Shown one piece after another: positions 1-64,000 of a DNA stretch of 64,000 nt. The notes below the pieces were generated by a model, which was not told the origin of the DNA, searched no databases, and saw only the letters and a list, made by a program, of their open reading frames with translations. Origin of the DNA: Acidimicrobiia bacterium (GTDB lineage Bacteria; Actinomycetota; Acidimicrobiia; Acidimicrobiales; JANYDT01); the NCBI GenBank assembly GCA_031368215.1, contig JANLRD010000274.1, positions 55,878-119,877 of the forward strand. The letters run 5' to 3'. The translations under genes were made by a program, and so were the position numbers. Every line of letters begins with the position of its first letter. Positions within the stretch are counted from its first letter, which is position 1.

Positions 1-608
1 TTCCGCGCTATCACCGAGCGCTGCTGGAGCTGGCGGCGTCGAAGACTGCCACCGTCTCCTCCGACGAGCTGGCTGATCTCGCCGGATTCAATGCCGCCAA
101 GGTCCGCAAGGATCTCAGTTACCTCGGGACCTACGGCACACGCGGCGTCGGGTATGACGTCGACAACCTCCGTCGGCAGATCGGCCGCGAGCTGGGTCTC
201 ACCGAGAGTTGGCCGGTGGTCATCGTCGGCATCGGGAACCTCGGGCGGGCGCTCGCCACCTACAGCGGCTTCGCCATGCGTGGGTTTCGTATTGCCGCCC
301 TCCTCGACGCCGATCCGAGCAAGTCCGGCCAGATGGTCGGGACCCTGGCCGTTCGGCCGTCCTCAGACCTCGCGGGGGTCGTCGAGGCCGAGCATGTCGC
401 GATCGGGATCATCGCTACACCCGGGGTCGCGGCCCAAGACGTCGCCGATCAGCTCGTGGCCGCTGGTGTGCGGTCGATCCTGAACTTCTCACCAGCCGTG
501 CTCAACGTGCCCGAGGGAGTCGCAGTCCGTGGGGTGGATCTGGCGGTCGAGCTCCAGGTCCTGAGCTATCACCAGCACCATCGCGACGATCTCGGCGCCT
601 CGGCATGA
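1..608 (+). CDS. rex: Redox-sensing transcriptional repressor Rex (5' partial)
   Basis: Frame from nt 3 reads PRYHRALL...VSSDELA...AAKVRKDLSYLGTYGTRGVGY (winged HTH), then Rossmann GIGNLG; rex-hemACD order is typical of Actinobacteria. Confidence 0.95.
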   Translation, partial: PRYHRALLELAASKTATVSSDELADLAGFNAAKVRKDLSYLGTYGTRGVGYDVDNLRRQIGRELGLTESWPVVIVGIGNLGRALATYSGFAMRGFRIAALLDADPSKSGQMVGTLAVRPSSDLAGVVEAEHVAIGIIATPGVAAQDVADQLVAAGVRSILNFSPAVLNVPEGVAVRGVDLAVELQVLSYHQHHRDDLGASA

Positions 609-725
609 ACGGGTGCGCGCGCACGTCTGACCGACATCGGTCACACGTGTTTGGCGGCCACGCCGAGATGCGAAAGACTGGTAGATCGTGAGCGCTCGAA
701 TCACCACCGACCTGGGGACCTGCTG

Positions 726-2042
726 ATGTCCCTCGTCGTCGTTGGCCTCCATCACCGGAGCGCGCCGATCGAGTTGCTCGAGCAGGTCACCATCCCGCCC
801 GCCGGCCTGGCCAAGGCCCTTCACGCGCTGCGCAGCGGTGACGACATCGCCGAAGCGGTCATCGTCTCGACCTGCAATCGCACTGAGATCTACGCGGTCT
901 GCGAAACCTTCCACGGCGCGCTCGCCCAGCTGCACCGGTTCCTGACCGATCGGTCCGGGCTCTCGATCGACCAGATCGCACCGCACCTGCACACTGCGTA
1001 CGACGACGCAGTGGCACGGCACCTGTTCACCGTCACCTCCGGTCTGGACTCTGCCGTGGTCGGCGAGACGGAGATCCTGGGTCAGGTGCGCGGCGCGTTC
1101 GACTCCGCTCTTGCTGCGCAGACTGCCGGGCCGCACCTGTCGTCGCTCTTCCGCCATGCGCTCGAAGCCGGCAAACGGGTCCGGACCGAAACCGGGATCT
1201 CCCGCGGCACTGCGTCCGTCTCCCATGCGGCCGTGGAACTCGCAGCCGACCGTCTCGGCTCGCTCAGCGGCCGTTCGGTCCTGGTGCTCGGGGCGGGCGA
1301 GATCGGTGTCTCGATGGCCACGTCGCTGCAGTTCGCCGGGGTCGGAGAGGTGTTCGTGGCGAACCGTACGCGCCAGAAGGCGGCAGCACTGGCGCAGCGC
1401 ATCGGCGCGATCGAGGTGGCCCTCCATGATCTCCCGGGCACATTGGAGCACGTCGACGTGCTGCTCACGGCCACCTCGTCCGAAACCCACGTGCTCGGGC
1501 GTGACGACCTCGAGGCGGTGATGGCGGCCCGCAGCGGCCGCCCGCTGCTCGGCGTCGACACGGGCCTGCCCCGAGACGTGGATCCGAACGCCGGCGAGGT
1601 ACCCGGGGTCACCCTGCTGGACCTCGACGCCATCCGGGCGTTCGTCGAGATCGGCCTGGAGGGCCGTCGACGCGAGATCGACCAGGTCCGCGAGATCGTG
1701 GTCGAGGAAGTCGACCGGTACCGAGCAGGCGCTTCAGCGCGCCTCGTCGCCCCCGTACTGGTCGCGATGCGCGACCACTTCGAGGTCGTACGCGCCGCCG
1801 AGGTCGACCATCTCGACTCGCGGCTGCGCCATCTCTCGGCGGCCGACCGGGATCTCGTGGACCAGTGGACCAAGCGACTCGTCGCAAAGCTCGTGCATAC
1901 CCCCACGGTGCGTTTGAAGGAAGCGGCGGGAACGACTCGAGGGACGCGTATGGCCGATGCTCTCCGCGTGCTCTTCGACCTCGATCGCGAGGATGAGTCG
2001 CCCGAACGCGGGGAAGAGGCTGTCCTTCCTCCGCACGAATGA
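726..2042 (+). CDS. hemA: Glutamyl-tRNA reductase
   Basis: VVGLHH, STCNRTE, GLDSAVVGETEILGQV, GAGEIG motifs; ATG 726. Confidence 0.96.
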   Translation: MSLVVVGLHHRSAPIELLEQVTIPPAGLAKALHALRSGDDIAEAVIVSTCNRTEIYAVCETFHGALAQLHRFLTDRSGLSIDQIAPHLHTAYDDAVARHLFTVTSGLDSAVVGETEILGQVRGAFDSALAAQTAGPHLSSLFRHALEAGKRVRTETGISRGTASVSHAAVELAADRLGSLSGRSVLVLGAGEIGVSMATSLQFAGVGEVFVANRTRQKAAALAQRIGAIEVALHDLPGTLEHVDVLLTATSSETHVLGRDDLEAVMAARSGRPLLGVDTGLPRDVDPNAGEVPGVTLLDLDAIRAFVEIGLEGRRREIDQVREIVVEEVDRYRAGASARLVAPVLVAMRDHFEVVRAAEVDHLDSRLRHLSAADRDLVDQWTKRLVAKLVHTPTVRLKEAAGTTRGTRMADALRVLFDLDREDESPERGEEAVLPPHE

Positions 2043-2944
2043 GCCGGGTGCTCCGAGCAGCCACCCGGTCCAGTCCGTTGGCTCGCTGGCAGACGGCGTT
2101 CGTCGCCGAGCGTCTGGCGCGTCGGGGTATCGAAGTGGTTGAGGTTCTCGTCGATACCTTGGGGGATCGGACCCAGGCGGCGAACACTCCGCTTCACTCG
2201 ATCGGTGGCCAAGGCGTCTTCGTCAAGGAGATCCAGCAGGCGGTTCTGGACGGGCACGCGGACATCGCGGTGCATTCCGCGAAGGATCTCCCTGCGGTCA
2301 CTCCCGACGGCCTCACCCTGGCGTGTGTGCCGGTCCGCGGGGACGTCCGCGACATCCTCATCGGGTCGACGATCGCCGACCTTCGACCGGGAGCCGTCGT
2401 CGCAACCGGTTCGGTTCGCCGACGTGCCCAGCTTGCTCATATGCGCGCTGATCTTCAGTTCGCGGAGCTTCGCGGCAACGTCGGGTCCCGTCTGGCGAAA
2501 GCGTCACAGTTCGACGCGATCGTCCTCGCGTTCGTACCGCTGGGTCGTCTCGGGTTCGACGATGTTCGCGGCGAGATCCTCTCGACCGACATGATGCTGC
2601 CGATGGTGGGCCAGGGGGCCATCGGCGTCGAGTGCCGGGTGGACGACGACTCGACTCTTGATGCTTTGACCGGGATCGACGACGACGCCGCCCACACCGC
2701 AGTGCTCTGCGAGCGTTCGTACCTGCGCCGTCTCGGCGGCGGGTGTGAGTTGCCTGTGGGCGCGCTCGCCGTCATCGACGGTGACGAGATCCTCCTCGAC
2801 GCGCTCGTGGCGGCCTACGACGGCTCGACCATCGTGCGTCGCTCCCGCCGCGCGCCGATCGCCCACGCGGTGCGTCTCGGGAGCGAGCTCGCCGAAGAGG
2901 TGCTTTCGCACGGCGGGTCTGCCCTGCTCGAGCTCGTCGGCTGA
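2039..2944 (+). CDS. hemC: Hydroxymethylbilane synthase
   Basis: ATRSSPLARWQ, GVFVKE, VHSAKDLP, LRGNV, LGGGC; ATGA overlap with hemA. Confidence 0.96.
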   Translation: MSRVLRAATRSSPLARWQTAFVAERLARRGIEVVEVLVDTLGDRTQAANTPLHSIGGQGVFVKEIQQAVLDGHADIAVHSAKDLPAVTPDGLTLACVPVRGDVRDILIGSTIADLRPGAVVATGSVRRRAQLAHMRADLQFAELRGNVGSRLAKASQFDAIVLAFVPLGRLGFDDVRGEILSTDMMLPMVGQGAIGVECRVDDDSTLDALTGIDDDAAHTAVLCERSYLRRLGGGCELPVGALAVIDGDEILLDALVAAYDGSTIVRRSRRAPIAHAVRLGSELAEEVLSHGGSALLELVG

Positions 2945-2968
2945 GCACGCCAGCGTCGTGTTTGTGCC

Positions 2969-3712
2969 ATGACCCGTGACCGCCCGCTCGCCGGACGCTC
3001 GGTGGTGGTTACCAGGGCCGCGGAGCAGGCGGGTCCATTTGTCACGTCGCTGCGCGACCTCGGTGCTGTGGTCGTCGAGGTGCCGGTGATCCGGATCGTC
3101 CCTCCGGACGATGGGGGCGCCGCGCTCTTGTCGCGGGTCCGGGATCTCGCATCGTATAAGTGGGTCGTGCTGATGTCTCCGAATGCCGCGGAACGGTTCC
3201 TGCGGGCGGTGGACGGGTCGGCGAATGGGCAACTCGACGTGAAGATCGCGTGCGTCGGACCGGGCACTGCGTCCGTTGTCCGAGACGCCAGGCGTCACGT
3301 CGAGCTCGTGGCCGACCGCGCCGTCGGTGAAGGTCTCGTGGAATCCTTTCCCTACGGGCCGGGGCGCGTTCTGATGCCCCGAGCCGCAGTCGCCCGGAGC
3401 GTCGTTCCGGATGGACTTCGGGCACGGGGATGGACCGTCGACGAGGTCGTGGCGTATCGCACTGAGTCGATCCCTCTTGATCCGGCGGTGCGATCGGCGG
3501 TGGCTGACGCTGATGCGATCGCGTTCACTTCCTCGAGCACGGTCCGGGCATTCGTGACGTCGCTCGGCACGGGAGCACTCCCCCCGATCGTGGTGTCCAT
3601 CGGCCCCGAGACCACGGCGACGTTGATCGAACACGGCGCGCGCCCGCTCAGGACCGCGGACCCCCACACCCTCGACGGCCTCCTCGCCGCGCTCGTCGCG
3701 TCTCTGAGGTAG
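2969..3712 (+). CDS. hemD: Uroporphyrinogen-III synthase
   Basis: VVTRA, CVGPGT, AYRT, FTSSSTV, SIGPET motifs. Confidence 0.93.
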   Translation: MTRDRPLAGRSVVVTRAAEQAGPFVTSLRDLGAVVVEVPVIRIVPPDDGGAALLSRVRDLASYKWVVLMSPNAAERFLRAVDGSANGQLDVKIACVGPGTASVVRDARRHVELVADRAVGEGLVESFPYGPGRVLMPRAAVARSVVPDGLRARGWTVDEVVAYRTESIPLDPAVRSAVADADAIAFTSSSTVRAFVTSLGTGALPPIVVSIGPETTATLIEHGARPLRTADPHTLDGLLAALVASLR

Positions 3713-3780
3713 AGCCGACTGCCTGAGGGTGGTTCGAAGCGACAACAAACTTGCTTCGGTTGCGTGGCCCACCAGCCAGG

Positions 3781-3945
3781 CATCCTGTTTCCGTTGCGGG
3801 GTCCTGTCACCGATCCTCCCCATCCGCTGCGGTACTCGCCCGTTGTTCTCCTCCGTCGAACCGGGTCTCCGTTCCTCGGGCGGGGCCCCATCGGCGCCAC
3901 CCCTCCACTCCCGGGTTGGGCAGGACCCCGTAACGGGGCAGGGTG
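3781..3945 (+). ncRNA. Candidate structured RNA (6S-like long hairpin)
   Basis: 3781-3808 pairs with 3919-3945 (~27 bp with several G-U pairs valid only on + strand); inner stem CTCGCCCG/CGGGCGGG; no credible ORF in this 317-bp gap. Confidence 0.45.
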
Positions 3946-4029
3946 ATCCGTCACTACCGATGCCGCAGGCAACACGAACTCGGCGAAATCGGGTCTCCGC
4001 CTCGTCGTGGGTGGGTACGGTGGTCGGCC

Positions 4030-5160
4030 ATGTCCGACGCCGCCGCTCCCGTCAACGCCTTCCAGTCCCATGTGGCCGAGATCGAAGCCCGTCCGGGGTT
4101 TGTCCGATCGGCGGCGTTCGCCGTCGGATTCGCCACTGTCGCGCCTTCGGGCAAGGTGCTCGACACCGCGTTTCCGATCGTCAACCTGGCGGAGAACTTC
4201 GGTGCTGGGGCGGTGCTCGCCGATGTCGTCGGTCATCGCAGCGGAACCGGGTCCTATGAGCTCAGCCGGGATCAGCTCGACCGCGCCATCGCGGCGTTTG
4301 CGGCGTTCGAGGGTGACGGGCGGTCGCACCCGAACGTCGATGCCCTGAAGGCGGCGCGCGCCGCGTTCGGTGCAGCCCCTCTGCACGGCGGCGAGCGGCG
4401 TCCGGTCGTCGTGTTCATCGGCTCCCTCGACGACCCGCCGACCGGACCCAGCGATGTGTACCTGCGCCTGCACCTGCTGAGCCACCGCAAGGTCCAGCCC
4501 CATGGCGTGTCGCTCGAGGGAGCCTTCGGCCATCTCAACAACGTGGTGTGGACCAACCTGGGGCCGTTCGATCCCGACGGGTTCGACGCGATCCGCTTTC
4601 GACTGCGGGCCGAAGGCACTGAGGTACGTGTGCACAGCGTGGACAAGTTCCCCCGGATGACGGACTACGTCGTGCCCTCGGGCGTGCGTATCGCCGACGC
4701 CGACCGGGTCCGCCTCGGTGCCCACCTGGCCGAGGGCACGACGGTGATGCACGAGGGTTTCTGCAACTTCAACGCGGGGACGCTCGGCGCGTCGATGGTC
4801 GAGGGGCGCATCAGCGCCGGCGTCGTCGTCGGCAACGGCAGCGACATCGGCGGAGGTGCGTCGATCATGGGAACGCTGTCGGGTGGCGGGAAAGAAGTCG
4901 TGAGGATCGGCGAGAAGTGTCTGCTCGGGGCGAATGCCGGCATCGGGATCTCTCTCGGTGACAACTGCATCGTGGAGGCCGGGTGCTACATCACCGGTGG
5001 TTCGCTCGTTTCGCTCCCCGACGGGGGGGTCGTCAAGGCGCGCGAACTCAGTGGCGAATCGAATCTGCTGTTCCGCCGCCACAGCCAGACCGGAGCTCTG
5101 GAGGTGCGCCCCAACGGTGTGACCTGGGAAGGGCTGAACGCCGCATTGCACAAGAACTGA
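4030..5160 (+). CDS. dapD: Tetrahydrodipicolinate N-succinyltransferase (actinobacterial type)
   Basis: [41 protein letters not shown], hexapeptide repeats. Confidence 0.95.
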
Positions 5161-5248
5161 CCCGTCGACCGAGCGTTCGTCGTCGTTTGCTGAGACCGGT
5201 CGAAGAACCGGCCACGCACAGCAACGGCACTGCGCGTACCGTTGACGC

Positions 5249-5899
5249 ATGTCCTGGTTCCGCAAGTCCATCGAAATGCCCACCGCCGACACCGCCCTCG
5301 CCGGCCGCGCCGAGGCGATGCCGATCCGCACCGTCCACCACGTTTCCGGTCGGTCTCTCCTGCCCCCCTTCCCCGATGGGATGGAGACTGCGGTCTTCGG
5401 CCTCGGTTGCTTCTGGGGCGCAGAGCGCAAGTTCTGGCAGGCGCCCGGTGTGTGGGTGACCGCAGTCGGCTACGCCGGCGGGATCACGCCCAACCCGACC
5501 TACGAGGAGACCTGTTCCGGACGGACGGGCCACAACGAGGTCGTGCTCGTCGTCTTCGATCCGACGCAGATCGACTTCGAGGCCGTGTGCCGCGTCTTCT
5601 GGGAGAACCACGATCCGACCCAGGGGATGCAGCAGGGCAACGACGTCGGCACGCAGTACCGCAGCGGGATCTATGTCACGTCGGCCGCCCAGAAGGCAAT
5701 GGCTGAGGCATCGAAGGCAATGTTCCAGGAGAAGCTCACGGCTGCCGGCTATGGCCCGATCACCACGGAGATCGTCGACCTGGAGCACTTCTACTACGCC
5801 GAGGATTACCACCAGCAGTACCTCTCGAAGAACCCGATGGGCTACTGCGGCCTCGGCGGGACGGGCGTGAGTTGTCCGATCGGCGTCGCCCGCGCCTGA
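5249..5899 (+). CDS. msrA: Peptide methionine sulfoxide reductase A
   Basis: [35 protein letters not shown]. Confidence 0.97.
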
Positions 5900-5957
5900 A
5901 CTGTCGTTGCCCCTGGTCGACCAACGGTCGGCTGGGGGCACCCGTAGGATCGTCGGC

Positions 5958-6947
5958 GTGAGTGTCCCGATTCCCGAGCGGCGGATGCGTCGCCTGCGTC
6001 AGACGCCGGCGATGCGCCGTCTCGTCGCCCAGACATCGCTGCGGGTCGACGACCTCGTCGCGCCACTGTTCGTGCGGGAGGGGATCACGGAGGCGAACCC
6101 GATCGCCTCGCTGCCCGGGGTGTCGCAGCACACCCTTGACTCGCTGCGCAAGGAGGTGCATGCGCTCGCCGAACTCGGTGTTCCCGGGGTGATCCTGTTC
6201 GGCGTGCCCGTGTCGAAGGACGCGGAGGGTTCGCAGGCCTGGGCCGAGGAGGGGATCGTGCAGGTGGCGCTTCGCCAACTTCGGGCCGACCTCGGCGACG
6301 CCATGGTGATCATGGCCGACCTCTGCGTCGACGAGTACACGAGCCACGGTCATTGCGGCGTGCTGGATGCCGGCGGCAGAGTCGACAACGATCTCACGCT
6401 CGCGATCTACTCGCGGATTGCCCGCGCCCAAGCAGATGCCGGGGCGCACGTCATCGCGCCGAGCGGGATGATGGACGGCCAGGTTGCCGCGATCCGCAAG
6501 GGTCTCGACGACTCGGGGCACACGAACGTCCCGATCCTTGCCTACGCCGCCAAGTATGCGAGCGGGCTCTACGGTCCGTTCCGTGAGGCCGTCGATGTGC
6601 AGATCATCGGTGGAGGCGACCGCAAGGGCTACCAGCAGGACTACCGGAATCAACGCGAGGCGCTCGACGAGGTTTCACTTGATCTGGGTGAAGGCGCCGA
6701 CATGGTGATGGTGAAACCGGCCGTCACGTATCTCGACGTGATCGCGAAGGTCCGTGCACTTACCAATGTCCCGGTTGCGGCGTATCACGTGAGCGGGGAG
6801 TACGCGATGATCCACGCGGCGGCCGAACGCGGCTGGATCGACGGCCCGGCCGTTGCGTTGGAGCAGCTCACCGCCGTCAAGCGAGCCGGGGCCGACATGA
6901 TCCTCACGTACTTTGCTCACGACCTCGCGTCGACCGTCCTCCGCTGA
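5958..6947 (+). CDS. hemB: Porphobilinogen synthase (ALA dehydratase)
   Basis: RMRRLR, DLCVDEYTSHGHCG, SGMMDG, MVKP, AYHVSGEY. Confidence 0.96.
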   Translation: MSVPIPERRMRRLRQTPAMRRLVAQTSLRVDDLVAPLFVREGITEANPIASLPGVSQHTLDSLRKEVHALAELGVPGVILFGVPVSKDAEGSQAWAEEGIVQVALRQLRADLGDAMVIMADLCVDEYTSHGHCGVLDAGGRVDNDLTLAIYSRIARAQADAGAHVIAPSGMMDGQVAAIRKGLDDSGHTNVPILAYAAKYASGLYGPFREAVDVQIIGGGDRKGYQQDYRNQREALDEVSLDLGEGADMVMVKPAVTYLDVIAKVRALTNVPVAAYHVSGEYAMIHAAAERGWIDGPAVALEQLTAVKRAGADMILTYFAHDLASTVLR

Positions 6948-6966
6948 TCCGAACACCTGGTGCCAA

Positions 6967-8316
6967 ATGATCTGTACACGTAGCGATTGCCCGTTCGACG
7001 GATCGGCGGAGTGCGCTACCGCCGACGGCAGCGCCTGCCATACCACCAACGCCTCGGCCTATGCCCGGGCGTCGGAGGTGCTCGTCGGTGGAGTGAACTC
7101 GCCGGTACGCGCGTTCCGCAGCGTCGGAGGCATTCCCTACGTGGTCGCTCGGGGCAACGGCGCCTACGTCTGGGACGTCGAGGGAACCCGTTACATCGAC
7201 CTTGTGCAGTCCTACGGCGCGTCGATTCTCGGACATGCCCATCCGGCGGTGGTCGAAGCGATCCGGGTGTGTGCGGGTCAGGGCACCACCTTCGGCGCTC
7301 CGACCTACCGCGAGATCGTGCTGGCCGAGACGATGTGCGCCCGTGTTCCCGGCCTCGAGATGGTGCGCATGACCTCGAGCGGCACCGAGGCCGCGATGAG
7401 TGCCATCCGACTCGCCCGAGGCATCACCGGCCGCCACAAGGTGCTGAAGTTTGCGGGTTGCTACCACGGTGCCAGCGATTCCCTCCTGGCCGCCGGAGGC
7501 AGCGGTGTGGCCAACCAGGGTCTCCCCGGGAGCGACGGCGTGCCGCCCTCCGCGGTAGCCGACACCATCGTGGCCCCCTACAACGTCATCCCGGAAATCG
7601 GTGCCGACGTCGCCGTGGTTGCCGTCGAGCCGGTCGCCGCCAACATGGGACTCGTCGCGCCGGCACCGGGGTTTCTCCGAGCGCTGCGCGATGCATGCGA
7701 CCGTTCGGGAGCGCTGTTGTTGTTCGACGAGGTGATCACCGGGTTTCGCCTCGGTAGCGGTGGCGCCACCACGTGGTCCGGGGTCACCCCGGATCTCTGG
7801 TGTTTCGGCAAGATCATCGGTGGTGGACTCCCGGTCGGGGCCTTCGGCGGCTCGAAGACCGTCATGTCCCACCTCGCGCCTCTCGGACCGGTGTACCAGG
7901 GCGGCACGCTCTCGGGGAACCCGCTGGCGATGGCCGCCGGCCTCGCCACGCTCAATCTGTGCACCGACGATACGTACAGCGCACTCGAGGAACGAACTGC
8001 CCGATTCGTCGGCGCGCTTACCGACGCGATTGCGGCCTCAGGAATGCCGATCCAGGTCCCTCGGGTCGGCACGATCACCGGTCTTCACCTGAGCGCGACG
8101 GAGATCACCAACTACGACCAGGCCAAGGCGGCCAACACCAACGGCCTGTATGCCCCGTTCTTCCACGAGATGCTCGAGCGTGGGGTGGCGATGGCCCCGG
8201 GTCCGTACGAAGCCCTCTTCCCGTCCTTCGCCCACACCGACGCTGACCTCGACGCCGTAGTGAATGCCGCGGGCGAGTCGGCCGTGGCCGTCATGGCCCG
8301 GGGAGCGGCTGGCTGA
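6967..8316 (+). CDS. hemL: Glutamate-1-semialdehyde 2,1-aminomutase with Cys-rich N-terminal extension
   Basis: GGVNSPVRAF, SSGTEA, FDEVITGFR, GKIIGGGLP, GTLSGNP. Confidence 0.95.
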   Translation: MICTRSDCPFDGSAECATADGSACHTTNASAYARASEVLVGGVNSPVRAFRSVGGIPYVVARGNGAYVWDVEGTRYIDLVQSYGASILGHAHPAVVEAIRVCAGQGTTFGAPTYREIVLAETMCARVPGLEMVRMTSSGTEAAMSAIRLARGITGRHKVLKFAGCYHGASDSLLAAGGSGVANQGLPGSDGVPPSAVADTIVAPYNVIPEIGADVAVVAVEPVAANMGLVAPAPGFLRALRDACDRSGALLLFDEVITGFRLGSGGATTWSGVTPDLWCFGKIIGGGLPVGAFGGSKTVMSHLAPLGPVYQGGTLSGNPLAMAAGLATLNLCTDDTYSALEERTARFVGALTDAIAASGMPIQVPRVGTITGLHLSATEITNYDQAKAANTNGLYAPFFHEMLERGVAMAPGPYEALFPSFAHTDADLDAVVNAAGESAVAVMARGAAG

Positions 8317-8369
8317 TGGGCGCCGGTGAGTCGTTCGCTGCGGTGATCGCACGCAAGGCGGTCGTGTGA
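8316..8369 (+). other. Coupled mini-ORF (17 aa), diverged echo of the hemL 3' end
   Basis: TGATG overlaps at both ends; MGAGESFAAVIARKAVV* vs hemL NAAGESAVAVMARGAAG*, offset 53 bp. Confidence 0.6.
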
Positions 8370-8824
8370 TGGCCTGGTGGCTGATGAAGTCGGAGCCGGA
8401 CGGGTTCTCGATCGACGACCTCAAGGCGCGCAAACGTGAGCCATGGGATGGCGTGCGGAACTTCCAGGCCCGCAACTACATGTGGAAGCAGATGGCGATC
8501 GGTGACCGCGTGTTCTTCTACCACTCGAACTGCAAGGTCCCCGGTATCGTCGGGCTGGCCAAGGTGGCATCCGCGTCGTACCCCGATCCGAGCCAGTTCG
8601 ACTCCTCGTCGAAGTACTTCGACCCGGATTCGTCGCCCGGCGATCCGCGGTGGTGGTTGGTCGACGTCGCGTTCGTGAAGAAGTTCCGCCGGGTGGTCTC
8701 ACTGGACGAACTTCGCACCCACGCCGACGAGCTCGACGGGATGCTCCTTCTCCGCAAGGGCAACCGACTGAGCGTGATGCCCGTCTCCGACGACCACGCC
8801 GACGTGATCCTCTCGCTCGTCTGA
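8369..8824 (+). CDS. EVE domain protein
   Basis: WLMKSEP, WDGVRNFQARN, FFYHSN, RLSVMPV. Confidence 0.93.
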   Translation: MAWWLMKSEPDGFSIDDLKARKREPWDGVRNFQARNYMWKQMAIGDRVFFYHSNCKVPGIVGLAKVASASYPDPSQFDSSSKYFDPDSSPGDPRWWLVDVAFVKKFRRVVSLDELRTHADELDGMLLLRKGNRLSVMPVSDDHADVILSLV

Positions 8825-8887
8825 ACGCGGAGCGACGACCGTCACGCCCCGGCCGGCGGAGGTAGCGGCACGCGGCTGAGAAGATGG

Positions 8888-10111
8888 TTGACGATGAACA
8901 CGTGCGACCTCCTGGTGATCGGTGGCGGACCCGCCGGCGCCGCTGCGGCGTTGCGGGCCGCTCGTGCGGGTGCTCATGTCGTCGTGTTCGAGAAGGGCCC
9001 GCACGGTCGCGACAAGGTGTGCGGTGACGGGCTCACGCCCCGTGCGGTTTCGGCACTGTCGGAGCTGAAGATCGATCTCGACGGCGCGCATCGGATCGAT
9101 GGGCTTCGGATGATTGCCGGGAAGAAGACGCGGGAATTGCTGTGGCCGTCGAACAACCGGTTCGGTCCACACGGTGCGGTGCTGCCACGTCGACTCCTCG
9201 ATCGCCAGCTCATCGATGCCGCTGCCGGGGCCGGGGCCGAAGTCGTCTTCGGTACCGAGGCGCTCCCCGTTCTCGAGAGCGGGCGGGTCATCGGCGTCGA
9301 CACTGCAACCGGGCAATGGCGCGCCCCGCTCACGATCCTTGCTGCCGGCGCGCCGGGCGCCGCGGCTCGCTTGCTCGGCGCCGAACGCGTTCCCGATGAG
9401 ACGTTCGGTCTCGCCATCCGCGCCTACGCCGAGTCGCCGCGTCATGCCGATCGTCACCTCGAAGCCTGCCTAAGCCTTTCCGACGAGCACGGCACGGCGA
9501 TTCCGGGCTACGGCTGGATGTTCCCGGCGGGTGATGGCACCGTCAACATCGGTGTCGGGGCGTTGTCGACGATGAAGGGTTTCAAAAAGCTCAACCTGAA
9601 CAAGCTCATCGACAACTACGCCGCCATCGTCCGCGACAGCTGGGAGCTCGGTCCGTTCATCGACAAACCGCGGGCATGGCGTCTTCCGATGAGCGCACAG
9701 CGCCGACATGGCGACGGCTGGCTGGCGATCGGCGACGCCGCGGGTCTGGTCAATCCGATGAACGGTGAGGGGATCGACTACGGACTCGAGTCGGGAATGA
9801 TCGCCGCCGATGAGTTCGTGTCCGATCCTGCAAATGCCCCGCGCGCATACGATCGTGTGGTGGGGGAGCGCTTCGATGCGTTCCTCCGGACAGGTCGCCG
9901 CTTCAGTTTCGTGATCGGTCATCCGTTGCTTCTCCGCACCGGCCTGCGAGTTGCCGTCGGTACCCAGAAGGCTGCCGACCTCACCCTCGCCGTCATGGGA
10001 AATCTTGTCGACAACGACACGCCGGGGGCTGCCGGAAAGCTCCTCTCGTTCGCTGATCGCGCACTAGCCCTCGCCGATCCTCTGCTGCGTCGCACACGGG
10101 CTGCCGCCTAG
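8888..10111 (+). CDS. Geranylgeranyl reductase family FAD oxidoreductase (MenJ-like menaquinone reductase)
   Basis: GGGPAG, RDKVCGDGLTPRAV, YGWMFP, GDAAGLVNPMNGEGIDY; exact start uncertain (8888 or 8894). Confidence 0.85.
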   Translation: MTMNTCDLLVIGGGPAGAAAALRAARAGAHVVVFEKGPHGRDKVCGDGLTPRAVSALSELKIDLDGAHRIDGLRMIAGKKTRELLWPSNNRFGPHGAVLPRRLLDRQLIDAAAGAGAEVVFGTEALPVLESGRVIGVDTATGQWRAPLTILAAGAPGAAARLLGAERVPDETFGLAIRAYAESPRHADRHLEACLSLSDEHGTAIPGYGWMFPAGDGTVNIGVGALSTMKGFKKLNLNKLIDNYAAIVRDSWELGPFIDKPRAWRLPMSAQRRHGDGWLAIGDAAGLVNPMNGEGIDYGLESGMIAADEFVSDPANAPRAYDRVVGERFDAFLRTGRRFSFVIGHPLLLRTGLRVAVGTQKAADLTLAVMGNLVDNDTPGAAGKLLSFADRALALADPLLRRTRAAA

Positions 10112-10301
10112 GCCGGGCTACTGTATGTGTGCATACGTTTACTCCTTCTGTGGGAACGTTTCTCATGAGAAGTCGATGAGTTCAGACCGAACGGTCGGGG
10201 AACGGATCGCAAAGCAGTGATCGCCCTCTCACATCTCCCTCACGTCTGAGGCGTTGACTCTGTCTATCGGATCACATGCGACCACCGAAGGAGGTTGTCC
10301 G

Positions 10302-10970
10302 ATGACCACACTTACTTCCCTTTATCGCCCGACCAGCGATACCCGCCTCGTCGAGGCAACACCTCGTCGTATTCGTGCCAAGCGCGGCGACGGGGATCGT
10401 CTGCGCCTCGAGATCCTGGACGCCACCGATCAGCTGCTGATCGAGGGCGGCACGACCGAATCCGTCTCGATCCGCGCCGTCGCCGATCGTGTCGGCTGCA
10501 CTCCTCCGGCCATCTATCTGCACTTCTTCGACAAGCAGGAACTGCTCTTCGACGTCTGTGCCCGACGCTTCCGTCAGTTGGCGGAATGGATCGACAGTGC
10601 CACAGAGGATGTCGATGATCCGATGGCCGCGCTCGACGCCGGCACGCGGGCCTATGTCCGGTTCGGCCTCCAGCATCCCGAGCACTACCGCATTCTCTTC
10701 ATGGGGCGCTCGATCCTCACGACCGAACAGCTCGACGAGATGCGGCGAACCGGCGTTGCGGGACTCACCCGACTCATCGAGCGCTGCCAGGCGTGTATCG
10801 ACGCCGGCCAGGTCAGCACGACCGATGCGTCGATCATGGCGCACAGCATCTGGGCGCTCAGCCACGGTGTCGTATCCCTCATCATTGCCAAGCCGCATCT
10901 GGACTGGCCCGAGGCGAATGAACTCCTCGACCATCTCCTCGGCGCCTACCTCAACGGCATCCGGGCGTAA
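10302..10970 (+). CDS. TetR/AcrR family regulator (WHG-like C-terminal domain)
   Basis: SIRAVADRVGCTPPAIYLHF HTH; WALSHG; GGAGG SD upstream. Confidence 0.9.
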   Translation: MTTLTSLYRPTSDTRLVEATPRRIRAKRGDGDRLRLEILDATDQLLIEGGTTESVSIRAVADRVGCTPPAIYLHFFDKQELLFDVCARRFRQLAEWIDSATEDVDDPMAALDAGTRAYVRFGLQHPEHYRILFMGRSILTTEQLDEMRRTGVAGLTRLIERCQACIDAGQVSTTDASIMAHSIWALSHGVVSLIIAKPHLDWPEANELLDHLLGAYLNGIRA

Positions 10971-11017
10971 GGTCCGCCTTCGCTGTCGGGAACACGACGG
11001 CGTCACCGTCGAAAATG

Positions 11018-11047
11018 CAACGGCCACCGGATTTCCGGTGGCCGTTG
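11018..11047. terminator. Hairpin between convergent genes
   Basis: CAACGGCCACCGG-ATTT-CCGGTGGCCGTTG, perfect 13-bp stem. Confidence 0.7.
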
Positions 11048-11081
11048 TCGCGATCCTCACTCCGTCAGGGCGAAGCAGGTG

Positions 11082-11855
11082 CTACTTGCCGCAGACGTCG
11101 CCCGTCTCGTACTTGGTCCCGCCGAGTGTCTTCGCCAGGTCGGCGTCGGGGACCACGAGGGCAGCGTCGGCCGCGGGTGCTCCGGCTTTGACGAGGGGGT
11201 TCACCGGGTATGCCTCGCCGGCGAGCACATGACGCTCATAGTTGATCACGGCGATCAACTCGGCATCGCTGAGCGTTCCGGTGGCAAATGCGGGCATCCC
11301 GCCCTTTCCGACGTGCTGGCCGCCGTCACGCTTCGGGTTTCCGTAGGAGACGCCGGTCCCGCACGAACCGTGGCGCACGAAGGCGAACTGGCCGACCGGA
11401 TCGGGGAACGTCTTGTCGACCTCGCCGTTGTAGAGCGGCCGGCCGGCGAGGCCCCCGTCGGAACCGGAGCCGTTGGCTCCGTGACATGCAATGCAATTGG
11501 CCACGTAGAGCCGTCCGCCGATCGCTTCGGGGGAGTCGGCGGAGGCGCCCGGCACGCTGAAGGTGTTGAACATGAAGAACAACCACACGGGCAGCGCCAC
11601 GAGCATGAAGACCGAGCCGATGCGGGCGAAGCCCATCCCTTTCGGAGCCGGCGGCGGCCCCGCGGGAGTGGGCACCGGGGCGGCTGCGGCAACGCCTCCA
11701 CCGGCACCGCCAGCGGCGGCAACGGCCGCCGGCGCAGCGATGGCGGGAACGGCGGCGGCGTCGGCCGACGCCGCCGGAGCGGGGGCCTCGGCACCTGACA
11801 ACGCGGCTCGGCGCGCTGCTGCTCGCTCGAGCAGGTGCTTGGGGATATCGGCCAT
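11082..11855 (-). CDS. Membrane-anchored monoheme cytochrome c
   Basis: CIACH, distal MPAF, one TM helix after an Ala/Pro linker. Confidence 0.88.
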   Translation of the reverse strand: MADIPKHLLERAAARRAALSGAEAPAPAASADAAAVPAIAAPAAVAAAGGAGGGVAAAAPVPTPAGPPPAPKGMGFARIGSVFMLVALPVWLFFMFNTFSVPGASADSPEAIGGRLYVANCIACHGANGSGSDGGLAGRPLYNGEVDKTFPDPVGQFAFVRHGSCGTGVSYGNPKRDGGQHVGKGGMPAFATGTLSDAELIAVINYERHVLAGEAYPVNPLVKAGAPAADAALVVPDADLAKTLGGTKYETGDVCGK

Positions 11856-12113
11856 GGCGTCGCCTTTCGGGGAACTGTGGTGCGCGTGCAGTGCGACGAC
11901 CGCCTGAGGTCGTCGTTCTGTAGGAAATCTAGGCGCGCCGACAGAGCGGGAGAGAATCGCCGGCCCGGCGACGCAGCGCTTGTTCCGATCATCGGCGCGA
12001 ATCGTTCGCCAGAAGAGATGACGAATGTCATCGAAGGGACCCTCGGGTGATTCCCTGCGCGGCGGGCGTCAGTGGTAGAAACGTTGATGAGCACAACGGG
12101 TCCGTGGCCCAGC

Positions 12114-12131
12114 TTGTGATCTGATTCACAA
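12114..12131. promoter_or_regulatory. Rex operator
   Basis: TTGTGATCTGATTCACAA, one mismatch to TTGTGAANNNNTTCACAA, ~40 bp upstream of the respiratory operon; rex is in the window. Confidence 0.85.
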
Positions 12132-12172
12132 TCTTTCCGTCGTCTGTTGATCTTCTCCCCGAAAGGCCCCAC

Positions 12173-12688
12173 GTGGTTGCGTTCCTCGGCTCGTTCCTCG
12201 CGCTGATCGCTCTCGTTGCTGCTGTGTTCGCCTATGGAAGCCGACGCCCCGTTGGGACATCGGTCACCTGGGGCGAGGCGATCATCGGCGCTGCGGTCGT
12301 CTTCTGGATCTTCTTCCTTGCCTACGGAATCGTTCCCCATTCGTTTCTTTCCTGGGCGGATGGGAAGACCCTGAACTGGCGTTCAGACTCCCGGGGCATT
12401 CCGCTGGGACCGTTCGGCTCGCTGCTGCCGGGCAAGACCTCCAACCAGTTCTTCAGCGCTGAGCGCAACGTCATGTTCCCCGACGGCATCACGTTCGGCG
12501 GTCGCGGCCGCATCATTGTCAGCAAGCAGACCATCCGCGACATCGTGGCGGCCACGATCTACATCGTCTTCCTCGGCGCCAACATGAAGCTCTGGGTGGC
12601 GTGGCAGAACCGGGGCAAGAAGGCTGCCGCCAAGGCGGCCATCGAGCCGGTGTCGGCCTATGGTCGGCCGCTGGTCAAGAAGGCATGA
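12173..12688 (+). CDS. Hypothetical membrane protein (3 TM), first gene of the bc/nuo operon
   Basis: Hydrophobic segments, GC3-biased codons, GAAAGG SD. Confidence 0.75.
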   Translation: MVAFLGSFLALIALVAAVFAYGSRRPVGTSVTWGEAIIGAAVVFWIFFLAYGIVPHSFLSWADGKTLNWRSDSRGIPLGPFGSLLPGKTSNQFFSAERNVMFPDGITFGGRGRIIVSKQTIRDIVAATIYIVFLGANMKLWVAWQNRGKKAAAKAAIEPVSAYGRPLVKKA

Positions 12689-12705
12689 CCGCGGCGAGGT
12701 GACCC

Positions 12706-13119
12706 ATGGCAAAGACTGAAGCCAATCCCCCCATGCCCTACTTCCCCGGCGGTTACACGCTGGCGGAGATCAGCGTCGACGAACTCAACAGGAGCGTCAA
12801 GCCGAAGCAGTTCCTTCACATCGATCAGTCCGAGTGCATCATGTGCGAGGGGTGTGTCGACATCTGCCCGTGGAAGTGCATCCATATGCTCTCGGCCGGC
12901 ACCGTCGAGGATTCCGTCAACGTCGTCTCGCCGGGCACCGACCCCGACGACCACGTGATCTTCGTCGTCGACGAAGACGTGTGCACGCGTTGCGGCCTCT
13001 GTGTCGACCGCTGTCCGACCGGCGTGATCATCATGGGCAAAGCCGGTGTCGCCCCTCGCGACGGCGACCAGCACATGCGCGACAACAAGCACGGCTACTC
13101 CTACGGGATGCGGTTCTAG
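12706..13119 (+). CDS. 2[4Fe-4S] ferredoxin
   Basis: CIMCEGCVDICP and CTRCGLCVDRCP. Confidence 0.92.
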   Translation: MAKTEANPPMPYFPGGYTLAEISVDELNRSVKPKQFLHIDQSECIMCEGCVDICPWKCIHMLSAGTVEDSVNVVSPGTDPDDHVIFVVDEDVCTRCGLCVDRCPTGVIIMGKAGVAPRDGDQHMRDNKHGYSYGMRF

Positions 13120-13214
13120 ATGTCTCCGCACCACCGACTCGCCTTCGTGTCAGCTAACGCCCCGCAGGTTCCGAGCACTACCGTTTTGAGCGATCGATCA
13201 GCAGGAGAACTTTC

Positions 13215-14000
13215 GTGACCACACCAATGAAGCCCGGACTCCCGGAGCGCCTCAGCGCCGGACTCGCCAAGTCCGTCGAGAACGTCCAGGGCAGCCAGGC
13301 GTGGAACTCCATCTTCCGCCCCGGGTCGATCTTCCGGAAGGGCTACTCCGACTCGCCGCGTAACCGCAGCTACGTCATCATGAACTCGCTGCTCTACCAC
13401 CTACACCCCGTGAAGGTGAAGCGCCACGCCGTGAAAGTCAGCTACACGCTGTGCCTCGGCGGGCTCTCGTTCTTCCTGTTCATCGTCTTGACGGTCACGG
13501 GCATCTTCTTGATGTTCTTCTACCGCCCCACCGAGGCGCTGGCCTGGCAGGACATCAAGACGCTTCACACCGCGGTCACCTTCGGTCTGCTCGTACGCAA
13601 CATGCATCGATGGGGAGCGCACTTGATGGTGCTTTCCGTCTTCTTGCACATGGCCCGCGTCTTCTACCACGGCGCCTACAAAGCCCCCCGTGAGTTCAAC
13701 TGGGTCATCGGCGTCATCCTCCTCACCTTGACCCTGCTCCTGTCCTTCACCGGCTACCTGCTCCCGTGGGATCAGCTCGCACTGTGGGCGGTGACGGTCG
13801 GTACGAACATGATCGGCTACACCCCAGTTTTCGGTACCCAGTCCAAATTCGTGCTCCTTTCGGGAGTCGAGATCGGCACCAATACGCTCTTGCGGTGGTA
13901 CGTGCTCCACGTGCTGCTCTTCCCGTTCATCATCGTCATCTTCATGGCCATCCACTTCTGGCGGGTCCGCAAAGATGGCGGGATCTCGGGGCCGCTGTGA
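13215..14000 (+). CDS. Cytochrome b, N-terminal (b6-like) subunit
   Basis: YTLCLGG, RNMHRWGAHLMVLSVFLHMARV, GYLLPWDQ, LHVLLFP, ends GISGPL. Confidence 0.93.
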   Translation: MTTPMKPGLPERLSAGLAKSVENVQGSQAWNSIFRPGSIFRKGYSDSPRNRSYVIMNSLLYHLHPVKVKRHAVKVSYTLCLGGLSFFLFIVLTVTGIFLMFFYRPTEALAWQDIKTLHTAVTFGLLVRNMHRWGAHLMVLSVFLHMARVFYHGAYKAPREFNWVIGVILLTLTLLLSFTGYLLPWDQLALWAVTVGTNMIGYTPVFGTQSKFVLLSGVEIGTNTLLRWYVLHVLLFPFIIVIFMAIHFWRVRKDGGISGPL

Positions 14001-14109
14001 TGTCGCATCGCTTTCGTCAACAAACAGCAGGGCGGGATCTCGGGGCCGCTGTGATTCCGCGTCGCCCCTCTCAACCAACAACGCAGCGGGATCTCGGGGC
14101 CGCTGTGAT
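13978..14109 (+). repeat. Three exact 24-bp direct repeats, 54-bp period
   Basis: GCGGGATCTCGGGGCCGCTGTGAT at 13978, 14032 and 14086, with two related 30-bp spacers. Confidence 0.95.
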
Positions 14110-14144
14110 TGGCGCAACTGCATTCTCCGAGCGGAGGACTACTC

Positions 14145-14975
14145 ATGGCTGACATGGAAGAACTGAAGCGCAAGTCCGCTGAAGCCAAAGCGCGCAAACT
14201 GGCCGACAAGGGCGGCGCACCCGCAGCCCCGGTCGCCCCGGCGGCATCGGCTGAGGCCGACGACGCCGCAACGAGCTACGCCGATGCCGAGAAGACCGGG
14301 AAGATCCCTGCGCACCTGCTCGCCCGCAGCGCCGCCGCCAAGGCCGCGAAGGAGTCGGGTGCGTCAGGCGACGCAGTTTCGGGCGGCGGCGTTGCCGTCC
14401 TCGACAAGCCGACCGCAGGTGCAGTAGCCGCAGCGGCAGCGCTGGTCCAGCCCGCCGGTGGTGGCCTGGCTGGTCCGGCCGGTCACACGCAGCGCCTGCT
14501 CACGGTCGTCAAGGCCGGATCGATCCAAGATGTGAAGGCGACACCGACGGACAAGGTCAGCACGTGGCCCCATCTCCTGGTGGGCGAGTTCGTCGCTTCT
14601 CTCGCCTGTCTGACCCTGCTGATGGTGCTTTCGGCATTCGTGAACGCCCCGCTTCTCGAACTGGCGAACTACAACGCCACCCCGAACCCGTCGAAGGCGC
14701 CGTGGTACTTCCTCGGTCTGCAGGAACTGCTCACCATGTTCCACCCGATGGTCGCCGGTGTCACCATCCCGGGTATGGGACTGTTTCTGCTCATCCTCTC
14801 GCCCTACCTCGACAAGAACCCGTCGAACAAGCCCGAGGATCGCAAGTTCGCAATCTCGATCTTCACCATCTTCTTGATGTTCTGGGCTGTGCTCGTGATC
14901 ATCGGCTCGTTCTTCCGAGGACCGGGATTCAACTTCATCATGCCGTGGAAGGAAGGAATCTTCTTCGAGCTGTGA
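14145..14975 (+). CDS. Cytochrome b C-terminal subunit (subunit IV-like) with Ala-rich N-terminal extension
   Basis: TWPHLL, TPNPSKAPWYFLGLQELL (PEWY-equivalent), PYLD. Confidence 0.9.
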   Translation: MADMEELKRKSAEAKARKLADKGGAPAAPVAPAASAEADDAATSYADAEKTGKIPAHLLARSAAAKAAKESGASGDAVSGGGVAVLDKPTAGAVAAAAALVQPAGGGLAGPAGHTQRLLTVVKAGSIQDVKATPTDKVSTWPHLLVGEFVASLACLTLLMVLSAFVNAPLLELANYNATPNPSKAPWYFLGLQELLTMFHPMVAGVTIPGMGLFLLILSPYLDKNPSNKPEDRKFAISIFTIFLMFWAVLVIIGSFFRGPGFNFIMPWKEGIFFEL

Positions 14976-15009
14976 GCGTCCGCTCGCAGCCACCGCTGGA
15001 GGCCCCACT

Positions 15010-15900
15010 ATGAACGCCACCGTTCTCATCATTGCCATCGTCGTCGTCGTGGTGCTCGCCGCTGCGGCAGTTGGCACCATGTCCCGACGCACCGACCGCG
15101 GCGCGGCGACCGGGCTCTTGGCCCGCGAGACAGTCAAGCGCGACCGGTCCCGCCGCCGTCAGGCGAAGGCCGCCGACGCCGTCGCAACACCGCCTCCGCC
15201 GTCCGGTCGGGCCGTGGAGAAAGCAATGGTGCTGGCGCGCGCTGGCGGCGATGTGGAGCTCCGTCCCGCTCCCGGCGCCCCAGCGGTCCTGCGGGCTCCG
15301 ATGGACGCCGAACAACTCGGCGTCACCCGCCGCCAGTTCCTCAATCGCTCGACGATCGCCATGTTCACCGCCGGTCTCGGTGGTTTCGGTGCCGCTGTTC
15401 TTGCGTTCCTCTGGCCAAGCCTCTCCGGCGGCTTCGGCTCGAAGGTCACCCTCGGCAAGGTCAGCGACATCCTCACGGATATCGCCGCCAAGAAGGAACC
15501 CAAGTACTTCGCGGAAGCGCGCACCTACATCACCGCATATCCGAAGGAAGACGTCGCCAAGGCCAAGAAGGTCTACGCGCCAGGTGTCGTCCGAGGCATG
15601 GAGTCCGGCGTCGCGGCGCTCTACCAGAAGTGCGTCCACCTCGGCTGCAAGGTGCCGTGGTGTACGAACTCCCAGTGGTTCGAGTGCCCGTGCCATGGAT
15701 CGAAATACAATCGGGTGGGCGAGTACAAGTCCGGCCCGGCGCCCCGAGGACTTGATCGGTTCGACGTGATCATCGACGGTTCGGGCAACGTGACCGTGGA
15801 TACTTCACAGGTCAGAATCGGTCCCGCCCAGGGCACCAACACCACCGGCCAGGAGGCCGAGGGACCCCATTGCGTCGGCGGCAAGGCCGGCGGGCACTGA
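15010..15900 (+). CDS. Rieske 2Fe-2S subunit
   Basis: CVHLGC and CPCHGS; internal TRRQFL twin-arginine motif before a TM helix. Confidence 0.94.
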   Translation: MNATVLIIAIVVVVVLAAAAVGTMSRRTDRGAATGLLARETVKRDRSRRRQAKAADAVATPPPPSGRAVEKAMVLARAGGDVELRPAPGAPAVLRAPMDAEQLGVTRRQFLNRSTIAMFTAGLGGFGAAVLAFLWPSLSGGFGSKVTLGKVSDILTDIAAKKEPKYFAEARTYITAYPKEDVAKAKKVYAPGVVRGMESGVAALYQKCVHLGCKVPWCTNSQWFECPCHGSKYNRVGEYKSGPAPRGLDRFDVIIDGSGNVTVDTSQVRIGPAQGTNTTGQEAEGPHCVGGKAGGH

Positions 15901-15932
15901 GCCCGGCGACCATCCGTCTTCAAGGAGCACCA

Positions 15933-17207
15933 GTGATCTTGGCCAGCACCACTCAGCGCGCCGTCGCCGTTGTCATCGTCTTCGGGGCGTTGATCGCGTG
16001 GGCCGTCTATCTCGTTTTGGAGAATCGGCGGTCCACCAAGGACATCGTCGACAGCTTCCTCGACGCCCCCAACCGCAAGGCGCCGCCCGATGATGACGTG
16101 TTCGAAGGCCGCCGCCTCGACCGCTTCCTCGTCGCCGCGTTGGTCGGTGTCTCGGTGCTCGCCGTATCGCTGCCGCTCTACTGGCTCGGCGAGCCGGGAC
16201 GTGAGAAGGGCGCCCTGATCGGCTTCGACAAGCGCGAGATCAAACGCGGTCTGAGGAACTACGAAGCGACGTTTGCCTGCAACGCCTGTCATGGCCCCGA
16301 GGGCGGTGGCGGTGTCGCCAGTTGGACGGTCACCGACTACGACGAGAACGGACAGCCGAAGATCAATCCCGAGACGGGCAAGCCGGTCGTTCGGTCCGTC
16401 CAATGGAAGGCTCCCCGGATCAACAACGTCGCTCTGCGATACAAGCCCGGCCAGATCACGAACGTGCTCGTCTACGGCCGCGGTGGCGCGAAGAACAACC
16501 CGATGCCTGCGTGGGGCATCGCCGGCGGTGGACCCGGTACGCCTCAGCAGATCGGCGACCTCGTGTCGCTCCTCTCCTACTGGGCGATCCAGGGAAGTCC
16601 CGAAGCGATGAAGGCTTACAAGGACGCGTGGAACTCCAACGGCCACAACAACCAGAAGGCCTTCGCTGCTGCGTTCGAATTCGCCGCCAAGGCGGCGCAG
16701 GCCGAGTCGGCCAAAACCCTTACCGAGGAGAAGGCCAACGCCGCAACCCTCGTCGAGAATGAGGCCAAGTCGCTCGATGCAGCGAAGAAGGCGCTCGTCG
16801 ATGCCAAGGCGTCGGGAAACGTCGTCAGCATCAGCTCGGCCGAGACCGCCCTGGCGGACCTCGAGAAGAACCTGGTGAACGCCAAGAAGACACTCGCTGC
16901 CACCGACGGCGAGTTGCTCTTCAATCAGAACTGCGCCCGCTGTCACACCAACGGTTGGAGCTACGACGAGCCGAAGCAATCCGGTGGTGGCTTCTACGGT
17001 CCGTCGCTTCGCAAGAGCAGCCTCACCAACCAGTTCCCCGATCCGGCCAAGCAGGCCGAGTTCATCAAGGTCGGCGTCGGCGATCAGGTGGCCTACGGGA
17101 CCGGTGGCGTGAACCATTGGAGCGGTGGCGGCATGGCGTACTTCGCCAACAAGCTGACCGACGACATGATCAACCAGATCGTCGCCTACGAACGGGGTCT
17201 CGAATGA
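15933..17207 (+). CDS. Diheme cytochrome c subunit
   Basis: CNACH and CARCH, two N-terminal TM helices. Confidence 0.9.
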   Translation: MILASTTQRAVAVVIVFGALIAWAVYLVLENRRSTKDIVDSFLDAPNRKAPPDDDVFEGRRLDRFLVAALVGVSVLAVSLPLYWLGEPGREKGALIGFDKREIKRGLRNYEATFACNACHGPEGGGGVASWTVTDYDENGQPKINPETGKPVVRSVQWKAPRINNVALRYKPGQITNVLVYGRGGAKNNPMPAWGIAGGGPGTPQQIGDLVSLLSYWAIQGSPEAMKAYKDAWNSNGHNNQKAFAAAFEFAAKAAQAESAKTLTEEKANAATLVENEAKSLDAAKKALVDAKASGNVVSISSAETALADLEKNLVNAKKTLAATDGELLFNQNCARCHTNGWSYDEPKQSGGGFYGPSLRKSSLTNQFPDPAKQAEFIKVGVGDQVAYGTGGVNHWSGGGMAYFANKLTDDMINQIVAYERGLE

Positions 17208-18022
17208 ACGCGCTGATCGTCGGAGCCCTCGAGTGGAACATCACGACCCGGGGGATCATCTTCCCGGCGACGATGTTCATCATCCTCTGCGGGGCGACCT
17301 ACGTGATCCTCGCAACCAACGTCGGAAACCGTCTCGGATTCCTGCTCGCCAACGCCGGGTTCTGGGCGTGGATGGTCCTCATGACCACCGCGTGGATGGT
17401 CTACGGCATCGGTCTCAAAGGCACGCCGCCGTCGTGGAAGGTCCGTGAGGTGATCACCGAGGTCGCCAACGCCCAGTCCGACAAGGTGGTGTCGCTGGCC
17501 CCGCACCTCGACAAGGGGTCCAAGCTGCCGAAGGCCTGGACCGAAGTCGCCGAGGGAACACCGACGCGAGGCGAGGCGCAGTCAGCGTCCGATGCCCACT
17601 TGCTCGAGGAGAAGGTCTTCGACAGCACGACCAAGTTCGCGCACATCGCCGGCTACGAGATCGGAGGAGCCCAGCGGATCAAGCTTCGCCCACGAAAAGA
17701 GCAGGGCGGCGACTGGTGGAACCCGGGGGACTACCGGTTCATGGGCCTGCTCCATCAGAAGCGCTACTACGTCGATCGCGTCGCTCCCTACAAGCTCGAT
17801 GCATTCGGGGCCGTCGCCATCGATGCCGCTCGCAAACCGATCATCGACACCTCGAAGCCGGTGCTGAACACGGTGATGGTACGGAACCAGGGCAACCTTC
17901 GACAGCCGGCGTTCAAGGTGTTCCTCGCGTCGCTGATCATGCTGATCATCTCCACGAGGGCGCTGCACAAGCGTGACCGCCAGGTCATGGCGGCGATGAA
18001 GAGCCGCCCGGCGACGGCGTAA
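17204..18022 (+). CDS. Hypothetical membrane protein between bc genes and nuoA
   Basis: ATGA-coupled, 3 hydrophobic segments, GC3 bias. Confidence 0.75.
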   Translation: MNALIVGALEWNITTRGIIFPATMFIILCGATYVILATNVGNRLGFLLANAGFWAWMVLMTTAWMVYGIGLKGTPPSWKVREVITEVANAQSDKVVSLAPHLDKGSKLPKAWTEVAEGTPTRGEAQSASDAHLLEEKVFDSTTKFAHIAGYEIGGAQRIKLRPRKEQGGDWWNPGDYRFMGLLHQKRYYVDRVAPYKLDAFGAVAIDAARKPIIDTSKPVLNTVMVRNQGNLRQPAFKVFLASLIMLIISTRALHKRDRQVMAAMKSRPATA

Positions 18023-18033
18023 AGGGGATCGCC

Positions 18034-18522
18034 ATGGCGGCCTATCTGCCGATCGTCCTCCTGTTCGTGCTGGCCCTGGTGTTCGTCTTCGGGTCGATCG
18101 TCGCTTCAACCGTCCTCGGACCTCGACGACGCGTGAACACCGCGAAGACCGGGCCCTACGAATGCGGGATCGTGCCCGACAAGGAGCCCGCTGAGCGCTT
18201 CCCGGTCAGGTTCTATCTCGTCGCCATGATCTTCATCATCTTCGACATCGAGATCATCTTCTTATATCCGTGGGCTGTGCGCTTCAACGCGCTCGGTACG
18301 TTCGGGCTCGTCGAAATGGTGATCTTCTCGATCGCCGTCGTTGTTGCCTTCACGTATCTGATCAGCAACGGCGCACTCGACTGGGCACCGATGAACCGTC
18401 TTCGCCGCCTCGAAGCGAGCTCGGGCAGGACGTCTGGCGACCGCACCACATCGTCCACGATCCGGAAGGTGTCCCGCCCCGTCGGTGCGCCGGCCGGTCC
18501 CCCCGAAGAAACGGCGGCGTAG
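18034..18522 (+). CDS. nuoA: NADH-quinone oxidoreductase subunit A
   Basis: YECG, FIIFDIEIIFLYPW, GALDW. Confidence 0.96.
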   Translation: MAAYLPIVLLFVLALVFVFGSIVASTVLGPRRRVNTAKTGPYECGIVPDKEPAERFPVRFYLVAMIFIIFDIEIIFLYPWAVRFNALGTFGLVEMVIFSIAVVVAFTYLISNGALDWAPMNRLRRLEASSGRTSGDRTTSSTIRKVSRPVGAPAGPPEETAA

Positions 18523-18525
18523 GCC

Positions 18526-19074
18526 ATGGGCCTCGAAGATCTCAACCACAACTTCCTCACCGGTTCGCTCGAGAAGTTCGTCAACTGGTCGCGCAAGTCG
18601 TCCACCTGGCCGGCGTCGTTCGGTCTCGCGTGCTGCGCCATCGAAATGATGGCCACCGGTGCGTCACGTTTCGACATCTCGCGGTTCGGCATGGAGGTCT
18701 TCCGCGGTTCGCCGCGGCAGGCCGACCTCATGATCGTTGCCGGCCGCGTCAGCCAGAAGATGGCGCCGGTCCTCCGTCAGGTCTACGACCAGATGATGGA
18801 ACCGAAGTGGGTCATCTCGATGGGTGTGTGTGCGTCGTCGGGTGGCATGTTCAACAACTACGCGATCGTGCAAGGCGTCGATCAGATCGTCCCGGTGGAT
18901 GTCTACGCACCCGGATGCCCTCCGGGCCCGGAGACGCTCCTCTACGCGATCATGACGCTGCACGAGAAGATTCAGACCGGCGAGATCGCCCAGCGCCGAC
19001 ACGACAACGGTGGCGGTGCCTCGCTCCGTCTCGACGTTCCGCCGGCGACCATCTCCATCGGCACGCCGAAGTAG
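18526..19074 (+). CDS. nuoB: NADH-quinone oxidoreductase subunit B
   Basis: [19 protein letters not shown]. Confidence 0.97.
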
Positions 19075-19080
19075 GCCGCG

Positions 19081-19620
19081 ATGTCAAACATGGCAACCAG
19101 TTCCGACGCAGTCGCAGCGGAGCCCGAACTCCTGCACGGCGCACCTGTTTCCTACAGCCGCGGCGAGAAGGTTGTGCACCCCAGTGCCGCGACCTACGTG
19201 AACGTCGTCAAAGCGTTGTATGGCGACGGCTTCCGGATGGCTGTCGACCTCACTGCGGTCGACTACCTCACCAACGCGACCCGCGTGCTTCCGGCGGGTG
19301 TCGAACCGCAGCGCTTCGAAGTGGTCGTCAATCTGCTGTCGCATGCGCGCCGAGAACGGATCCGTGTCCGGGTTCAGCTTTCGGGCGATGTCCCGACGAT
19401 CGCCTCGCTCTACGGCGTGTATCCGGGGACCGAGGCGATGGAGCGTGAAGCTTTCGATCTCCTCGGTGTCCGGTTCGACGGACACCCGGATCTCACGCGC
19501 ATCCTGCTGCCCGACGACTGGCAGGGGCACCCGTTGCGCAAGGATGAAGCCACGGGGCGGATCCCCGTCCAGTTCACCCACAACGTGACGCCGCGTTCGA
19601 CGCCAGCGAGGACGACATGA
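19081..19620 (+). CDS. nuoC: NADH-quinone oxidoreductase subunit C
   Basis: EREAFDLLGV, GHPDLTRIL, GHPLRKD. Confidence 0.95.
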   Translation: MSNMATSSDAVAAEPELLHGAPVSYSRGEKVVHPSAATYVNVVKALYGDGFRMAVDLTAVDYLTNATRVLPAGVEPQRFEVVVNLLSHARRERIRVRVQLSGDVPTIASLYGVYPGTEAMEREAFDLLGVRFDGHPDLTRILLPDDWQGHPLRKDEATGRIPVQFTHNVTPRSTPARTT

Positions 19621-20918
19621 ACTTCGGACAGGAGATGCAGGACCGCGGCTCCACGACGGCCGCGGAGCTGCTCCGAGAGCAGGGTGCAGTGCTACGCGGC
19701 GTCAGCGACGACGCGGCGATCGACATCAACGACTACGACATCGAGCTCGGCGACGACGAGACGATGATCATCAACATGGGTCCGCAGCACCCGAGCACCC
19801 ACGGCGTGCTGCGCGTGATGCTCGAGCTCAAGGGCGAAACCGTTCTGCGGACCAAGCCGGTCGTCGGTTACCTCCATACCGGAATGGAGAAGACCGCAGA
19901 GGGTCTGACTTTCCTGCAGGGCGGCACCAACGTCACGCGCATGGACTACCTCGCGCCGCTCTTCAACGAACTGGCCTTCTCGCTCGCCACCGAGAAACTG
20001 CTCGACGTGGAGATCCCCGAGCGGGCCACGTGGATCCGCATGCTGATGTGCGAGCTCAACCGCATGGCATCGCATCTGCTGTTCCAGGCCACGAACGGCA
20101 TGGACCTCGGTGCGGTCGGCATGATGATCTACGGATGGCGTGAGCGCGAACTCGTACTGTCGTTCTTCGAGAAGGTCACCGGTCTCCGGATGAACCACAA
20201 CTACATCCGGCCGGGCGGCGTGGCCGCTGATCTTCCGCCGGGTTGGCAGCAGGACGTGCTCGACCTCTGCGCCGACATCGAGCCCCGCCTCGACCAATAC
20301 GACATCCTGCTCACCGGTCAGCCGATCTTCCTCGACCGCACCCAGGGCGTTGGCGTGATCACCGCCGATGAGGCGATCGCCCTCTCCGCCACGGGTCCGA
20401 TCCTGCGCTCGACGGGGGTCGAATGGGACCTACGCCGCGACATGCCCTACCTCGCCTACGACCAGGTCGACTTCGACGTGATCGTCGGTACGCGCGGCGA
20501 CGCGTTCGACCGCTATGCAATCCGTCTCAACGAGATCCGCGAATCGATCCGCATCGTCCGCCAGATCGTCGACATGATGCCGGCAGGCGACTATCGCACC
20601 CAGAACAAGAAGGTCACGCCGCCGCCGCGTAGCCGCATCGACGAATCGATGGAAGCGCTCATCCATCATTTCAAGCTCTTCACCGACGGCTTCAAAGTCC
20701 CCGAAGGCGAGGTCTATGTGCCCGTCGAGTCTCCCCGTGGCGAGGTCGGCTGCTACATGGTCAGTGACGGCGGCACCAAGCCCTATCGCATGCACTGGCG
20801 CGGGCCGTCTTTCGTCAACCTCCAGTCGATGCCCACGATGATGCAGGGCGCTCAGGTTGCCGACGCGATTGCGATCATCTCGTCGATCGATCCGGTGCTT
20901 GGCGAGGTCGACCGATGA
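19617..20918 (+). CDS. nuoD: NADH-quinone oxidoreductase subunit D
   Basis: GPQHPSTHGVLR, GYLHTGMEK, ESPRGE, GEVDR. Confidence 0.97.
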   Translation: MNFGQEMQDRGSTTAAELLREQGAVLRGVSDDAAIDINDYDIELGDDETMIINMGPQHPSTHGVLRVMLELKGETVLRTKPVVGYLHTGMEKTAEGLTFLQGGTNVTRMDYLAPLFNELAFSLATEKLLDVEIPERATWIRMLMCELNRMASHLLFQATNGMDLGAVGMMIYGWRERELVLSFFEKVTGLRMNHNYIRPGGVAADLPPGWQQDVLDLCADIEPRLDQYDILLTGQPIFLDRTQGVGVITADEAIALSATGPILRSTGVEWDLRRDMPYLAYDQVDFDVIVGTRGDAFDRYAIRLNEIRESIRIVRQIVDMMPAGDYRTQNKKVTPPPRSRIDESMEALIHHFKLFTDGFKVPEGEVYVPVESPRGEVGCYMVSDGGTKPYRMHWRGPSFVNLQSMPTMMQGAQVADAIAIISSIDPVLGEVDR

Positions 20919-20958
20919 CGAACATATGTGCACGTAGTTCCTGGAAGGGTTGTTAGAG

Positions 20959-21522
20959 ATGGCTCGTTTCTCCCCCGCAAATCTGGAGCGCGCCAAGGAA
21001 CTCCTTTCCCACTACCCGCGCCCCAAGAGCGCGACGATTCCGATGTGCCATCTCGCGCAGGAGCAGGACGGCTACCTCACCGAAGATGCGATGGGTCACA
21101 TCGCCGAGCTGGTCGGGTGCTCCAACGCCGAGGTCTACGGCACGGCCACGTTCTACGAGATGTTCAAGTTCCATCCCGTCGGGACCTACGTGGTCGGTGT
21201 GTGCACGAACATCGCCTGTCTGCTCGTCGGCGGGGAAGAACTGCTCGACCACGCCAGCGACTCGCTCGGGATCCGTCCCGGAGCGACGACGGCCGATGGA
21301 CTCTTCACCCTCGAGGAGATGGAGTGCCTTGCTGCGTGCACCGAGGCACCGTGCCTTCAGGTGAACTACCGCTACGAGAACAAGGTCACCGACGAAGGTT
21401 TCGACCGTCTGGTCGCCGACCTGCGGGCCGGGAAGCGCAACGACATCCCGCGCCACGGCACCCTCGGCGCCGTGCGCCAGTCCATTCCCGCTGATCGTCG
21501 GGCCGGGGTCAAGGCCATCTAG
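20959..21522 (+). CDS. nuoE: NADH-quinone oxidoreductase subunit E
   Basis: CTNIAC and ECLAACTEAP 2Fe-2S ligands. Confidence 0.96.
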   Translation: MARFSPANLERAKELLSHYPRPKSATIPMCHLAQEQDGYLTEDAMGHIAELVGCSNAEVYGTATFYEMFKFHPVGTYVVGVCTNIACLLVGGEELLDHASDSLGIRPGATTADGLFTLEEMECLAACTEAPCLQVNYRYENKVTDEGFDRLVADLRAGKRNDIPRHGTLGAVRQSIPADRRAGVKAI

Positions 21523-21563
21523 GCCCGGCCCCTTCCTTTCGCACGTTTCGTCACGAGGATCTC

Positions 21564-22904
21564 ATGCCCGCACCCACCAAAATGATCTCCACTCGATGGG
21601 ATCAGGCCGACGGCCACACGCTCGACGGCTATCTCCGAACGGGCGGCTACGAGGCGCTCCGCAAAGCGCTCGCGATGGCTCCGGAAGCGGTGGTCGACGA
21701 AGTGAAGGCGGCCAATCTCGCCGGCCGCGGCGGCGCCGGATTCCCGTGCGGCACCAAATGGGGGTTCCTTCCGAAGGACGTGTTCCCCCGCTACCTCGTC
21801 GTCAACGGTGACGAATCCGAGCCGGGCACCTACAAGGACCGCATCCTGCTCGAGCGCGATCCGCATCAGCTCATTGAAGGGGTCCTGATCGCATCGTGGG
21901 CAATCAAGGCCGAGCAGGCGTTCATCTACATCCGCGGGGAGATGCCTCATGCGCACGAGCGCATGGCCGCGGCGCTGAACGAGGCCTACGCCGCCGGCTA
22001 CATCGGCAAGAACATCTGTGGCACCGACTGGTCGATCGACGTCGTGCTGCACTGGGGTGCCGGCGCGTACATCGTCGGTGAGGAGACGGCGCTGATCGAG
22101 TCGCTCGAAGGCAACCGGGGCATGCCGCGGTTGAAGCCGCCGTTCTTCCCGGCGTCGAAGGGCCTCTACATGCAGCCCACCGTGGTGAACAACGTGGAGA
22201 CCCTGGCGAACCTGCCGTGGATCATCACCAATGGTGCCGCCGCCTTCACCAGCTTCGGCAATGAGAAGAACACCGGCACCCGCCTCTTCGCGGTGTCCGG
22301 TCACGTCAAGAACCCCGGAGTCTTCGAAGTCGAGTTCGGCACCACAACGTTCCGCGAGCTCTTCTACGACTTCTGCGGCGGCATCCGCGACGACCGTCGG
22401 GTCAAGGCGTTCATTCCGGGCGGTGGCTCTGCGCCGTGGTTCTTCGAGGAGGATCTCGACACGCCGCTCGATGCCGGTGTCGTCGGCGGCAAGGGGTCGA
22501 TGCTCGGCTCCGGGGCCATCGTGGTCATGGACGAGACGACCGACATGGTCAAGGCGGCGTGGCGCATCGTGAAGTTCTTCGCCAAGGAGAGCTGTGGCAA
22601 GTGCTCACCGTGCCGTGAGGGGACCAACTGGATGGAGAAGATCTACCGCCGGATCCTCGACGGTGAGGGCCGACCCGAAGACGTCAACCTGCTGCTCGAC
22701 GTCGCCGACAACATCAGCCCAGGGCTCACCTGGCCGCCCCGGCAGACCACGATCTGTCCGCTCGGTCCGTCAGCCGCGGCCGGCGCGCTGGTGAGCTCCA
22801 TCCGCCGTTTCCCGGCCGAATACGAGCACTACATCGTCCACGGCCGACCCGTCGACGGCCTGTCCACGGGTGTCTACCGGCCCTCGCTCACTTCCGCCTC
22901 CTGA
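21564..22904 (+). CDS. nuoF: NADH-quinone oxidoreductase subunit F
   Basis: GRGGAGF, DESEPGT, GAYIVGEETAL, ESCGKCSPCREG. Confidence 0.97.
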   Translation: MPAPTKMISTRWDQADGHTLDGYLRTGGYEALRKALAMAPEAVVDEVKAANLAGRGGAGFPCGTKWGFLPKDVFPRYLVVNGDESEPGTYKDRILLERDPHQLIEGVLIASWAIKAEQAFIYIRGEMPHAHERMAAALNEAYAAGYIGKNICGTDWSIDVVLHWGAGAYIVGEETALIESLEGNRGMPRLKPPFFPASKGLYMQPTVVNNVETLANLPWIITNGAAAFTSFGNEKNTGTRLFAVSGHVKNPGVFEVEFGTTTFRELFYDFCGGIRDDRRVKAFIPGGGSAPWFFEEDLDTPLDAGVVGGKGSMLGSGAIVVMDETTDMVKAAWRIVKFFAKESCGKCSPCREGTNWMEKIYRRILDGEGRPEDVNLLLDVADNISPGLTWPPRQTTICPLGPSAAAGALVSSIRRFPAEYEHYIVHGRPVDGLSTGVYRPSLTSAS

Positions 22905-22920
22905 CCCGCCAGGTTCTCCC

Positions 22921-25548
22921 ATGACAGACACTGCCTCCGCGACCGAAGCACCCAAGAAGACGACGCTCACCGTCACCATCGACGGCACGCCGATCGAGGC
23001 GAATCCCGGTGAGCTGCTCATTGCCGCAGCGGAGCGGACCGGTACCTACATCCCGCGCTTCTGCTGGCATCCGCGCATGTCAGAAGTCGGCATGTGCCGC
23101 ATGTGTCTGGTGGAGGTGTCCGGACCACGCGGCATGTCACTGCAGCCGGCCTGCATGCAGCCGGTGGCCGACGGCATGGTCGTCGACACCAAGAGCTCCA
23201 CGGTGAAGAAGGCCCAGGACGGCGTGCTCGAGTTCCTGCTCGTCAACCATCCCCTCGACTGCCCGGTCTGCGACAAGGGAGGGGAGTGCCCACTCCAGGA
23301 CCAGACCCTCACCTTCGGTCCCGGCGAGTCACGCTTTGTCGAGGAGAAGCGTCACAACGAGAAGCCCATTGCGATCAGCGACCTCGTGCTGCTCGATCGT
23401 GAACGGTGCATCCTCTGCGATCGCTGCACCCGGTTCTCGAAGGAGGTGGCGGGCGATCCGCTCATCCACTTCATCAATCGGGGAAACCAAACCGAGGTCA
23501 ACACCTTTCCCGACGACCCGTTTGCGTCGTACTTCTCGGGCAACGTCGTGCAGATCTGCCCGGTCGGCGCGCTCACCGCATCGCCGTACCGTTTCGCCGC
23601 GAGGCCGTGGGACCTCGATCAGGTCGAGTCCACCTGCACCTCCTGCGCGGTTGGATGCCGGGTGGTCGTGCAGTCGAGCGGTGACGAGATCACCCGTCTG
23701 CAGGGCGTCGACTCCGACCCGGTCAACTGGGGGTGGCTGTGTGACAAGGGCCGGTTCGACTTTGAGTCGGTGTCTTCTTCTTCGCGCCTTTCGGCGCCCG
23801 TCGTCCGGGCCGCCCGTGGTGCCGCGGACGAGAAGGTGTCGTGGTCGGTGGCGAACAACCGGATCGCATCCGCCCTTCGCTCGTACGACCCGTCGCAGAT
23901 CGGCTTCATCGGTGGGGCCCGTCTGACCAACGAAGATCAGTACGCATATGTTCGTCTCGCGAAGCAGGTACTTCGCACCGACAATGTCGATGCCCAGCTC
24001 GGCGACGGACTCGCTGCGGACGCGTGGCTCGGTTTTCCCAGGGCAACGATCGACGACCTCGGTTCGGCTGGCGCGATCGTGCTGCTCGGTCCTGACCTCA
24101 AAGAGGAGCTTCCGGTCCTCTTCCTCCGCCTTCGCGATGCGGCTACGGCGAAGCGCGTCCCGGTCGTCGAGTTCGCAACCGGCCCGACGGGTTCCACGCC
24201 CTACGCCACAGCGTCGGTCCGCTACCGGCCCGGCGAGGTCGCCGTCGCGGCGAAGGCAGTCGTCGCCGCCGCCGGAGGCAATCCGGCCGAGCGCCAGATC
24301 GGCGGTGCCGAGAGCGATGTGATCAACGCCGCGGGTGCCGTTCTCGCCAAAGCCATGGCGGCTGGCAGGAAGATCGTCGTCGTCCTCGGGCGTGGATCCA
24401 TGGCCGAGCAGAGCGCTTCCTTCGTGGAGGCCGCTCTTTCGCTGCGCGATGCGTCCTCCGGCACCGTGGTCCTCTCGGCGATGCGCCGGGCGAACCTGCA
24501 CGGCGCGCTCGACATGGGCATGGCGCCGGGTCTGCTTCCCGGGCGGGTGACCCAGGCCGAGGGCGCTGCATGGTACGCCGCTCACTGGGGCACCACACCG
24601 ACTTCGGTGGGCCTTGACACCATGGGCATGCTCGCCGCGGCCGCGGCGGGAGCCATCAAGGTTCTCGTCCTCCTTGGCGCCGACCCGCTCGCCGACTGCC
24701 CCGACCACGCGCTTGCCGAAGCAGCTCTGGCGAAGGTCGACTTCCTCGTCGCCATCGACACCCTCCCGAACGCGTCCAACGCCCACGCCGATGTCATCCT
24801 CCCCGCAGCCGGGTTTGCCGAGAAGTCGGGAACCACGACCAACCTCGAAGGCCGCGTGACCGCCCTGAGCTCGAAGGTCAGCGCCGCCGGCACCGCGCGC
24901 CCCGATTGGATGATCGCATCGGAGCTCGCCCTGATCCTCGGTGTCGACTTCGGCTATGAGCTCGTCGGTGACATCACCGCCGACATCGCCGCCGTGGTGC
25001 CGACGCACGCGGGGGTCACACCCGATGCCCTCGGCCGCTCCGCCAATGCCGACGGGATCGTCGTGCCGGTCGTCGCGGTCGTCCCCGAATCGATGCCGGA
25101 TGCGCCGGCCGACGGCGCCGAAGCATCCGACGAACCCGTGGTTCCCCAGGTCGCCCTTCCCCGGCCGATTCGTGTTCGCTCGACCGAGGGTGTCGTCCCG
25201 GTGCCGGATTCGTATTCGCTGCGGTTGATCACTTCGCGTGTGCTCTATGACCTCGGTTCGATCGTGCAGGCGAGCCCCTCGCTTGCCAAACTCGCTCGCC
25301 CTGCCACCGTGCGGTTGCACTCCGGCGAGATCGAACGCCACGCAATGCACCCTGGCGACCTCGTCCGGGTGGTGTCCCAGCACGGAGAGCTGACCCTGCC
25401 GATGGAGGCCGATGACCAGCTTCCCCGGGGAGTTGCGTTCATTGCCTGGAACACAGCAGCGTCGGGTGCGAACATGTTGATCAACGACGCCGAACTGGCC
25501 GCCGACGGAACCACGAAGGTCCGTCTCGAGAGCGGGAGGAACGCATGA
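22921..25548 (+). CDS. nuoG: NADH-quinone oxidoreductase subunit G
   Basis: CRMCLVE, HPLDCPVCDKGGEC, CILCDRC, CTSCAVGC. Confidence 0.96.
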   Translation: MTDTASATEAPKKTTLTVTIDGTPIEANPGELLIAAAERTGTYIPRFCWHPRMSEVGMCRMCLVEVSGPRGMSLQPACMQPVADGMVVDTKSSTVKKAQDGVLEFLLVNHPLDCPVCDKGGECPLQDQTLTFGPGESRFVEEKRHNEKPIAISDLVLLDRERCILCDRCTRFSKEVAGDPLIHFINRGNQTEVNTFPDDPFASYFSGNVVQICPVGALTASPYRFAARPWDLDQVESTCTSCAVGCRVVVQSSGDEITRLQGVDSDPVNWGWLCDKGRFDFESVSSSSRLSAPVVRAARGAADEKVSWSVANNRIASALRSYDPSQIGFIGGARLTNEDQYAYVRLAKQVLRTDNVDAQLGDGLAADAWLGFPRATIDDLGSAGAIVLLGPDLKEELPVLFLRLRDAATAKRVPVVEFATGPTGSTPYATASVRYRPGEVAVAAKAVVAAAGGNPAERQIGGAESDVINAAGAVLAKAMAAGRKIVVVLGRGSMAEQSASFVEAALSLRDASSGTVVLSAMRRANLHGALDMGMAPGLLPGRVTQAEGAAWYAAHWGTTPTSVGLDTMGMLAAAAAGAIKVLVLLGADPLADCPDHALAEAALAKVDFLVAIDTLPNASNAHADVILPAAGFAEKSGTTTNLEGRVTALSSKVSAAGTARPDWMIASELALILGVDFGYELVGDITADIAAVVPTHAGVTPDALGRSANADGIVVPVVAVVPESMPDAPADGAEASDEPVVPQVALPRPIRVRSTEGVVPVPDSYSLRLITSRVLYDLGSIVQASPSLAKLARPATVRLHSGEIERHAMHPGDLVRVVSQHGELTLPMEADDQLPRGVAFIAWNTAASGANMLINDAELAADGTTKVRLESGRNA

Positions 25549-26825
25549 GCATGTCCGCATCGCTCGGTAGCGTGCTCGCCGCAGAGATCGGCGACCCGCT
25601 GCTCACCGAGGGCAGGTACCTCCTCGGCGTGCCCCTGCTGATCATCGTCCTCAAGGCGATCCTCGCATTTCTGATCTGCCTGCTGAGTGTGGTCTTCATG
25701 GTCTGGGCCGAGCGCAAGGTCATCTCCGACATGCAGGACCGCATCGGTCCCAACCGGGCCGGCCCCTGGGGTCTTCTCCAGACGCTTGCCGACGGCACGA
25801 AGCTGTTCTTCAAGGAAGCGCTGTTCCCGGACCGTGCGGACAAGATGGTCTTCCGGCTGGCCCCCTACCTCAGCGCGGTGCCGGCCTTCCTGACCTTCGC
25901 CGTCATCCCGCTCGGGGGCACCGCCAAGATCTTCGGGCACAACACGATCCTGCAGCTTGCCGATCCGCCGATGGGCGTGCTGTTCTCCCTTGCGATCTCG
26001 TCCATCGCGGTCTACGGGATCATGCTCGCCGGCTGGTCCTCGGGTTCGAAGTATCCGCTCATGGGTTCGGTTCGAGCGAGTGCCCAGATGATCAGCTACG
26101 AAGCGGCGATGGGCCTGTCGCTTGCCGCCGTGGTTCTCGGCGCCGGATCGCTCTCCACGCAGTCGATCGTTGCCGCCCAGGCCGGCTGGAACTGGAATCT
26201 CTGGCAGCTCATCTTCGTTCCTGCGGTGGTGTTCGCCATCGCCGGCACGGCGGAGCTCAACCGTCCGCCCTTCGACCTCGTCGAGGCGGAGTCGGAACTC
26301 GTTGGTGGCTTCCACACGGAGTACTCCTCGGCGCGTTTCGCGATGTTCTACCTCGCCGAATTCATGAACACGATCACGATGTCGGCGCTGATCACCACGC
26401 TGTTCCTCGGTGGCCCGACCATGCCGTTCAACCTCGCGAAGGTCCTCCATCTCGACGACGTCACCTTCATCGGCGCGCTGATCGGCCAGTCGAGCCCGCT
26501 CTGGCTGCTGATCAAGGTGATGGGACTGTGCTTCACCTACATCTGGATCCGCGGCACGCTGCCACGGTTCCGCTACGACCAGCTGATGGACCTCGGCTGG
26601 AAGAAGCTGATCCCGGCCTCGCTGCTGTGGTTGCTGATCCTCGCCGCTCGTGAGGCCGGTGACACCCGGGCCGAGAAGTTCCGCAATGTCCTGCTTGCGT
26701 TCATCGTGGCCACGGCCGTGGCCGGTCTACTGTTTGCGGCCATGCGTGTTGGCCGCCGGACGAGCGAAGAAGAGTTTGCCGCCGCCACATCGCATTCCGA
26801 CGGTCGTCGCCCGGGGAGGTTCTGA
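25545..26825 (+). CDS. nuoH: NADH-quinone oxidoreductase subunit H
   Basis: ERK...[28 protein letters not shown]. Confidence 0.97.
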
Positions 26826-26827
26826 CC

Positions 26828-27493
26828 GTGGGATACCTCGATGGCTTCAAGGTCACGTTCGCCGAGATGTTCCGGGATCGGCTCACCGAGGCCTATCCCG
26901 ACACCATCCGCCCCAAGCCGGAGCGCTTTCACGGACGCCACGTCCTGAACCGCTACGAAGACGGCATGGAGAAATGCATCGGCTGTGAGCTCTGCGCCGG
27001 CGTCTGCCCGGCCAAGTGCATCTACGTGCGCGGTGCCGACAACGATCCGATGGACCCCACGTCGCCGGGCGAGCGCTACGGCTTCGTCTACGAGATCAAC
27101 TACCTGCGCTGCATCCACTGCGACCTGTGCGTCGAGGCGTGCCCGACCGAAGCGATCACCGAATCGAAGATCTTCGAGTTCGCGTTCACCAATCGACGTG
27201 ACGCGATCTACACCAAGGACGAGTTGCTCGTCGGCAACGACGGTCGTCCGAAGGTGCAGCCGTGGGAGGATGCCCGAGGCGCGGAGTCGCCGATTTCCGG
27301 TTGGATGCGTGCCACGTCACCGGGCGGCGACGCCTCCTACCGCGGCAAACCCCTGTGGTCCGGTGACCTCGGTGCCGGAACCCGGGCCGCCGAACCCGGA
27401 CAGGATGTCGAGGTCGCCGAGCGCGTCGCCCGACTCAGCCAGCAGGCCGCGGCCGCGAAGGCGGACGGACCGGCGAACGGTGGGCATCACTAA
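26828..27493 (+). CDS. nuoI: NADH-quinone oxidoreductase subunit I
   Basis: [24 protein letters not shown]. Confidence 0.97.
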
Positions 27494-27496
27494 GTC

Positions 27497-28032
<536 letters not shown>

Positions 28033-28036
<4 letters not shown>

Positions 28037-28383
28037 CGCAGGCGCAGGGAGCGGTGCTCGTCGACAAAGCCAGTTCCGGGCCGGGCGGACAGTGGTTTCT
28101 GGCTGTGGCCGCGGTGCTCTTCACCATCGGCATGGTCGGTCTGCTGCTGCGTCGCAACGTCATCGTGATGTTCATGTGCGTGGAGCTCATGCTCAACGCG
28201 GTGAACCTCACGTTCGTGACCTTTGCGAAGATGCTCAACGACATCGGCGGGCAGGTCGTCGTCTTCTTCATCCTGGTTGTGGCGGCTGCCGAAGTGGTCG
28301 TCGGCCTCGGCATCATCGTGTCCATCTTCCGCCGCCGAAAGATCGGCACCACGGCGGACAGCGCCGTGCTTCTGAAGGGCTGA
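28033..28383 (+). CDS. nuoK: NADH-quinone oxidoreductase subunit K
   Basis: [16 protein letters not shown]. Confidence 0.96.
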
Positions 28384-28390
28384 CGACCAA

Positions 28391-30340
28391 GTGCTCTCTC
28401 TCGTCTGGCTCATCCCCGCTCTTCCGCTGTTCGGCGCCGCCGTTCTTCTCCTGTTCGGCAAGCGGATCGGCGAACCCCTTGCCGGTTGGTTCGGCTCGGC
28501 CATGGTGGCCGGCTCCTTTGTGATCGCGTTGGGCGTGTTCGCCGACCTCGCGTCGAAGACCGCAGAGGAGCGTGCCTACACCAAGGTCCTCTGGTCGTGG
28601 CTGCCGTCGCTCGGGGTCGACGTTGCGCTGCTCGCCAACCCGCTCTCGATGACGATGGTCCTCTTCGTCACCGGCATTGCTGCGCTGATCCACGTGTTCG
28701 CCATCGGCTACATGCACGGTGATCCGCGGTTCTCACGGTTCTTCACCTACCTCAACCTGTTCGTCTTCTCGATGTTGATGCTGATCATGGGCGACAACTT
28801 CGTGCTGATGTTCCTCGGCTGGGAGGGCGTGGGCACGTGTTCGTACCTCCTCATCAGCTTCTGGTTCGAGCGTCCGTCGGCGGCCACCGCCGGCAAGAAG
28901 GCCTTCGTCGTCAACCGCGTGGGCGACTTCGGTCTGATGATCGCCATGTTCCTGATCTTCAACGAGACCGGTTCACTCCAGTACCACGCCGTGTTCCGCT
29001 CGATCGCGGCGAACGGCATCGCCTCGTCCACGGCAACGGCGATCTGTCTGCTGCTCTTCCTCGGCGCGTGCGGTAAGTCGGCGCAGCTTCCGCTCTACGT
29101 GTGGCTTCCCGATGCGATGGAGGGTCCGACCCCGGTCTCGGCCCTGATCCACGCCGCCACCATGGTCACGGCGGGTGTGTACCTGATGGTTCGCGTGCAC
29201 CCCCTCCTTGAACTCGCACCGGGGGTGATGACGACCATCGCGTGGGTCGGTGCGCTCACCGCACTGTTCGCGGCCACGATCGCCACCGCGCAGGACGACA
29301 TCAAACGCGTCCTTGCCTATTCGACGATCAGCCAGCTCGGCTACATGTTCCTGGCCGTAGGAGTCGGGGGCAACGTGGCTGCCATCTTCCACATGGTCAC
29401 CCACGCGTTCTTCAAGGCGCTGATGTTCCTCGCCGCCGGATCGGTGATCCACGGCATGCACGGCGTCGTGGTCGACGAGCAGAACATGAAGTGGATGGGC
29501 AACATCAAGAAGTGGATGCCGATCACCACGGGCACGTTCCTGATGGGCTGGCTCGCCATCTCCGGCTTCCCGCCGTTCTCCGGCTTCTGGTCGAAGGACG
29601 AGATCCTCCTCGATGCGTACAGGGAGAACAAGGCGCTCTGGATCATCGGGCTGATCACCGCGCTGCTCACCGCCTACTACATGACCCGCCAGATCATCCT
29701 GGTGTTCTTCGGTAGGGAACGATTCGAGACGGACTCGCATGGCGACGCGCACGCACACGGGCACACGCCGCACGAGTCGCCCGTGCTGATGCTGTTCCCG
29801 CTCGGTGTGCTCGCCGTTCTCGCGGTGGTCGGCGGCGCCATCAATCAGCCGTTCGGCGGGAAGAACCTGGCGATGAGACTCGAGCACTGGCTCGACGAAT
29901 CGTTCATCCCCGGCACGGAAATTCATGCCTTCGTGAGCTCGCACGGTTCGGTGGGGAGTGGGACCAAACTCACCCTCGCCGTGATCGCCACACTGTGCGG
30001 ACTCGCCGGCATCGCTCTCGGCGCTTCGCAGTGGCTCACTCGAACAAGTCCCGAGTCGCAAGCGTCACTCGAACTCCCACTTCTCAAGCGCGCATACGGT
30101 GTCGACGCAATCTATTCGAAGATGTTCGAGGTTCCCGGCCGCAAGCTCAGTGAGTTCCTGGCGTTCGTCGTCGATCGACGGGGAATCGACGGCGTGGTGA
30201 ACGGCATGGCCACGCTGGTGCGCGGTGGGGGAACCCAGTTGCGCAAATTGCAGAACGGTTACGTGCGTACCTACGCGCTGAGCATCGCCGGTGGCTTGGT
30301 TGCGCTGCTCGTGTGGGCCATTGTTCGGACGGGGTTCTGA
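28391..30340 (+). CDS. nuoL: NADH-quinone oxidoreductase subunit L
   Basis: GKSAQLPL, WLPDAMEGPTPVSALIHAATMV. Confidence 0.97.
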   Translation: MLSLVWLIPALPLFGAAVLLLFGKRIGEPLAGWFGSAMVAGSFVIALGVFADLASKTAEERAYTKVLWSWLPSLGVDVALLANPLSMTMVLFVTGIAALIHVFAIGYMHGDPRFSRFFTYLNLFVFSMLMLIMGDNFVLMFLGWEGVGTCSYLLISFWFERPSAATAGKKAFVVNRVGDFGLMIAMFLIFNETGSLQYHAVFRSIAANGIASSTATAICLLLFLGACGKSAQLPLYVWLPDAMEGPTPVSALIHAATMVTAGVYLMVRVHPLLELAPGVMTTIAWVGALTALFAATIATAQDDIKRVLAYSTISQLGYMFLAVGVGGNVAAIFHMVTHAFFKALMFLAAGSVIHGMHGVVVDEQNMKWMGNIKKWMPITTGTFLMGWLAISGFPPFSGFWSKDEILLDAYRENKALWIIGLITALLTAYYMTRQIILVFFGRERFETDSHGDAHAHGHTPHESPVLMLFPLGVLAVLAVVGGAINQPFGGKNLAMRLEHWLDESFIPGTEIHAFVSSHGSVGSGTKLTLAVIATLCGLAGIALGASQWLTRTSPESQASLELPLLKRAYGVDAIYSKMFEVPGRKLSEFLAFVVDRRGIDGVVNGMATLVRGGGTQLRKLQNGYVRTYALSIAGGLVALLVWAIVRTGF

Positions 30341-31995
30341 TGTTGTCGACGGTGCTTGCTGCGAGTGAGGGTTCCACCGCTGTGGGGTTCCCGCTGCTCA
30401 CGATGTTGGTCGTGTTCCCGCTGATCGGTGCCCTCGTGGTGATGTTCATCCCGAACACGCGGGTGAACGAGCTCGTGCTGCCACTCGGTCTGCTGTTCAG
30501 CGGAGCCACCGCGGCCCTGGCCGGCTGGATGATGTTCGCGTTCGACAAGCGCGAGGCCGGCTTCCAGTTCGTGTCCAAGCACGAGTGGATCTCGTCCTTC
30601 GGATCGTCGTGGCATCTCGGCGTCGACGGCATCTCGCTGTGGCTCGTCGTGCTCACGGGGTTCTTGTTCCCGTTGGCGCTGCTCGGTCCCGACGAGCGCC
30701 ACAACCGCAAGGCCTACACCGCGTGGATCCTGCTGCTCGAAGCCGGTGTGATGGGCGTGTTCCTGTCGCTCGACCTCTTCCTGTTCTTCGTGATGTTCGA
30801 AGTGGTGCTGGTGCCGATGTACTTCCTGATCGGTGGGTGGGGTCTCGGCAACCGGTCCTATGCCGCCACCAAGTTCTTCCTATACACGATGGTCGGATCC
30901 GGGCTCATGCTCGTCGCCATGGTGACCCTGGCATTCCTCGCCCGCAAGAATATCGGTGAGCTCACCTTCGACGTGACCAAGCTCGCCGAAGCGGGTCTGT
31001 CGCGGGACACGTCGCGCTGGCTGTTCCTCGCCTTCGCCGCAGCGTTCGCCATCAAGGTCCCCGTCTTCCCCTTGCACACGTGGTTGCCCGACGCCCACAC
31101 CGAAGCCCCAACCGCGGGTTCGGTAATCCTGGCCGGGGTGATGCTGAAGATGGGCACCTACGGACTGATCCGGTTCGGGATCTACCTGTTCCCCGAAGCG
31201 TCAACCTGGTTCGGCCCGGTCATGCTCACGCTCGGCGTGATCGGCATCCTCTACGGCGCGCTCACGGCAGTGGTGCAGAAGGACCTCAAGCGTCTGGTGG
31301 CGTATTCCTCGGTCGCCCACCTCGGCTTCATCGTGCTCGGTACCTACGCGCTCACGAACCAGTCACTGTCCGGGTCCGTGCTCCAGATGATCAACCACGG
31401 TGTCTCGACCGGCGCCTTGTTCCTTCTCGTCGGATGGATCTACGAGCGTCGCCATACCCGTCTGATCTCCGACCTCAAGGGCATTCAGAAGGTCGCACCG
31501 GTCCTGGCCGGTGCCTTCACGATCGTCATGCTCTCGTCCATCGGCGTTCCCGGTCTCAACGGGTTCGTCGGCGAGTTCATGATCCTCGTCGGCACGTTCG
31601 TCGATCATCGGTGGTGGGCGGTCGTCGCGGCAAGCGGGGTCATCCTGGCGGCCATCTACCTCCTCTGGGCATACCAGCGGACGTTCCACGGCGAGCCCGA
31701 CGAGGCGAACGCCTCGCAGATCCATGACCTCACGCTTCGCGAGCGCATCGTCATCGTTCCCTTCCTTGCCGTCATCGTGCTCATGGGCGTGTACCCGAAG
31801 CCCTTCCTCGATCGGATCGATCCGTCCGTGAAAGCACTCATCACCCACGTCGAGACGAAGACCGGCGAGCGTGAACCGGCTGCGGCAAAGAATCGGGGCG
31901 CGATCGCGGCCGGTTCGGCGGAGGCCGACGGGAAGAACGGCGGCGACGCCGCAGCGCACTCCGACGAGTCGACGACCGAGGGGGAGGGGAAGTGA
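30340..31995 (+). CDS. nuoM: NADH-quinone oxidoreductase subunit M
   Basis: HTWLPDAHTEAPTAGS, LKMGTYG, AYSSVAH. Confidence 0.97.
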   Translation: MLSTVLAASEGSTAVGFPLLTMLVVFPLIGALVVMFIPNTRVNELVLPLGLLFSGATAALAGWMMFAFDKREAGFQFVSKHEWISSFGSSWHLGVDGISLWLVVLTGFLFPLALLGPDERHNRKAYTAWILLLEAGVMGVFLSLDLFLFFVMFEVVLVPMYFLIGGWGLGNRSYAATKFFLYTMVGSGLMLVAMVTLAFLARKNIGELTFDVTKLAEAGLSRDTSRWLFLAFAAAFAIKVPVFPLHTWLPDAHTEAPTAGSVILAGVMLKMGTYGLIRFGIYLFPEASTWFGPVMLTLGVIGILYGALTAVVQKDLKRLVAYSSVAHLGFIVLGTYALTNQSLSGSVLQMINHGVSTGALFLLVGWIYERRHTRLISDLKGIQKVAPVLAGAFTIVMLSSIGVPGLNGFVGEFMILVGTFVDHRWWAVVAASGVILAAIYLLWAYQRTFHGEPDEANASQIHDLTLRERIVIVPFLAVIVLMGVYPKPFLDRIDPSVKALITHVETKTGEREPAAAKNRGAIAAGSAEADGKNGGDAAAHSDESTTEGEGK

Positions 31996-33554
31996 ACATG
32001 AACGTTCTCGCCCAGGCCGCTGCGGATACGCCCCAGGCCGTCCAGGGGGCCATCTCGGCCACGCTCGACACGCCCAAGATCGACTGGATTGCTGTCGGAC
32101 CGGCCACGGTGCTGATCGCCGGGGCACTGCTGCTCATCGTCGTCGCCTCTCTGGCCAAGCACACCAAGTGGGCCCGCGGGTTCGCCACGTGGTTCACTAT
32201 CGGCACGGCGATCACCGCCGGCGGGTTCACCTTCCCGTTGTGGGACCGGGTGAACCACGGCCGCTCGGCGTCAGCCCTGGCCAACGCGCTGCACGTTGAC
32301 GGTTTCAGCGTGTTCTTCGCCATGCTTACGGTGTGCGCGGTTGCGCTTGCCGCGCTGGTGCTCGACGGCTACCTCCGCCGGGAGGAGCTCGAAGGACCGG
32401 AAGTCTTCGTGCTCATGCTGCTGTCCGCCTCCGGGGGCATCATCATGGCCTCGGCCAACGATCTGATCGTGCTGTTTCTCGGGCTCGAGATCTTGTCGAT
32501 CGCGCTCTACGTCCTCGCCGGTTCGCATCTCCGCCGCGCCGAGTCACAGGAAGCGGCGCTCAAGTACTTCGTCCTGGGCGGCTTCTCCTCTGCCGTGTTC
32601 CTCTACGGCATCGCGTTGACCTACGGGGCGACCGGTTCGACCAACCTCACGGAGATCGCGAACTACCTCGCCGGCAACATCATCCTGCACAACGGCCTGC
32701 TCGTGGGCGGCCTTGCGCTGATGCTCGTTGGGCTCGGCTTCAAGATCGCCGCGGTCCCGTTCCACGTGTGGACGCCCGACGTCTATCAAGGCTCACCCTC
32801 GCCAGTCACCGGGTTCATGGCTGCCGCAGCCAAGGCGGCGGGCTTCTCCGCACTGCTGCGCATCATGCTCACCGGACTCGCGTCGCGCCGCCTCGACTGG
32901 CAGCCGATCATCTGGGTATTGGCGATCGCGTCGATGTTCCTCGGGGCGGTGCTCGCCGTCGTCCAGAGCGACGTGAAGCGGATGTTGGCGTATTCGTCGA
33001 TCAGTCACGCCGGGTTCATCCTTATCGGACTCCAGGCGGGCAACGCCGTCGGCCTTTCCAGCTCGCTGGTGTACCTCTTCACCTACGCGATCGTCGTGCT
33101 CGGCACCTTCGGCGTCGTCACGGTCGTCGGCGGTCGGGGCGACTCCCGCCACGACCTCAACGACTACAACGGGCTGGCCAAGCGCTCCCCGTTCCTCGCA
33201 GTGGCGCTCACGGTGTTCCTCCTCGCCCAGGCGGGGATACCGGCCACGTCCGGGTTCATCGCCAAGTTCGGCGTGATCCGGGCGGCCGCCGATGCCAACT
33301 CCTACGCCATCGCCATCATCGCGATGATGATCTCGGTGGTCGGCGCGTTCTTTTACCTCCGGCTGATCCTGCGGATGTGGGCCGGAGGCGACGGCCATGC
33401 CGACGCGCACGGTGTCGATGACGCCGCAATAGCGCGGATCCGCATGCCGATCGCCACCCAACTGGCCATCGCCATCGCGTTCTCCTTCACCATCGCCGTG
33501 GGCGTCCTCCCCCAGACCATCATCGACTTCGCCGACCGCGCGCTGCTGCGGTAA
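31992..33554 (+). CDS. nuoN: NADH-quinone oxidoreductase subunit N
   Basis: EAALKYF, FKIAAVPFHVWTPDVYQG, KRMLAYSS. Confidence 0.96.
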   Translation: MNMNVLAQAAADTPQAVQGAISATLDTPKIDWIAVGPATVLIAGALLLIVVASLAKHTKWARGFATWFTIGTAITAGGFTFPLWDRVNHGRSASALANALHVDGFSVFFAMLTVCAVALAALVLDGYLRREELEGPEVFVLMLLSASGGIIMASANDLIVLFLGLEILSIALYVLAGSHLRRAESQEAALKYFVLGGFSSAVFLYGIALTYGATGSTNLTEIANYLAGNIILHNGLLVGGLALMLVGLGFKIAAVPFHVWTPDVYQGSPSPVTGFMAAAAKAAGFSALLRIMLTGLASRRLDWQPIIWVLAIASMFLGAVLAVVQSDVKRMLAYSSISHAGFILIGLQAGNAVGLSSSLVYLFTYAIVVLGTFGVVTVVGGRGDSRHDLNDYNGLAKRSPFLAVALTVFLLAQAGIPATSGFIAKFGVIRAAADANSYAIAIIAMMISVVGAFFYLRLILRMWAGGDGHADAHGVDDAAIARIRMPIATQLAIAIAFSFTIAVGVLPQTIIDFADRALLR

Positions 33555-33612
33555 TGCACTCCGCCATGTCGACTTCACCCTCCCCCTCCCTCTCCCGGTA
33601 GGCTCCTCGCCC

Positions 33613-33978
33613 GTGTCGGACTTCCTCCGCTCCTATCTCACCGTCGTCTTCCTCGCCGTCGCGGCCTTCGCGCTCGTCGGCGGCACGCTGTCGCTCTCGC
33701 GGCTGGTGCGTCCGAAGAACCCGTCGGCCTCCAAGCTCGTGGCCTACGAGTCCGGTGTCGACCCGGTCGGCACCGGATGGTCGCAGAGCCAGATCCGGTA
33801 CTACCTCTATGCGCTGCTCTTCGTGATGTTCGACGTGGAAGCCGTGTTCTTGTTTCCATGGGCGTTGCGACTCGAGCTCTTCGCAGTGTTCGGTCTCATC
33901 GAGATGGGCATCTTCGTGTTCATCCTGCTGCTCGGTCTTATCTATGCGTGGCGTAAGGGAGTGCTCCGGTGGGTCTGA
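33613..33978 (+). CDS. nuoA: Second complex I subunit A
   Basis: [24 protein letters not shown]; TAGGCT -10 8 nt upstream (leaderless-like). Confidence 0.94.
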
Positions 33979-34031
33979 GTCCGGTAACAGACTGCAGAGC
34001 ATGGCGTACGGGAGTGCTCCGGTGGGTCTAG
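33946..34031 (+). repeat. 53-bp-period duplication of the nuoA2/nuoB2 junction
   Basis: 33946-33978 vs 33999-34031, 29/33 identical. Confidence 0.9.
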
Positions 34032-34546
34032 TCGAGAATGGCTTTTTCAAGTCGAAGGGACCGGTCAAGCCGCTCACGTCGCTGTTGAACTACAGCCGCA
34101 AGTATTCGCTGTGGTGCTACCAGTGGGGCCTGGCCTGCTGCGCCATCGAGATGGGTGCCGCGTTCGGGTCACCTCGCTACGACGTGATGCGCCTCGGCGT
34201 GATTCCCTTCCCGGCCTCGCCACGCCAGGCCGACCTCGTGTGCATCTCCGGTACCGTCACCGACAAGATGGCCCCGGCCATCAAGCGATTGTATGACCAG
34301 ATGCCGGAGCCGAAGTACGTGATCTCGATGGGGTCGTGCGCGAACTGCGGCGGTCCCTACTGGGACAGCTACTCCGTCACCAAGGGCGTTGACCAGATCA
34401 TCCCCGTCGACGTCTACGTGCCCGGCTGCCCGCCGCGCCCCGAAGCACTCCTCGAAGGAATCGTGCTCCTGCAGGAACGGATCCAGAACGAGGACATGGC
34501 CGAGAAGTGGCGGGCGGAACCGATCTACATGTCGGAGACCCGCTAG
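34022..34546 (+). CDS. nuoB: Second complex I subunit B
   Basis: [26 protein letters not shown]. Confidence 0.95.
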
Positions 34547-34591
34547 CCCCGCCAGAGGCAGAGCGGGCCGAGCCGATCTCCATGTCGGAGA
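34510..34591 (+). repeat. 53-bp-period duplication of the nuoB2 3' end
   Basis: 34510-34538 vs 34563-34591, 26/29 identical. Confidence 0.85.
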
Positions 34592-35820
34592 ACACGACGG
34601 ATTCACCCCGGATGACCGAACCAATGCTTGCCGGCATCCGCGTTCTTGACTTGACCCAGTACCTATCAGGCCCGACCGTGACGCGTCTTATGGCCGAGAT
34701 GGGTGCCGACATCGTGAAGATCGAGCAGGCGCCCTACGGCGACCCGATCCGAGGTCTCGCGGTCATGAGCAATGGCCGCTCCGGTTACTTCGTGCAGCAG
34801 AACCGGGGCAAGAAGAGCGTGTGTCTCGACTTCGACAAACCCGAGGGGCGGGCCGTGCTCGACAAGTTGATCGCTGAAGCCGACGTGCTCGTGGAGAACT
34901 ACGGACCGAACGTGCTGGAGCGTCGGGGGCTCGATTACGACTCGATCGCCAAGCAAAACCCCAAGCTCATCTACGCGTCGATCTCCGGGTTCGGTCGCAA
35001 GGGCAGCTACTCGCACAAGACCTGCTTCGATCTCATCGCCCAGTCCTACAGCGGCATGCTGAATCTCACGGGTCCGGAAGACGGTGCACCGATGCCGGTC
35101 GGAAGTTCATATGCAGACGTAACATCGGGCGTTCATGCCCTCGCCGGAATCGGAATGGCCCTGTTCCATCGTGAGCGTACGGGCCGTGGTGGACACATCG
35201 ACATCGCCATGATCGACACGTTGTTCCACGCGCACGAACTCGCGGTGCAGGGAGCCTCGATCACGAAGGGCAAGTGGCGGCCCAAGCGTGGCGGCCGGTT
35301 CTCGACCCTCAACTCGCCACAGGGTGTTTACAAGGGACCCGAAGGATGGATCGCCATTCAGGTCATGGAGGCGCAGTGGCCCCACTTCTGCGAAGCGCTG
35401 CAACGCCCCGACCTGGCGAGTGACGTGCGATTCGCTGACCTGCGTGGCCGCCACAAGAACCGCAGCGAACTCAACCCGATCGTCGAGGATTGGATGGCCA
35501 CCTTCACCACCGACGCCGAGCTGCTCGCCAGGTTGGAAGCGCATCGCATTCCGTGTGCCCCCGTCCTCGACGCCGCCGACGCGATCACCCATCCCTACTT
35601 CGTCGAACGCGGGATGGTGAAGACGATCAACGATCCGGTCATCGGCGAGATGGTCATTCCAGGCAATCCCCTGCGTTTCTCCGAGCAACCCGACGAACTC
35701 GATCTCGTGACGCCTTCACTCGGCGAGCACAACTACGAAGTCCTCACCCACCTCGGCTACGCCGCGGCCGAGATCGCCGCGCTCGAAGCATCAGGCGTCC
35801 TTCGCCGCGGCAACACGTAG
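34582..35820 (+). CDS. CaiB/BaiF family (class III) CoA transferase
   Basis: GIRVLDLTQYLSGP, NRGKKS, DVLVENY, SISGFG; start could be 34582, 34612 or 34624. Confidence 0.93.
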   Translation: MSENTTDSPRMTEPMLAGIRVLDLTQYLSGPTVTRLMAEMGADIVKIEQAPYGDPIRGLAVMSNGRSGYFVQQNRGKKSVCLDFDKPEGRAVLDKLIAEADVLVENYGPNVLERRGLDYDSIAKQNPKLIYASISGFGRKGSYSHKTCFDLIAQSYSGMLNLTGPEDGAPMPVGSSYADVTSGVHALAGIGMALFHRERTGRGGHIDIAMIDTLFHAHELAVQGASITKGKWRPKRGGRFSTLNSPQGVYKGPEGWIAIQVMEAQWPHFCEALQRPDLASDVRFADLRGRHKNRSELNPIVEDWMATFTTDAELLARLEAHRIPCAPVLDAADAITHPYFVERGMVKTINDPVIGEMVIPGNPLRFSEQPDELDLVTPSLGEHNYEVLTHLGYAAAEIAALEASGVLRRGNT

Positions 35821-35823
35821 CTC

Positions 35824-36275
35824 GTGGCTCGGCCGGAAGCGGCCGTCGAGGATGTGGAGATCACCGACAGCTCGATTCATGTTTCCGGTGTTCCGGCTCG
35901 TGGGATCTCGTTCTCCGACGTCGCAGGTGCGGTGCGGCGCGAAGGCAACGCCGAGCTCACGTTATTGGTCTCCTACGACGGGGGGCGTGGCGGCTGGGTG
36001 CAGGCAACGCACGTGTGCTTCGTCGACCTTCATCGACTATCTGATTCCCACGACCATGGAGATCCCGGCGGTGGAGATCCACCACCTGCAGACGCCCAGC
36101 GACAAGCCGGCCAACTTCCGCGGCGTCGGCGAAAGGCGGGATGATCGGTGCCCCCGCGGCGATCACCAATGCCGTCGAACACGCCCTTGCCCACCTCGGT
36201 GTCACCGTGACGGAGCAGCACCCGCCACCGACGCGCATCCTCGAACTCATGGGTGCGATCGCTCGATCGGCGTAG
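35824..36275 (+). pseudogene. Frameshifted, internally deleted C-terminal remnant of a xanthine dehydrogenase/CoxL-family molybdoprotein large subunit
   Basis: Three frames give ...QATHVCFVD / STFIDYLIPTTMEIP...FRGVGE / GGMIGAPAAITNAVEHAL...PPTRILELMG. Confidence 0.8.
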
Positions 36276-36357
36276 CGGTCGCCACCTGAGGGTTCTCCCG
36301 CGGCGCTCCGGTGCGCCGCCGGCAACCGTTTGAGCGATGGCCTCCTACCGTGACGCC

Positions 36358-37245
36358 ATGAGTCCGCGGGTCGCTGCGCTTCCGGTTGATCTGTTGTCGC
36401 TCGCCAACGCGCTGGAAGGATGCGCGCTTACCATCGAGGGTGCCATGCGGCGCCTGGGTACCGGTCGTGCGGAGTACCACGCGACGGCTGTTGCATCGTT
36501 GATTCGGACCGCTCGATCGGTCGAGGCCTCCGTGGCGCTCGTCGCTCGGCGGCTCGGTGCGGCCGACGCTCCGGGCGGCACGGCACTGCGTCTGCCCACC
36601 ATCGCCATTCCCCCGTCGACGGCCACCGGCTCTTCCTGGTCGCAGCTCACCGGTCCGCTCTCCGACGGTGATCCGCGCAACGACGTTCTTCGGGTTGCGG
36701 CCAGCCAGCTTGGCGTGAGGGAACAGGGCCGCAACATCAACGACTATGGCGACTGGTTCGGTGCGAACGGTGTGCTCTGGTGCGCGGAGTTCGTCTCGTG
36801 GGTGTTCGCGCACGCCGGTCATCCACTGCCGATCAGTGGCGGCGCAAGGAAGGGTGCGTCGGGCTTCGCCTACTGCCAGTACGGGCGTGATGCGGCGTAC
36901 AAACGCGGTGAGCTGTTCTCCCGTCCTCGACCCGGAGATGTGTTCTTCCATTTCCGGCGCGGCGACCGCGGCCCCGGGCACACCGGGATCGTCGTCGACG
37001 TGCTGCCCGATGGTCGGGTCGTGACGATCGAAGGCAACGCCGGGCCGCGCAGCGGTCGTGATGGCGGTGGCGTGGTGATGCAGACCCGCTCAGTCGCGTA
37101 TTCGCGGGGTCTCTCGTTCTGGCGCGTGTTCCCACCTTCACCCGAGGACGATCGCGGCCCTGACGACATGGCACCCCGCCCGAGCACGCTCCAACGGCGA
37201 CCTCGCCGGACACGCCGTCAGGCGGCGCGGCCCCCTATGCGTTGA
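36358..37245 (+). CDS. CHAP domain peptidoglycan hydrolase with helical N-terminus
   Basis: WCAEFVSW, GHTGIV, TIEGN; no signal peptide. Confidence 0.82.
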   Translation: MSPRVAALPVDLLSLANALEGCALTIEGAMRRLGTGRAEYHATAVASLIRTARSVEASVALVARRLGAADAPGGTALRLPTIAIPPSTATGSSWSQLTGPLSDGDPRNDVLRVAASQLGVREQGRNINDYGDWFGANGVLWCAEFVSWVFAHAGHPLPISGGARKGASGFAYCQYGRDAAYKRGELFSRPRPGDVFFHFRRGDRGPGHTGIVVDVLPDGRVVTIEGNAGPRSGRDGGGVVMQTRSVAYSRGLSFWRVFPPSPEDDRGPDDMAPRPSTLQRRPRRTRRQAARPPMR

Positions 37246-38449
37246 CCGGTGTCGTGATCGGCCGCTCGACCGCGGTGAACGGTGTGTTCGGGAGCTTGCG
37301 GAGACCGCGCAGATCGCCGGCCCGAATCCAGCCGAAGGCGATGAGCGCGAGCATGCAGGCCGCACCGCCCACGTAGGTGGTGATCGGTCCGAAGCGGTCG
37401 TACACGGCACCGGCCGAAAGCGCGGCGACACCGCCGGAGAGCGTCTGCAGCGCACCGACGAGGCCCTGCGCCCCGGCGAGTTGCTCGGGAGGGGCGGCCA
37501 GCGAGACGGCGACGGGAATGCTCGATGCGCTCATGCCGTCGTTCGTCGCGTGCACCAGGCCGACGAGGATGAGGATCCACGGCACCGGGATGAGGCCGTA
37601 CATGCTCAGGCAGAGGGCACCGACACAAAGACCAAGTCCACCGATCCGGAACGGGCCCTTCTGCTCGACCCACGCCCCGCCACGCTCGGCGAGCACCACC
37701 ATCGGGGCAGCGAACACGATGATCCCGAGCGTCACGTAGAAGTACGAACCGTTGAGGTCGTCGATGCGGACGGCCCACAGCGCATCGAAGATGCCGATCA
37801 TGATGAAGAAGGCGACACCGTAGGCACTGGCCGATTGCATCCAGCGGGCGCGCAACAGGCCAACAGCAAGGCGGGGCTGGTCGGCAGCAGTCGCTTCAGG
37901 GGCACCGAACGGAGCACGCCAGGTGACCGGGAGGAACACCGCGGAAAGCGTTGCGGCGACGACGAAGGGCCACCGGATGCCGATGTGGCCGACGAGGAGG
38001 GCGGCGATGGCCGGGCCGAGGAGGAAGCCGACGACGTCGAACGACAACATGCCGCCGAGGTTCTTGCCGACGTTGTCGGGGTCGGCGAACGCCACCGAAC
38101 GGCGCATGGCCGGGTAGGCCGCACCGATGCCGAGGCCCATCAGGGCACGCCCGAAGGCGAAGGCGGGAGTGGCCGACGCGGTGGCGACGATCAATAGCCC
38201 GGTCACGTTGGCGCTGAGTCCACCGAGCAGAAGGGCGCGGGCGAATCCGCGGTCGGCAAGGGGGGCGAGGAGGATCTGGGCCACGAACGAGGCGAAGAAC
38301 CCGACAGCGACGATGAGGCCGAGCATCGTCTCGGAGATCCCATAGGTGTCGCGCATCTTTCCGAGCACAGCGAACATCACGCCATATCCCGACGACAGCG
38401 CGGCCCCGGTGAGCTGCAACGAGCGGATGGTTCGACGACTCGTTTGCAC
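37235..38449 (-). CDS. MFS transporter
   Basis: ~12 TM helices, LADRGFAR motif A, GRALMGLG. Confidence 0.88.
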   Translation of the reverse strand: MQTSRRTIRSLQLTGAALSSGYGVMFAVLGKMRDTYGISETMLGLIVAVGFFASFVAQILLAPLADRGFARALLLGGLSANVTGLLIVATASATPAFAFGRALMGLGIGAAYPAMRRSVAFADPDNVGKNLGGMLSFDVVGFLLGPAIAALLVGHIGIRWPFVVAATLSAVFLPVTWRAPFGAPEATAADQPRLAVGLLRARWMQSASAYGVAFFIMIGIFDALWAVRIDDLNGSYFYVTLGIIVFAAPMVVLAERGGAWVEQKGPFRIGGLGLCVGALCLSMYGLIPVPWILILVGLVHATNDGMSASSIPVAVSLAAPPEQLAGAQGLVGALQTLSGGVAALSAGAVYDRFGPITTYVGGAACMLALIAFGWIRAGDLRGLRKLPNTPFTAVERPITTPVNA

Positions 38450-38560
38450 GGCCACCGAGGCTATGCGCTGCCGGTCACCTGGATCCCGCGGATTCTGCAT
38501 GTCGGGACCGACGGGCTCCCTGAAGCGAGCCGATTCGCGATATCCGACCCGGACTCGCGG

Positions 38561-39538
38561 TCAGACAGTTTCGGCCTTCGCGGCCGGAACAACCTCGTCG
38601 AGGTACACGCGCAGCGCGCCCTCGTCCCACGGCGCCCGGAGAGCGATGTTGATGTCCTGCGCACCGGCCTCGCGGTAGGCGCGGATCCGCTCGATCGCCT
38701 GGTCGGGGGTGCCGAGAAGGGCACCACCCGTGACCCGATCGAACGCGGGACCCCAAGCGCCTCGAAGCCGCTCGACCTCCGCCTCGGCCGCGGCTGAGGT
38801 CGACTGCAGGTTGAACATGAGGTTGATCGTGCGACGAACCGTCGACCGGTCACGGCCGATCTCGGTACACCGATCGTCGAGCACGCCGTTGAGCCGTTTG
38901 TACTCCTCGGGGGTGATGTAGGGGACGTTCCACCCGTCGGCGTGTTTGGCCACAAGCCGAAGCGTCCGCTGCTCCCCGGCCCCACCGATCCAGATCGGTA
39001 GGCGCGCTTGTATCGGTCGGGGGAGGCACGATGCGTCGTCGACGGAGAAGTGCTCACCGGTGAAGGTGGTGCGATCGTTGGTGAGGAGGCTGCGGATGAT
39101 CGTGGCGGCTTCGTCGAGCATGTCGAAGCGGATCTTCACCGACGGGAACGGGTAGCCGAACGCCCGCGCCTCCTGCTCATGCCAACCGGAACCGAGGCCG
39201 AGATCGAAACGTCCGCCCGAGATGTGGTCGAGGGTGGTGGCAGCTTTGGCGAGCACGCCGGGGGAGCGGTAGCCGACGTAGAACACCAGGCATCCGACAC
39301 GCACCCGCTCGGTCGACGCCGCGAGCGCGCCGAGCACGGTGAGCGCCTCGAAGTGATCGAGCGTCCCGCCGGCCGGCGGAGCTTCGTAGAGATGGTCCCA
39401 GCACGAGATCCAGTCGAGGTGGGCATCGAGTCGGCGCCATAGTGCTCGCATCTCGTCCATCGACATGTTCTGCTGGCCGACGTGCGCGCCGAGGCGCAAC
39501 ACGTTCGGGTCAGCGTTGGCGGGCCATGCTGTGTTCAT
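38561..39538 (-). CDS. LLM-class (probably F420-dependent) oxidoreductase
   Basis: WDH, TLDHISGGRFDLGLGSGW, PIWIGG, HADGWN. Confidence 0.88.
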   Translation of the reverse strand: MNTAWPANADPNVLRLGAHVGQQNMSMDEMRALWRRLDAHLDWISCWDHLYEAPPAGGTLDHFEALTVLGALAASTERVRVGCLVFYVGYRSPGVLAKAATTLDHISGGRFDLGLGSGWHEQEARAFGYPFPSVKIRFDMLDEAATIIRSLLTNDRTTFTGEHFSVDDASCLPRPIQARLPIWIGGAGEQRTLRLVAKHADGWNVPYITPEEYKRLNGVLDDRCTEIGRDRSTVRRTINLMFNLQSTSAAAEAEVERLRGAWGPAFDRVTGGALLGTPDQAIERIRAYREAGAQDINIALRAPWDEGALRVYLDEVVPAAKAETV

Positions 39539-39608
39539 GGCCGTCCATCTTGGTGGCCCTCGGTCTCCGGGTCGAGTTCGTCGTGCCGACGGGCCGAACC
39601 GGCCAATC

Positions 39609-41171
39609 TCAGGCGAGCGGACCCACCGCCGCCGTGACCGCGTCGACGATGGCGTTCGAACGGACGAGCTCCTCACCCAGGGCTAGTTCAGGGGAGAGGT
39701 AGCGATCGGGGCCGATGCCTTCGACGACGGCACGGATCTGGGCGTGTGCCGCAGCCGTGCCTGGCGCCGGCGTCAGCGGTGAGCGTGCGTCGATGCCACG
39801 CGCTGCGATGAGGCACTCCACGGCGAGAATGCGGCGGAGGTTGTCGATGATGAGGCGCAGCTTGCGGGCGGCTCCCCAGGCCATCGACACATGGTCTTCC
39901 TGCATGCCCGACGTGGGTGCGGAGTCGATGCTCGCCGGGTGGGCGAGGCGTTTGTTCTCGCTCAGCATCGCCGCACTCGTGTAGTGGGCGATCATCATCC
40001 CCGAATCGACGCCGGGGTCGTCGGCGAGGAACGGCGACAGGCCGTGTGAGCGAGTGCGGTCGAGCATGCGGTCCATACGTCGTTCGGAGATCGCGCTCAC
40101 GTCGGTCAGGGCGATGGCGAGGAAGTCGGCGGCGTAACCGAGAGGGGCGCCGTGGAAGTTGCCACACGACTCCACTCGTCCGTCCGGCAGGACCATTGGG
40201 TTGTCGATGGCCGACGCGAGTTCTCGCTCGACGACCCCGATGACGAACTCGAGCGTGTCACGCGCTGCTCCGTGCACCTGCGGCGTGCAGCGCACGGAGT
40301 ACGCATCCTGCACCCTGCTGTCACCGTGCCGATGGCTCGCAACGATCTCGGAGCCGGCAAGCAACGCGCAGAGATTCGCTGCGCTTGCGGCCTGTCCGGG
40401 ATGGGGACGGAGCGCCTGGAGGTCTGCGGCGAACGGTCGGTCGGTGGCGAGCAGGGCCTCGACAGTAAGCGCGCAGGCGATATCGGCATGCATGAGCAGC
40501 GACCTCGCATCGGCCACGGCGAGGCAGAGCATGCCGAGGATGCCGTCGGTCCCGTTCGTGAGCGCAAGGCCTTCCTTCTCGGCGAGCACGAGAGGTCGGA
40601 GTCCGGCTTCGGCGAGGGCGGTCGCGGCTGGCTTGGCGGTCCCGTGGTGATCCACGGTTCCTTCCCCGATGAGGGCGAGCGCCACGTGGGCCAGCGGCGC
40701 GAGGTCACCGCTCGCGCCGAGCGATCCGTGCTCGTGCACATGGGGGGCGATGTCGTGGTTGAGGAGATCGACGAGTCCCTGCGCCGTTGTCGGTCGCGCT
40801 CCGCTGGCGCCGAGGGCAAGGGTGCGGGCACGGAGGAACGCCAGCCCGCGGACGACCTCGCGCTCGACGAGGGGTCCCATGCCGGCGGCATGTGACCGGA
40901 CGAGGGCGACCTGCAGATCGGCCCGGCGGGCCGGGGGAATCGACACGTTGGCGAGAGCCCCGAACCCGGTGGAGATCCCGTAGACCGGATCGCCTTCGGC
41001 GAGGCGCTCCACGATGGCCCGGGCCTTCCGCATGCGTTCCATCGCCTCGCCGCTGATCGCCACGGGTGCACCGTGGCGGGCGACGGCGACGACGTCGTCG
41101 ATCGTCACGCCGGGGCCGTAGAGGATCACCGGGGAGGCGGAGGCGGAAGCGGAGGTTCGGGGTGCGGACAT
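39609..41171 (-). CDS. hutH: Histidine ammonia-lyase
   Basis: YGISTGFG, GASGDLAPL (MIO), QDAYSVRC, QEDHVSM. Confidence 0.96.
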   Translation of the reverse strand: MSAPRTSASASASPVILYGPGVTIDDVVAVARHGAPVAISGEAMERMRKARAIVERLAEGDPVYGISTGFGALANVSIPPARRADLQVALVRSHAAGMGPLVEREVVRGLAFLRARTLALGASGARPTTAQGLVDLLNHDIAPHVHEHGSLGASGDLAPLAHVALALIGEGTVDHHGTAKPAATALAEAGLRPLVLAEKEGLALTNGTDGILGMLCLAVADARSLLMHADIACALTVEALLATDRPFAADLQALRPHPGQAASAANLCALLAGSEIVASHRHGDSRVQDAYSVRCTPQVHGAARDTLEFVIGVVERELASAIDNPMVLPDGRVESCGNFHGAPLGYAADFLAIALTDVSAISERRMDRMLDRTRSHGLSPFLADDPGVDSGMMIAHYTSAAMLSENKRLAHPASIDSAPTSGMQEDHVSMAWGAARKLRLIIDNLRRILAVECLIAARGIDARSPLTPAPGTAAAHAQIRAVVEGIGPDRYLSPELALGEELVRSNAIVDAVTAAVGPLA

Positions 41172-41240
41172 CGCCACGGAGGCTACTTGTCCGACAAAAT
41201 CCACCGGCCCTCGGCTGAGGCTCGCCTACCGTCGTGCGCC

Positions 41241-41783
41241 ATGAGCGAGATGAACGACGTCGTGCCGGAAACCAAGGACTGGACCTGGGTGCTCGAGGCG
41301 AAGTGCGACGACTGCGGGTTCGACGCCCCCGGACTCGACCTGGCGACGGTCCCGGGCCGACTCGAGGCGAACGCCGCTACGTGGGTGGAGGTACTCGCGC
41401 GGCCTGGTGTTCGAGATCGTCCGGCCGCCGGGGTGTGGTCCCCGCTCGAGTACGCGTGTCACGTTCGTGACGTGTTCAGCCTCTACGACTACCGCCTGCA
41501 CCTCATGCTGGGTCAAGACGACCCGCACTACCCGAATTGGGATCAGGACGAGACCGCGGTGACGGACCGCTACCGGGAGCAGGACCCCGCAACGGTGTCC
41601 GTCGAACTCGTCGAGGCCCAGCGTCGGCTTAGCGCATCCTTCGCCGGAGTGCACGGCGCTCAGTGGCATCGGACGGGCAACCGAAGCGACAACAAGCGGT
41701 TCACCATCGAGAGCTTCGCTCGCTACATGCTCCACGATCCCGTTCACCACGTGTGGGACGTGACTCATATGCGCGCTGACTGA
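41241..41783 (+). CDS. DinB/YfiT family protein
   Basis: PETKDWTWVL, WSPLEYACHVRD, HDPVHH. Confidence 0.88.
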   Translation: MSEMNDVVPETKDWTWVLEAKCDDCGFDAPGLDLATVPGRLEANAATWVEVLARPGVRDRPAAGVWSPLEYACHVRDVFSLYDYRLHLMLGQDDPHYPNWDQDETAVTDRYREQDPATVSVELVEAQRRLSASFAGVHGAQWHRTGNRSDNKRFTIESFARYMLHDPVHHVWDVTHMRAD

Positions 41784-41834
41784 AAAGTCGACCTGCGCAT
41801 CGTAAGGCACAGGCTGCCGTACGATCTATTGCTT

Positions 41835-42692
41835 ATGGCATCGGCCTTTCGCTACCCGTCGGATCGTCCACGAGTGGCGGTGTTCATCGCGATCGGCCTT
41901 GTCGACCTCGCGGTCTGTCTCTTCGTGGGCAACCCGTTCCTGGTCGTCCTGTACTGCGCCGCGTCGATCCTGCCGAAGGGAATGACCTGCGCCTTCAACC
42001 ATCACCATCAGCACCTGTCCACGTTCAACTCCCGGATCCTGAATCGGGCGCTCGAGGTCGTCTACGCCCTGCAGACCGGCGTGACCAGTCACACTTGGAC
42101 CCTGCATCACACGGTCGGGCATCACAAGAACTATCTCGACCAGAGCGCCGACGAGTCGCGGTGGCGGCGACGGAGCGGGATACCGATGGGCCGGATCGAG
42201 TACTCGTTCGTCACCGGGGTCACGGCGTACTACCGGGCGTGGAAAGCCGGGAAGAGCTACCCGAAGTATCGGAGCGTATTCCTGCGCATGCTCATCCCCG
42301 TGTTCGCGGCGATCGCCGTCGTCGTGTACCTGCGACCGTTCGCCGGGACGATGATCTTCGTGGTGATGCCGGCTTTCATGCTCTTCGGGACGGCCTGGGC
42401 TACCTACGATCACCACTCGAGTCGCCCGACCGACCCGGTGTTCGGCGCGACGACCAACGTCGTGCAACCGCTCTACAACTTCTGGACCGGAAACCTCGGC
42501 TACCACACCGCGCATCACTTCCGTCCGAGCGCGCACTGGTCGAAGGTTCCGGCTATCCACGCCACGATCGCCAGTCAGATCCCCGCCGATGCATACCTGC
42601 AGCCGGGCTTCCCGTATCGACAGCTCCGGTTGATCGACGCCCTGATCAAGTCACCGAAGTACCGCCTCCCGTCGAGCGTTCTCGCCAAGTAG
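41835..42692 (+). CDS. Membrane fatty acid desaturase family protein
   Basis: His boxes HHHQH, HHTVGHH, YHTAHH. Confidence 0.88.
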   Translation: MASAFRYPSDRPRVAVFIAIGLVDLAVCLFVGNPFLVVLYCAASILPKGMTCAFNHHHQHLSTFNSRILNRALEVVYALQTGVTSHTWTLHHTVGHHKNYLDQSADESRWRRRSGIPMGRIEYSFVTGVTAYYRAWKAGKSYPKYRSVFLRMLIPVFAAIAVVVYLRPFAGTMIFVVMPAFMLFGTAWATYDHHSSRPTDPVFGATTNVVQPLYNFWTGNLGYHTAHHFRPSAHWSKVPAIHATIASQIPADAYLQPGFPYRQLRLIDALIKSPKYRLPSSVLAK

Positions 42693-42704
42693 GGCCGGTC
42701 CCCG

Positions 42705-43130
42705 TTACCTGGGTCGTTCACTCCGAACTCCCGGGAAGCGGGTGAAGTCGGCGTCGTAGGTGATCACCGTTGCCCGATGTTCGAGGGCGAGCGCGGCCAG
42801 GTGGGCGTCGGAGACGAGGTTGCCACCGGTTCCCGCGACCGAGAGCAACTCGCGCACGTGGTCGAGGTGCTTTGCGGTCGGGTGCACGATCATCGCCGAG
42901 GGCGCGCCGGTCCACGTGTCGACGATGGACAACGCCTGGGTGACGGGGAGGGGCGCCGGGAAGAGCCCGACCTTCGTGGACAGGCGCAGGAACGCCAACA
43001 GCGAGATCCACGGCAGGCCCACGGAGCTCGACCCGTTCAGCGCACCATCGAGCCAGCGCCTTGCGCTCGCGTGATGTCCTGCGTCCTCGTTCACGGCATA
43101 GAGCAGGACGTTGGCATCGACGAGGTTCAC
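42705..43130 (-). CDS. vapC: VapC PIN-domain toxin
   Basis: VDANVLLYA, FLRLST, DAHLAALALEH, DADF. Confidence 0.93.
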   Translation of the reverse strand: MNLVDANVLLYAVNEDAGHHASARRWLDGALNGSSSVGLPWISLLAFLRLSTKVGLFPAPLPVTQALSIVDTWTGAPSAMIVHPTAKHLDHVRELLSVAGTGGNLVSDAHLAALALEHRATVITYDADFTRFPGVRSERPR

Positions 43131-43381
43131 GATGACGAACGCATCTTGCGAAGGAGTTCTTCGTCCTCGAGCTCCGATGCGAGTTGGATGGCCCGGTCGA
43201 GGTTGACCGTGGGCGTGCCGAGGCGGGCGGTCGGCGTCTCGACGCGGGAGCCCTGGTCGCTCTGACGCAGGCCTCGGCGGACGGCGTCGTTCAGTGCCTG
43301 TTTGAACGGCACCCCTTCTGCGGCCATGCGCTGGCGCAGTAGCGCCTCGGTGTCGGGATCGAGGGTGACCGTCGTCCTCAT
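43127..43381 (-). CDS. vapB: VapB antitoxin (RHH)
   Basis: MRTTVTLDPD, FKQALNDAVRRGL; GTGA overlap with vapC. Confidence 0.92.
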   Translation of the reverse strand: MRTTVTLDPDTEALLRQRMAAEGVPFKQALNDAVRRGLRQSDQGSRVETPTARLGTPTVNLDRAIQLASELEDEELLRKMRSSS

Positions 43382-43420
43382 GGTGACAGCATAGCATCAA
43401 ATCTTTTTGCATCATGATGT
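43382..43420 (-). promoter_or_regulatory. Leaderless vapBC promoter/operator
   Basis: Minus strand TATGCT 6 nt before ATG; CATCATGATG palindrome and repeated TGATGC in an AT-rich patch. Confidence 0.6.
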
Positions 43421-43498
43421 CCAGGAGCGCCCTCGGAGCTGGGCACCGGCACGCAACCGCGACGGGAGCAGCCGGTACCCACCGCATACGCTGAGGGG

Positions 43499-45157
43499 GT
43501 GCCTTCCGGACCCCGCCCCGTACGCGCCAACCGTGGATCAACGCTGACCTGTCGGGGGTGGGGTCAGGAGGCGGCCCAGCGGATGCTCATGAACAACCTC
43601 GACCCCGAGGTCGCGGAGCGTCCCGACGACCTCGTCGTCTACGGGGGGACCGGCCGGGCGGCGAGGTCGTGGGATGCGTTCGACGCCATGGTCCGCACAC
43701 TCACGTCCCTCGCCGACGACGAGACGATGCTCGTGCAGTCGGGAAAGCCCGTCGGTGTGTTCCGCACGCACGAGTGGGCGCCGCGGGTGCTGCTGGCGAA
43801 CTCGAACCTCGTTCCCGAGTGGGGGAACTGGGATGAGTTCCGGCGTCTCGAACAACTCGGCCTCACGATGTACGGCCAGATGACGGCAGGCTCCTGGATC
43901 TACATCGGCACCCAGGGCATCCTGCAGGGCACCTATGAGTGCTTCGCCGAGATTGCCCGGCGGAAGTTCGCTGGCTCGCTCGCCGGCACGATCACCCTCA
44001 CCGCCGGTCTCGGTGGCATGGGCGGTGCCCAGCCATTGGCCGTGACCATGAACGACGGCGTCGCACTGTGCGTCGACGTGGACCCGACCCGGGTGCAGCG
44101 CCGCCTCGAGACCCGGTACCTCGATGAGATCGCCGACTCGCTCGACGACGCCGTCGCGCGTTGCGAGAAAGCCAAACGCGAGCGACGTCCTCTGTCGGTA
44201 GGTGTCGTCGGCAACGCCGCCGACGTGCTTCCCCGCCTTCTCGAGGCCGGCTTCCCGGCTGACATCGTGACCGATCAGACGAGTGCGCACGACCCGCTCT
44301 CCTACGTTCCACACGACCTCACCCAGGAGGCGGCCGATCGTCTGCGCGCAGATAATCCTGCTGAGCTCATTCGCCGGTCCCGCGAATCCATGGCAGCCCA
44401 CTGCGCCGCAATGGTCGGCTTCATGGACGGTGGTGCTGAGGTGTTCGACTACGGCAACAGCCTTCGCGCCGAAGCCAAGCTCGGTGGATTCGCCCGTGCC
44501 TTCGACTATCCGGGCTTCCTCCCGGCCTACATTCGCCCCCTCTTTTGCGAAGGCAAGGGCCCGTTCCGGTGGGTTGCGCTTTCGGGTGATCCCGCCGACA
44601 TTGCGGCCACCGATCGTGCCGTGCTCGAGGAGTTCCCGGACGACGACGGTTTGGCGAAGTGGATACGGATGGCGGGGGAGCGTGTGGCGTTCCAGGGACT
44701 CCCGGCGCGGATCTGCTGGCTCGGATACGGCGAACGCCACCGGCTCGGCCTTCGTTTCAACGAGATGGTCCGGCGAGGTGAACTCAAGGCACCGATCGTG
44801 ATCGGGCGCGATCACCTCGACTCCGGCTCGGTCGCCTCCCCGTATCGCGAGACCGAAGCGATGGCCGACGGTTCCGACGCCATCGCGGACTGGCCCCTGC
44901 TCAACGCATTGGTGAACACTTCGAGCGGAGCGTCGTGGGTGAGCATCCACCACGGCGGTGGCGTCGGGATCGGTCGTTCCATCCATGCCGGCATGGTCGC
45001 ACTCGCCGACGGTACCGATCTGGCCGCGGAGAAGCTTTCGCGGGTACTGGTCAATGATCCCGGCATGGGCGTGATCCGCCACGTCGACGCCGGCTACCCC
45101 GAAGCCGTCAAGGCCGCCGACGAGCGCGGTGTTCGCATTCCGATGCGCGAGGGCTGA
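43499..45157 (+). CDS. hutU: Urocanate hydratase
   Basis: [32 protein letters not shown]. Confidence 0.97.
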
Positions 45158-45163
45158 GCATCG

Positions 45164-45739
45164 ATGGCCGTCCGCCCCATTGCCCACATCGGTCATCCGA
45201 TCCTGCGCGTCCCCACGCGAACGGTGACGACTGAGGAGTTGGCCAGTCCTGAGATCCAGGGCGTCATCGACGATCTGATCGACACGATGCGCGCTGCCAA
45301 CGGCGCGGGGATCGCGGCGAACCAGATCCACGAATCGATGCGGATCACCGTCGTGGAGGTCAATCAGAACCCGCGCTATCCGTACAAACCCAAGATCCCG
45401 CTCACGGTGCTCGTGAATCCTGAGATCGAGTTCCTCGACGACGAGCTCGTCGAGATCAACGAGGGCTGCCTCAGCGTGCCGAACCTGCGCGGGAATGTGA
45501 TGCGCCACGTGAACATCCGCATCCGCTACCTCGACCGTGATGGGGTTGCCCACGACGAGATCAGGCGGGGGCTCACCGCCGGCACGTTGCAGCACGAATG
45601 TGACCACCTCGACGGGAAGCTGTTCGTCGACCGCGTCACGGACCCGACCACCTTCACCACATGGGAGCAGTTCGAGCTGTACCACCGCGACGCGTTCATC
45701 GAGCGGATCACCAAGTTCGTCGAACGAGTGGGATCGTAA
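45164..45739 (+). CDS. def: Peptide deformylase family protein
   Basis: GAGIAANQ, EGCLS, QHECDHLDG. Confidence 0.92.
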   Translation: MAVRPIAHIGHPILRVPTRTVTTEELASPEIQGVIDDLIDTMRAANGAGIAANQIHESMRITVVEVNQNPRYPYKPKIPLTVLVNPEIEFLDDELVEINEGCLSVPNLRGNVMRHVNIRIRYLDRDGVAHDEIRRGLTAGTLQHECDHLDGKLFVDRVTDPTTFTTWEQFELYHRDAFIERITKFVERVGS

Positions 45740-45746
45740 GCGCGCT

Positions 45747-47081
45747 GTGCAACTGTGGTGTGAGCGGGCATGGTTGGGAGGTGACTCGCTCACGAGAGGC
45801 GTGCTCCTTTCGATCAACAATGGGGTGTTCACCGATGTTTCGACTGTCGACGCGCCCCCCTCCGACGCCGAAGTCGTTCGTGGCGCTGCGCTGCCCGGCT
45901 TCGCCAACGCCCACTCCCATGCGTTCCACCGGGCGCTGCGAGGGCGCACTCACGGCGGCACAGGATCGTTCTGGACCTGGCGGGAGCAGATGTACTCCGT
46001 CGCCGCCCGCCTCGACCCCGACTCCTATCTCGCACTGGCTACCGCGACGTTCGCGGAAATGGTGCTCTGCGGGTACACCGCCGTCGGCGAGTTCCACTAT
46101 CTGCACCACGCACCGGGTGGTGTCGCCTACTCGGATTCCAACGCGATGGGTGCGGCGCTCATCGAGGCCGCTCGGGTTGCCGGCATTCGCATCACGCTGC
46201 TCGACACGTGCTATCTCCGCGGGGGTTTCGACGTCGAACTCAACCACGTACAGCGACGCTTCTCCGACGGCAGCGTTGATCAATGGGCGGCGCGCAACGA
46301 CCGACTCGCCTTGGCAGATGTCGTGAACCGTTCCACGCGGCTGGGCGCGGCTATCCATTCCGTACGCGCGCTTTCTTTCGTGGACATGGGCGGAGTTGCG
46401 TCATGGTCGGCCGCTGCCGGTTGTCCCCTGCATGCTCATGTCTCCGAACAGCGGGCCGAGAATGACGCCTGCCTGGCACTTACCGGCCGCACGCCATCGC
46501 AATTGCTCGCCGATGCGGGCGCGGTCGGTGAGGCGTTCTCGGCCGTCCACGCGACTCACGTGAGCCCGCAGGACATCGCCATCCTCGGGTCCGCTCGTGC
46601 CACGGCGTGTTTCTGCTGCACGACCGAGCGCGACCTCGCGGATGGAATCGGTCCGTCGCGATCTCTTGCCGATGCGGGAGCGCGGCTGTCGATCGGGTCC
46701 GATTCCCATGCGGTGATCGATCCGTTCGAGGAGGTCAGGGCCATCGAGTCACATCAACGGCTCGCGACGAATGCGCGCGGCGTGCACGGTCCTGCCGAGT
46801 TGCTGCGTGCCGGGTCGTTCGATGGCTACGCGTCGATCGGTTGGTATGGCGGTGTCCTAGCCGCCGGTGCGGTTGCCGACCTTGTCGTCATCGACCCATC
46901 ATCGGTTCGCCTCGCCGGATCGAATGCTGATGACGCGGCGTCGCTCGTGTTCGGAGCGTCGGCGCCTGATGTCTGTCAGGTGATGGTTGACGGCCAGTGG
47001 GTGGTCCGGGACGGGTCACACCTGTCGATCGACGTGCCACGAGCGCTCGCGACTTCGATCGATTCGCTCTGGTTCGAGTGA
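45747..47081 (+). CDS. hutF: Formimidoylglutamate deiminase
   Basis: NAHSHAFHRALRG, FWTWRE, EFHYLHH, HSVRA, GSDSH. Confidence 0.94.
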   Translation: MQLWCERAWLGGDSLTRGVLLSINNGVFTDVSTVDAPPSDAEVVRGAALPGFANAHSHAFHRALRGRTHGGTGSFWTWREQMYSVAARLDPDSYLALATATFAEMVLCGYTAVGEFHYLHHAPGGVAYSDSNAMGAALIEAARVAGIRITLLDTCYLRGGFDVELNHVQRRFSDGSVDQWAARNDRLALADVVNRSTRLGAAIHSVRALSFVDMGGVASWSAAAGCPLHAHVSEQRAENDACLALTGRTPSQLLADAGAVGEAFSAVHATHVSPQDIAILGSARATACFCCTTERDLADGIGPSRSLADAGARLSIGSDSHAVIDPFEEVRAIESHQRLATNARGVHGPAELLRAGSFDGYASIGWYGGVLAAGAVADLVVIDPSSVRLAGSNADDAASLVFGASAPDVCQVMVDGQWVVRDGSHLSIDVPRALATSIDSLWFE

Positions 47082-47091
47082 GGACGCTCGC

Positions 47092-48243
47092 GTGACCACC
47101 ACCGTGATCGACAACATCGGCCAACTGGTCACCTGCGACGCGTCGCTGGGCGAGGGACCGCTGGGAGTCGCTCGCGGTGTCGCCCTCGTGGTGGAGGACA
47201 GTCGGATCTTCGCCATCGAAGCCGCCGGACGAACGAGCGCGGATGAACGTATCGATGCCGAGGGCTCTTGCGTGATGCCCGCATTCGTCGACTCCCACAC
47301 CCATCTGGTGTTCGCCGGGGATCGTGCCGATGAGTTCGTCGCCCGGATGGCGGGGCGACCCTACGAGGCTGGCGGGATTCGCGTTACCACCGAGGCGACC
47401 CGATCGTCGAGCGATGCCGAACTCCGACGGCTCACGTCGCTGCGCCTTGCCGAGGCCAGGCGGCACGGCATCGGCCATGTCGAGATCAAGTCCGGTTACG
47501 GGCTCGATGTCGTGACCGAAGAGCGGTGCTGCGCGCTGGCCGCGGAACTCACCGACGACGTGACCTTCCTCGGGGCGCACGTGGTGCCGGCTGACTACGC
47601 CAGCCGCGTCGATGACTACGTGGACCTCGTGTGCGGGCCGATGCTCGATGCCTGCGCCACCCGGTCGAAGTGGATCGACGTGTTCTGCGAGCGGGGGGCA
47701 TTCGACGTGGACCAGAGCCGGACGATCCTCGAAGCCGGCCGCGCCCGCGGTCTCGGGTTGCGCGTCCATGCGAACCAACTCGGCCACGGACCCGGCGTGC
47801 AACTCGCGGTGTCGCTCGGTGCGGCGAGCGCGGATCACTGCACCTATCTCTCCGACGCAGACCTCGACGCGTTGGCGGGAAGCGACACGGTGGCCACCTT
47901 CCTTCCGGCGGCCGACTTCTCGACGCGGCAGCCCTATCCGGACGCACGCCGGGCGCTTGACGCGGGAGTCCGCATCGCCATCGCCACGAACTGCAACCCC
48001 GGATCGAGTTACACCACGTCGATGGCGTTCTGCATGGCCCTCGCCGTGCGGGACATGGGGCTCACGGCCGAGGAAGCCGTCCTCGCCGCGACTCGGGGCG
48101 GCGCAAGCGCCCTCCGACGCACGGATGGGCTCGGCACCCTCTCGCCGGGAGCGACCGCCAAGATCGCCATCCTCGACGCGCCCTCGTTCGCCCATATCGT
48201 CTATCGCCCGGGCGTCAACCTCGTGCGGAGGGTCATCGGCTGA
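47092..48243 (+). CDS. hutI: Imidazolonepropionase
   Basis: DSHTHLVFAGDR, EIKSGYGL, DVFCE, HANQL, NPGSS. Confidence 0.95.
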   Translation: MTTTVIDNIGQLVTCDASLGEGPLGVARGVALVVEDSRIFAIEAAGRTSADERIDAEGSCVMPAFVDSHTHLVFAGDRADEFVARMAGRPYEAGGIRVTTEATRSSSDAELRRLTSLRLAEARRHGIGHVEIKSGYGLDVVTEERCCALAAELTDDVTFLGAHVVPADYASRVDDYVDLVCGPMLDACATRSKWIDVFCERGAFDVDQSRTILEAGRARGLGLRVHANQLGHGPGVQLAVSLGAASADHCTYLSDADLDALAGSDTVATFLPAADFSTRQPYPDARRALDAGVRIAIATNCNPGSSYTTSMAFCMALAVRDMGLTAEEAVLAATRGGASALRRTDGLGTLSPGATAKIAILDAPSFAHIVYRPGVNLVRRVIG

Positions 48244-48298
48244 GCCGAATCGCATCGCAAGAGAGACTCATGGGTACTCCCTCCCGACGACCGGGCGC

Positions 48299-48329
48299 CG
48301 GCGGTGGGGCCATGTGGCCGCCACCGCCG
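48299..48329. terminator. GC-rich hairpin between convergent genes
   Basis: CGGCGGTGG...CCACCGCCG. Confidence 0.55.
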
Positions 48330-48344
48330 TCGATCGTTCTGGCC

Positions 48345-48959
48345 TCACGCAGAGATGAGGTGATCCGATTCTTTGCGCATGCCGTGGACGAATCCGGCGA
48401 TCGACGCCAGCAGAAGGACCAGGGCGGCAAGGAAGGCCACCGTCGCGGCCTGGCCGGCGCGCTCACCGAAGATGCTGAAGCCGTAGCCCGTCAGCAGGAG
48501 TCCTCGGAGCGTCTCGCCCTTGAAGAGCGTGTCGGTCTTCCCGGCCAACGTCTTCGCCGCCGTGTCGAGGTCCTTGGAGGCCTGGGCCCCGGGATCAGCG
48601 GTGAGTGCCTTGTCGGCCGCCGCACGGGCTGCGCGCGACTCCCCACTGGTCTGCGAATAGGTCTTCCCGCCGTTGACCTCTTTCACGTGGCGACCGATGT
48701 ACTCGTTGGCGTAGCACTCCGCCTGTTTGCCCGACGTGAGCGGTTTGCCGGCGTTCTTGACGAGACAGGCCGCCGACTTCTCGTCGTCGGACAGACCGGC
48801 CACCGGCGTGAAGTTGATCTGCTGGGCCGACATCTGATCGCGCACATAGGACTTGGCGAAGTTCGACTGGTTGCGGAGGACGAGCCCGAGCACCAAGAGG
48901 AGCAGTGCCATGAGCACGCCCCCGATGCTGAAGATCAGGTCCAGCTTCTTTCGAGTCAT
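48345..48959 (-). CDS. Hypothetical membrane protein (2 TM, extracytoplasmic loop with 2 Cys)
   Basis: N- and C-terminal TM helices, GC3 bias, AGGGG SD. Confidence 0.75.
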   Translation of the reverse strand: MTRKKLDLIFSIGGVLMALLLLVLGLVLRNQSNFAKSYVRDQMSAQQINFTPVAGLSDDEKSAACLVKNAGKPLTSGKQAECYANEYIGRHVKEVNGGKTYSQTSGESRAARAAADKALTADPGAQASKDLDTAAKTLAGKTDTLFKGETLRGLLLTGYGFSIFGERAGQAATVAFLAALVLLLASIAGFVHGMRKESDHLISA

Positions 48960-49120
48960 GATTGGTTTCCCCTGCAGGGCGCGAGCAGCGTGCTCGGCCG
49001 GGCGTCACCACGATGCCGATGCGGCCGGTCGATCGATCAGTGCCGTCTGTCCCGCTCCGGAATGACGAACGTCCCGCCGCGGGGTCCTGCCTGGCCACGG
49101 ACCCCGCGGCCGGGCCCCCG

Positions 49121-49501
49121 TCAGCCGTAGGCGCAGAGGTCGAACGGGTGGTACGCGGGGTCGGTCATGTTGGCGATGCGTCCGTAGGACTCGGTTCGGA
49201 CACGAGCGACGAGCCGTGCGCCCAACCTCTGCAAGCGGGCGAGTTCGGCGTCGAACTCCTGGTTGGTGCAGCGAAGATCGAGGTGAATCCGAGCCGAGAA
49301 CAGGTGGCTGATGTGGGGCCGCAGTTCGTCTTCGGTGCGCTGCAAGCCGAGTCGTCGGTTGTTGTCGGCATCGGACAACACCAGCCAGCGTCCGTCGTCT
49401 TCGTCCTCCGTCACGACGAGACCCAACGCGTCACACCAGAACACCGCCAATGCGCAGGGATCGGCGCAATTGAGCGTGACGAGGTCGAACTGCGTAGCCA
49501 C
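49121..49501 (-). CDS. VOC/glyoxalase family protein
   Basis: LAVFWCDALG, RIHLDL, DPAYHPFDL. Confidence 0.85.
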   Translation of the reverse strand: MATQFDLVTLNCADPCALAVFWCDALGLVVTEDEDDGRWLVLSDADNNRRLGLQRTEDELRPHISHLFSARIHLDLRCTNQEFDAELARLQRLGARLVARVRTESYGRIANMTDPAYHPFDLCAYG

Positions 49502-49523
49502 AGCAGCGACCGTTCGTCCGACG

Positions 49524-50594
49524 TCAGCCGGCGGCGACGCTGTGGGCGACGACCGGTCGGCGGAGCTTCCAGATGAAGCCGTCGAAGAACACGTGCATCC
49601 CGCCGACGGTGAGGAGCACGGTGTTGCCGGTGGCGGCGTCCACCAGCTTCTGCACCGAGACGAGAGCGATCCCGACCAGAATCACGTAGACGACGACACT
49701 TCCGGTCGCCCGGAGGGGACCGCGTACGACTCGGCCGACGACGCCGCCGGGCTGCGCCTGCGGGCCGGCGTAGCGACGGCCGAGCGCGCCGTGGACGATC
49801 ACGAAGTACTCCAGCGCGTGTGAACCCACGTAGCCGATGAGGCCGACGATTGGATTGACGAGGATCACGGCGAACAGGATCGCCGTGCCGAACAGGTAGC
49901 GCCGCTTCGGGCTCCAGCCGATCCGACCCAGCCGCCGTTCACCGAGCCACCAACGGGATGTGGCCCAAACCACGAACGCGCCGGCCACGATCAGGGCCCC
50001 GACCGCCCACGGGCGAAGGGTCTGGAGAACCCGCACGCCTTCTTCGTTCGTGGCGCCGAGCTCGACGCGGTCGAGAAGACGGGGCGTCCGTGGATCGGCG
50101 GCGGCGAACGCCAGCGCGAACACCAGCCAACTAATGAGCATCGGTCGTTCGCGGGCCGGACCGTTCTCGCCGGCCTTGCGGGCGTAGATCCGCGCGATCC
50201 CGTATCGCTGCATGAGGGTGTGCTCGGCGTTCCACAACCCGGCGATCACGGCCACCAGGGTGAGGCTGAACGAACGGGCCACAATGACCGCGCCGAGCAA
50301 CACGAACGGGAACACGGTGAACACTCGCCGGGCGACGGCGAACTGGGCAGGGTCGCCGTAGATGAGGCCGAGCGTGAGGGGTTGGTGTACCAGTGAGGTG
50401 AGCAGCGTGAGCGCCACCACCACCGCAAGAGCGGCAGTCGACGAGTACGCCACGGCCGCGGCCAGGCTGAACGGGACCCAGAGAAACGTGATGACGGCGT
50501 CGGCGCGGCGATCGTGGATCCAGTGACCCGGGGTGATTCGGGGCGATGGCGCAGTGAGGGGAGAGGTGGCTCCCGGCGAGGCAACGACGGACAT
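49524..50594 (-). CDS. Hypothetical polytopic membrane protein with His motifs
   Basis: ~9-10 TM; HQPLT, WNAEHTLMQRYG, SHALEY, HVFFDGFIWK. Confidence 0.72.
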   Translation of the reverse strand: MSVVASPGATSPLTAPSPRITPGHWIHDRRADAVITFLWVPFSLAAAVAYSSTAALAVVVALTLLTSLVHQPLTLGLIYGDPAQFAVARRVFTVFPFVLLGAVIVARSFSLTLVAVIAGLWNAEHTLMQRYGIARIYARKAGENGPARERPMLISWLVFALAFAAADPRTPRLLDRVELGATNEEGVRVLQTLRPWAVGALIVAGAFVVWATSRWWLGERRLGRIGWSPKRRYLFGTAILFAVILVNPIVGLIGYVGSHALEYFVIVHGALGRRYAGPQAQPGGVVGRVVRGPLRATGSVVVYVILVGIALVSVQKLVDAATGNTVLLTVGGMHVFFDGFIWKLRRPVVAHSVAAG

Positions 50595-50737
50595 TGCGCA
50601 CAAACGGTAGCCGCGAGCCGACGCTCCGGTGCTTGCCACCCCGGGGCCTGCGATGGACCGCCGACCTGGGTCGGGGGGCGGTGGAAGTCCCCGCCGATGT
50701 GGTCGCTCCTCTCATCTGCTGAGTAGGCTGATCACTC

Positions 50738-51436
50738 GTGTCTGTCGAAGCTCCCCCCGCTGCTGCGCCAGTTGATTCCACCGCCCAGCAGTATCTCGAC
50801 GCGCTTCGGGCCGAGCTCGGCGACGGCGTGCTCGAGGGAGTCGTCCAACACCACGACGTCGTGGTGCGGGTGTCGCTGTCCTCGTGGATCGCTGCTCTGA
50901 CGGCGGCGAAACACAAGCTCGGTCTCACCTATTTCTGCTTCCTTTCCGGTCTCGATTGGCTTGACTCGCCGCTCCAGACCACGCGATACGAAAACGTCTG
51001 GGGCTCGGTCGAGGACGCGGCGACCGATGATGAGGACGCGGCTCCCCCCGAACCGAAACCGGCACCGACCGATGTCGGCTTCGTCACCGGCTTGGCCGGA
51101 GGTGACACGAGGTTCCAGATCTTCGCCCGTGTCTATTCGACAAAGACCCGCCGGGGCATGGTGATCAAGGCCGACCTTGACGAGAGCAATCCCACTGTCC
51201 CGACGAGCACGGGGGTCTACGCCGGGGCCGACTGGCATGAGCGGGAAACGTGGGAGATGTACGGCTTCTGGTTCGAGGGACACCCCCACCTCGTCCACCT
51301 CTACCTTCCGATGGGCTTCGAGGGCTACCCGCTCCGCAAAGACTTCCCGCTCCTTGCCCGCGAAGTGAAGCCATGGCCTGGGCTCACGAACGTCGAGCCC
51401 ATCGCCGGCGAAGTCGAAGAAGAAGCAGCCGAATGA
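50738..51436 (+). CDS. nuoC: Second complex I subunit C
   Basis: WHERETWEMYG, GYPLRKDFPL. Confidence 0.94.
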   Translation: MSVEAPPAAAPVDSTAQQYLDALRAELGDGVLEGVVQHHDVVVRVSLSSWIAALTAAKHKLGLTYFCFLSGLDWLDSPLQTTRYENVWGSVEDAATDDEDAAPPEPKPAPTDVGFVTGLAGGDTRFQIFARVYSTKTRRGMVIKADLDESNPTVPTSTGVYAGADWHERETWEMYGFWFEGHPHLVHLYLPMGFEGYPLRKDFPLLAREVKPWPGLTNVEPIAGEVEEEAAE

Positions 51437-51548
51437 TGCCGGAGCGGAGAACTATCGTGCTCGGCGCCATGACCGAGAGCGGCCCCGTCACGCCGAGTAC
51501 CGGCGCCGGACCGACGAAAGCCGACAGCGGAATGCAAGGAGCGGGTGC

Positions 51549-52769
51549 GTGACCGCAATCATCGAGCCGGGAACGAGCACCGCTGCGTTCAGCGCGAACA
51601 GCCCCGAACAGCTGAAGCAGGCGGCATACATCGCCGCCCAGGCGTCCGACATGCGGGTCAACGTCGAAGTCGCTACCGACGACGGCATGACCGTCAACAT
51701 CGGCCCCCAGCACCCGGCGACCCACGGGACGCTGCGGATCATCGCCAAGCTCGACGGTGAGCAGGTCATCGAGTGCGAGCCCTACATGGGCTACATGCAC
51801 CGTGGCTACGAGAAGCTCACCGAAGTCCGCACGTACCCCCAGATCACGACCCTCGTGAACCGCATCGACTGGCTGTCGAGCTTCGCCAACGAGGTTCCCT
51901 TCATCCTCGCCGCCGAGCAACTCATGGGCATCGAGGCTCCTCCCCGAGCGCAGTGGATCCGCACCTGCCTGTTCGAGATGGCCCGCATCGCCAACGTCGC
52001 CCTCTTCCTCGGTGACATGGGTGTGCAGCTGGGCGCCATCACCCCCGTGTTCTTCGCCTTCCGCGACCGGGAGCACGTGCTCAACCTCATCGAAGCCGCG
52101 ACCGGTGGACGCTTCCACCCGAACTACGACCGCATCGGCGGCCTCAAGGAAGACCTCCCGAAGGGATGGATCGCCGAGGCCAAGACCGTCATGAACAAGG
52201 TCCGCACCTTCTGTGACGAGCTCGAGCAGCTTCTCATGGGCAACCGGATCTTCCAGGAGCGTTGCCGTGGCGTAGGAGTGATCCCCGTCGACAAGGCGAT
52301 GGACTTCGGGCTCTCCGGCGCCAATGCCCGGGCGTCGGGAATCGACTGGGACATCCGACGCGACCAGCCGTCGCCGCTGGTGTGGAACAAGCTCGACTGG
52401 AACGTCATCACCCACCCCGACGGCGACTCCTTCGCCCGCTACTGGGTGCGCCTCCAGGAGACCCGCGAAGCCGCCAAGATGGTCGATCAGATGCTTGACG
52501 GTCTGCCGTCGGGACCGATCATGGCGAAGGTCCCCCGGATCATCAAAGTGGCTGCCGGCGAAACCTATGTCGCCACGGAGAACCCCCTCGGCGAGATGGG
52601 CTATTACGTCGTGTCGAAGGGCGGTCTCGGACCGTTCCGGGTGAAGATCCGCACGGCGAGCTTCAACAACATCGGGATCGTGCCGTGGATCATGAAGGGT
52701 GTGTTCGTGCCTGACATCATCACGATCCTGGCGTCGCTGTATTTCATCCTCGGCGACATCGACCGCTGA
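51549..52769 (+). CDS. nuoD: Second complex I subunit D
   Basis: GPQHPATHGTLR, GYMHRGYEK, ENPLGE, GDIDR. Confidence 0.96.
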   Translation: MTAIIEPGTSTAAFSANSPEQLKQAAYIAAQASDMRVNVEVATDDGMTVNIGPQHPATHGTLRIIAKLDGEQVIECEPYMGYMHRGYEKLTEVRTYPQITTLVNRIDWLSSFANEVPFILAAEQLMGIEAPPRAQWIRTCLFEMARIANVALFLGDMGVQLGAITPVFFAFRDREHVLNLIEAATGGRFHPNYDRIGGLKEDLPKGWIAEAKTVMNKVRTFCDELEQLLMGNRIFQERCRGVGVIPVDKAMDFGLSGANARASGIDWDIRRDQPSPLVWNKLDWNVITHPDGDSFARYWVRLQETREAAKMVDQMLDGLPSGPIMAKVPRIIKVAAGETYVATENPLGEMGYYVVSKGGLGPFRVKIRTASFNNIGIVPWIMKGVFVPDIITILASLYFILGDIDR

Positions 52770-52788
52770 GCACGACAGGACCACGGGA

Positions 52789-53823
52789 ATGCTCGCGATC
52801 ACGCTCGCCTACTGGCAGCAATCAATCATCAAGCTCATCGCCGTCCTGGTGGTGATCCCGGTCGGTGGACTGCTCCTCGGCTACACCTTCCTGCTGAAGA
52901 TGATGGCCCACATGCAGTCTCGTCTCGGCCCGATGGAGTCCGGTGGGTTCCACGGTTGGTTCCAGAACATCGGCGACGCCATCAAGTTCATCCAGAAGGA
53001 AGACATCATCCCGGCCAAGGCCGACAAGTGGGTGTTCTCGCTTGCGCCGTATGTCGTCGTGATGTCCACGTTCCTTCTGTTCCTCGTCATCCCGGCCGGT
53101 CCTGACCTCGTCATCTCCGATCTCCAGGTCGGCGTGTTCTACGCCCTTGCGGTTTCGTCGATCGGTGTCCTGGGCGTGCTGATGGCCGGGTGGGCATCGG
53201 CCAACAAGTACTCCCTCATGGGCTCGCTGCGTGCCGCCGGCCAGCTGATCGCCTACGAGCTCCCCATGGTCCTCGCCGTGGTCGGCGTGATCGTGCAGGC
53301 CGGTTCGATGAGCTTCACCACGATCGTGGAGAAGCAGCGCCAGTTCGAGATCTTCGGTCTCAACCTCGCCGGCATGCCGTTCGTGGCCACCCAGTTCGTC
53401 GGCTTCGTCGTGTTCATGATCGCCACCCAGGCCGAGCTCACGCAGGCCCCGTTCGACATGCCCGTCGCCGAGTCCGAACTCGTCACCGGCTACATGACGG
53501 AATACTCCGGGTTCCGGTTCCTGTCGTTCTTCCTCGGCGAGGTCGCGTCGACCTTTGCGTTCGCCGCCATCGCCGCGACCATGTACCTCGGCGGGTGGTA
53601 CCTCCCCATGCCGGACCGGTGGATCGACAACAACATCGCCAACGTGGTCGGGCCCGGGATCCTTCTCGCCAAGATCATGTTCGTCTCCTTCCTGATCTTC
53701 TGGTTCCGGTTCTCCTATCCACGATTCCGCGAAGATCAGTTGCAGGCGCTGGCCTGGAAGTATCTCATTCCGATCTCGCTGGCGAACATCGTTGCTACTG
53801 CCGTCCTGAAAGTTGTGTTCTAG
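52789..53823 (+). CDS. nuoH: Second complex I subunit H
   Basis: MQSRLGP, PFDMPVAESELV, PRFREDQL. Confidence 0.95.
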   Translation: MLAITLAYWQQSIIKLIAVLVVIPVGGLLLGYTFLLKMMAHMQSRLGPMESGGFHGWFQNIGDAIKFIQKEDIIPAKADKWVFSLAPYVVVMSTFLLFLVIPAGPDLVISDLQVGVFYALAVSSIGVLGVLMAGWASANKYSLMGSLRAAGQLIAYELPMVLAVVGVIVQAGSMSFTTIVEKQRQFEIFGLNLAGMPFVATQFVGFVVFMIATQAELTQAPFDMPVAESELVTGYMTEYSGFRFLSFFLGEVASTFAFAAIAATMYLGGWYLPMPDRWIDNNIANVVGPGILLAKIMFVSFLIFWFRFSYPRFREDQLQALAWKYLIPISLANIVATAVLKVVF

Positions 53824-53826
53824 GTC

Positions 53827-54339
53827 ATGGCTCTCCCGAAATCAGCGGCGCTCGACAAAGGCAAAGAGGTCTTCGATTCCCTCACTGGTGGCCTGCGGGT
53901 CACCATGAAGACCTTCCTCAAGGGTGCTGAGACCGTGCAGTACCCGCACGAGCGGGAGAACCCGCCGGTGCGTGCGCGAGGGGTCATCGCCCTCAAGGAG
54001 GAGAACTGCACCGTCTGCATGCTCTGCTCGCGCAGTTGCCCCGATTGGTGCATCTACATCGAGGGCCACAAGGACAAGGCTCCGCCTCGTCGCGAGGGCG
54101 GCAAGCCCCGCACCGTGCAGGCGCTCGACCGCTTCGACATCGATTACGGCCTGTGCATGTACTGCGGCATCTGCGTCGAGGTCTGTCCGTTCGATGCCCT
54201 GTTCTGGAGCCCCGAGTACGAGTACTCCGTCCCGTCCATCGCCGATCTCCTCCACGACAAGACCCGCCTGGGTGAGTGGATGGACACGGTCCCCGCCAAG
54301 CCGGCTCTCGAAGTCGGCGCGGAATCGAAGAAGAAGTAG
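53827..54339 (+). CDS. nuoI: Second complex I subunit I
   Basis: CTVCMLCSRSCP, CMYCGICVEVCP. Confidence 0.95.
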   Translation: MALPKSAALDKGKEVFDSLTGGLRVTMKTFLKGAETVQYPHERENPPVRARGVIALKEENCTVCMLCSRSCPDWCIYIEGHKDKAPPRREGGKPRTVQALDRFDIDYGLCMYCGICVEVCPFDALFWSPEYEYSVPSIADLLHDKTRLGEWMDTVPAKPALEVGAESKKK

Positions 54340-54350
54340 CCTCGCCCGCC

Positions 54351-54863
54351 GTGCTTGCCCAGAACCTCACCTTCGGGCTCCTTGCCGTCGCCATGGCGCT
54401 ATCGGCGATCAAGCTCGTCACGACGAAGAACGTGGTGCACGCCGCGCTCTACCTCGTCATCGTGCTGTCCGGCGTGGCCGCGCAGTACATCCTCCTCGCC
54501 GCCGAGTTCGTGGCCGTCACCCAGGTGCTCGTCTACATCGGGGCGATCATGGTGCTGGTCCTGTTCGGGATCATGCTCACCCGCGCCCCGATCGGCAAGA
54601 CCCCTGAACTCGACAACAACCAACGGATCCCTGCGGCGATCGTGTCGCTGTTCCTGTTCGGCGCTCTGGCGACGCTGCTCATCGACGCCTTCGGGGACGA
54701 TCGCTTCGATCTGAACAACGGGGTTGCCTCCGGTGCGGCCGGTTTGAACATGGTACGGACTTCCGACTCGATCTTCTCGCAGTACCTGGTGCCCTTCGAG
54801 GTCGTGTCGATCCTGCTGCTGGCGGCACTCGTTGGTGCCATCGTCGTCGCAAGGCGGGATTAG
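54351..54863 (+). CDS. nuoJ: Second complex I subunit J
   Basis: NVVHAAL, VYIGAIMVL, PFEVVS. Confidence 0.94.
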   Translation: MLAQNLTFGLLAVAMALSAIKLVTTKNVVHAALYLVIVLSGVAAQYILLAAEFVAVTQVLVYIGAIMVLVLFGIMLTRAPIGKTPELDNNQRIPAAIVSLFLFGALATLLIDAFGDDRFDLNNGVASGAAGLNMVRTSDSIFSQYLVPFEVVSILLLAALVGAIVVARRD

Positions 54864-54865
54864 CC

Positions 54866-55165
54866 GTGCTGATCAACCAGTTTCTCGTCCTCGCCGCATT
54901 TCTCTTCTGCGCCGGCGCCTACGGCGTGATGGTGCGGAAGAACGCGGTCCTCGTGCTCATGTCCATCGAGCTGATGATCAACTCCGTGAACATGAACCTG
55001 ATCGCGTTCGCGCTGAAGAACGACAACATCATCGGTCACGTGTTCGCGCTGTTCGTGATCGCCGTCGCCGCCGCTGAGGTGGGCGTCGGTCTTGCCATCG
55101 TGTTGCTGATCTACCGCAACCGCCGTTCGGTCGATCCCGGCGAAGTCTCGGAGATGAAGGGCTGA
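54866..55165 (+). CDS. nuoK: Second complex I subunit K
   Basis: RKN, IELMIN, AAAEVGVG. Confidence 0.95.
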   Translation: MLINQFLVLAAFLFCAGAYGVMVRKNAVLVLMSIELMINSVNMNLIAFALKNDNIIGHVFALFVIAVAAAEVGVGLAIVLLIYRNRRSVDPGEVSEMKG

Positions 55166-57498
55166 TGTCGGTGTTTTCTGTTTTGGCTGCCGGCGGCGAA
55201 ACCGTCGCCGAGCACTCGTCATCAGCGCCGTGGATCCTCGCCCACGCATGGGTGCTGCCTGCGCTGATGGTGGCGGCGTTTGTCGCCACCCTGTTCTTCG
55301 GCAAGCGGATGAAGTTCCTCGGTGCCGAGTTCGGCATCGTCAGCTCGGTCGCCACGATGGTTCTCGCCATCGGCGGCGTGATCCAGTGGGTCCGGCTCGC
55401 TCCCGGTACCCATGGAGAAGAAGGTGCGAAGGCGGAAGCACTGCGGGCAGTAGGCGCCGGCCTGCGTTCCTTCGCGGCTCACTTCGCCGGCGAAGAGCCG
55501 ATCAAGCTCCGCGACCCGATCGAGCGAAGCGTTTCCTGGTTCCGCAATGGCAGCGTCGATGTCGGCTTGGGCATCCACGTCGACGGATTCACCGTCGCCA
55601 TGCTCTTCACGGTCGCCTTCATCTCCCTGTGCGTCCATGTCTTCTCGATCGAATACCTGCGCGGCGACAAGCGGTTCACCCACTACTTCGCTTCGCTGAA
55701 CCTCTTCAGCGGAGCGATGCTCTGGATGGTCCAGACCTCGACCACGCTCGGCCTGCTGTTCGGCTGGGAGCTGATGGGTCTGTGCTCGTTCCTCCTCATC
55801 GGTCACTGGTGGGAGGACAAGACCAATTCCGACGCCGCCCTCAAGGCGTTCTTCACCACCCGCACGGGTGACATCGGTCTGCTCGTCGGCATCGTCATCC
55901 TCTTCTTCGCTGCCGGAAACACCTTCGACATGGCCGCCATCAACGAGAAGGCGCTCCATGGTGGGATCAACCACGCGACGCTCGTCGTCGCTGCCGTTGC
56001 GCTGTTCTTCGGCGTGATGGGCAAGTCGGCGCAGTTCCCGCTCCACACGTGGCTTCCCGACGCGATGGCGGGCCCTACTCCGGCGTCGTCATTGATCCAC
56101 GCCGCCACGATGGTCGTCGCCGGTGTGTATCTGTTCGCCCGTCTCTACGGGGTGTTCTGGCAGGGTTTCTCCATCACTTCCGGGGGGATGAACTTCGGTT
56201 CGTGGATCGGCGCGATCACGATCGTGTCGGCGGCAGGACTGGCGTTCGTGCAAACGGATATCAAGAAGGTTCTCGCCTATTCAACGGTGTCGCAGCTCGG
56301 CTACATGATCCTCGGCCTGTCGGTCGGGGCGTGGGTCGGCGCGATCTTCCATCTCGTCACCCACGCGTTCTTCAAGGCCCTCCTCTTCCAGGCAAGCGGT
56401 TCGGTTGCCCATTCCGGGTCCCATCACAGCTTCGAGATGGAGCGCATGGGTGGGCTGCGCAAGTACATGCCGATCACCTATCGCACCTTCTTCGTGGGCT
56501 ATCTCGCGTTGGCCGGCATTCCGATCTTCTCCGGGTTCTGGTCGAAAGACGAGATTCTCAACGCCGCCGACAAGAACGGCTTCACCCTGGCCTTGATTGC
56601 CGGCAGCCTCGGCGCGTTCATGACCGGCTGCTACATGACCCGGGTGATGGCCAAGACCTTTTGGGGCGAGAACCGACTGCATCTCTTCCACGATGATCAC
56701 GATGCCCACGGCGCACATGCTGCGGCTGACGATCACGGCGCAGCCGCCCATGACACGCACGCGCACGACGCCCACGGCCACGATGCTCACGGCGCTGCCG
56801 TGGCCCACGATGCTCACGGCGACGCACACGATGCCCATGACGGACCGCACGAGTCGCCGGCGCTCATCACCGGCCCGCTTGTCGCCCTTGCCGTCATGGC
56901 GACCTTCGTCGGGTTCGCGAACTGGCCGTTCAAAGACTTCTTGTTCCTGAAGAGGTTCTGGTTCGAGAAGAACATCGCGAACATCACCTTCGAGGAGACG
57001 ATCGCTGCCGCCGGCAAGGTCCATCCGTTCAACTGGGGCGTGGCGATTCCGTCCATCATCCTGGCGGTCGGCGGCATCGCCGTGGGCTACTGGTACAACG
57101 TCGTCAAGCAAGGCGACCTCGGCCTGGTGCGACGAGGCGGCGTGTTCGGCCTCGGCCACAAGGTGCTCAAGAACAAGTACTACCTCGACGCTCTCTGGAC
57201 CGACCTCATCATCGGATCGATCAAGGGTCCGATCGCGAAGATGGCGTACTGGATCAACCAGAACGTGATCGACGCCGTCATCAACACTGCCGGCCGCTCC
57301 GCTGCGGCCACCGGACGCGGCGTGTACCGCTACATCGATCAGGGTCTCGTCGACGGCATCGTCAACGGGGCCGGGATCAGCGCCTCGACCGGCGGCGGCG
57401 TTCTACGCAAACTGCAAAACGGCAAGGTACAGGCCTACGCCGCAACGTTCCTCGCGGCGACCGGCCTCATCGCCTTCGGCCTCGTTCTGTTCCTCTAG
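55165..57498 (+). CDS. nuoL: Second complex I subunit L with long His-rich loop
   Basis: GKSAQFPLHTWLPDAMAGPTP, HAFFKALL. Confidence 0.96.
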   Translation: MSVFSVLAAGGETVAEHSSSAPWILAHAWVLPALMVAAFVATLFFGKRMKFLGAEFGIVSSVATMVLAIGGVIQWVRLAPGTHGEEGAKAEALRAVGAGLRSFAAHFAGEEPIKLRDPIERSVSWFRNGSVDVGLGIHVDGFTVAMLFTVAFISLCVHVFSIEYLRGDKRFTHYFASLNLFSGAMLWMVQTSTTLGLLFGWELMGLCSFLLIGHWWEDKTNSDAALKAFFTTRTGDIGLLVGIVILFFAAGNTFDMAAINEKALHGGINHATLVVAAVALFFGVMGKSAQFPLHTWLPDAMAGPTPASSLIHAATMVVAGVYLFARLYGVFWQGFSITSGGMNFGSWIGAITIVSAAGLAFVQTDIKKVLAYSTVSQLGYMILGLSVGAWVGAIFHLVTHAFFKALLFQASGSVAHSGSHHSFEMERMGGLRKYMPITYRTFFVGYLALAGIPIFSGFWSKDEILNAADKNGFTLALIAGSLGAFMTGCYMTRVMAKTFWGENRLHLFHDDHDAHGAHAAADDHGAAAHDTHAHDAHGHDAHGAAVAHDAHGDAHDAHDGPHESPALITGPLVALAVMATFVGFANWPFKDFLFLKRFWFEKNIANITFEETIAAAGKVHPFNWGVAIPSIILAVGGIAVGYWYNVVKQGDLGLVRRGGVFGLGHKVLKNKYYLDALWTDLIIGSIKGPIAKMAYWINQNVIDAVINTAGRSAAATGRGVYRYIDQGLVDGIVNGAGISASTGGGVLRKLQNGKVQAYAATFLAATGLIAFGLVLFL

Positions 57499-57505
57499 GA
57501 GAACC

Positions 57506-59032
57506 ATGTTGGACTTTCTGAACGGTTGGGGGCTCACCCTCATCATCTTCCTGCCGGCGCTGACGGCGTTGGTCGTGATGGTGACGCCGAACAAGGACGA
57601 GGAGAACGTCAAGATCGTGGGGCTGATCGGCGCGGTTGCCACGTTGGTCGTGAGCATCGTGACCATCTCGTACTTCAACTTCGATCGGGCCGGTCAGGCC
57701 CAGTTCGTCGTGAACCGTTCCTGGATCGACACGATCAACTCGAACTACCACGTGAGCCTCAACGGCCTGGGCCTGCCGATGTTGGTCCTGTCGAACGTGG
57801 TGATCGTCCTCTGCATCGTCTACTCGTGGAACCACTGGCCCGAGCCGCACAACCCCAAGGCCGTGCTCGCCCTGATGCTCATCCTCGAGACCGGCATGAA
57901 CGGTGTGTTCGTCGCCCAGGACCTGATCCTCTTCTTCGTGTTCTTCGAGCTCACGCTGCTCCCGATGTACTTCCTCATCGGCGTGTGGGGCGGACCGAAC
58001 CGCCAATACGCGTCGATCAAGTTCTTCCTCTACACGATGTTCGGTTCAGCGTTCATGCTTCTCGGCTTCTTGGCGCTCTACTTCAAAGCCGGCCGCACGT
58101 TCGATATCGACCAACTCATCGCCAACGTGCAGACCGCCGGCATCTCGTCGGGCACCCAGTCGCTGATCTTCGGCGGCATCTTCCTCGGCTTCGCCGTGAA
58201 GGTGCCGATGTTCCCGTTCCACACCTGGCTCCCCGATGCCCACACCGAAGCCCCGACCGTCGGCTCGGTGATCCTCGCCGCGGTCCTCCTGAAGCTCGGC
58301 ACGTTCGGATTCATCAAGATCGCTATTCCGATCCTTCCCGACGCCGCCAAGGACTGGGCGCCGTTCATCGGTGTCCTTGCGGCGATCGGCATCATCTACG
58401 GCGCACTCGGCTGTCTGGCCCAGACCGATATGAAACGCCTCATCGCCTTCTCGTCCGTCGCCCACATGGGTTATGTGATGCTCGGCATTTCGACCCTGAC
58501 GAGCTACGGCATGAATGCCGCGCTCTTCGGCATGGTCGCCCACGGCCTCATCACGGGCATGTTGTTCTTCGTTGCCGGATCCGTCAAGGAGCGCTTCCAC
58601 ACCTTGGAGATCGCCCGCCTCGGCGGACTGCTCGAGACGATGCCGAAGCTCGGTTGGGTGTTCGGTTTCGCGTCGATGGCCTCGCTCGGCCTTCCCGGTC
58701 TTGCCGGCTTCTGGGGCGAGTTCCCCTCGATCCTGTCGGCGTACAACCCCGCTGAGGGGCTCAACGTCGCGCTCTTCCGTGGCCTCATGGTTGTAGCTGC
58801 GGTCGGCACGGTGTTCGCCGCCGGGTACCTGCTCTGGCTGTATCAGCGCACCGCGTTCGGGACCCAGAAAGAGGAGTGGAACGGCCACCACTTCCACGAT
58901 GTGATGCCGAGCGAGTGGATCGCCTGGGCACCATTCCTCGCCGGCATCGTCGTGTTCGGTGTGTGGCCCAGGTTGATGTACTCCGTGACTGACCCAGCCG
59001 TGCAGGTCATCACCAAGGTCTTCGGGGGCTGA
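57506..59032 (+). CDS. nuoM: Second complex I subunit M
   Basis: HTWLPDAHTEAPTVGS, LLKLG, FSSVAH. Confidence 0.96.
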   Translation: MLDFLNGWGLTLIIFLPALTALVVMVTPNKDEENVKIVGLIGAVATLVVSIVTISYFNFDRAGQAQFVVNRSWIDTINSNYHVSLNGLGLPMLVLSNVVIVLCIVYSWNHWPEPHNPKAVLALMLILETGMNGVFVAQDLILFFVFFELTLLPMYFLIGVWGGPNRQYASIKFFLYTMFGSAFMLLGFLALYFKAGRTFDIDQLIANVQTAGISSGTQSLIFGGIFLGFAVKVPMFPFHTWLPDAHTEAPTVGSVILAAVLLKLGTFGFIKIAIPILPDAAKDWAPFIGVLAAIGIIYGALGCLAQTDMKRLIAFSSVAHMGYVMLGISTLTSYGMNAALFGMVAHGLITGMLFFVAGSVKERFHTLEIARLGGLLETMPKLGWVFGFASMASLGLPGLAGFWGEFPSILSAYNPAEGLNVALFRGLMVVAAVGTVFAAGYLLWLYQRTAFGTQKEEWNGHHFHDVMPSEWIAWAPFLAGIVVFGVWPRLMYSVTDPAVQVITKVFGG

Positions 59033-59092
59033 GGGCTGATGTCCGCGTTCGCCCGCCCACTTCGCAACGCCACCGGAGGCTGATCAGCGCTC

Positions 59093-60610
59093 ATGCTCTT
59101 CTCCGTTCTCGCTGCTGCCGAGTGGACTCGGCCCTATCTCGACTACCACGCTCTCGCCCCCGAGATCATTCTCACGCTCGTCGCGGTGAGCATCCTGGTT
59201 GCGGACCTCTTCATCGACGAGACGCGCAAGTACCTCATCACCACATGGGCCGGCGTCGGTGTTGCGCTCGCAGCGATCCCGCTGCTCACTCTGGCGGCCT
59301 CTGACGACACCGCCCGTGTGATGTTCGGCGGCGGCTACGTCGTTGATCGCTACGCACTGCTGCTCAAGGGTCTGTTCCTGGTGAGCGGTTACCTCGTGCT
59401 GCTCATGTCGTCGAACTACCTCGCCGAAGGCGATTTCTACGAGGGCGAGTACTCGTTCCTGCTCGTCTGTTCGATGCTCGGCATGATCGTCATGGCCTCG
59501 GCGCGCGACCTCATCACGATCTTCGTCGCCGTGGAGACCATCGCCATTCCTTCGTACCTGCTCGCCGGTTGGCGCAAGCGGGAATCGAAGAGCAACGAGG
59601 CGATGCTCAAGTACTACCTGCTCGGCGTCGTCGCATCGGCCGTGATGCTCTACGGCATGTCGTTCATCTACGGCATCACCGGTGCCACCCAGCTTTCCGT
59701 GATCGCCGACTCCGTGGCCGGCGAAGGCGTCACTCCGCTGTTGATCGTCGGCATCTTCCTGACCCTCGTCGGGTTCGCCTTCAAGATCTCGGCGGTGCCG
59801 TTCCATCAGTGGGCGCCCGACACGTACGAGGGCGCTCCCACCCCCATCACCGCCTTCCTGTCGGTGGCGTCGAAGACGGCGGGGTTCGTGGCGATCACCC
59901 AGATCGTGTTCGCCGGCTTCCTCGGTCGCTCCGAAGTGTGGCGCCCGATCTTCTGGGTGCTCGCCGCACTCACCATGACCGTCGGCAACCTCACGGCTCT
60001 CCGCCAGACCAATATCGTTCGTATGCTCGCGTACAGTTCGATCGCGCAAGCTGGATTCATCATGGCCCCGCTCGCCGTGGCCGGCATCAACGGGTCGGCG
60101 ACGAAGAGCGCGTTCGACGCGATCGTGCTCTACCTCGTGGTCTATGCCTTCATGAACCTCGGCGCTTTTGCGGTGGTCATCACCTTGTCCCGCAAGACCA
60201 AGAGCGGTGAGATCTCGAGCTTCGGCGGACTCTTCCAGTACGCACCGGGGCTGGCGATCGTCATGACGCTGATCATGGCGTCGCTCGCCGGCATCCCGCC
60301 CCTCGGCGGGTTCTGGGCGAAGTTCTTCGTGTTCAAGTCGATCATCGACGCCGGCACCACATGGCCAGTGGTTCTCGGCGTGATCGCGTCGGTCAACTCC
60401 GTCATTGCGTTCTTCTATTACGCATCGATCCTCCGCGAGATGTGGATGCGTCCGGTCCCCCTCGATGACCGCACGCCGGTCAAGCTCCCGGCCGCGCTCA
60501 CCACGGCGTTGGCGATCTGCACCGCCGGCATCGTCGCCATCGGTGTGTATCCTGGCATGCTCACGAAGCTTGTCGACGTGTCGAGCACCTTCGGCGCACT
60601 GATCAAGTAG
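59093..60610 (+). CDS. nuoN: Second complex I subunit N
   Basis: EAMLKYY, FKISAVPFHQWAPDTYEG. Confidence 0.95.
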   Translation: MLFSVLAAAEWTRPYLDYHALAPEIILTLVAVSILVADLFIDETRKYLITTWAGVGVALAAIPLLTLAASDDTARVMFGGGYVVDRYALLLKGLFLVSGYLVLLMSSNYLAEGDFYEGEYSFLLVCSMLGMIVMASARDLITIFVAVETIAIPSYLLAGWRKRESKSNEAMLKYYLLGVVASAVMLYGMSFIYGITGATQLSVIADSVAGEGVTPLLIVGIFLTLVGFAFKISAVPFHQWAPDTYEGAPTPITAFLSVASKTAGFVAITQIVFAGFLGRSEVWRPIFWVLAALTMTVGNLTALRQTNIVRMLAYSSIAQAGFIMAPLAVAGINGSATKSAFDAIVLYLVVYAFMNLGAFAVVITLSRKTKSGEISSFGGLFQYAPGLAIVMTLIMASLAGIPPLGGFWAKFFVFKSIIDAGTTWPVVLGVIASVNSVIAFFYYASILREMWMRPVPLDDRTPVKLPAALTTALAICTAGIVAIGVYPGMLTKLVDVSSTFGALIK

Positions 60611-60629
60611 CCGAGCCCTTCCGGGCCAT

Positions 60630-61760
60630 ATGGAACAGCTCCGCTCCCGCATACGGCGGGAGGGCCCGGTTTCGTTCTCCGTCTTCATGGGCGAAGCCCT
60701 GTACGGTCCCGGCGGGTTCTACACGAATGGTGGAGGCCCAGGCCGTCGGCGGGACTTCATCACCAGCCCGGAGGTCGGGCCCCTGTTCGGTGCCGTCGTC
60801 GCGGGGGCGCTCGACACGTGGTGGGAGGAGCTCGGGCGGCCGAGTCCGTTCATGGTTGCCGAGTTCGGTGCGGGCCCGGGCACGCTCTGCCGCGACATCC
60901 TCCGCGCTCAACCAGCGTGTGCGGTCGAGCTCCGGTACTTCCTCATCGACACTGCCGAGCCGATGCGGGCGTCGCATCGTCTGCATCGACTCCCACTCGT
61001 TGAACCCTCGGAGCTGCTCGGTCAGATCGATATCACCGACGAGGGCGATCACGTCGTCGCGCCGGGGCAGGGACCGCTCGTGGTGTCGCTTGCGGCGCTG
61101 CCCGACGCCGCGTTGCACGTCGTGCTGGCGAACGAGCTCCTCGACAATCTGCCGTTCGACGTTGCCCGGCGCGGGACGGATCGCTGGGAGGAGCTCCGAG
61201 TCGGTGTCGATGCTGACGGCGCCTTTGCGCCCGTGAGTGTCGGCCTTGATCCCGGTCGGGACGCGTTGCTGTGCCGGTTGGCCCCTCGCGCTTCGGCCGG
61301 ATCGATGGTGCCGATGCAGCACGCCGCGGTGTCATGGGTCGGGGGCGCGTACGCATCACTCACGGCCCACGGCGGGCGCGTCGTGGCAATCGACTACGGC
61401 GCCACCACGGCCGAACTCTCGGCCCGTGACGGCGGGTGGCTTCGGACCTACCGCGGACACGCGCGAGGCGTCGACCCCTTCGCCGCCGCCGGGAGTAGTG
61501 ACATCACCGCTGACGTCGCCGTCGACTTCGTCGGCCTCGAACACTCGGCCAGTTCGGTGACGACTCAGCGACAGTTCCTCGAAGAGCACGGGATCGGTGA
61601 GCTTGTCGCCGACGCCCGTCGCACGTGGCATGAACGAGCGGCCATCGGTGATCTTGCTGCCCTCGCCGCCCGAAGCCGGGTGGGTGAGGCCGATGCCCTC
61701 CTGGACCCGTCCGGCCTCGGCGCCTTCGTGGTCATGCAGTGGATCAACAAGTCGCGCTGA
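60630..61760 (+). CDS. SAM-dependent methyltransferase, MidA/NDUFAF7 family
   Basis: FMGEALY, DFITSPE, EFGAGPG, ANELLDNLP, IDYG, DITADV. Confidence 0.9.
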   Translation: MEQLRSRIRREGPVSFSVFMGEALYGPGGFYTNGGGPGRRRDFITSPEVGPLFGAVVAGALDTWWEELGRPSPFMVAEFGAGPGTLCRDILRAQPACAVELRYFLIDTAEPMRASHRLHRLPLVEPSELLGQIDITDEGDHVVAPGQGPLVVSLAALPDAALHVVLANELLDNLPFDVARRGTDRWEELRVGVDADGAFAPVSVGLDPGRDALLCRLAPRASAGSMVPMQHAAVSWVGGAYASLTAHGGRVVAIDYGATTAELSARDGGWLRTYRGHARGVDPFAAAGSSDITADVAVDFVGLEHSASSVTTQRQFLEEHGIGELVADARRTWHERAAIGDLAALAARSRVGEADALLDPSGLGAFVVMQWINKSR

Positions 61761-61790
61761 AGCCGCCCGCCGCGCCTGCCGGCGATGAAC

Positions 61791-61910
61791 CCTGCCGCAG
61801 ATCGGCCGCCTCCTGCCGCAGATCGGGCCTGCCCTGCCGCAGATCATCGACTTTCCGTCAGAAATCGTCTGAGAAGCACCGATGTGCGGCACAGTGAGGC
61901 CGATGTGCGG
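61791..61910. repeat. 21-bp-period direct repeats followed by inverted copies (palindromic element)
   Basis: CCTGCCGCAGATC at 61791, 61812, 61833; CCGATGTGCGG at 61879, 61900. Confidence 0.8.
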
Positions 61911-61974
61911 TGGGACGGACGGCCGGACGGATCGCACCGGGCAGAGGTGGCTTCGCCGTTGGGTACGCAGTGGA

Positions 61975-62907
61975 TCAACCCGCCGTGCAGGCGGTGAACA
62001 GTTGCCGTTTGAACGCCTCGCTGTCGGCGGTCCACACGACGGTCATCTTTGGCCGGACCGAGTCGGCGACGCACACGGACGCACCACGGTCGTCCTCGCC
62101 GTCGAGCGTCACATGGATCGCTTCCTCTGTTGCGTGGGTGGCGATGGTCGGGTCGATAGCAATCGCCGCAGTGATCGGGTCGGGAAGGTCATAGCCGGGA
62201 AGGCCGCTGTTGAGGCAATATTCGTTCACGACCCGGTTGATCTCGTGGACGAACTCGCCGAGCGGACCCAGGGTCTTCAGGTGAGCTTGGTCGTCGGGCG
62301 TCATCACGGCGAACTGGCGTGAGATGTTCCAACCGACCATGGTCTTGCGTCCGGACGCGGCGAACACGATGTCGGCCGCCTCCGGGTCACACCACACGTT
62401 GAATTCTCCATGGGCGTTCACGTTGCCGACGAGATCGGGGGCTCCGGCCATCATCACGGTGTGCTCGTATCGCGTCAGGAGGGCAGGGTCGCGGGTGAGT
62501 GCCGCGGCGATATTGGTGAGCGGACCAAGGGTCAACAGGGTGAGCGCCTCCCCGATACGCCCGGGGAGGGCGATCAGTTCATCGATCGCGTTCATCGACG
62601 CTGCACTTGTCGTCGCGCCCGGCAGATCGATGTCGCCCATACCGTCCTCCCCGTGGACGAACTGCGCTGTCTCCAGCGCTCGGTGAAGCGGCGCGTCGAG
62701 ACCCACATGGACCGGAGCAGCCGGGCGTCCCGCGGCGACACAGCGCTCTACAGTGAGGAGGGCGTTGTTCACCGCCATCGGGAGCGGCACGTTTCCAGCG
62801 ACCACGGTGATGGCTTCGACTGAGACGTACGGGTGCATCAACGCCATAACAAGCGCCACTGCGTCGTCGGAAGCGGTGTCGGTGTCGATGACCATGCGGA
62901 TTCCCAT
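61975..62907 (-). CDS. Inosine/uridine-preferring nucleoside hydrolase
   Basis: DTDTASDD, HGEDGMG, LGPLTN, EFNVWCDPEAA. Confidence 0.93.
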   Translation of the reverse strand: MGIRMVIDTDTASDDAVALVMALMHPYVSVEAITVVAGNVPLPMAVNNALLTVERCVAAGRPAAPVHVGLDAPLHRALETAQFVHGEDGMGDIDLPGATTSAASMNAIDELIALPGRIGEALTLLTLGPLTNIAAALTRDPALLTRYEHTVMMAGAPDLVGNVNAHGEFNVWCDPEAADIVFAASGRKTMVGWNISRQFAVMTPDDQAHLKTLGPLGEFVHEINRVVNEYCLNSGLPGYDLPDPITAAIAIDPTIATHATEEAIHVTLDGEDDRGASVCVADSVRPKMTVVWTADSEAFKRQLFTACTAG

Positions 62908-63008
62908 GGGGTCGAACGTAGCCGGGCGCATCGCGGGAGGACCAAGCGCTCGATGCGTTCGAAGACCCGGGGTCGTGCACCCGGAACGAAATGGGTAGCG
63001 TCAGACCC

Positions 63009-64000
63009 ATGAGCGAGCCGACCCTTGACGCACTACTTATTGAGAACCGGACGTTTCCTCCCCCGGCGGCGTTCGCCGCTGGTTCGTTGCTGAACGACCG
63101 CCGACTTCACGACGAGGCAGACGCAGATTGGGAGTCGTTCTGGGCCCGCCAGGCACGCGAGCTGGTCACCTGGACGAAGCCGTTCACCAAGGTCCTCGAT
63201 TGGCAGCTCCCGTTTGCCAAGTGGTTCGAAGACGGAGAGCTGAACATCAGCGCGAACTGCCTTGATCGTCACGTTGCCAACGGGCTGGGTGACCGCGTCG
63301 CCTATCACTTCGAGGGCGAACCGGGCGACACCCGAACGATCACGTACGCCGACCTCCTCGATGACGTGCAACGGTTCGCCGCGGCGCTCCGGGCCCGGGG
63401 CGTAGAGCGCGGCGACCGGGTGGCCATCTACATGCCGATGATTCCCGAGGCCGCAGTGGCCATGCTCGCCTGCACCCGCATCGGCGCAGCGCACTCGGTG
63501 GTGTTCGGAGGGTTTTCCTCGGACTCGCTCCGCGACCGCATCAACGACGCGGAAGCGACAGCCGTGATCACCGCCGATGCCGGCTATCGGCGTGGGTCGG
63601 CAAGCGCGCTGAAGGTCCATGTCGACGCCGCTCTCGTCGACTGTCCATCGGTCCACTCCGTCGTCGTCGTGAACCGCTGCAACACCGAGGTCACCATGAC
63701 CGAAGGACGCGACGTCTGGTACCACGACGTGATGGGTGCCCAGCCCGTTGGAACCACGTTTCAGCCCGAAAGTATGCACGCGGAGGATCTGTTGTTCATC
63801 CTCTACACGTCCGGCACGACCGCCAAGCCCAAGGGCATCATGCACACCACGGGTGGCTACCTCACGCAGGTCGCGTTCACCCACCGGTACGTCTTCGACC
63901 TACATCCGGAGACGGATGTCTACTGGTGCTCGGCCGACGTCGGCTGGGTCACCGGCCACAGCTATGTCGTCTACGGGCCGCTCGCAAACGCAGCGACGAG
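63009..64000 (+). CDS. acs: Acetyl-CoA synthetase (3' partial)
   Basis: FWARQA, WFEDGELNISANCLDRH, YTSGTTAKPKG, ADVGWVTGHSY; runs off the window. Confidence 0.95.
   Translation, partial: MSEPTLDALLIENRTFPPPAAFAAGSLLNDRRLHDEADADWESFWARQARELVTWTKPFTKVLDWQLPFAKWFEDGELNISANCLDRHVANGLGDRVAYHFEGEPGDTRTITYADLLDDVQRFAAALRARGVERGDRVAIYMPMIPEAAVAMLACTRIGAAHSVVFGGFSSDSLRDRINDAEATAVITADAGYRRGSASALKVHVDAALVDCPSVHSVVVVNRCNTEVTMTEGRDVWYHDVMGAQPVGTTFQPESMHAEDLLFILYTSGTTAKPKGIMHTTGGYLTQVAFTHRYVFDLHPETDVYWCSADVGWVTGHSYVVYGPLANAAT

What the first reader, a model, noticed from the sequence alone, without database searches (positions are those of the whole stretch)
605..59083. Recurrent gene-end 'echoes' (~53 bp period) and daisy-chained coupled mini-ORFs at operon junctions
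Seen: at least ten intergenic gaps in co-oriented operons contain a tiny ORF whose start abuts, overlaps or closely follows the upstream stop (ATGA/GTGA/TGATG/TAGATG) and whose stop overlaps or nearly abuts the next start. They are 605-691 and 688-726 (rex-hemA), 8316-8369, 12685-12702, 13120-13218, 14000-14152, 14972-15013, 20915-20956, 33554-33601, 33969-34031, 51433-51552 and 59039-59083. At four junctions the filler is a copy of the upstream gene's own 3' end at an offset of 53, 54, 53 and 53 bp. Established: mycobacterial MIRUs are 50-100 bp intergenic units carrying coupled mini-ORFs, but they are one homologous family. Here the units are largely unrelated to each other and copy their host junction. 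Inference: a fixed-length junction duplication or replacement mechanism, with selection to keep ribosome coupling through operons. This may be an undescribed system.
Basis: partly seen in the sequence, partly recalled or inferred. Interest (0 to 1): 0.85.

Follow-up and report, generated by a model that had tools for sequence, protein, structure and literature searches.

The report
MIRU-like junction minisatellites outside mycobacteria
Short units of about 53-56 bases that copy the end of a gene and sit between neighbouring genes are real and recur across this Acidimicrobiia genome; they resemble the MIRU/VNTR repeats of mycobacteria, and how they arise is still unexplained.

Summary
The echoes are real. 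The window holds five gene ends followed by a copy of themselves 51-54 nt downstream (stops 8316, 14000, 33978, 34546, 59032). Genome-wide, tandem self-offsets peak at 53 and 56 nt, with a second class at 82-88 nt. Thirty of 4275 gene stops are echoed at 51-58 nt, against 3 of 9144 interior control positions.

Each unit is a copy of the local stop/start junction plus a T-poor linker. The linker's right end (often AGCAGAG) abuts the copy, and part of it (GGTCCGGC...) recurs at unlinked loci.

Congeneric genomes show precise empty sites, 1-3 units per locus, and concerted evolution of the copies.

Periods of 2 mod 3 let a mini-ORF run from the copied start to the copied stop, which preserves translational coupling.

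The organism is an Acidimicrobiales MAG, not a mycobacterium.

The closest known things are mycobacterial MIRU/ETR-VNTR loci, which also have short and long size classes and coupled mini-ORFs. I therefore rate this a new variant of a known kind.

Most of the other listed mini-ORFs are near chance level or lie in ordinary conserved spacers. The birth mechanism, with its fixed unit length and linker-locked joint, remains unresolved.

The parts
8305..8316 (+). Original 3' end (with TGA) of the class-III aminotransferase gene 6913-8316. This is the source copy of the echo.
8317..8369 (+). One 53-nt unit: linker plus a degenerate copy of the gene end (8358-8369). The EVE-domain gene starts at the TGATG overlap that follows.
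   Evidence: 53 nt are absent from G008. The unit is present in G000, G003, G007, G002 and G005. In the window it scores 15 of 20 at offset 53.
13979..14000 (+). Original 3' end (with TGA) of the cytochrome b N-terminal-half gene 13215-14000.
14001..14108 (+). Two 54-nt units, each a linker plus a 22-nt copy of the gene end (copies at 14033-14054 and 14087-14108). The native spacer with its ribosome-binding site and the cytochrome b C-terminal-half gene (start 14145) follow.
   Evidence: TRF period 54, 2.5 copies. G002, G003, G005, G007 and G008 carry 1-3 units; G001, G004, G006 and all 21 loci of other genera carry none. Contigs of public runs span the array.
33949..33978 (+). Original 3' end of the second nuoA-like gene 33613-33978. 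Its stop has changed to TGA; empty sites have TAG.
33979..34031 (+). One 53-nt unit: linker carrying the shared module, plus a copy of the nuoA end (34002-34031) that holds the real nuoB GTG start (34022) and the native TAG. Mini-ORF 33969-34031 starts at the copied GTG and ends at the native stop.
   Evidence: The empty site, with a 10-nt nuoA/nuoB overlap, is found in G001, G004, G009, G012 and G015. One or two units are found in 7 of 9 genomes of the genus.
34510..34546 (+). Original 3' end of the nuoB-like gene 34022-34546.
34547..34599 (+). One unit (period 53): linker plus a truncated copy of the nuoB end (34563-34591). The copy is joined inside itself to the upstream region of a CoA-transferase gene whose conserved start is near 34615.
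   Evidence: G003, G005, G007 and G008 carry 1-2 units of 54 nt here. G002, G001 and G006 carry none.
59024..59032 (+). Original 3' end (with TGA) of gene 57506-59032.
59033..59083 (+). One 51-nt unit ending in a degenerate copy of the stop region (59074-59083).
   Evidence: 50-51 nt are absent from G001, G004 and G006 and present in 6 genomes.
51437..51552 (+). Probable old, degenerate double unit. About 100 nt are extra relative to congeners, and the segment ends in the native junction sequence. The assignment is tentative.
   Evidence: The anchor-to-anchor gap is 134 nt in 6 genomes and 30-59 nt in G004, G006 and G001. The window shows only a weak similarity between the two ends, by eye.
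13120..13214 (+). Spacer with no echo in this genome. The same junction carries echoes in congeners, so it is a recurrent target.
   Evidence: G001 has an echo at offset 31 and G006 one at offset 54, both with the linker end at the joint.

Best explanation
These are minisatellite units of a MIRU-like repeat family native to this Acidimicrobiales lineage.

SHOWN.
- A unit has a fixed length: mostly 53 or 56 nt, with a long class of 82-88 nt that carries an extra GC-rich core.
- It consists of (a) a copy of the local junction, namely the last x nt of the upstream gene with its stop and often the first y nt downstream, and (b) a T-poor linker.
- The right end of the linker, often AGCAGAG, lies exactly at the joint with the copy.
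- Units are lineage-specific insertions with precise empty sites.
- They vary in copy number between congeners and are lost precisely.
- Their copies evolve in concert.

INFERRED.
- A unit is born when a unit-length stretch that carries the family linker is joined to local junction sequence. The period is inherited from existing units and is not set by a universal physical ruler, because other genera show other periods.
- Arrays then grow and shrink by slipped-strand or unequal recombination between the copies.
- Purifying selection keeps only insertions that leave both genes intact.
- At overlapping stop/start junctions (ATGA, GTGA, TGATG) it keeps only periods of 2 mod 3. With such a period, a mini-ORF started at the copied start ends at the copied stop and hands the ribosome to the true downstream start in its native context.
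- The mini-ORFs are relays, not protein genes.
- The enzyme or repair pathway that makes the first joint is unknown. I put about 0.35 on templated, unit-length transfer from an existing unit, and about 0.6 on the whole statement.
For: PERIOD AND PLACEMENT.
- Period peaks at 53/56 and at 82-88.
- 36 of 58 loci with period 50-60 span a called gene stop.
- 30 of 4275 stops are echoed at 51-58 nt, against 3 of 9144 interior controls.

ANATOMY.
- x ranges from 4 to 51 nt.
- In the last ten linker positions the commonest letters read AAGGAGCAGA, each held by 10-18 of 31 loci, followed by G (18) and C (15) in the copy.
- By my reading, 14 of 31 loci have GCAG(A) at or within 6 nt of the joint, 5 have a one-letter variant, and 12 have none.
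- T makes up 41 of 496 letters in the last 16 linker positions, against 92 of 496 in the matching upstream positions (p = 3e-6).

SHARED MODULE AND CORE.
- The GGTCCGGC... module, about 20 nt before the joint, occurs at C51, C65/C157, C179, C150 and the window's nuoA unit. It also occurs in a 53-nt unit at nuoD/nuoE present only in G001.
- C51 and C65 linkers match at 21 of 30 positions when right-justified (by eye).
- The long-class core is at least 90% conserved among 24 aligned copies, while its flanking linkers are 45-75% conserved.

EMPTY AND FILLED SITES. Unit lengths come from the calls named. They are measured against a congener's empty site for all but the cytochrome b junction (54 per unit); there the unit period is used, because congeners with no unit have diverged spacers.
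- 53 nt: 8316, nuoA, C57 both loci.
- 54 nt: cytochrome b junction (per unit) and nuoB.
- 55 nt: C65b.
- 55-56 nt: C172.
- 56 nt: C148.
- 50-51 nt: 59032.
- Sources.

DYNAMICS.
- Concerted evolution: both C148 copies share genome-specific letters in G000 and in G003.
- Patchy presence in the genus, with the same linker at C57-2 in G000, G003, G007 and G006, implies repeated precise loss.

COUPLING AND PERIOD INHERITANCE.
- Coupling rule.
- Other genera show other periods: 61-62 in a 400-kb sample of G010, and 57-63 in G018.

INDEPENDENT ASSEMBLIES..
Against: - No donor was found for any linker beyond the short shared parts (20 linkers searched against the genome).
- The linkers of 12 of 31 loci show no shared end.
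- One locus (C172) is a plain 55-56-nt tandem duplication: its filler matches the downstream sequence at 14 of 21 positions in G003 and G005 and has no family linker.
- One echo in G001 has offset 31, so the length is not absolute.
- 7 of 18 loci with period 2 mod 3 have no start near the stop, so coupling cannot explain the period there.
- No reverse transcriptase (RVT_1) and no Y1 transposase were found in this 95%-complete genome, so no enzyme can be named.
- Why target copy plus linker sum to a constant is not explained by any step I could show. The -0.98 correlation is forced by my choice of periods 50-60 and is not evidence. The evidence is the period histogram.
- Homology to mycobacterial MIRUs rests on recall only.
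Confidence: 0.6

Rival explanations
1. Pure local tandem duplication. Replication slippage or flap mis-ligation duplicates about 53-56 nt across the junction, with the length set by a physical ruler of the host replication or repair machinery. The 'linker' is just the diverged second copy of flanking sequence.
For: - C172 is such a case: 55-56 nt, with a filler that matches the downstream sequence at 14 of 21 positions in G003 and G005.
- Many units hold a downstream part y of 1-19 nt.
- In C79 a pre-existing ATGA-bounded segment was simply doubled in G000.
- No transposase-like enzyme was found.
- The onset of non-coding periods at 52-53 nt is sharp.
Against: - Over 498 positions at 21 loci, linkers match the in-register downstream sequence at 32% and the in-register upstream sequence at 33%. 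My estimate from composition is about 27%.
- Inverted or complementary origins score 24-28%.
- Unlinked loci, and a G001-only unit, share the same module and joint motif.
- The long class shares a conserved core.
- Periods differ between genera.
Confidence: 0.18
2. An autonomous mobile-element system. A transposase, HUH nuclease, site-specific recombinase or reverse transcriptase encoded elsewhere cuts at the linker end and moves unit-length DNA between junctions.
For: - The linker end lies exactly at the joint whatever the length of the copy.
- Unit length is constant within subfamilies. Four loci without coupling all have a period of 56 nt, and two of them (C150, C272) share the same linker head right after the stop.
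- The joint shows a one- or two-letter overlap (G or GC) with the target.
- Secondary accounts of Supply 1997 read MIRUs as mobile, with tetranucleotide direct repeats (passages in PMC3184786 and PMC12548453).
Against: - RVT_1 and Y1_Tnp were not found in G000.
- The Y2_Tnp search rang in no control genome, so it is uninformative.
- No linker donor was found.
- No gene is consistently adjacent to units.
Confidence: 0.12
3. The mini-ORFs are functional small-protein or leader-peptide genes, and the repeats are gene duplications of them.
For: - There is an excess of doubly coupled mini-ORFs over shuffles (140 against 97.8 +/- 7.2).
- Some coupled mini-ORFs are conserved in frame: 688-726 before hemA and 14972-15013.
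Against: - Within units, the linker motif sits in all three frames relative to the stop; x mod 3 varies.
- Linkers diverge fast between congeners while the copies stay alike.
- Copy number varies from 0 to 3.
- 7 of 18 units with a period of 2 mod 3 have no ORF at all.
Confidence: 0.05
4. Assembly artefact or chance similarity.
For: - The genome is a draft MAG of 293 contigs.
- 7 of the 58 arrays touch a contig end.
Against: - The same units, with different copy numbers, occur in up to seven other assemblies of the genus.
- Contigs of public runs from two studies span the array.
- The control positions argue against chance.
Confidence: 0.02

Closest known systems
Mycobacterial interspersed repetitive units (MIRU; Supply et al. 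1997, 2000). I saw these only through passages of PMC12548453, PMC3184786 and PMC2734929.
   Same: - Units of 40-100 bp, often in tandem, in spacers of operons.
- They insert at start codons or stop/start overlaps with tetranucleotide direct repeats.
- They carry a mini-ORF coupled at -4 to the downstream gene.
- Empty sites exist in relatives.
- Copy number varies.
- They come in a short and a long size class (53 and 77 bp in PMC3004912 Table 1; here 53/56 and 82-88).
   Different: - The host is an Acidimicrobiales MAG, a different class of the phylum.
- Here most of a unit is a copy of the local gene end (up to 51 nt), and only a linker of 5-45 nt is shared between loci.
- The long class is about 30 nt longer than the short one, not 24 nt.
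- Sequence homology to MIRUs could not be tested. A resemblance of the linker to the MIRU consensus is recalled only.
Locus-specific mycobacterial VNTR/ETR loci, for example ETR-F (VNTR3239) between rnc and fpg (PMC2734929, passages).
   Same: - Units have locus-specific sequence, are lineage-restricted, lie between two co-oriented genes and end at the downstream start codon.
- Composite units of 55 bp (37+18) and 79 bp (37+26+16), that is a constant part plus a short or long linker.
- 11 of the 15 typing loci listed in PMC3004912 Table 1 have units of 51-59 bp.
- Repeat length was linked to expression of the downstream gene (abstract of PMC2734929).
   Different: - The passages I read do not say whether the constant part copies the flanking gene.
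- No shared joint motif is described there.
- A different organism group.
Target-site duplications of transposable elements and MITEs.
   Same: The local sequence is duplicated on both sides of an inserted, family-specific piece, and precise empty sites exist.
   Different: - The duplicated length varies from 4 to about 51 nt, while duplication plus insert is constant.
- The insert has no terminal inverted repeats.
- No transposase was found.
CRISPR repeat duplication at spacer uptake (compared from general knowledge).
   Same: The product has the form copy - new piece - copy, with a measured length.
   Different: - Here the 'repeat' is any gene end and varies in length.
- There is no leader and no cas context.
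- The new piece is family-specific, not foreign.

Membership tests
MIRU (mycobacterial interspersed repetitive units) | 40-100-bp units, single or in tandem, in spacers between co-oriented genes | tested here: met
   Units are 51-59 nt and 82-88 nt. 36 of 58 loci span a called gene stop, and arrays hold 1.5-4.5 copies.
MIRU (mycobacterial interspersed repetitive units) | The unit carries an ORF whose ends overlap the stop and start codons of the flanking genes | tested here: met
   9 of 31 stop-echo loci have an ATGA/GTGA/TTGA overlap with a mini-ORF running exactly to the next copied stop, and 2 more are linked otherwise among those of period 2 mod 3. 7 of the 18 loci with that period have none.
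MIRU (mycobacterial interspersed repetitive units) | One homologous dispersed family, with a consensus over the whole unit | tested here: inconclusive
   Only the linker is shared: a joint motif in 14-19 of 31 loci, a roughly 23-nt module at 5 G000 loci plus one G001 locus, and a roughly 38-nt core in the long class. The rest of each unit is local sequence.
MIRU (mycobacterial interspersed repetitive units) | Sequence homology to the mycobacterial MIRU consensus | not testable with these tools
   No mycobacterial sequence could be fetched. The resemblance is recalled only.
MIRU (mycobacterial interspersed repetitive units) | Occurs in Mycobacterium | tested here: not met
   The best 80 relatives of the cytochrome b gene are nearly all titled Acidimicrobiales, Acidimicrobiia or broader actinobacterial groups; two MAG titles name other taxa (Verrucomicrobiota, Bifidobacterium). 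None is a Mycobacterium.
VNTR / minisatellite | Copy number differs between related genomes at the same locus | tested here: met
   Cytochrome b junction 0-3 units, nuoA 0-2, nuoB 0-2, C65b 0-2.
Transposable element with target-site duplication | A fixed element with defined ends, a constant duplication length and a transposase | tested here: not met
   The duplication is 4-51 nt and the linker 5-45 nt. No RVT_1 or Y1_Tnp was found.

The most novel reading that the evidence does not exclude
The invariant linker end marks a site-specific joint. On this reading, unit-length DNA (53/56 or about 86 nt) is released from existing arrays at that site and pasted a few to fifty bases before the stop of another gene. 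The left part of the insert is then replaced, in register, by the local gene end. This would be a cassette-like way of moving DNA between operon junctions, run by an unidentified host enzyme. It would be shared across Actinomycetota and would finally explain how mycobacterial MIRU/ETR loci are born and why their units are 51-59 bp.
Probability: 0.15. Interest if true: 0.8.

Novelty: new variant of a known kind. Interest (0 to 1): 0.6.

Why it matters
MIRU/VNTR loci have been used for over two decades to type mycobacteria. In the papers I could read, their origin and their preference for units of about 53-58 bp are not explained.

Finding the same architecture in a distant actinobacterial class gives comparative material to work out the birth mechanism. 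That material includes many precise empty/filled pairs, a joint-locked motif and a constant unit length despite a variable target copy.

The period rule (2 mod 3 at overlapping junctions) is also a clean natural example of insertions being tolerated inside operons only if they rebuild a termination-reinitiation relay. That bears on how translational coupling constrains operon evolution.

Tried and rejected
LINKER ORIGIN.
- A BLAST of 20 linkers against the genome found only self-hits and matches of 17 nt or less.
- In-register identity of linker to downstream sequence was 158 of 498, and to upstream sequence 166 of 498.
- Complement, reverse and reverse-complement comparisons gave 24-28%.
- I found no source.

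MOTIF AS A GENOME-WIDE WORD.
- The 7-9-mers are not enriched over permuted words.
- Only 11-12-mers are mildly enriched, for example 9 against a median of 1.
- A pattern survey of other genomes was therefore dropped.

HIDDEN DEGENERATE UNITS.
- ORFs starting at NTGA stops show only a small bump at 57/60 nt (21 and 23, against 13-19 for neighbouring lengths).
- Spacer lengths show no clear peak.

WIDER TAXA.
- 80 loci of diverse Acidimicrobiales (290 kb) gave 14 repeat segments. Only L086 (offset 81, right after the cytochrome b gene, core-like) and L106 (offset 54) are of this kind.
- 400-kb samples of G010 and G018 show few arrays, with other periods.
- The roughly 150-nt dispersed element was found in none of 120 other genomes of the order at E <= 1e-8. 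Those include only 2 of the same family, so it is 'not found in those searched'.

ENZYMES.
- RVT_1 and Y1_Tnp were not found. The genome is 95% complete.
- Y2_Tnp rang in no control genome, so that search is uninformative.

RNA.
- No Rfam family reaches its gathering score in the window.
- The arrays do not fold better than shuffles: z = -0.9 for the 14000 array and z = -2.2 for the nuoA unit.
- The long unit is less structured than all 200 shuffles (z = +2.6).

AGE ARGUMENT.
- I first took absence of the C148 unit from G005 and G007 as proof that it is young.
- Patchy presence at C57-2, including the distant G006, shows that loss is frequent. I dropped that argument.

CORRELATION.
- The correlation of target copy and linker length (-0.98) is forced by selecting periods 50-60. 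It is not used as evidence.

LITERATURE.
- Searches found no paper on such units in Acidimicrobiia, and none saying that MIRU/ETR units copy the upstream gene end.
- This covers only the held library. Supply 1997 and 2000 and Frothingham 1998 were not readable there.
- Supplementary files were not consulted. They are closed and may hold unit sequences.

NOT DONE.
- I made no comparison with real mycobacterial MIRU sequences, because none was obtainable.
- Depth and loose-end tables were not used.

Full report
WHAT THE WINDOW IS. The window lies in a 4.94-Mb draft genome of 293 contigs with 65.8% G+C. The best relatives of its cytochrome b gene are Acidimicrobiales/Acidimicrobiia MAGs at 82-90% protein identity, including Microthrixaceae and Ilumatobacteraceae. 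None is a mycobacterium. Pfam names the genes at the junctions as follows:
- Rex (3-608) and HemA (726-2042).
- A class-III aminotransferase (6913-8316) and an EVE-domain protein (8366-8824).
- A split cytochrome b (13215-14000 and 14145-14975).
- A second NuoA/NuoB pair (33613-33978 and 34022-34546).
- A family-III CoA-transferase.

For genome-wide counts I made my own gene calls: 4275 genes covering 88% of the genome. Stop positions are reliable. Start positions are longest-ORF guesses.

THE OBSERVATION. All twelve mini-ORFs exist. A scan of the window for self-similarity at offsets 15-300 found only three loci, all at offset 53, 54 or 108. They lie behind stops 14000, 33978 and 34546. Stops 8316 and 59032 show weak echoes in the window (15 of 20 at offset 53, and 14 of 20 at offset 51). 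Congeners settle both. G008 lacks exactly 53 nt at 8316, and G001, G004 and G006 lack 50-51 nt at 59032.

- The genome-wide offset peak exists. The counts are 20 loci at 53, 13 at 56, and 5, 5 and 4 at 54, 55 and 57, with a second class of 22 loci at 82-88. No period between 31 and 50 that is not a multiple of 3 occurs.
- Thirty of 4275 stops are echoed at 51-58 nt, against 3, 0 and 0 of 3048 interior positions.
- Doubly coupled mini-ORFs exceed shuffles: 140 of 1280 against 97.8 +/- 7.2.
- Contigs of public runs and up to seven other assemblies carry the arrays.

Even so, about 70% of coupled mini-ORFs are what shuffled spacers give. Only 10 of the 140 lie at echo loci. Junctions 605-726, 12685, 14972, 20915 and 33554 are spacers of conserved length in congeners.

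ANATOMY. I wrote each locus in rows of one period and parsed it into x, y and linker. This gives one plan: gene end X with its stop, then y nt that repeat the downstream sequence, then a linker, then X again.
- x runs from 4 to 51 nt, while the period stays at 51-59.
- The linker is T-poor: 41 of 496 letters against 92 of 496 in the matching upstream stretch.
- Its right end lies at the joint with the copy. The commonest letters of the last ten positions read AAGGAGCAGA, each in 10-18 of 31 loci, followed by G and C in the copy.
- By eye, 14 of 31 loci have GCAG(A) at or within 6 nt of the joint, 5 have a one-letter variant, and 12 have none.

Longer linkers share a module (GGTCCGGC...) about 20 nt before the joint. 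It occurs at C51, C65/C157, C179, C150 and the window's nuoA unit. It also occurs in a 53-nt unit at nuoD/nuoE that only G001 carries. At these full-module loci the local copy is 29-31 nt and the module 23-27 nt, but across all loci the split varies continuously.

The 82-88-nt class has the same ends plus a GC-rich core. That core is at least 90% conserved in 24 aligned copies, between linkers that are 45-75% conserved. It also sits inside a roughly 150-nt hairpin-bearing dispersed element with more than 50 copies per genome in the genus. That element was not found in 120 other genomes of the order.

Arrays can also repeat the start side. The C35 unit holds ATGA plus about 12 codons of the downstream gene.

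HISTORY.
- Empty sites are precise. At nuoA/nuoB the ancestral state is a 10-nt overlap of the TAG stop and the GTG start. It is seen in G001, G004, G009, G012 and G015. Seven of nine genomes of the genus have one or two 53-nt units.
- In filled genomes the last copy keeps the native TAG and the real nuoB start. The first copy, now the end of nuoA, has acquired TGA.
- Unit lengths from the same comparisons are 53 (8316, nuoA, both C57 loci), 54 (cytochrome b junction, per unit, and nuoB), 55 (C65b), 55-56 (C172), 56 (C148) and 50-51 (59032). The cytochrome b value is the unit period, since congeners with no unit have diverged spacers there. The others are measured against empty sites.
- Both copies of X share genome-specific substitutions, for example C148 in G000 against G003. 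In G003 the linker has even converted the start of the downstream gene. The copies therefore evolve in concert.
- Presence is patchy. The same linker at C57-2 occurs in G000, G003, G007 and the distant G006, but not in G005, G002, G008 or G001. Precise loss must be frequent, and absence does not date a unit.
- The same junctions are hit independently. At nuoA/nuoB, G010 and G013 carry other insertions. At 13119, G001 and G006 carry echoes that G000 lacks.

FUNCTION.
- Periods are biased to 2 mod 3: 34 of 58 loci, p = 7e-5. This is the opposite of coding repeats.
- For ATGA-type (4-nt) and TGATG-type (1-nt) overlaps, and for the 10-nt nuoA/nuoB overlap, exactly this residue makes an ORF opened at the copied start close at the next copied stop.
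- All 9 loci with such a period and an NTGA overlap behave so, as does nuoA.
- The ribosome thus reaches the true start in the native termination-reinitiation context. This is the role proposed for MIRU mini-ORFs (passage of PMC12548453).
- However, 7 of 18 loci with a period of 2 mod 3 have no start at the stop, and four of them share a period of exactly 56. So the period is also inherited, not only selected.
- The long unit is unusually unstructured as RNA (z = +2.6), which fits a spacer that must not block ribosomes. This is inference.

ORIGIN.
- Linkers are not copies of their flanks and have no donor elsewhere beyond the shared parts.
- Yet they are related between unlinked loci and genomes. 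This argues for templated spread of a family element rather than repeated local duplication.
- Against a single mechanism, C172 is a plain 55-56-nt duplication, and one echo has offset 31.
- Periods differ between genera. This favours inheritance of the period from founder units over a universal physical ruler.
- The constant sum of local copy and linker, with the linker always truncated on the stop side and intact at the joint, is what I could not explain. It would follow if unit-length DNA ending in the linker were inserted x nt before a stop and its left part then replaced in register by local sequence. No step of that was shown.
- No reverse transcriptase or Y1 transposase is present in this 95%-complete genome.

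COMPARISON WITH WHAT IS KNOWN.
- MIRUs are 40-100-bp units at operon junctions. They have tetranucleotide direct repeats, empty sites in relatives, and ORFs overlapping the flanking genes (passages of PMC3184786 and PMC12548453, both citing Supply 1997, which I could not read).
- ETR-F between rnc and fpg consists of locus-specific 55-bp (37+18) and 79-bp (37+26+16) units that end at the fpg start. It is restricted to the M. tuberculosis complex, and its length correlates with fpg expression (passages of PMC2734929).
- Eleven of the fifteen typing loci in Table 1 of PMC3004912 have units of 51-59 bp.
- The present units share architecture, size classes, placement, polymorphism and the coupled mini-ORF.
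- They differ in host, in the large local copy and in the length of the long class.
- I recall a resemblance between the linker and the MIRU consensus but could not test it, so I do not file them as MIRUs.

VERDICT. The feature is real, genome-wide and more than chance. I rate it a new variant of a known kind, namely MIRU/ETR-like junction minisatellites in Acidimicrobiia. Two quantitative regularities could make the old question of how such units are born testable: the constant unit length with a variable local copy, and the joint-locked linker end. The broader claim of daisy-chained coupled mini-ORFs at ten junctions is only partly right. Six of the twelve listed ORFs lie in such insertions (8316, 13120 as a recurrent target, 14000, 33969, 51433 tentatively, 59039).

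Noticed in passing
L179:1843-1994 (= G000:C148:29642-29793) and more than 50 other places per genome: A roughly 150-nt dispersed element. It consists of a perfect hairpin, a short palindrome, an 18-nt end sequence present twice, and between those two copies the GC-rich core of the long unit class. It was found in all genomes of the genus searched and in none of 120 other genomes of the order.
   Followed up: partly
window 688-726: A 12-codon ORF that ends in TGATG on the hemA start. It keeps its length and frame in G007, G003, G008 and G001, and G006 has an 11-codon version ending 2 nt before the start. The sequence diverges, so this is a possible coupled upstream ORF for hemA. The rex-hemA spacer also holds a conserved block around 640-700, perhaps an operator or promoter.
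   Followed up: partly
window 34563-35820; L219 (G010:C9): The CoA-transferase gene is joined inside a copy of the nuoB end. It is not next to nuoB in G001, G002, G006 or G008. It is 91% identical to a gene on another contig of G010, a different genus, where neighbouring DNA is about 77% identical. This suggests a rearrangement or transfer that landed in the array.
   Followed up: partly
window 14972-15013: A 13-codon mini-ORF from the GTGA overlap to the ATGA overlap. It is kept with the same length in 7 of 8 genus loci examined, and the spacer also holds a GGAGG.
   Followed up: no
window 33613-34546: A second nuoA/nuoB pair sits directly behind nuoN of a complete nuo operon (about 18034-33554).
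   Followed up: no
window 3810-3845 (G000:C282:59687-59722) and C115, C127, C221, C34, C150, C191: A roughly 36-nt dispersed sequence. It is also part of the 54-nt tandem unit at C115:77085. It has at least 9 copies at 89-100% identity.
   Followed up: no
L010 (G020) at the cytochrome b junction: In another genus, an insertion of about 95 nt carrying the GC-rich core in reverse orientation sits at the start codon of the downstream gene. The start region is duplicated.
   Followed up: no
window 61790-61845: A 21-nt tandem repeat of 2.7 copies lies in the spacer after gene 60630-61760.
   Followed up: no
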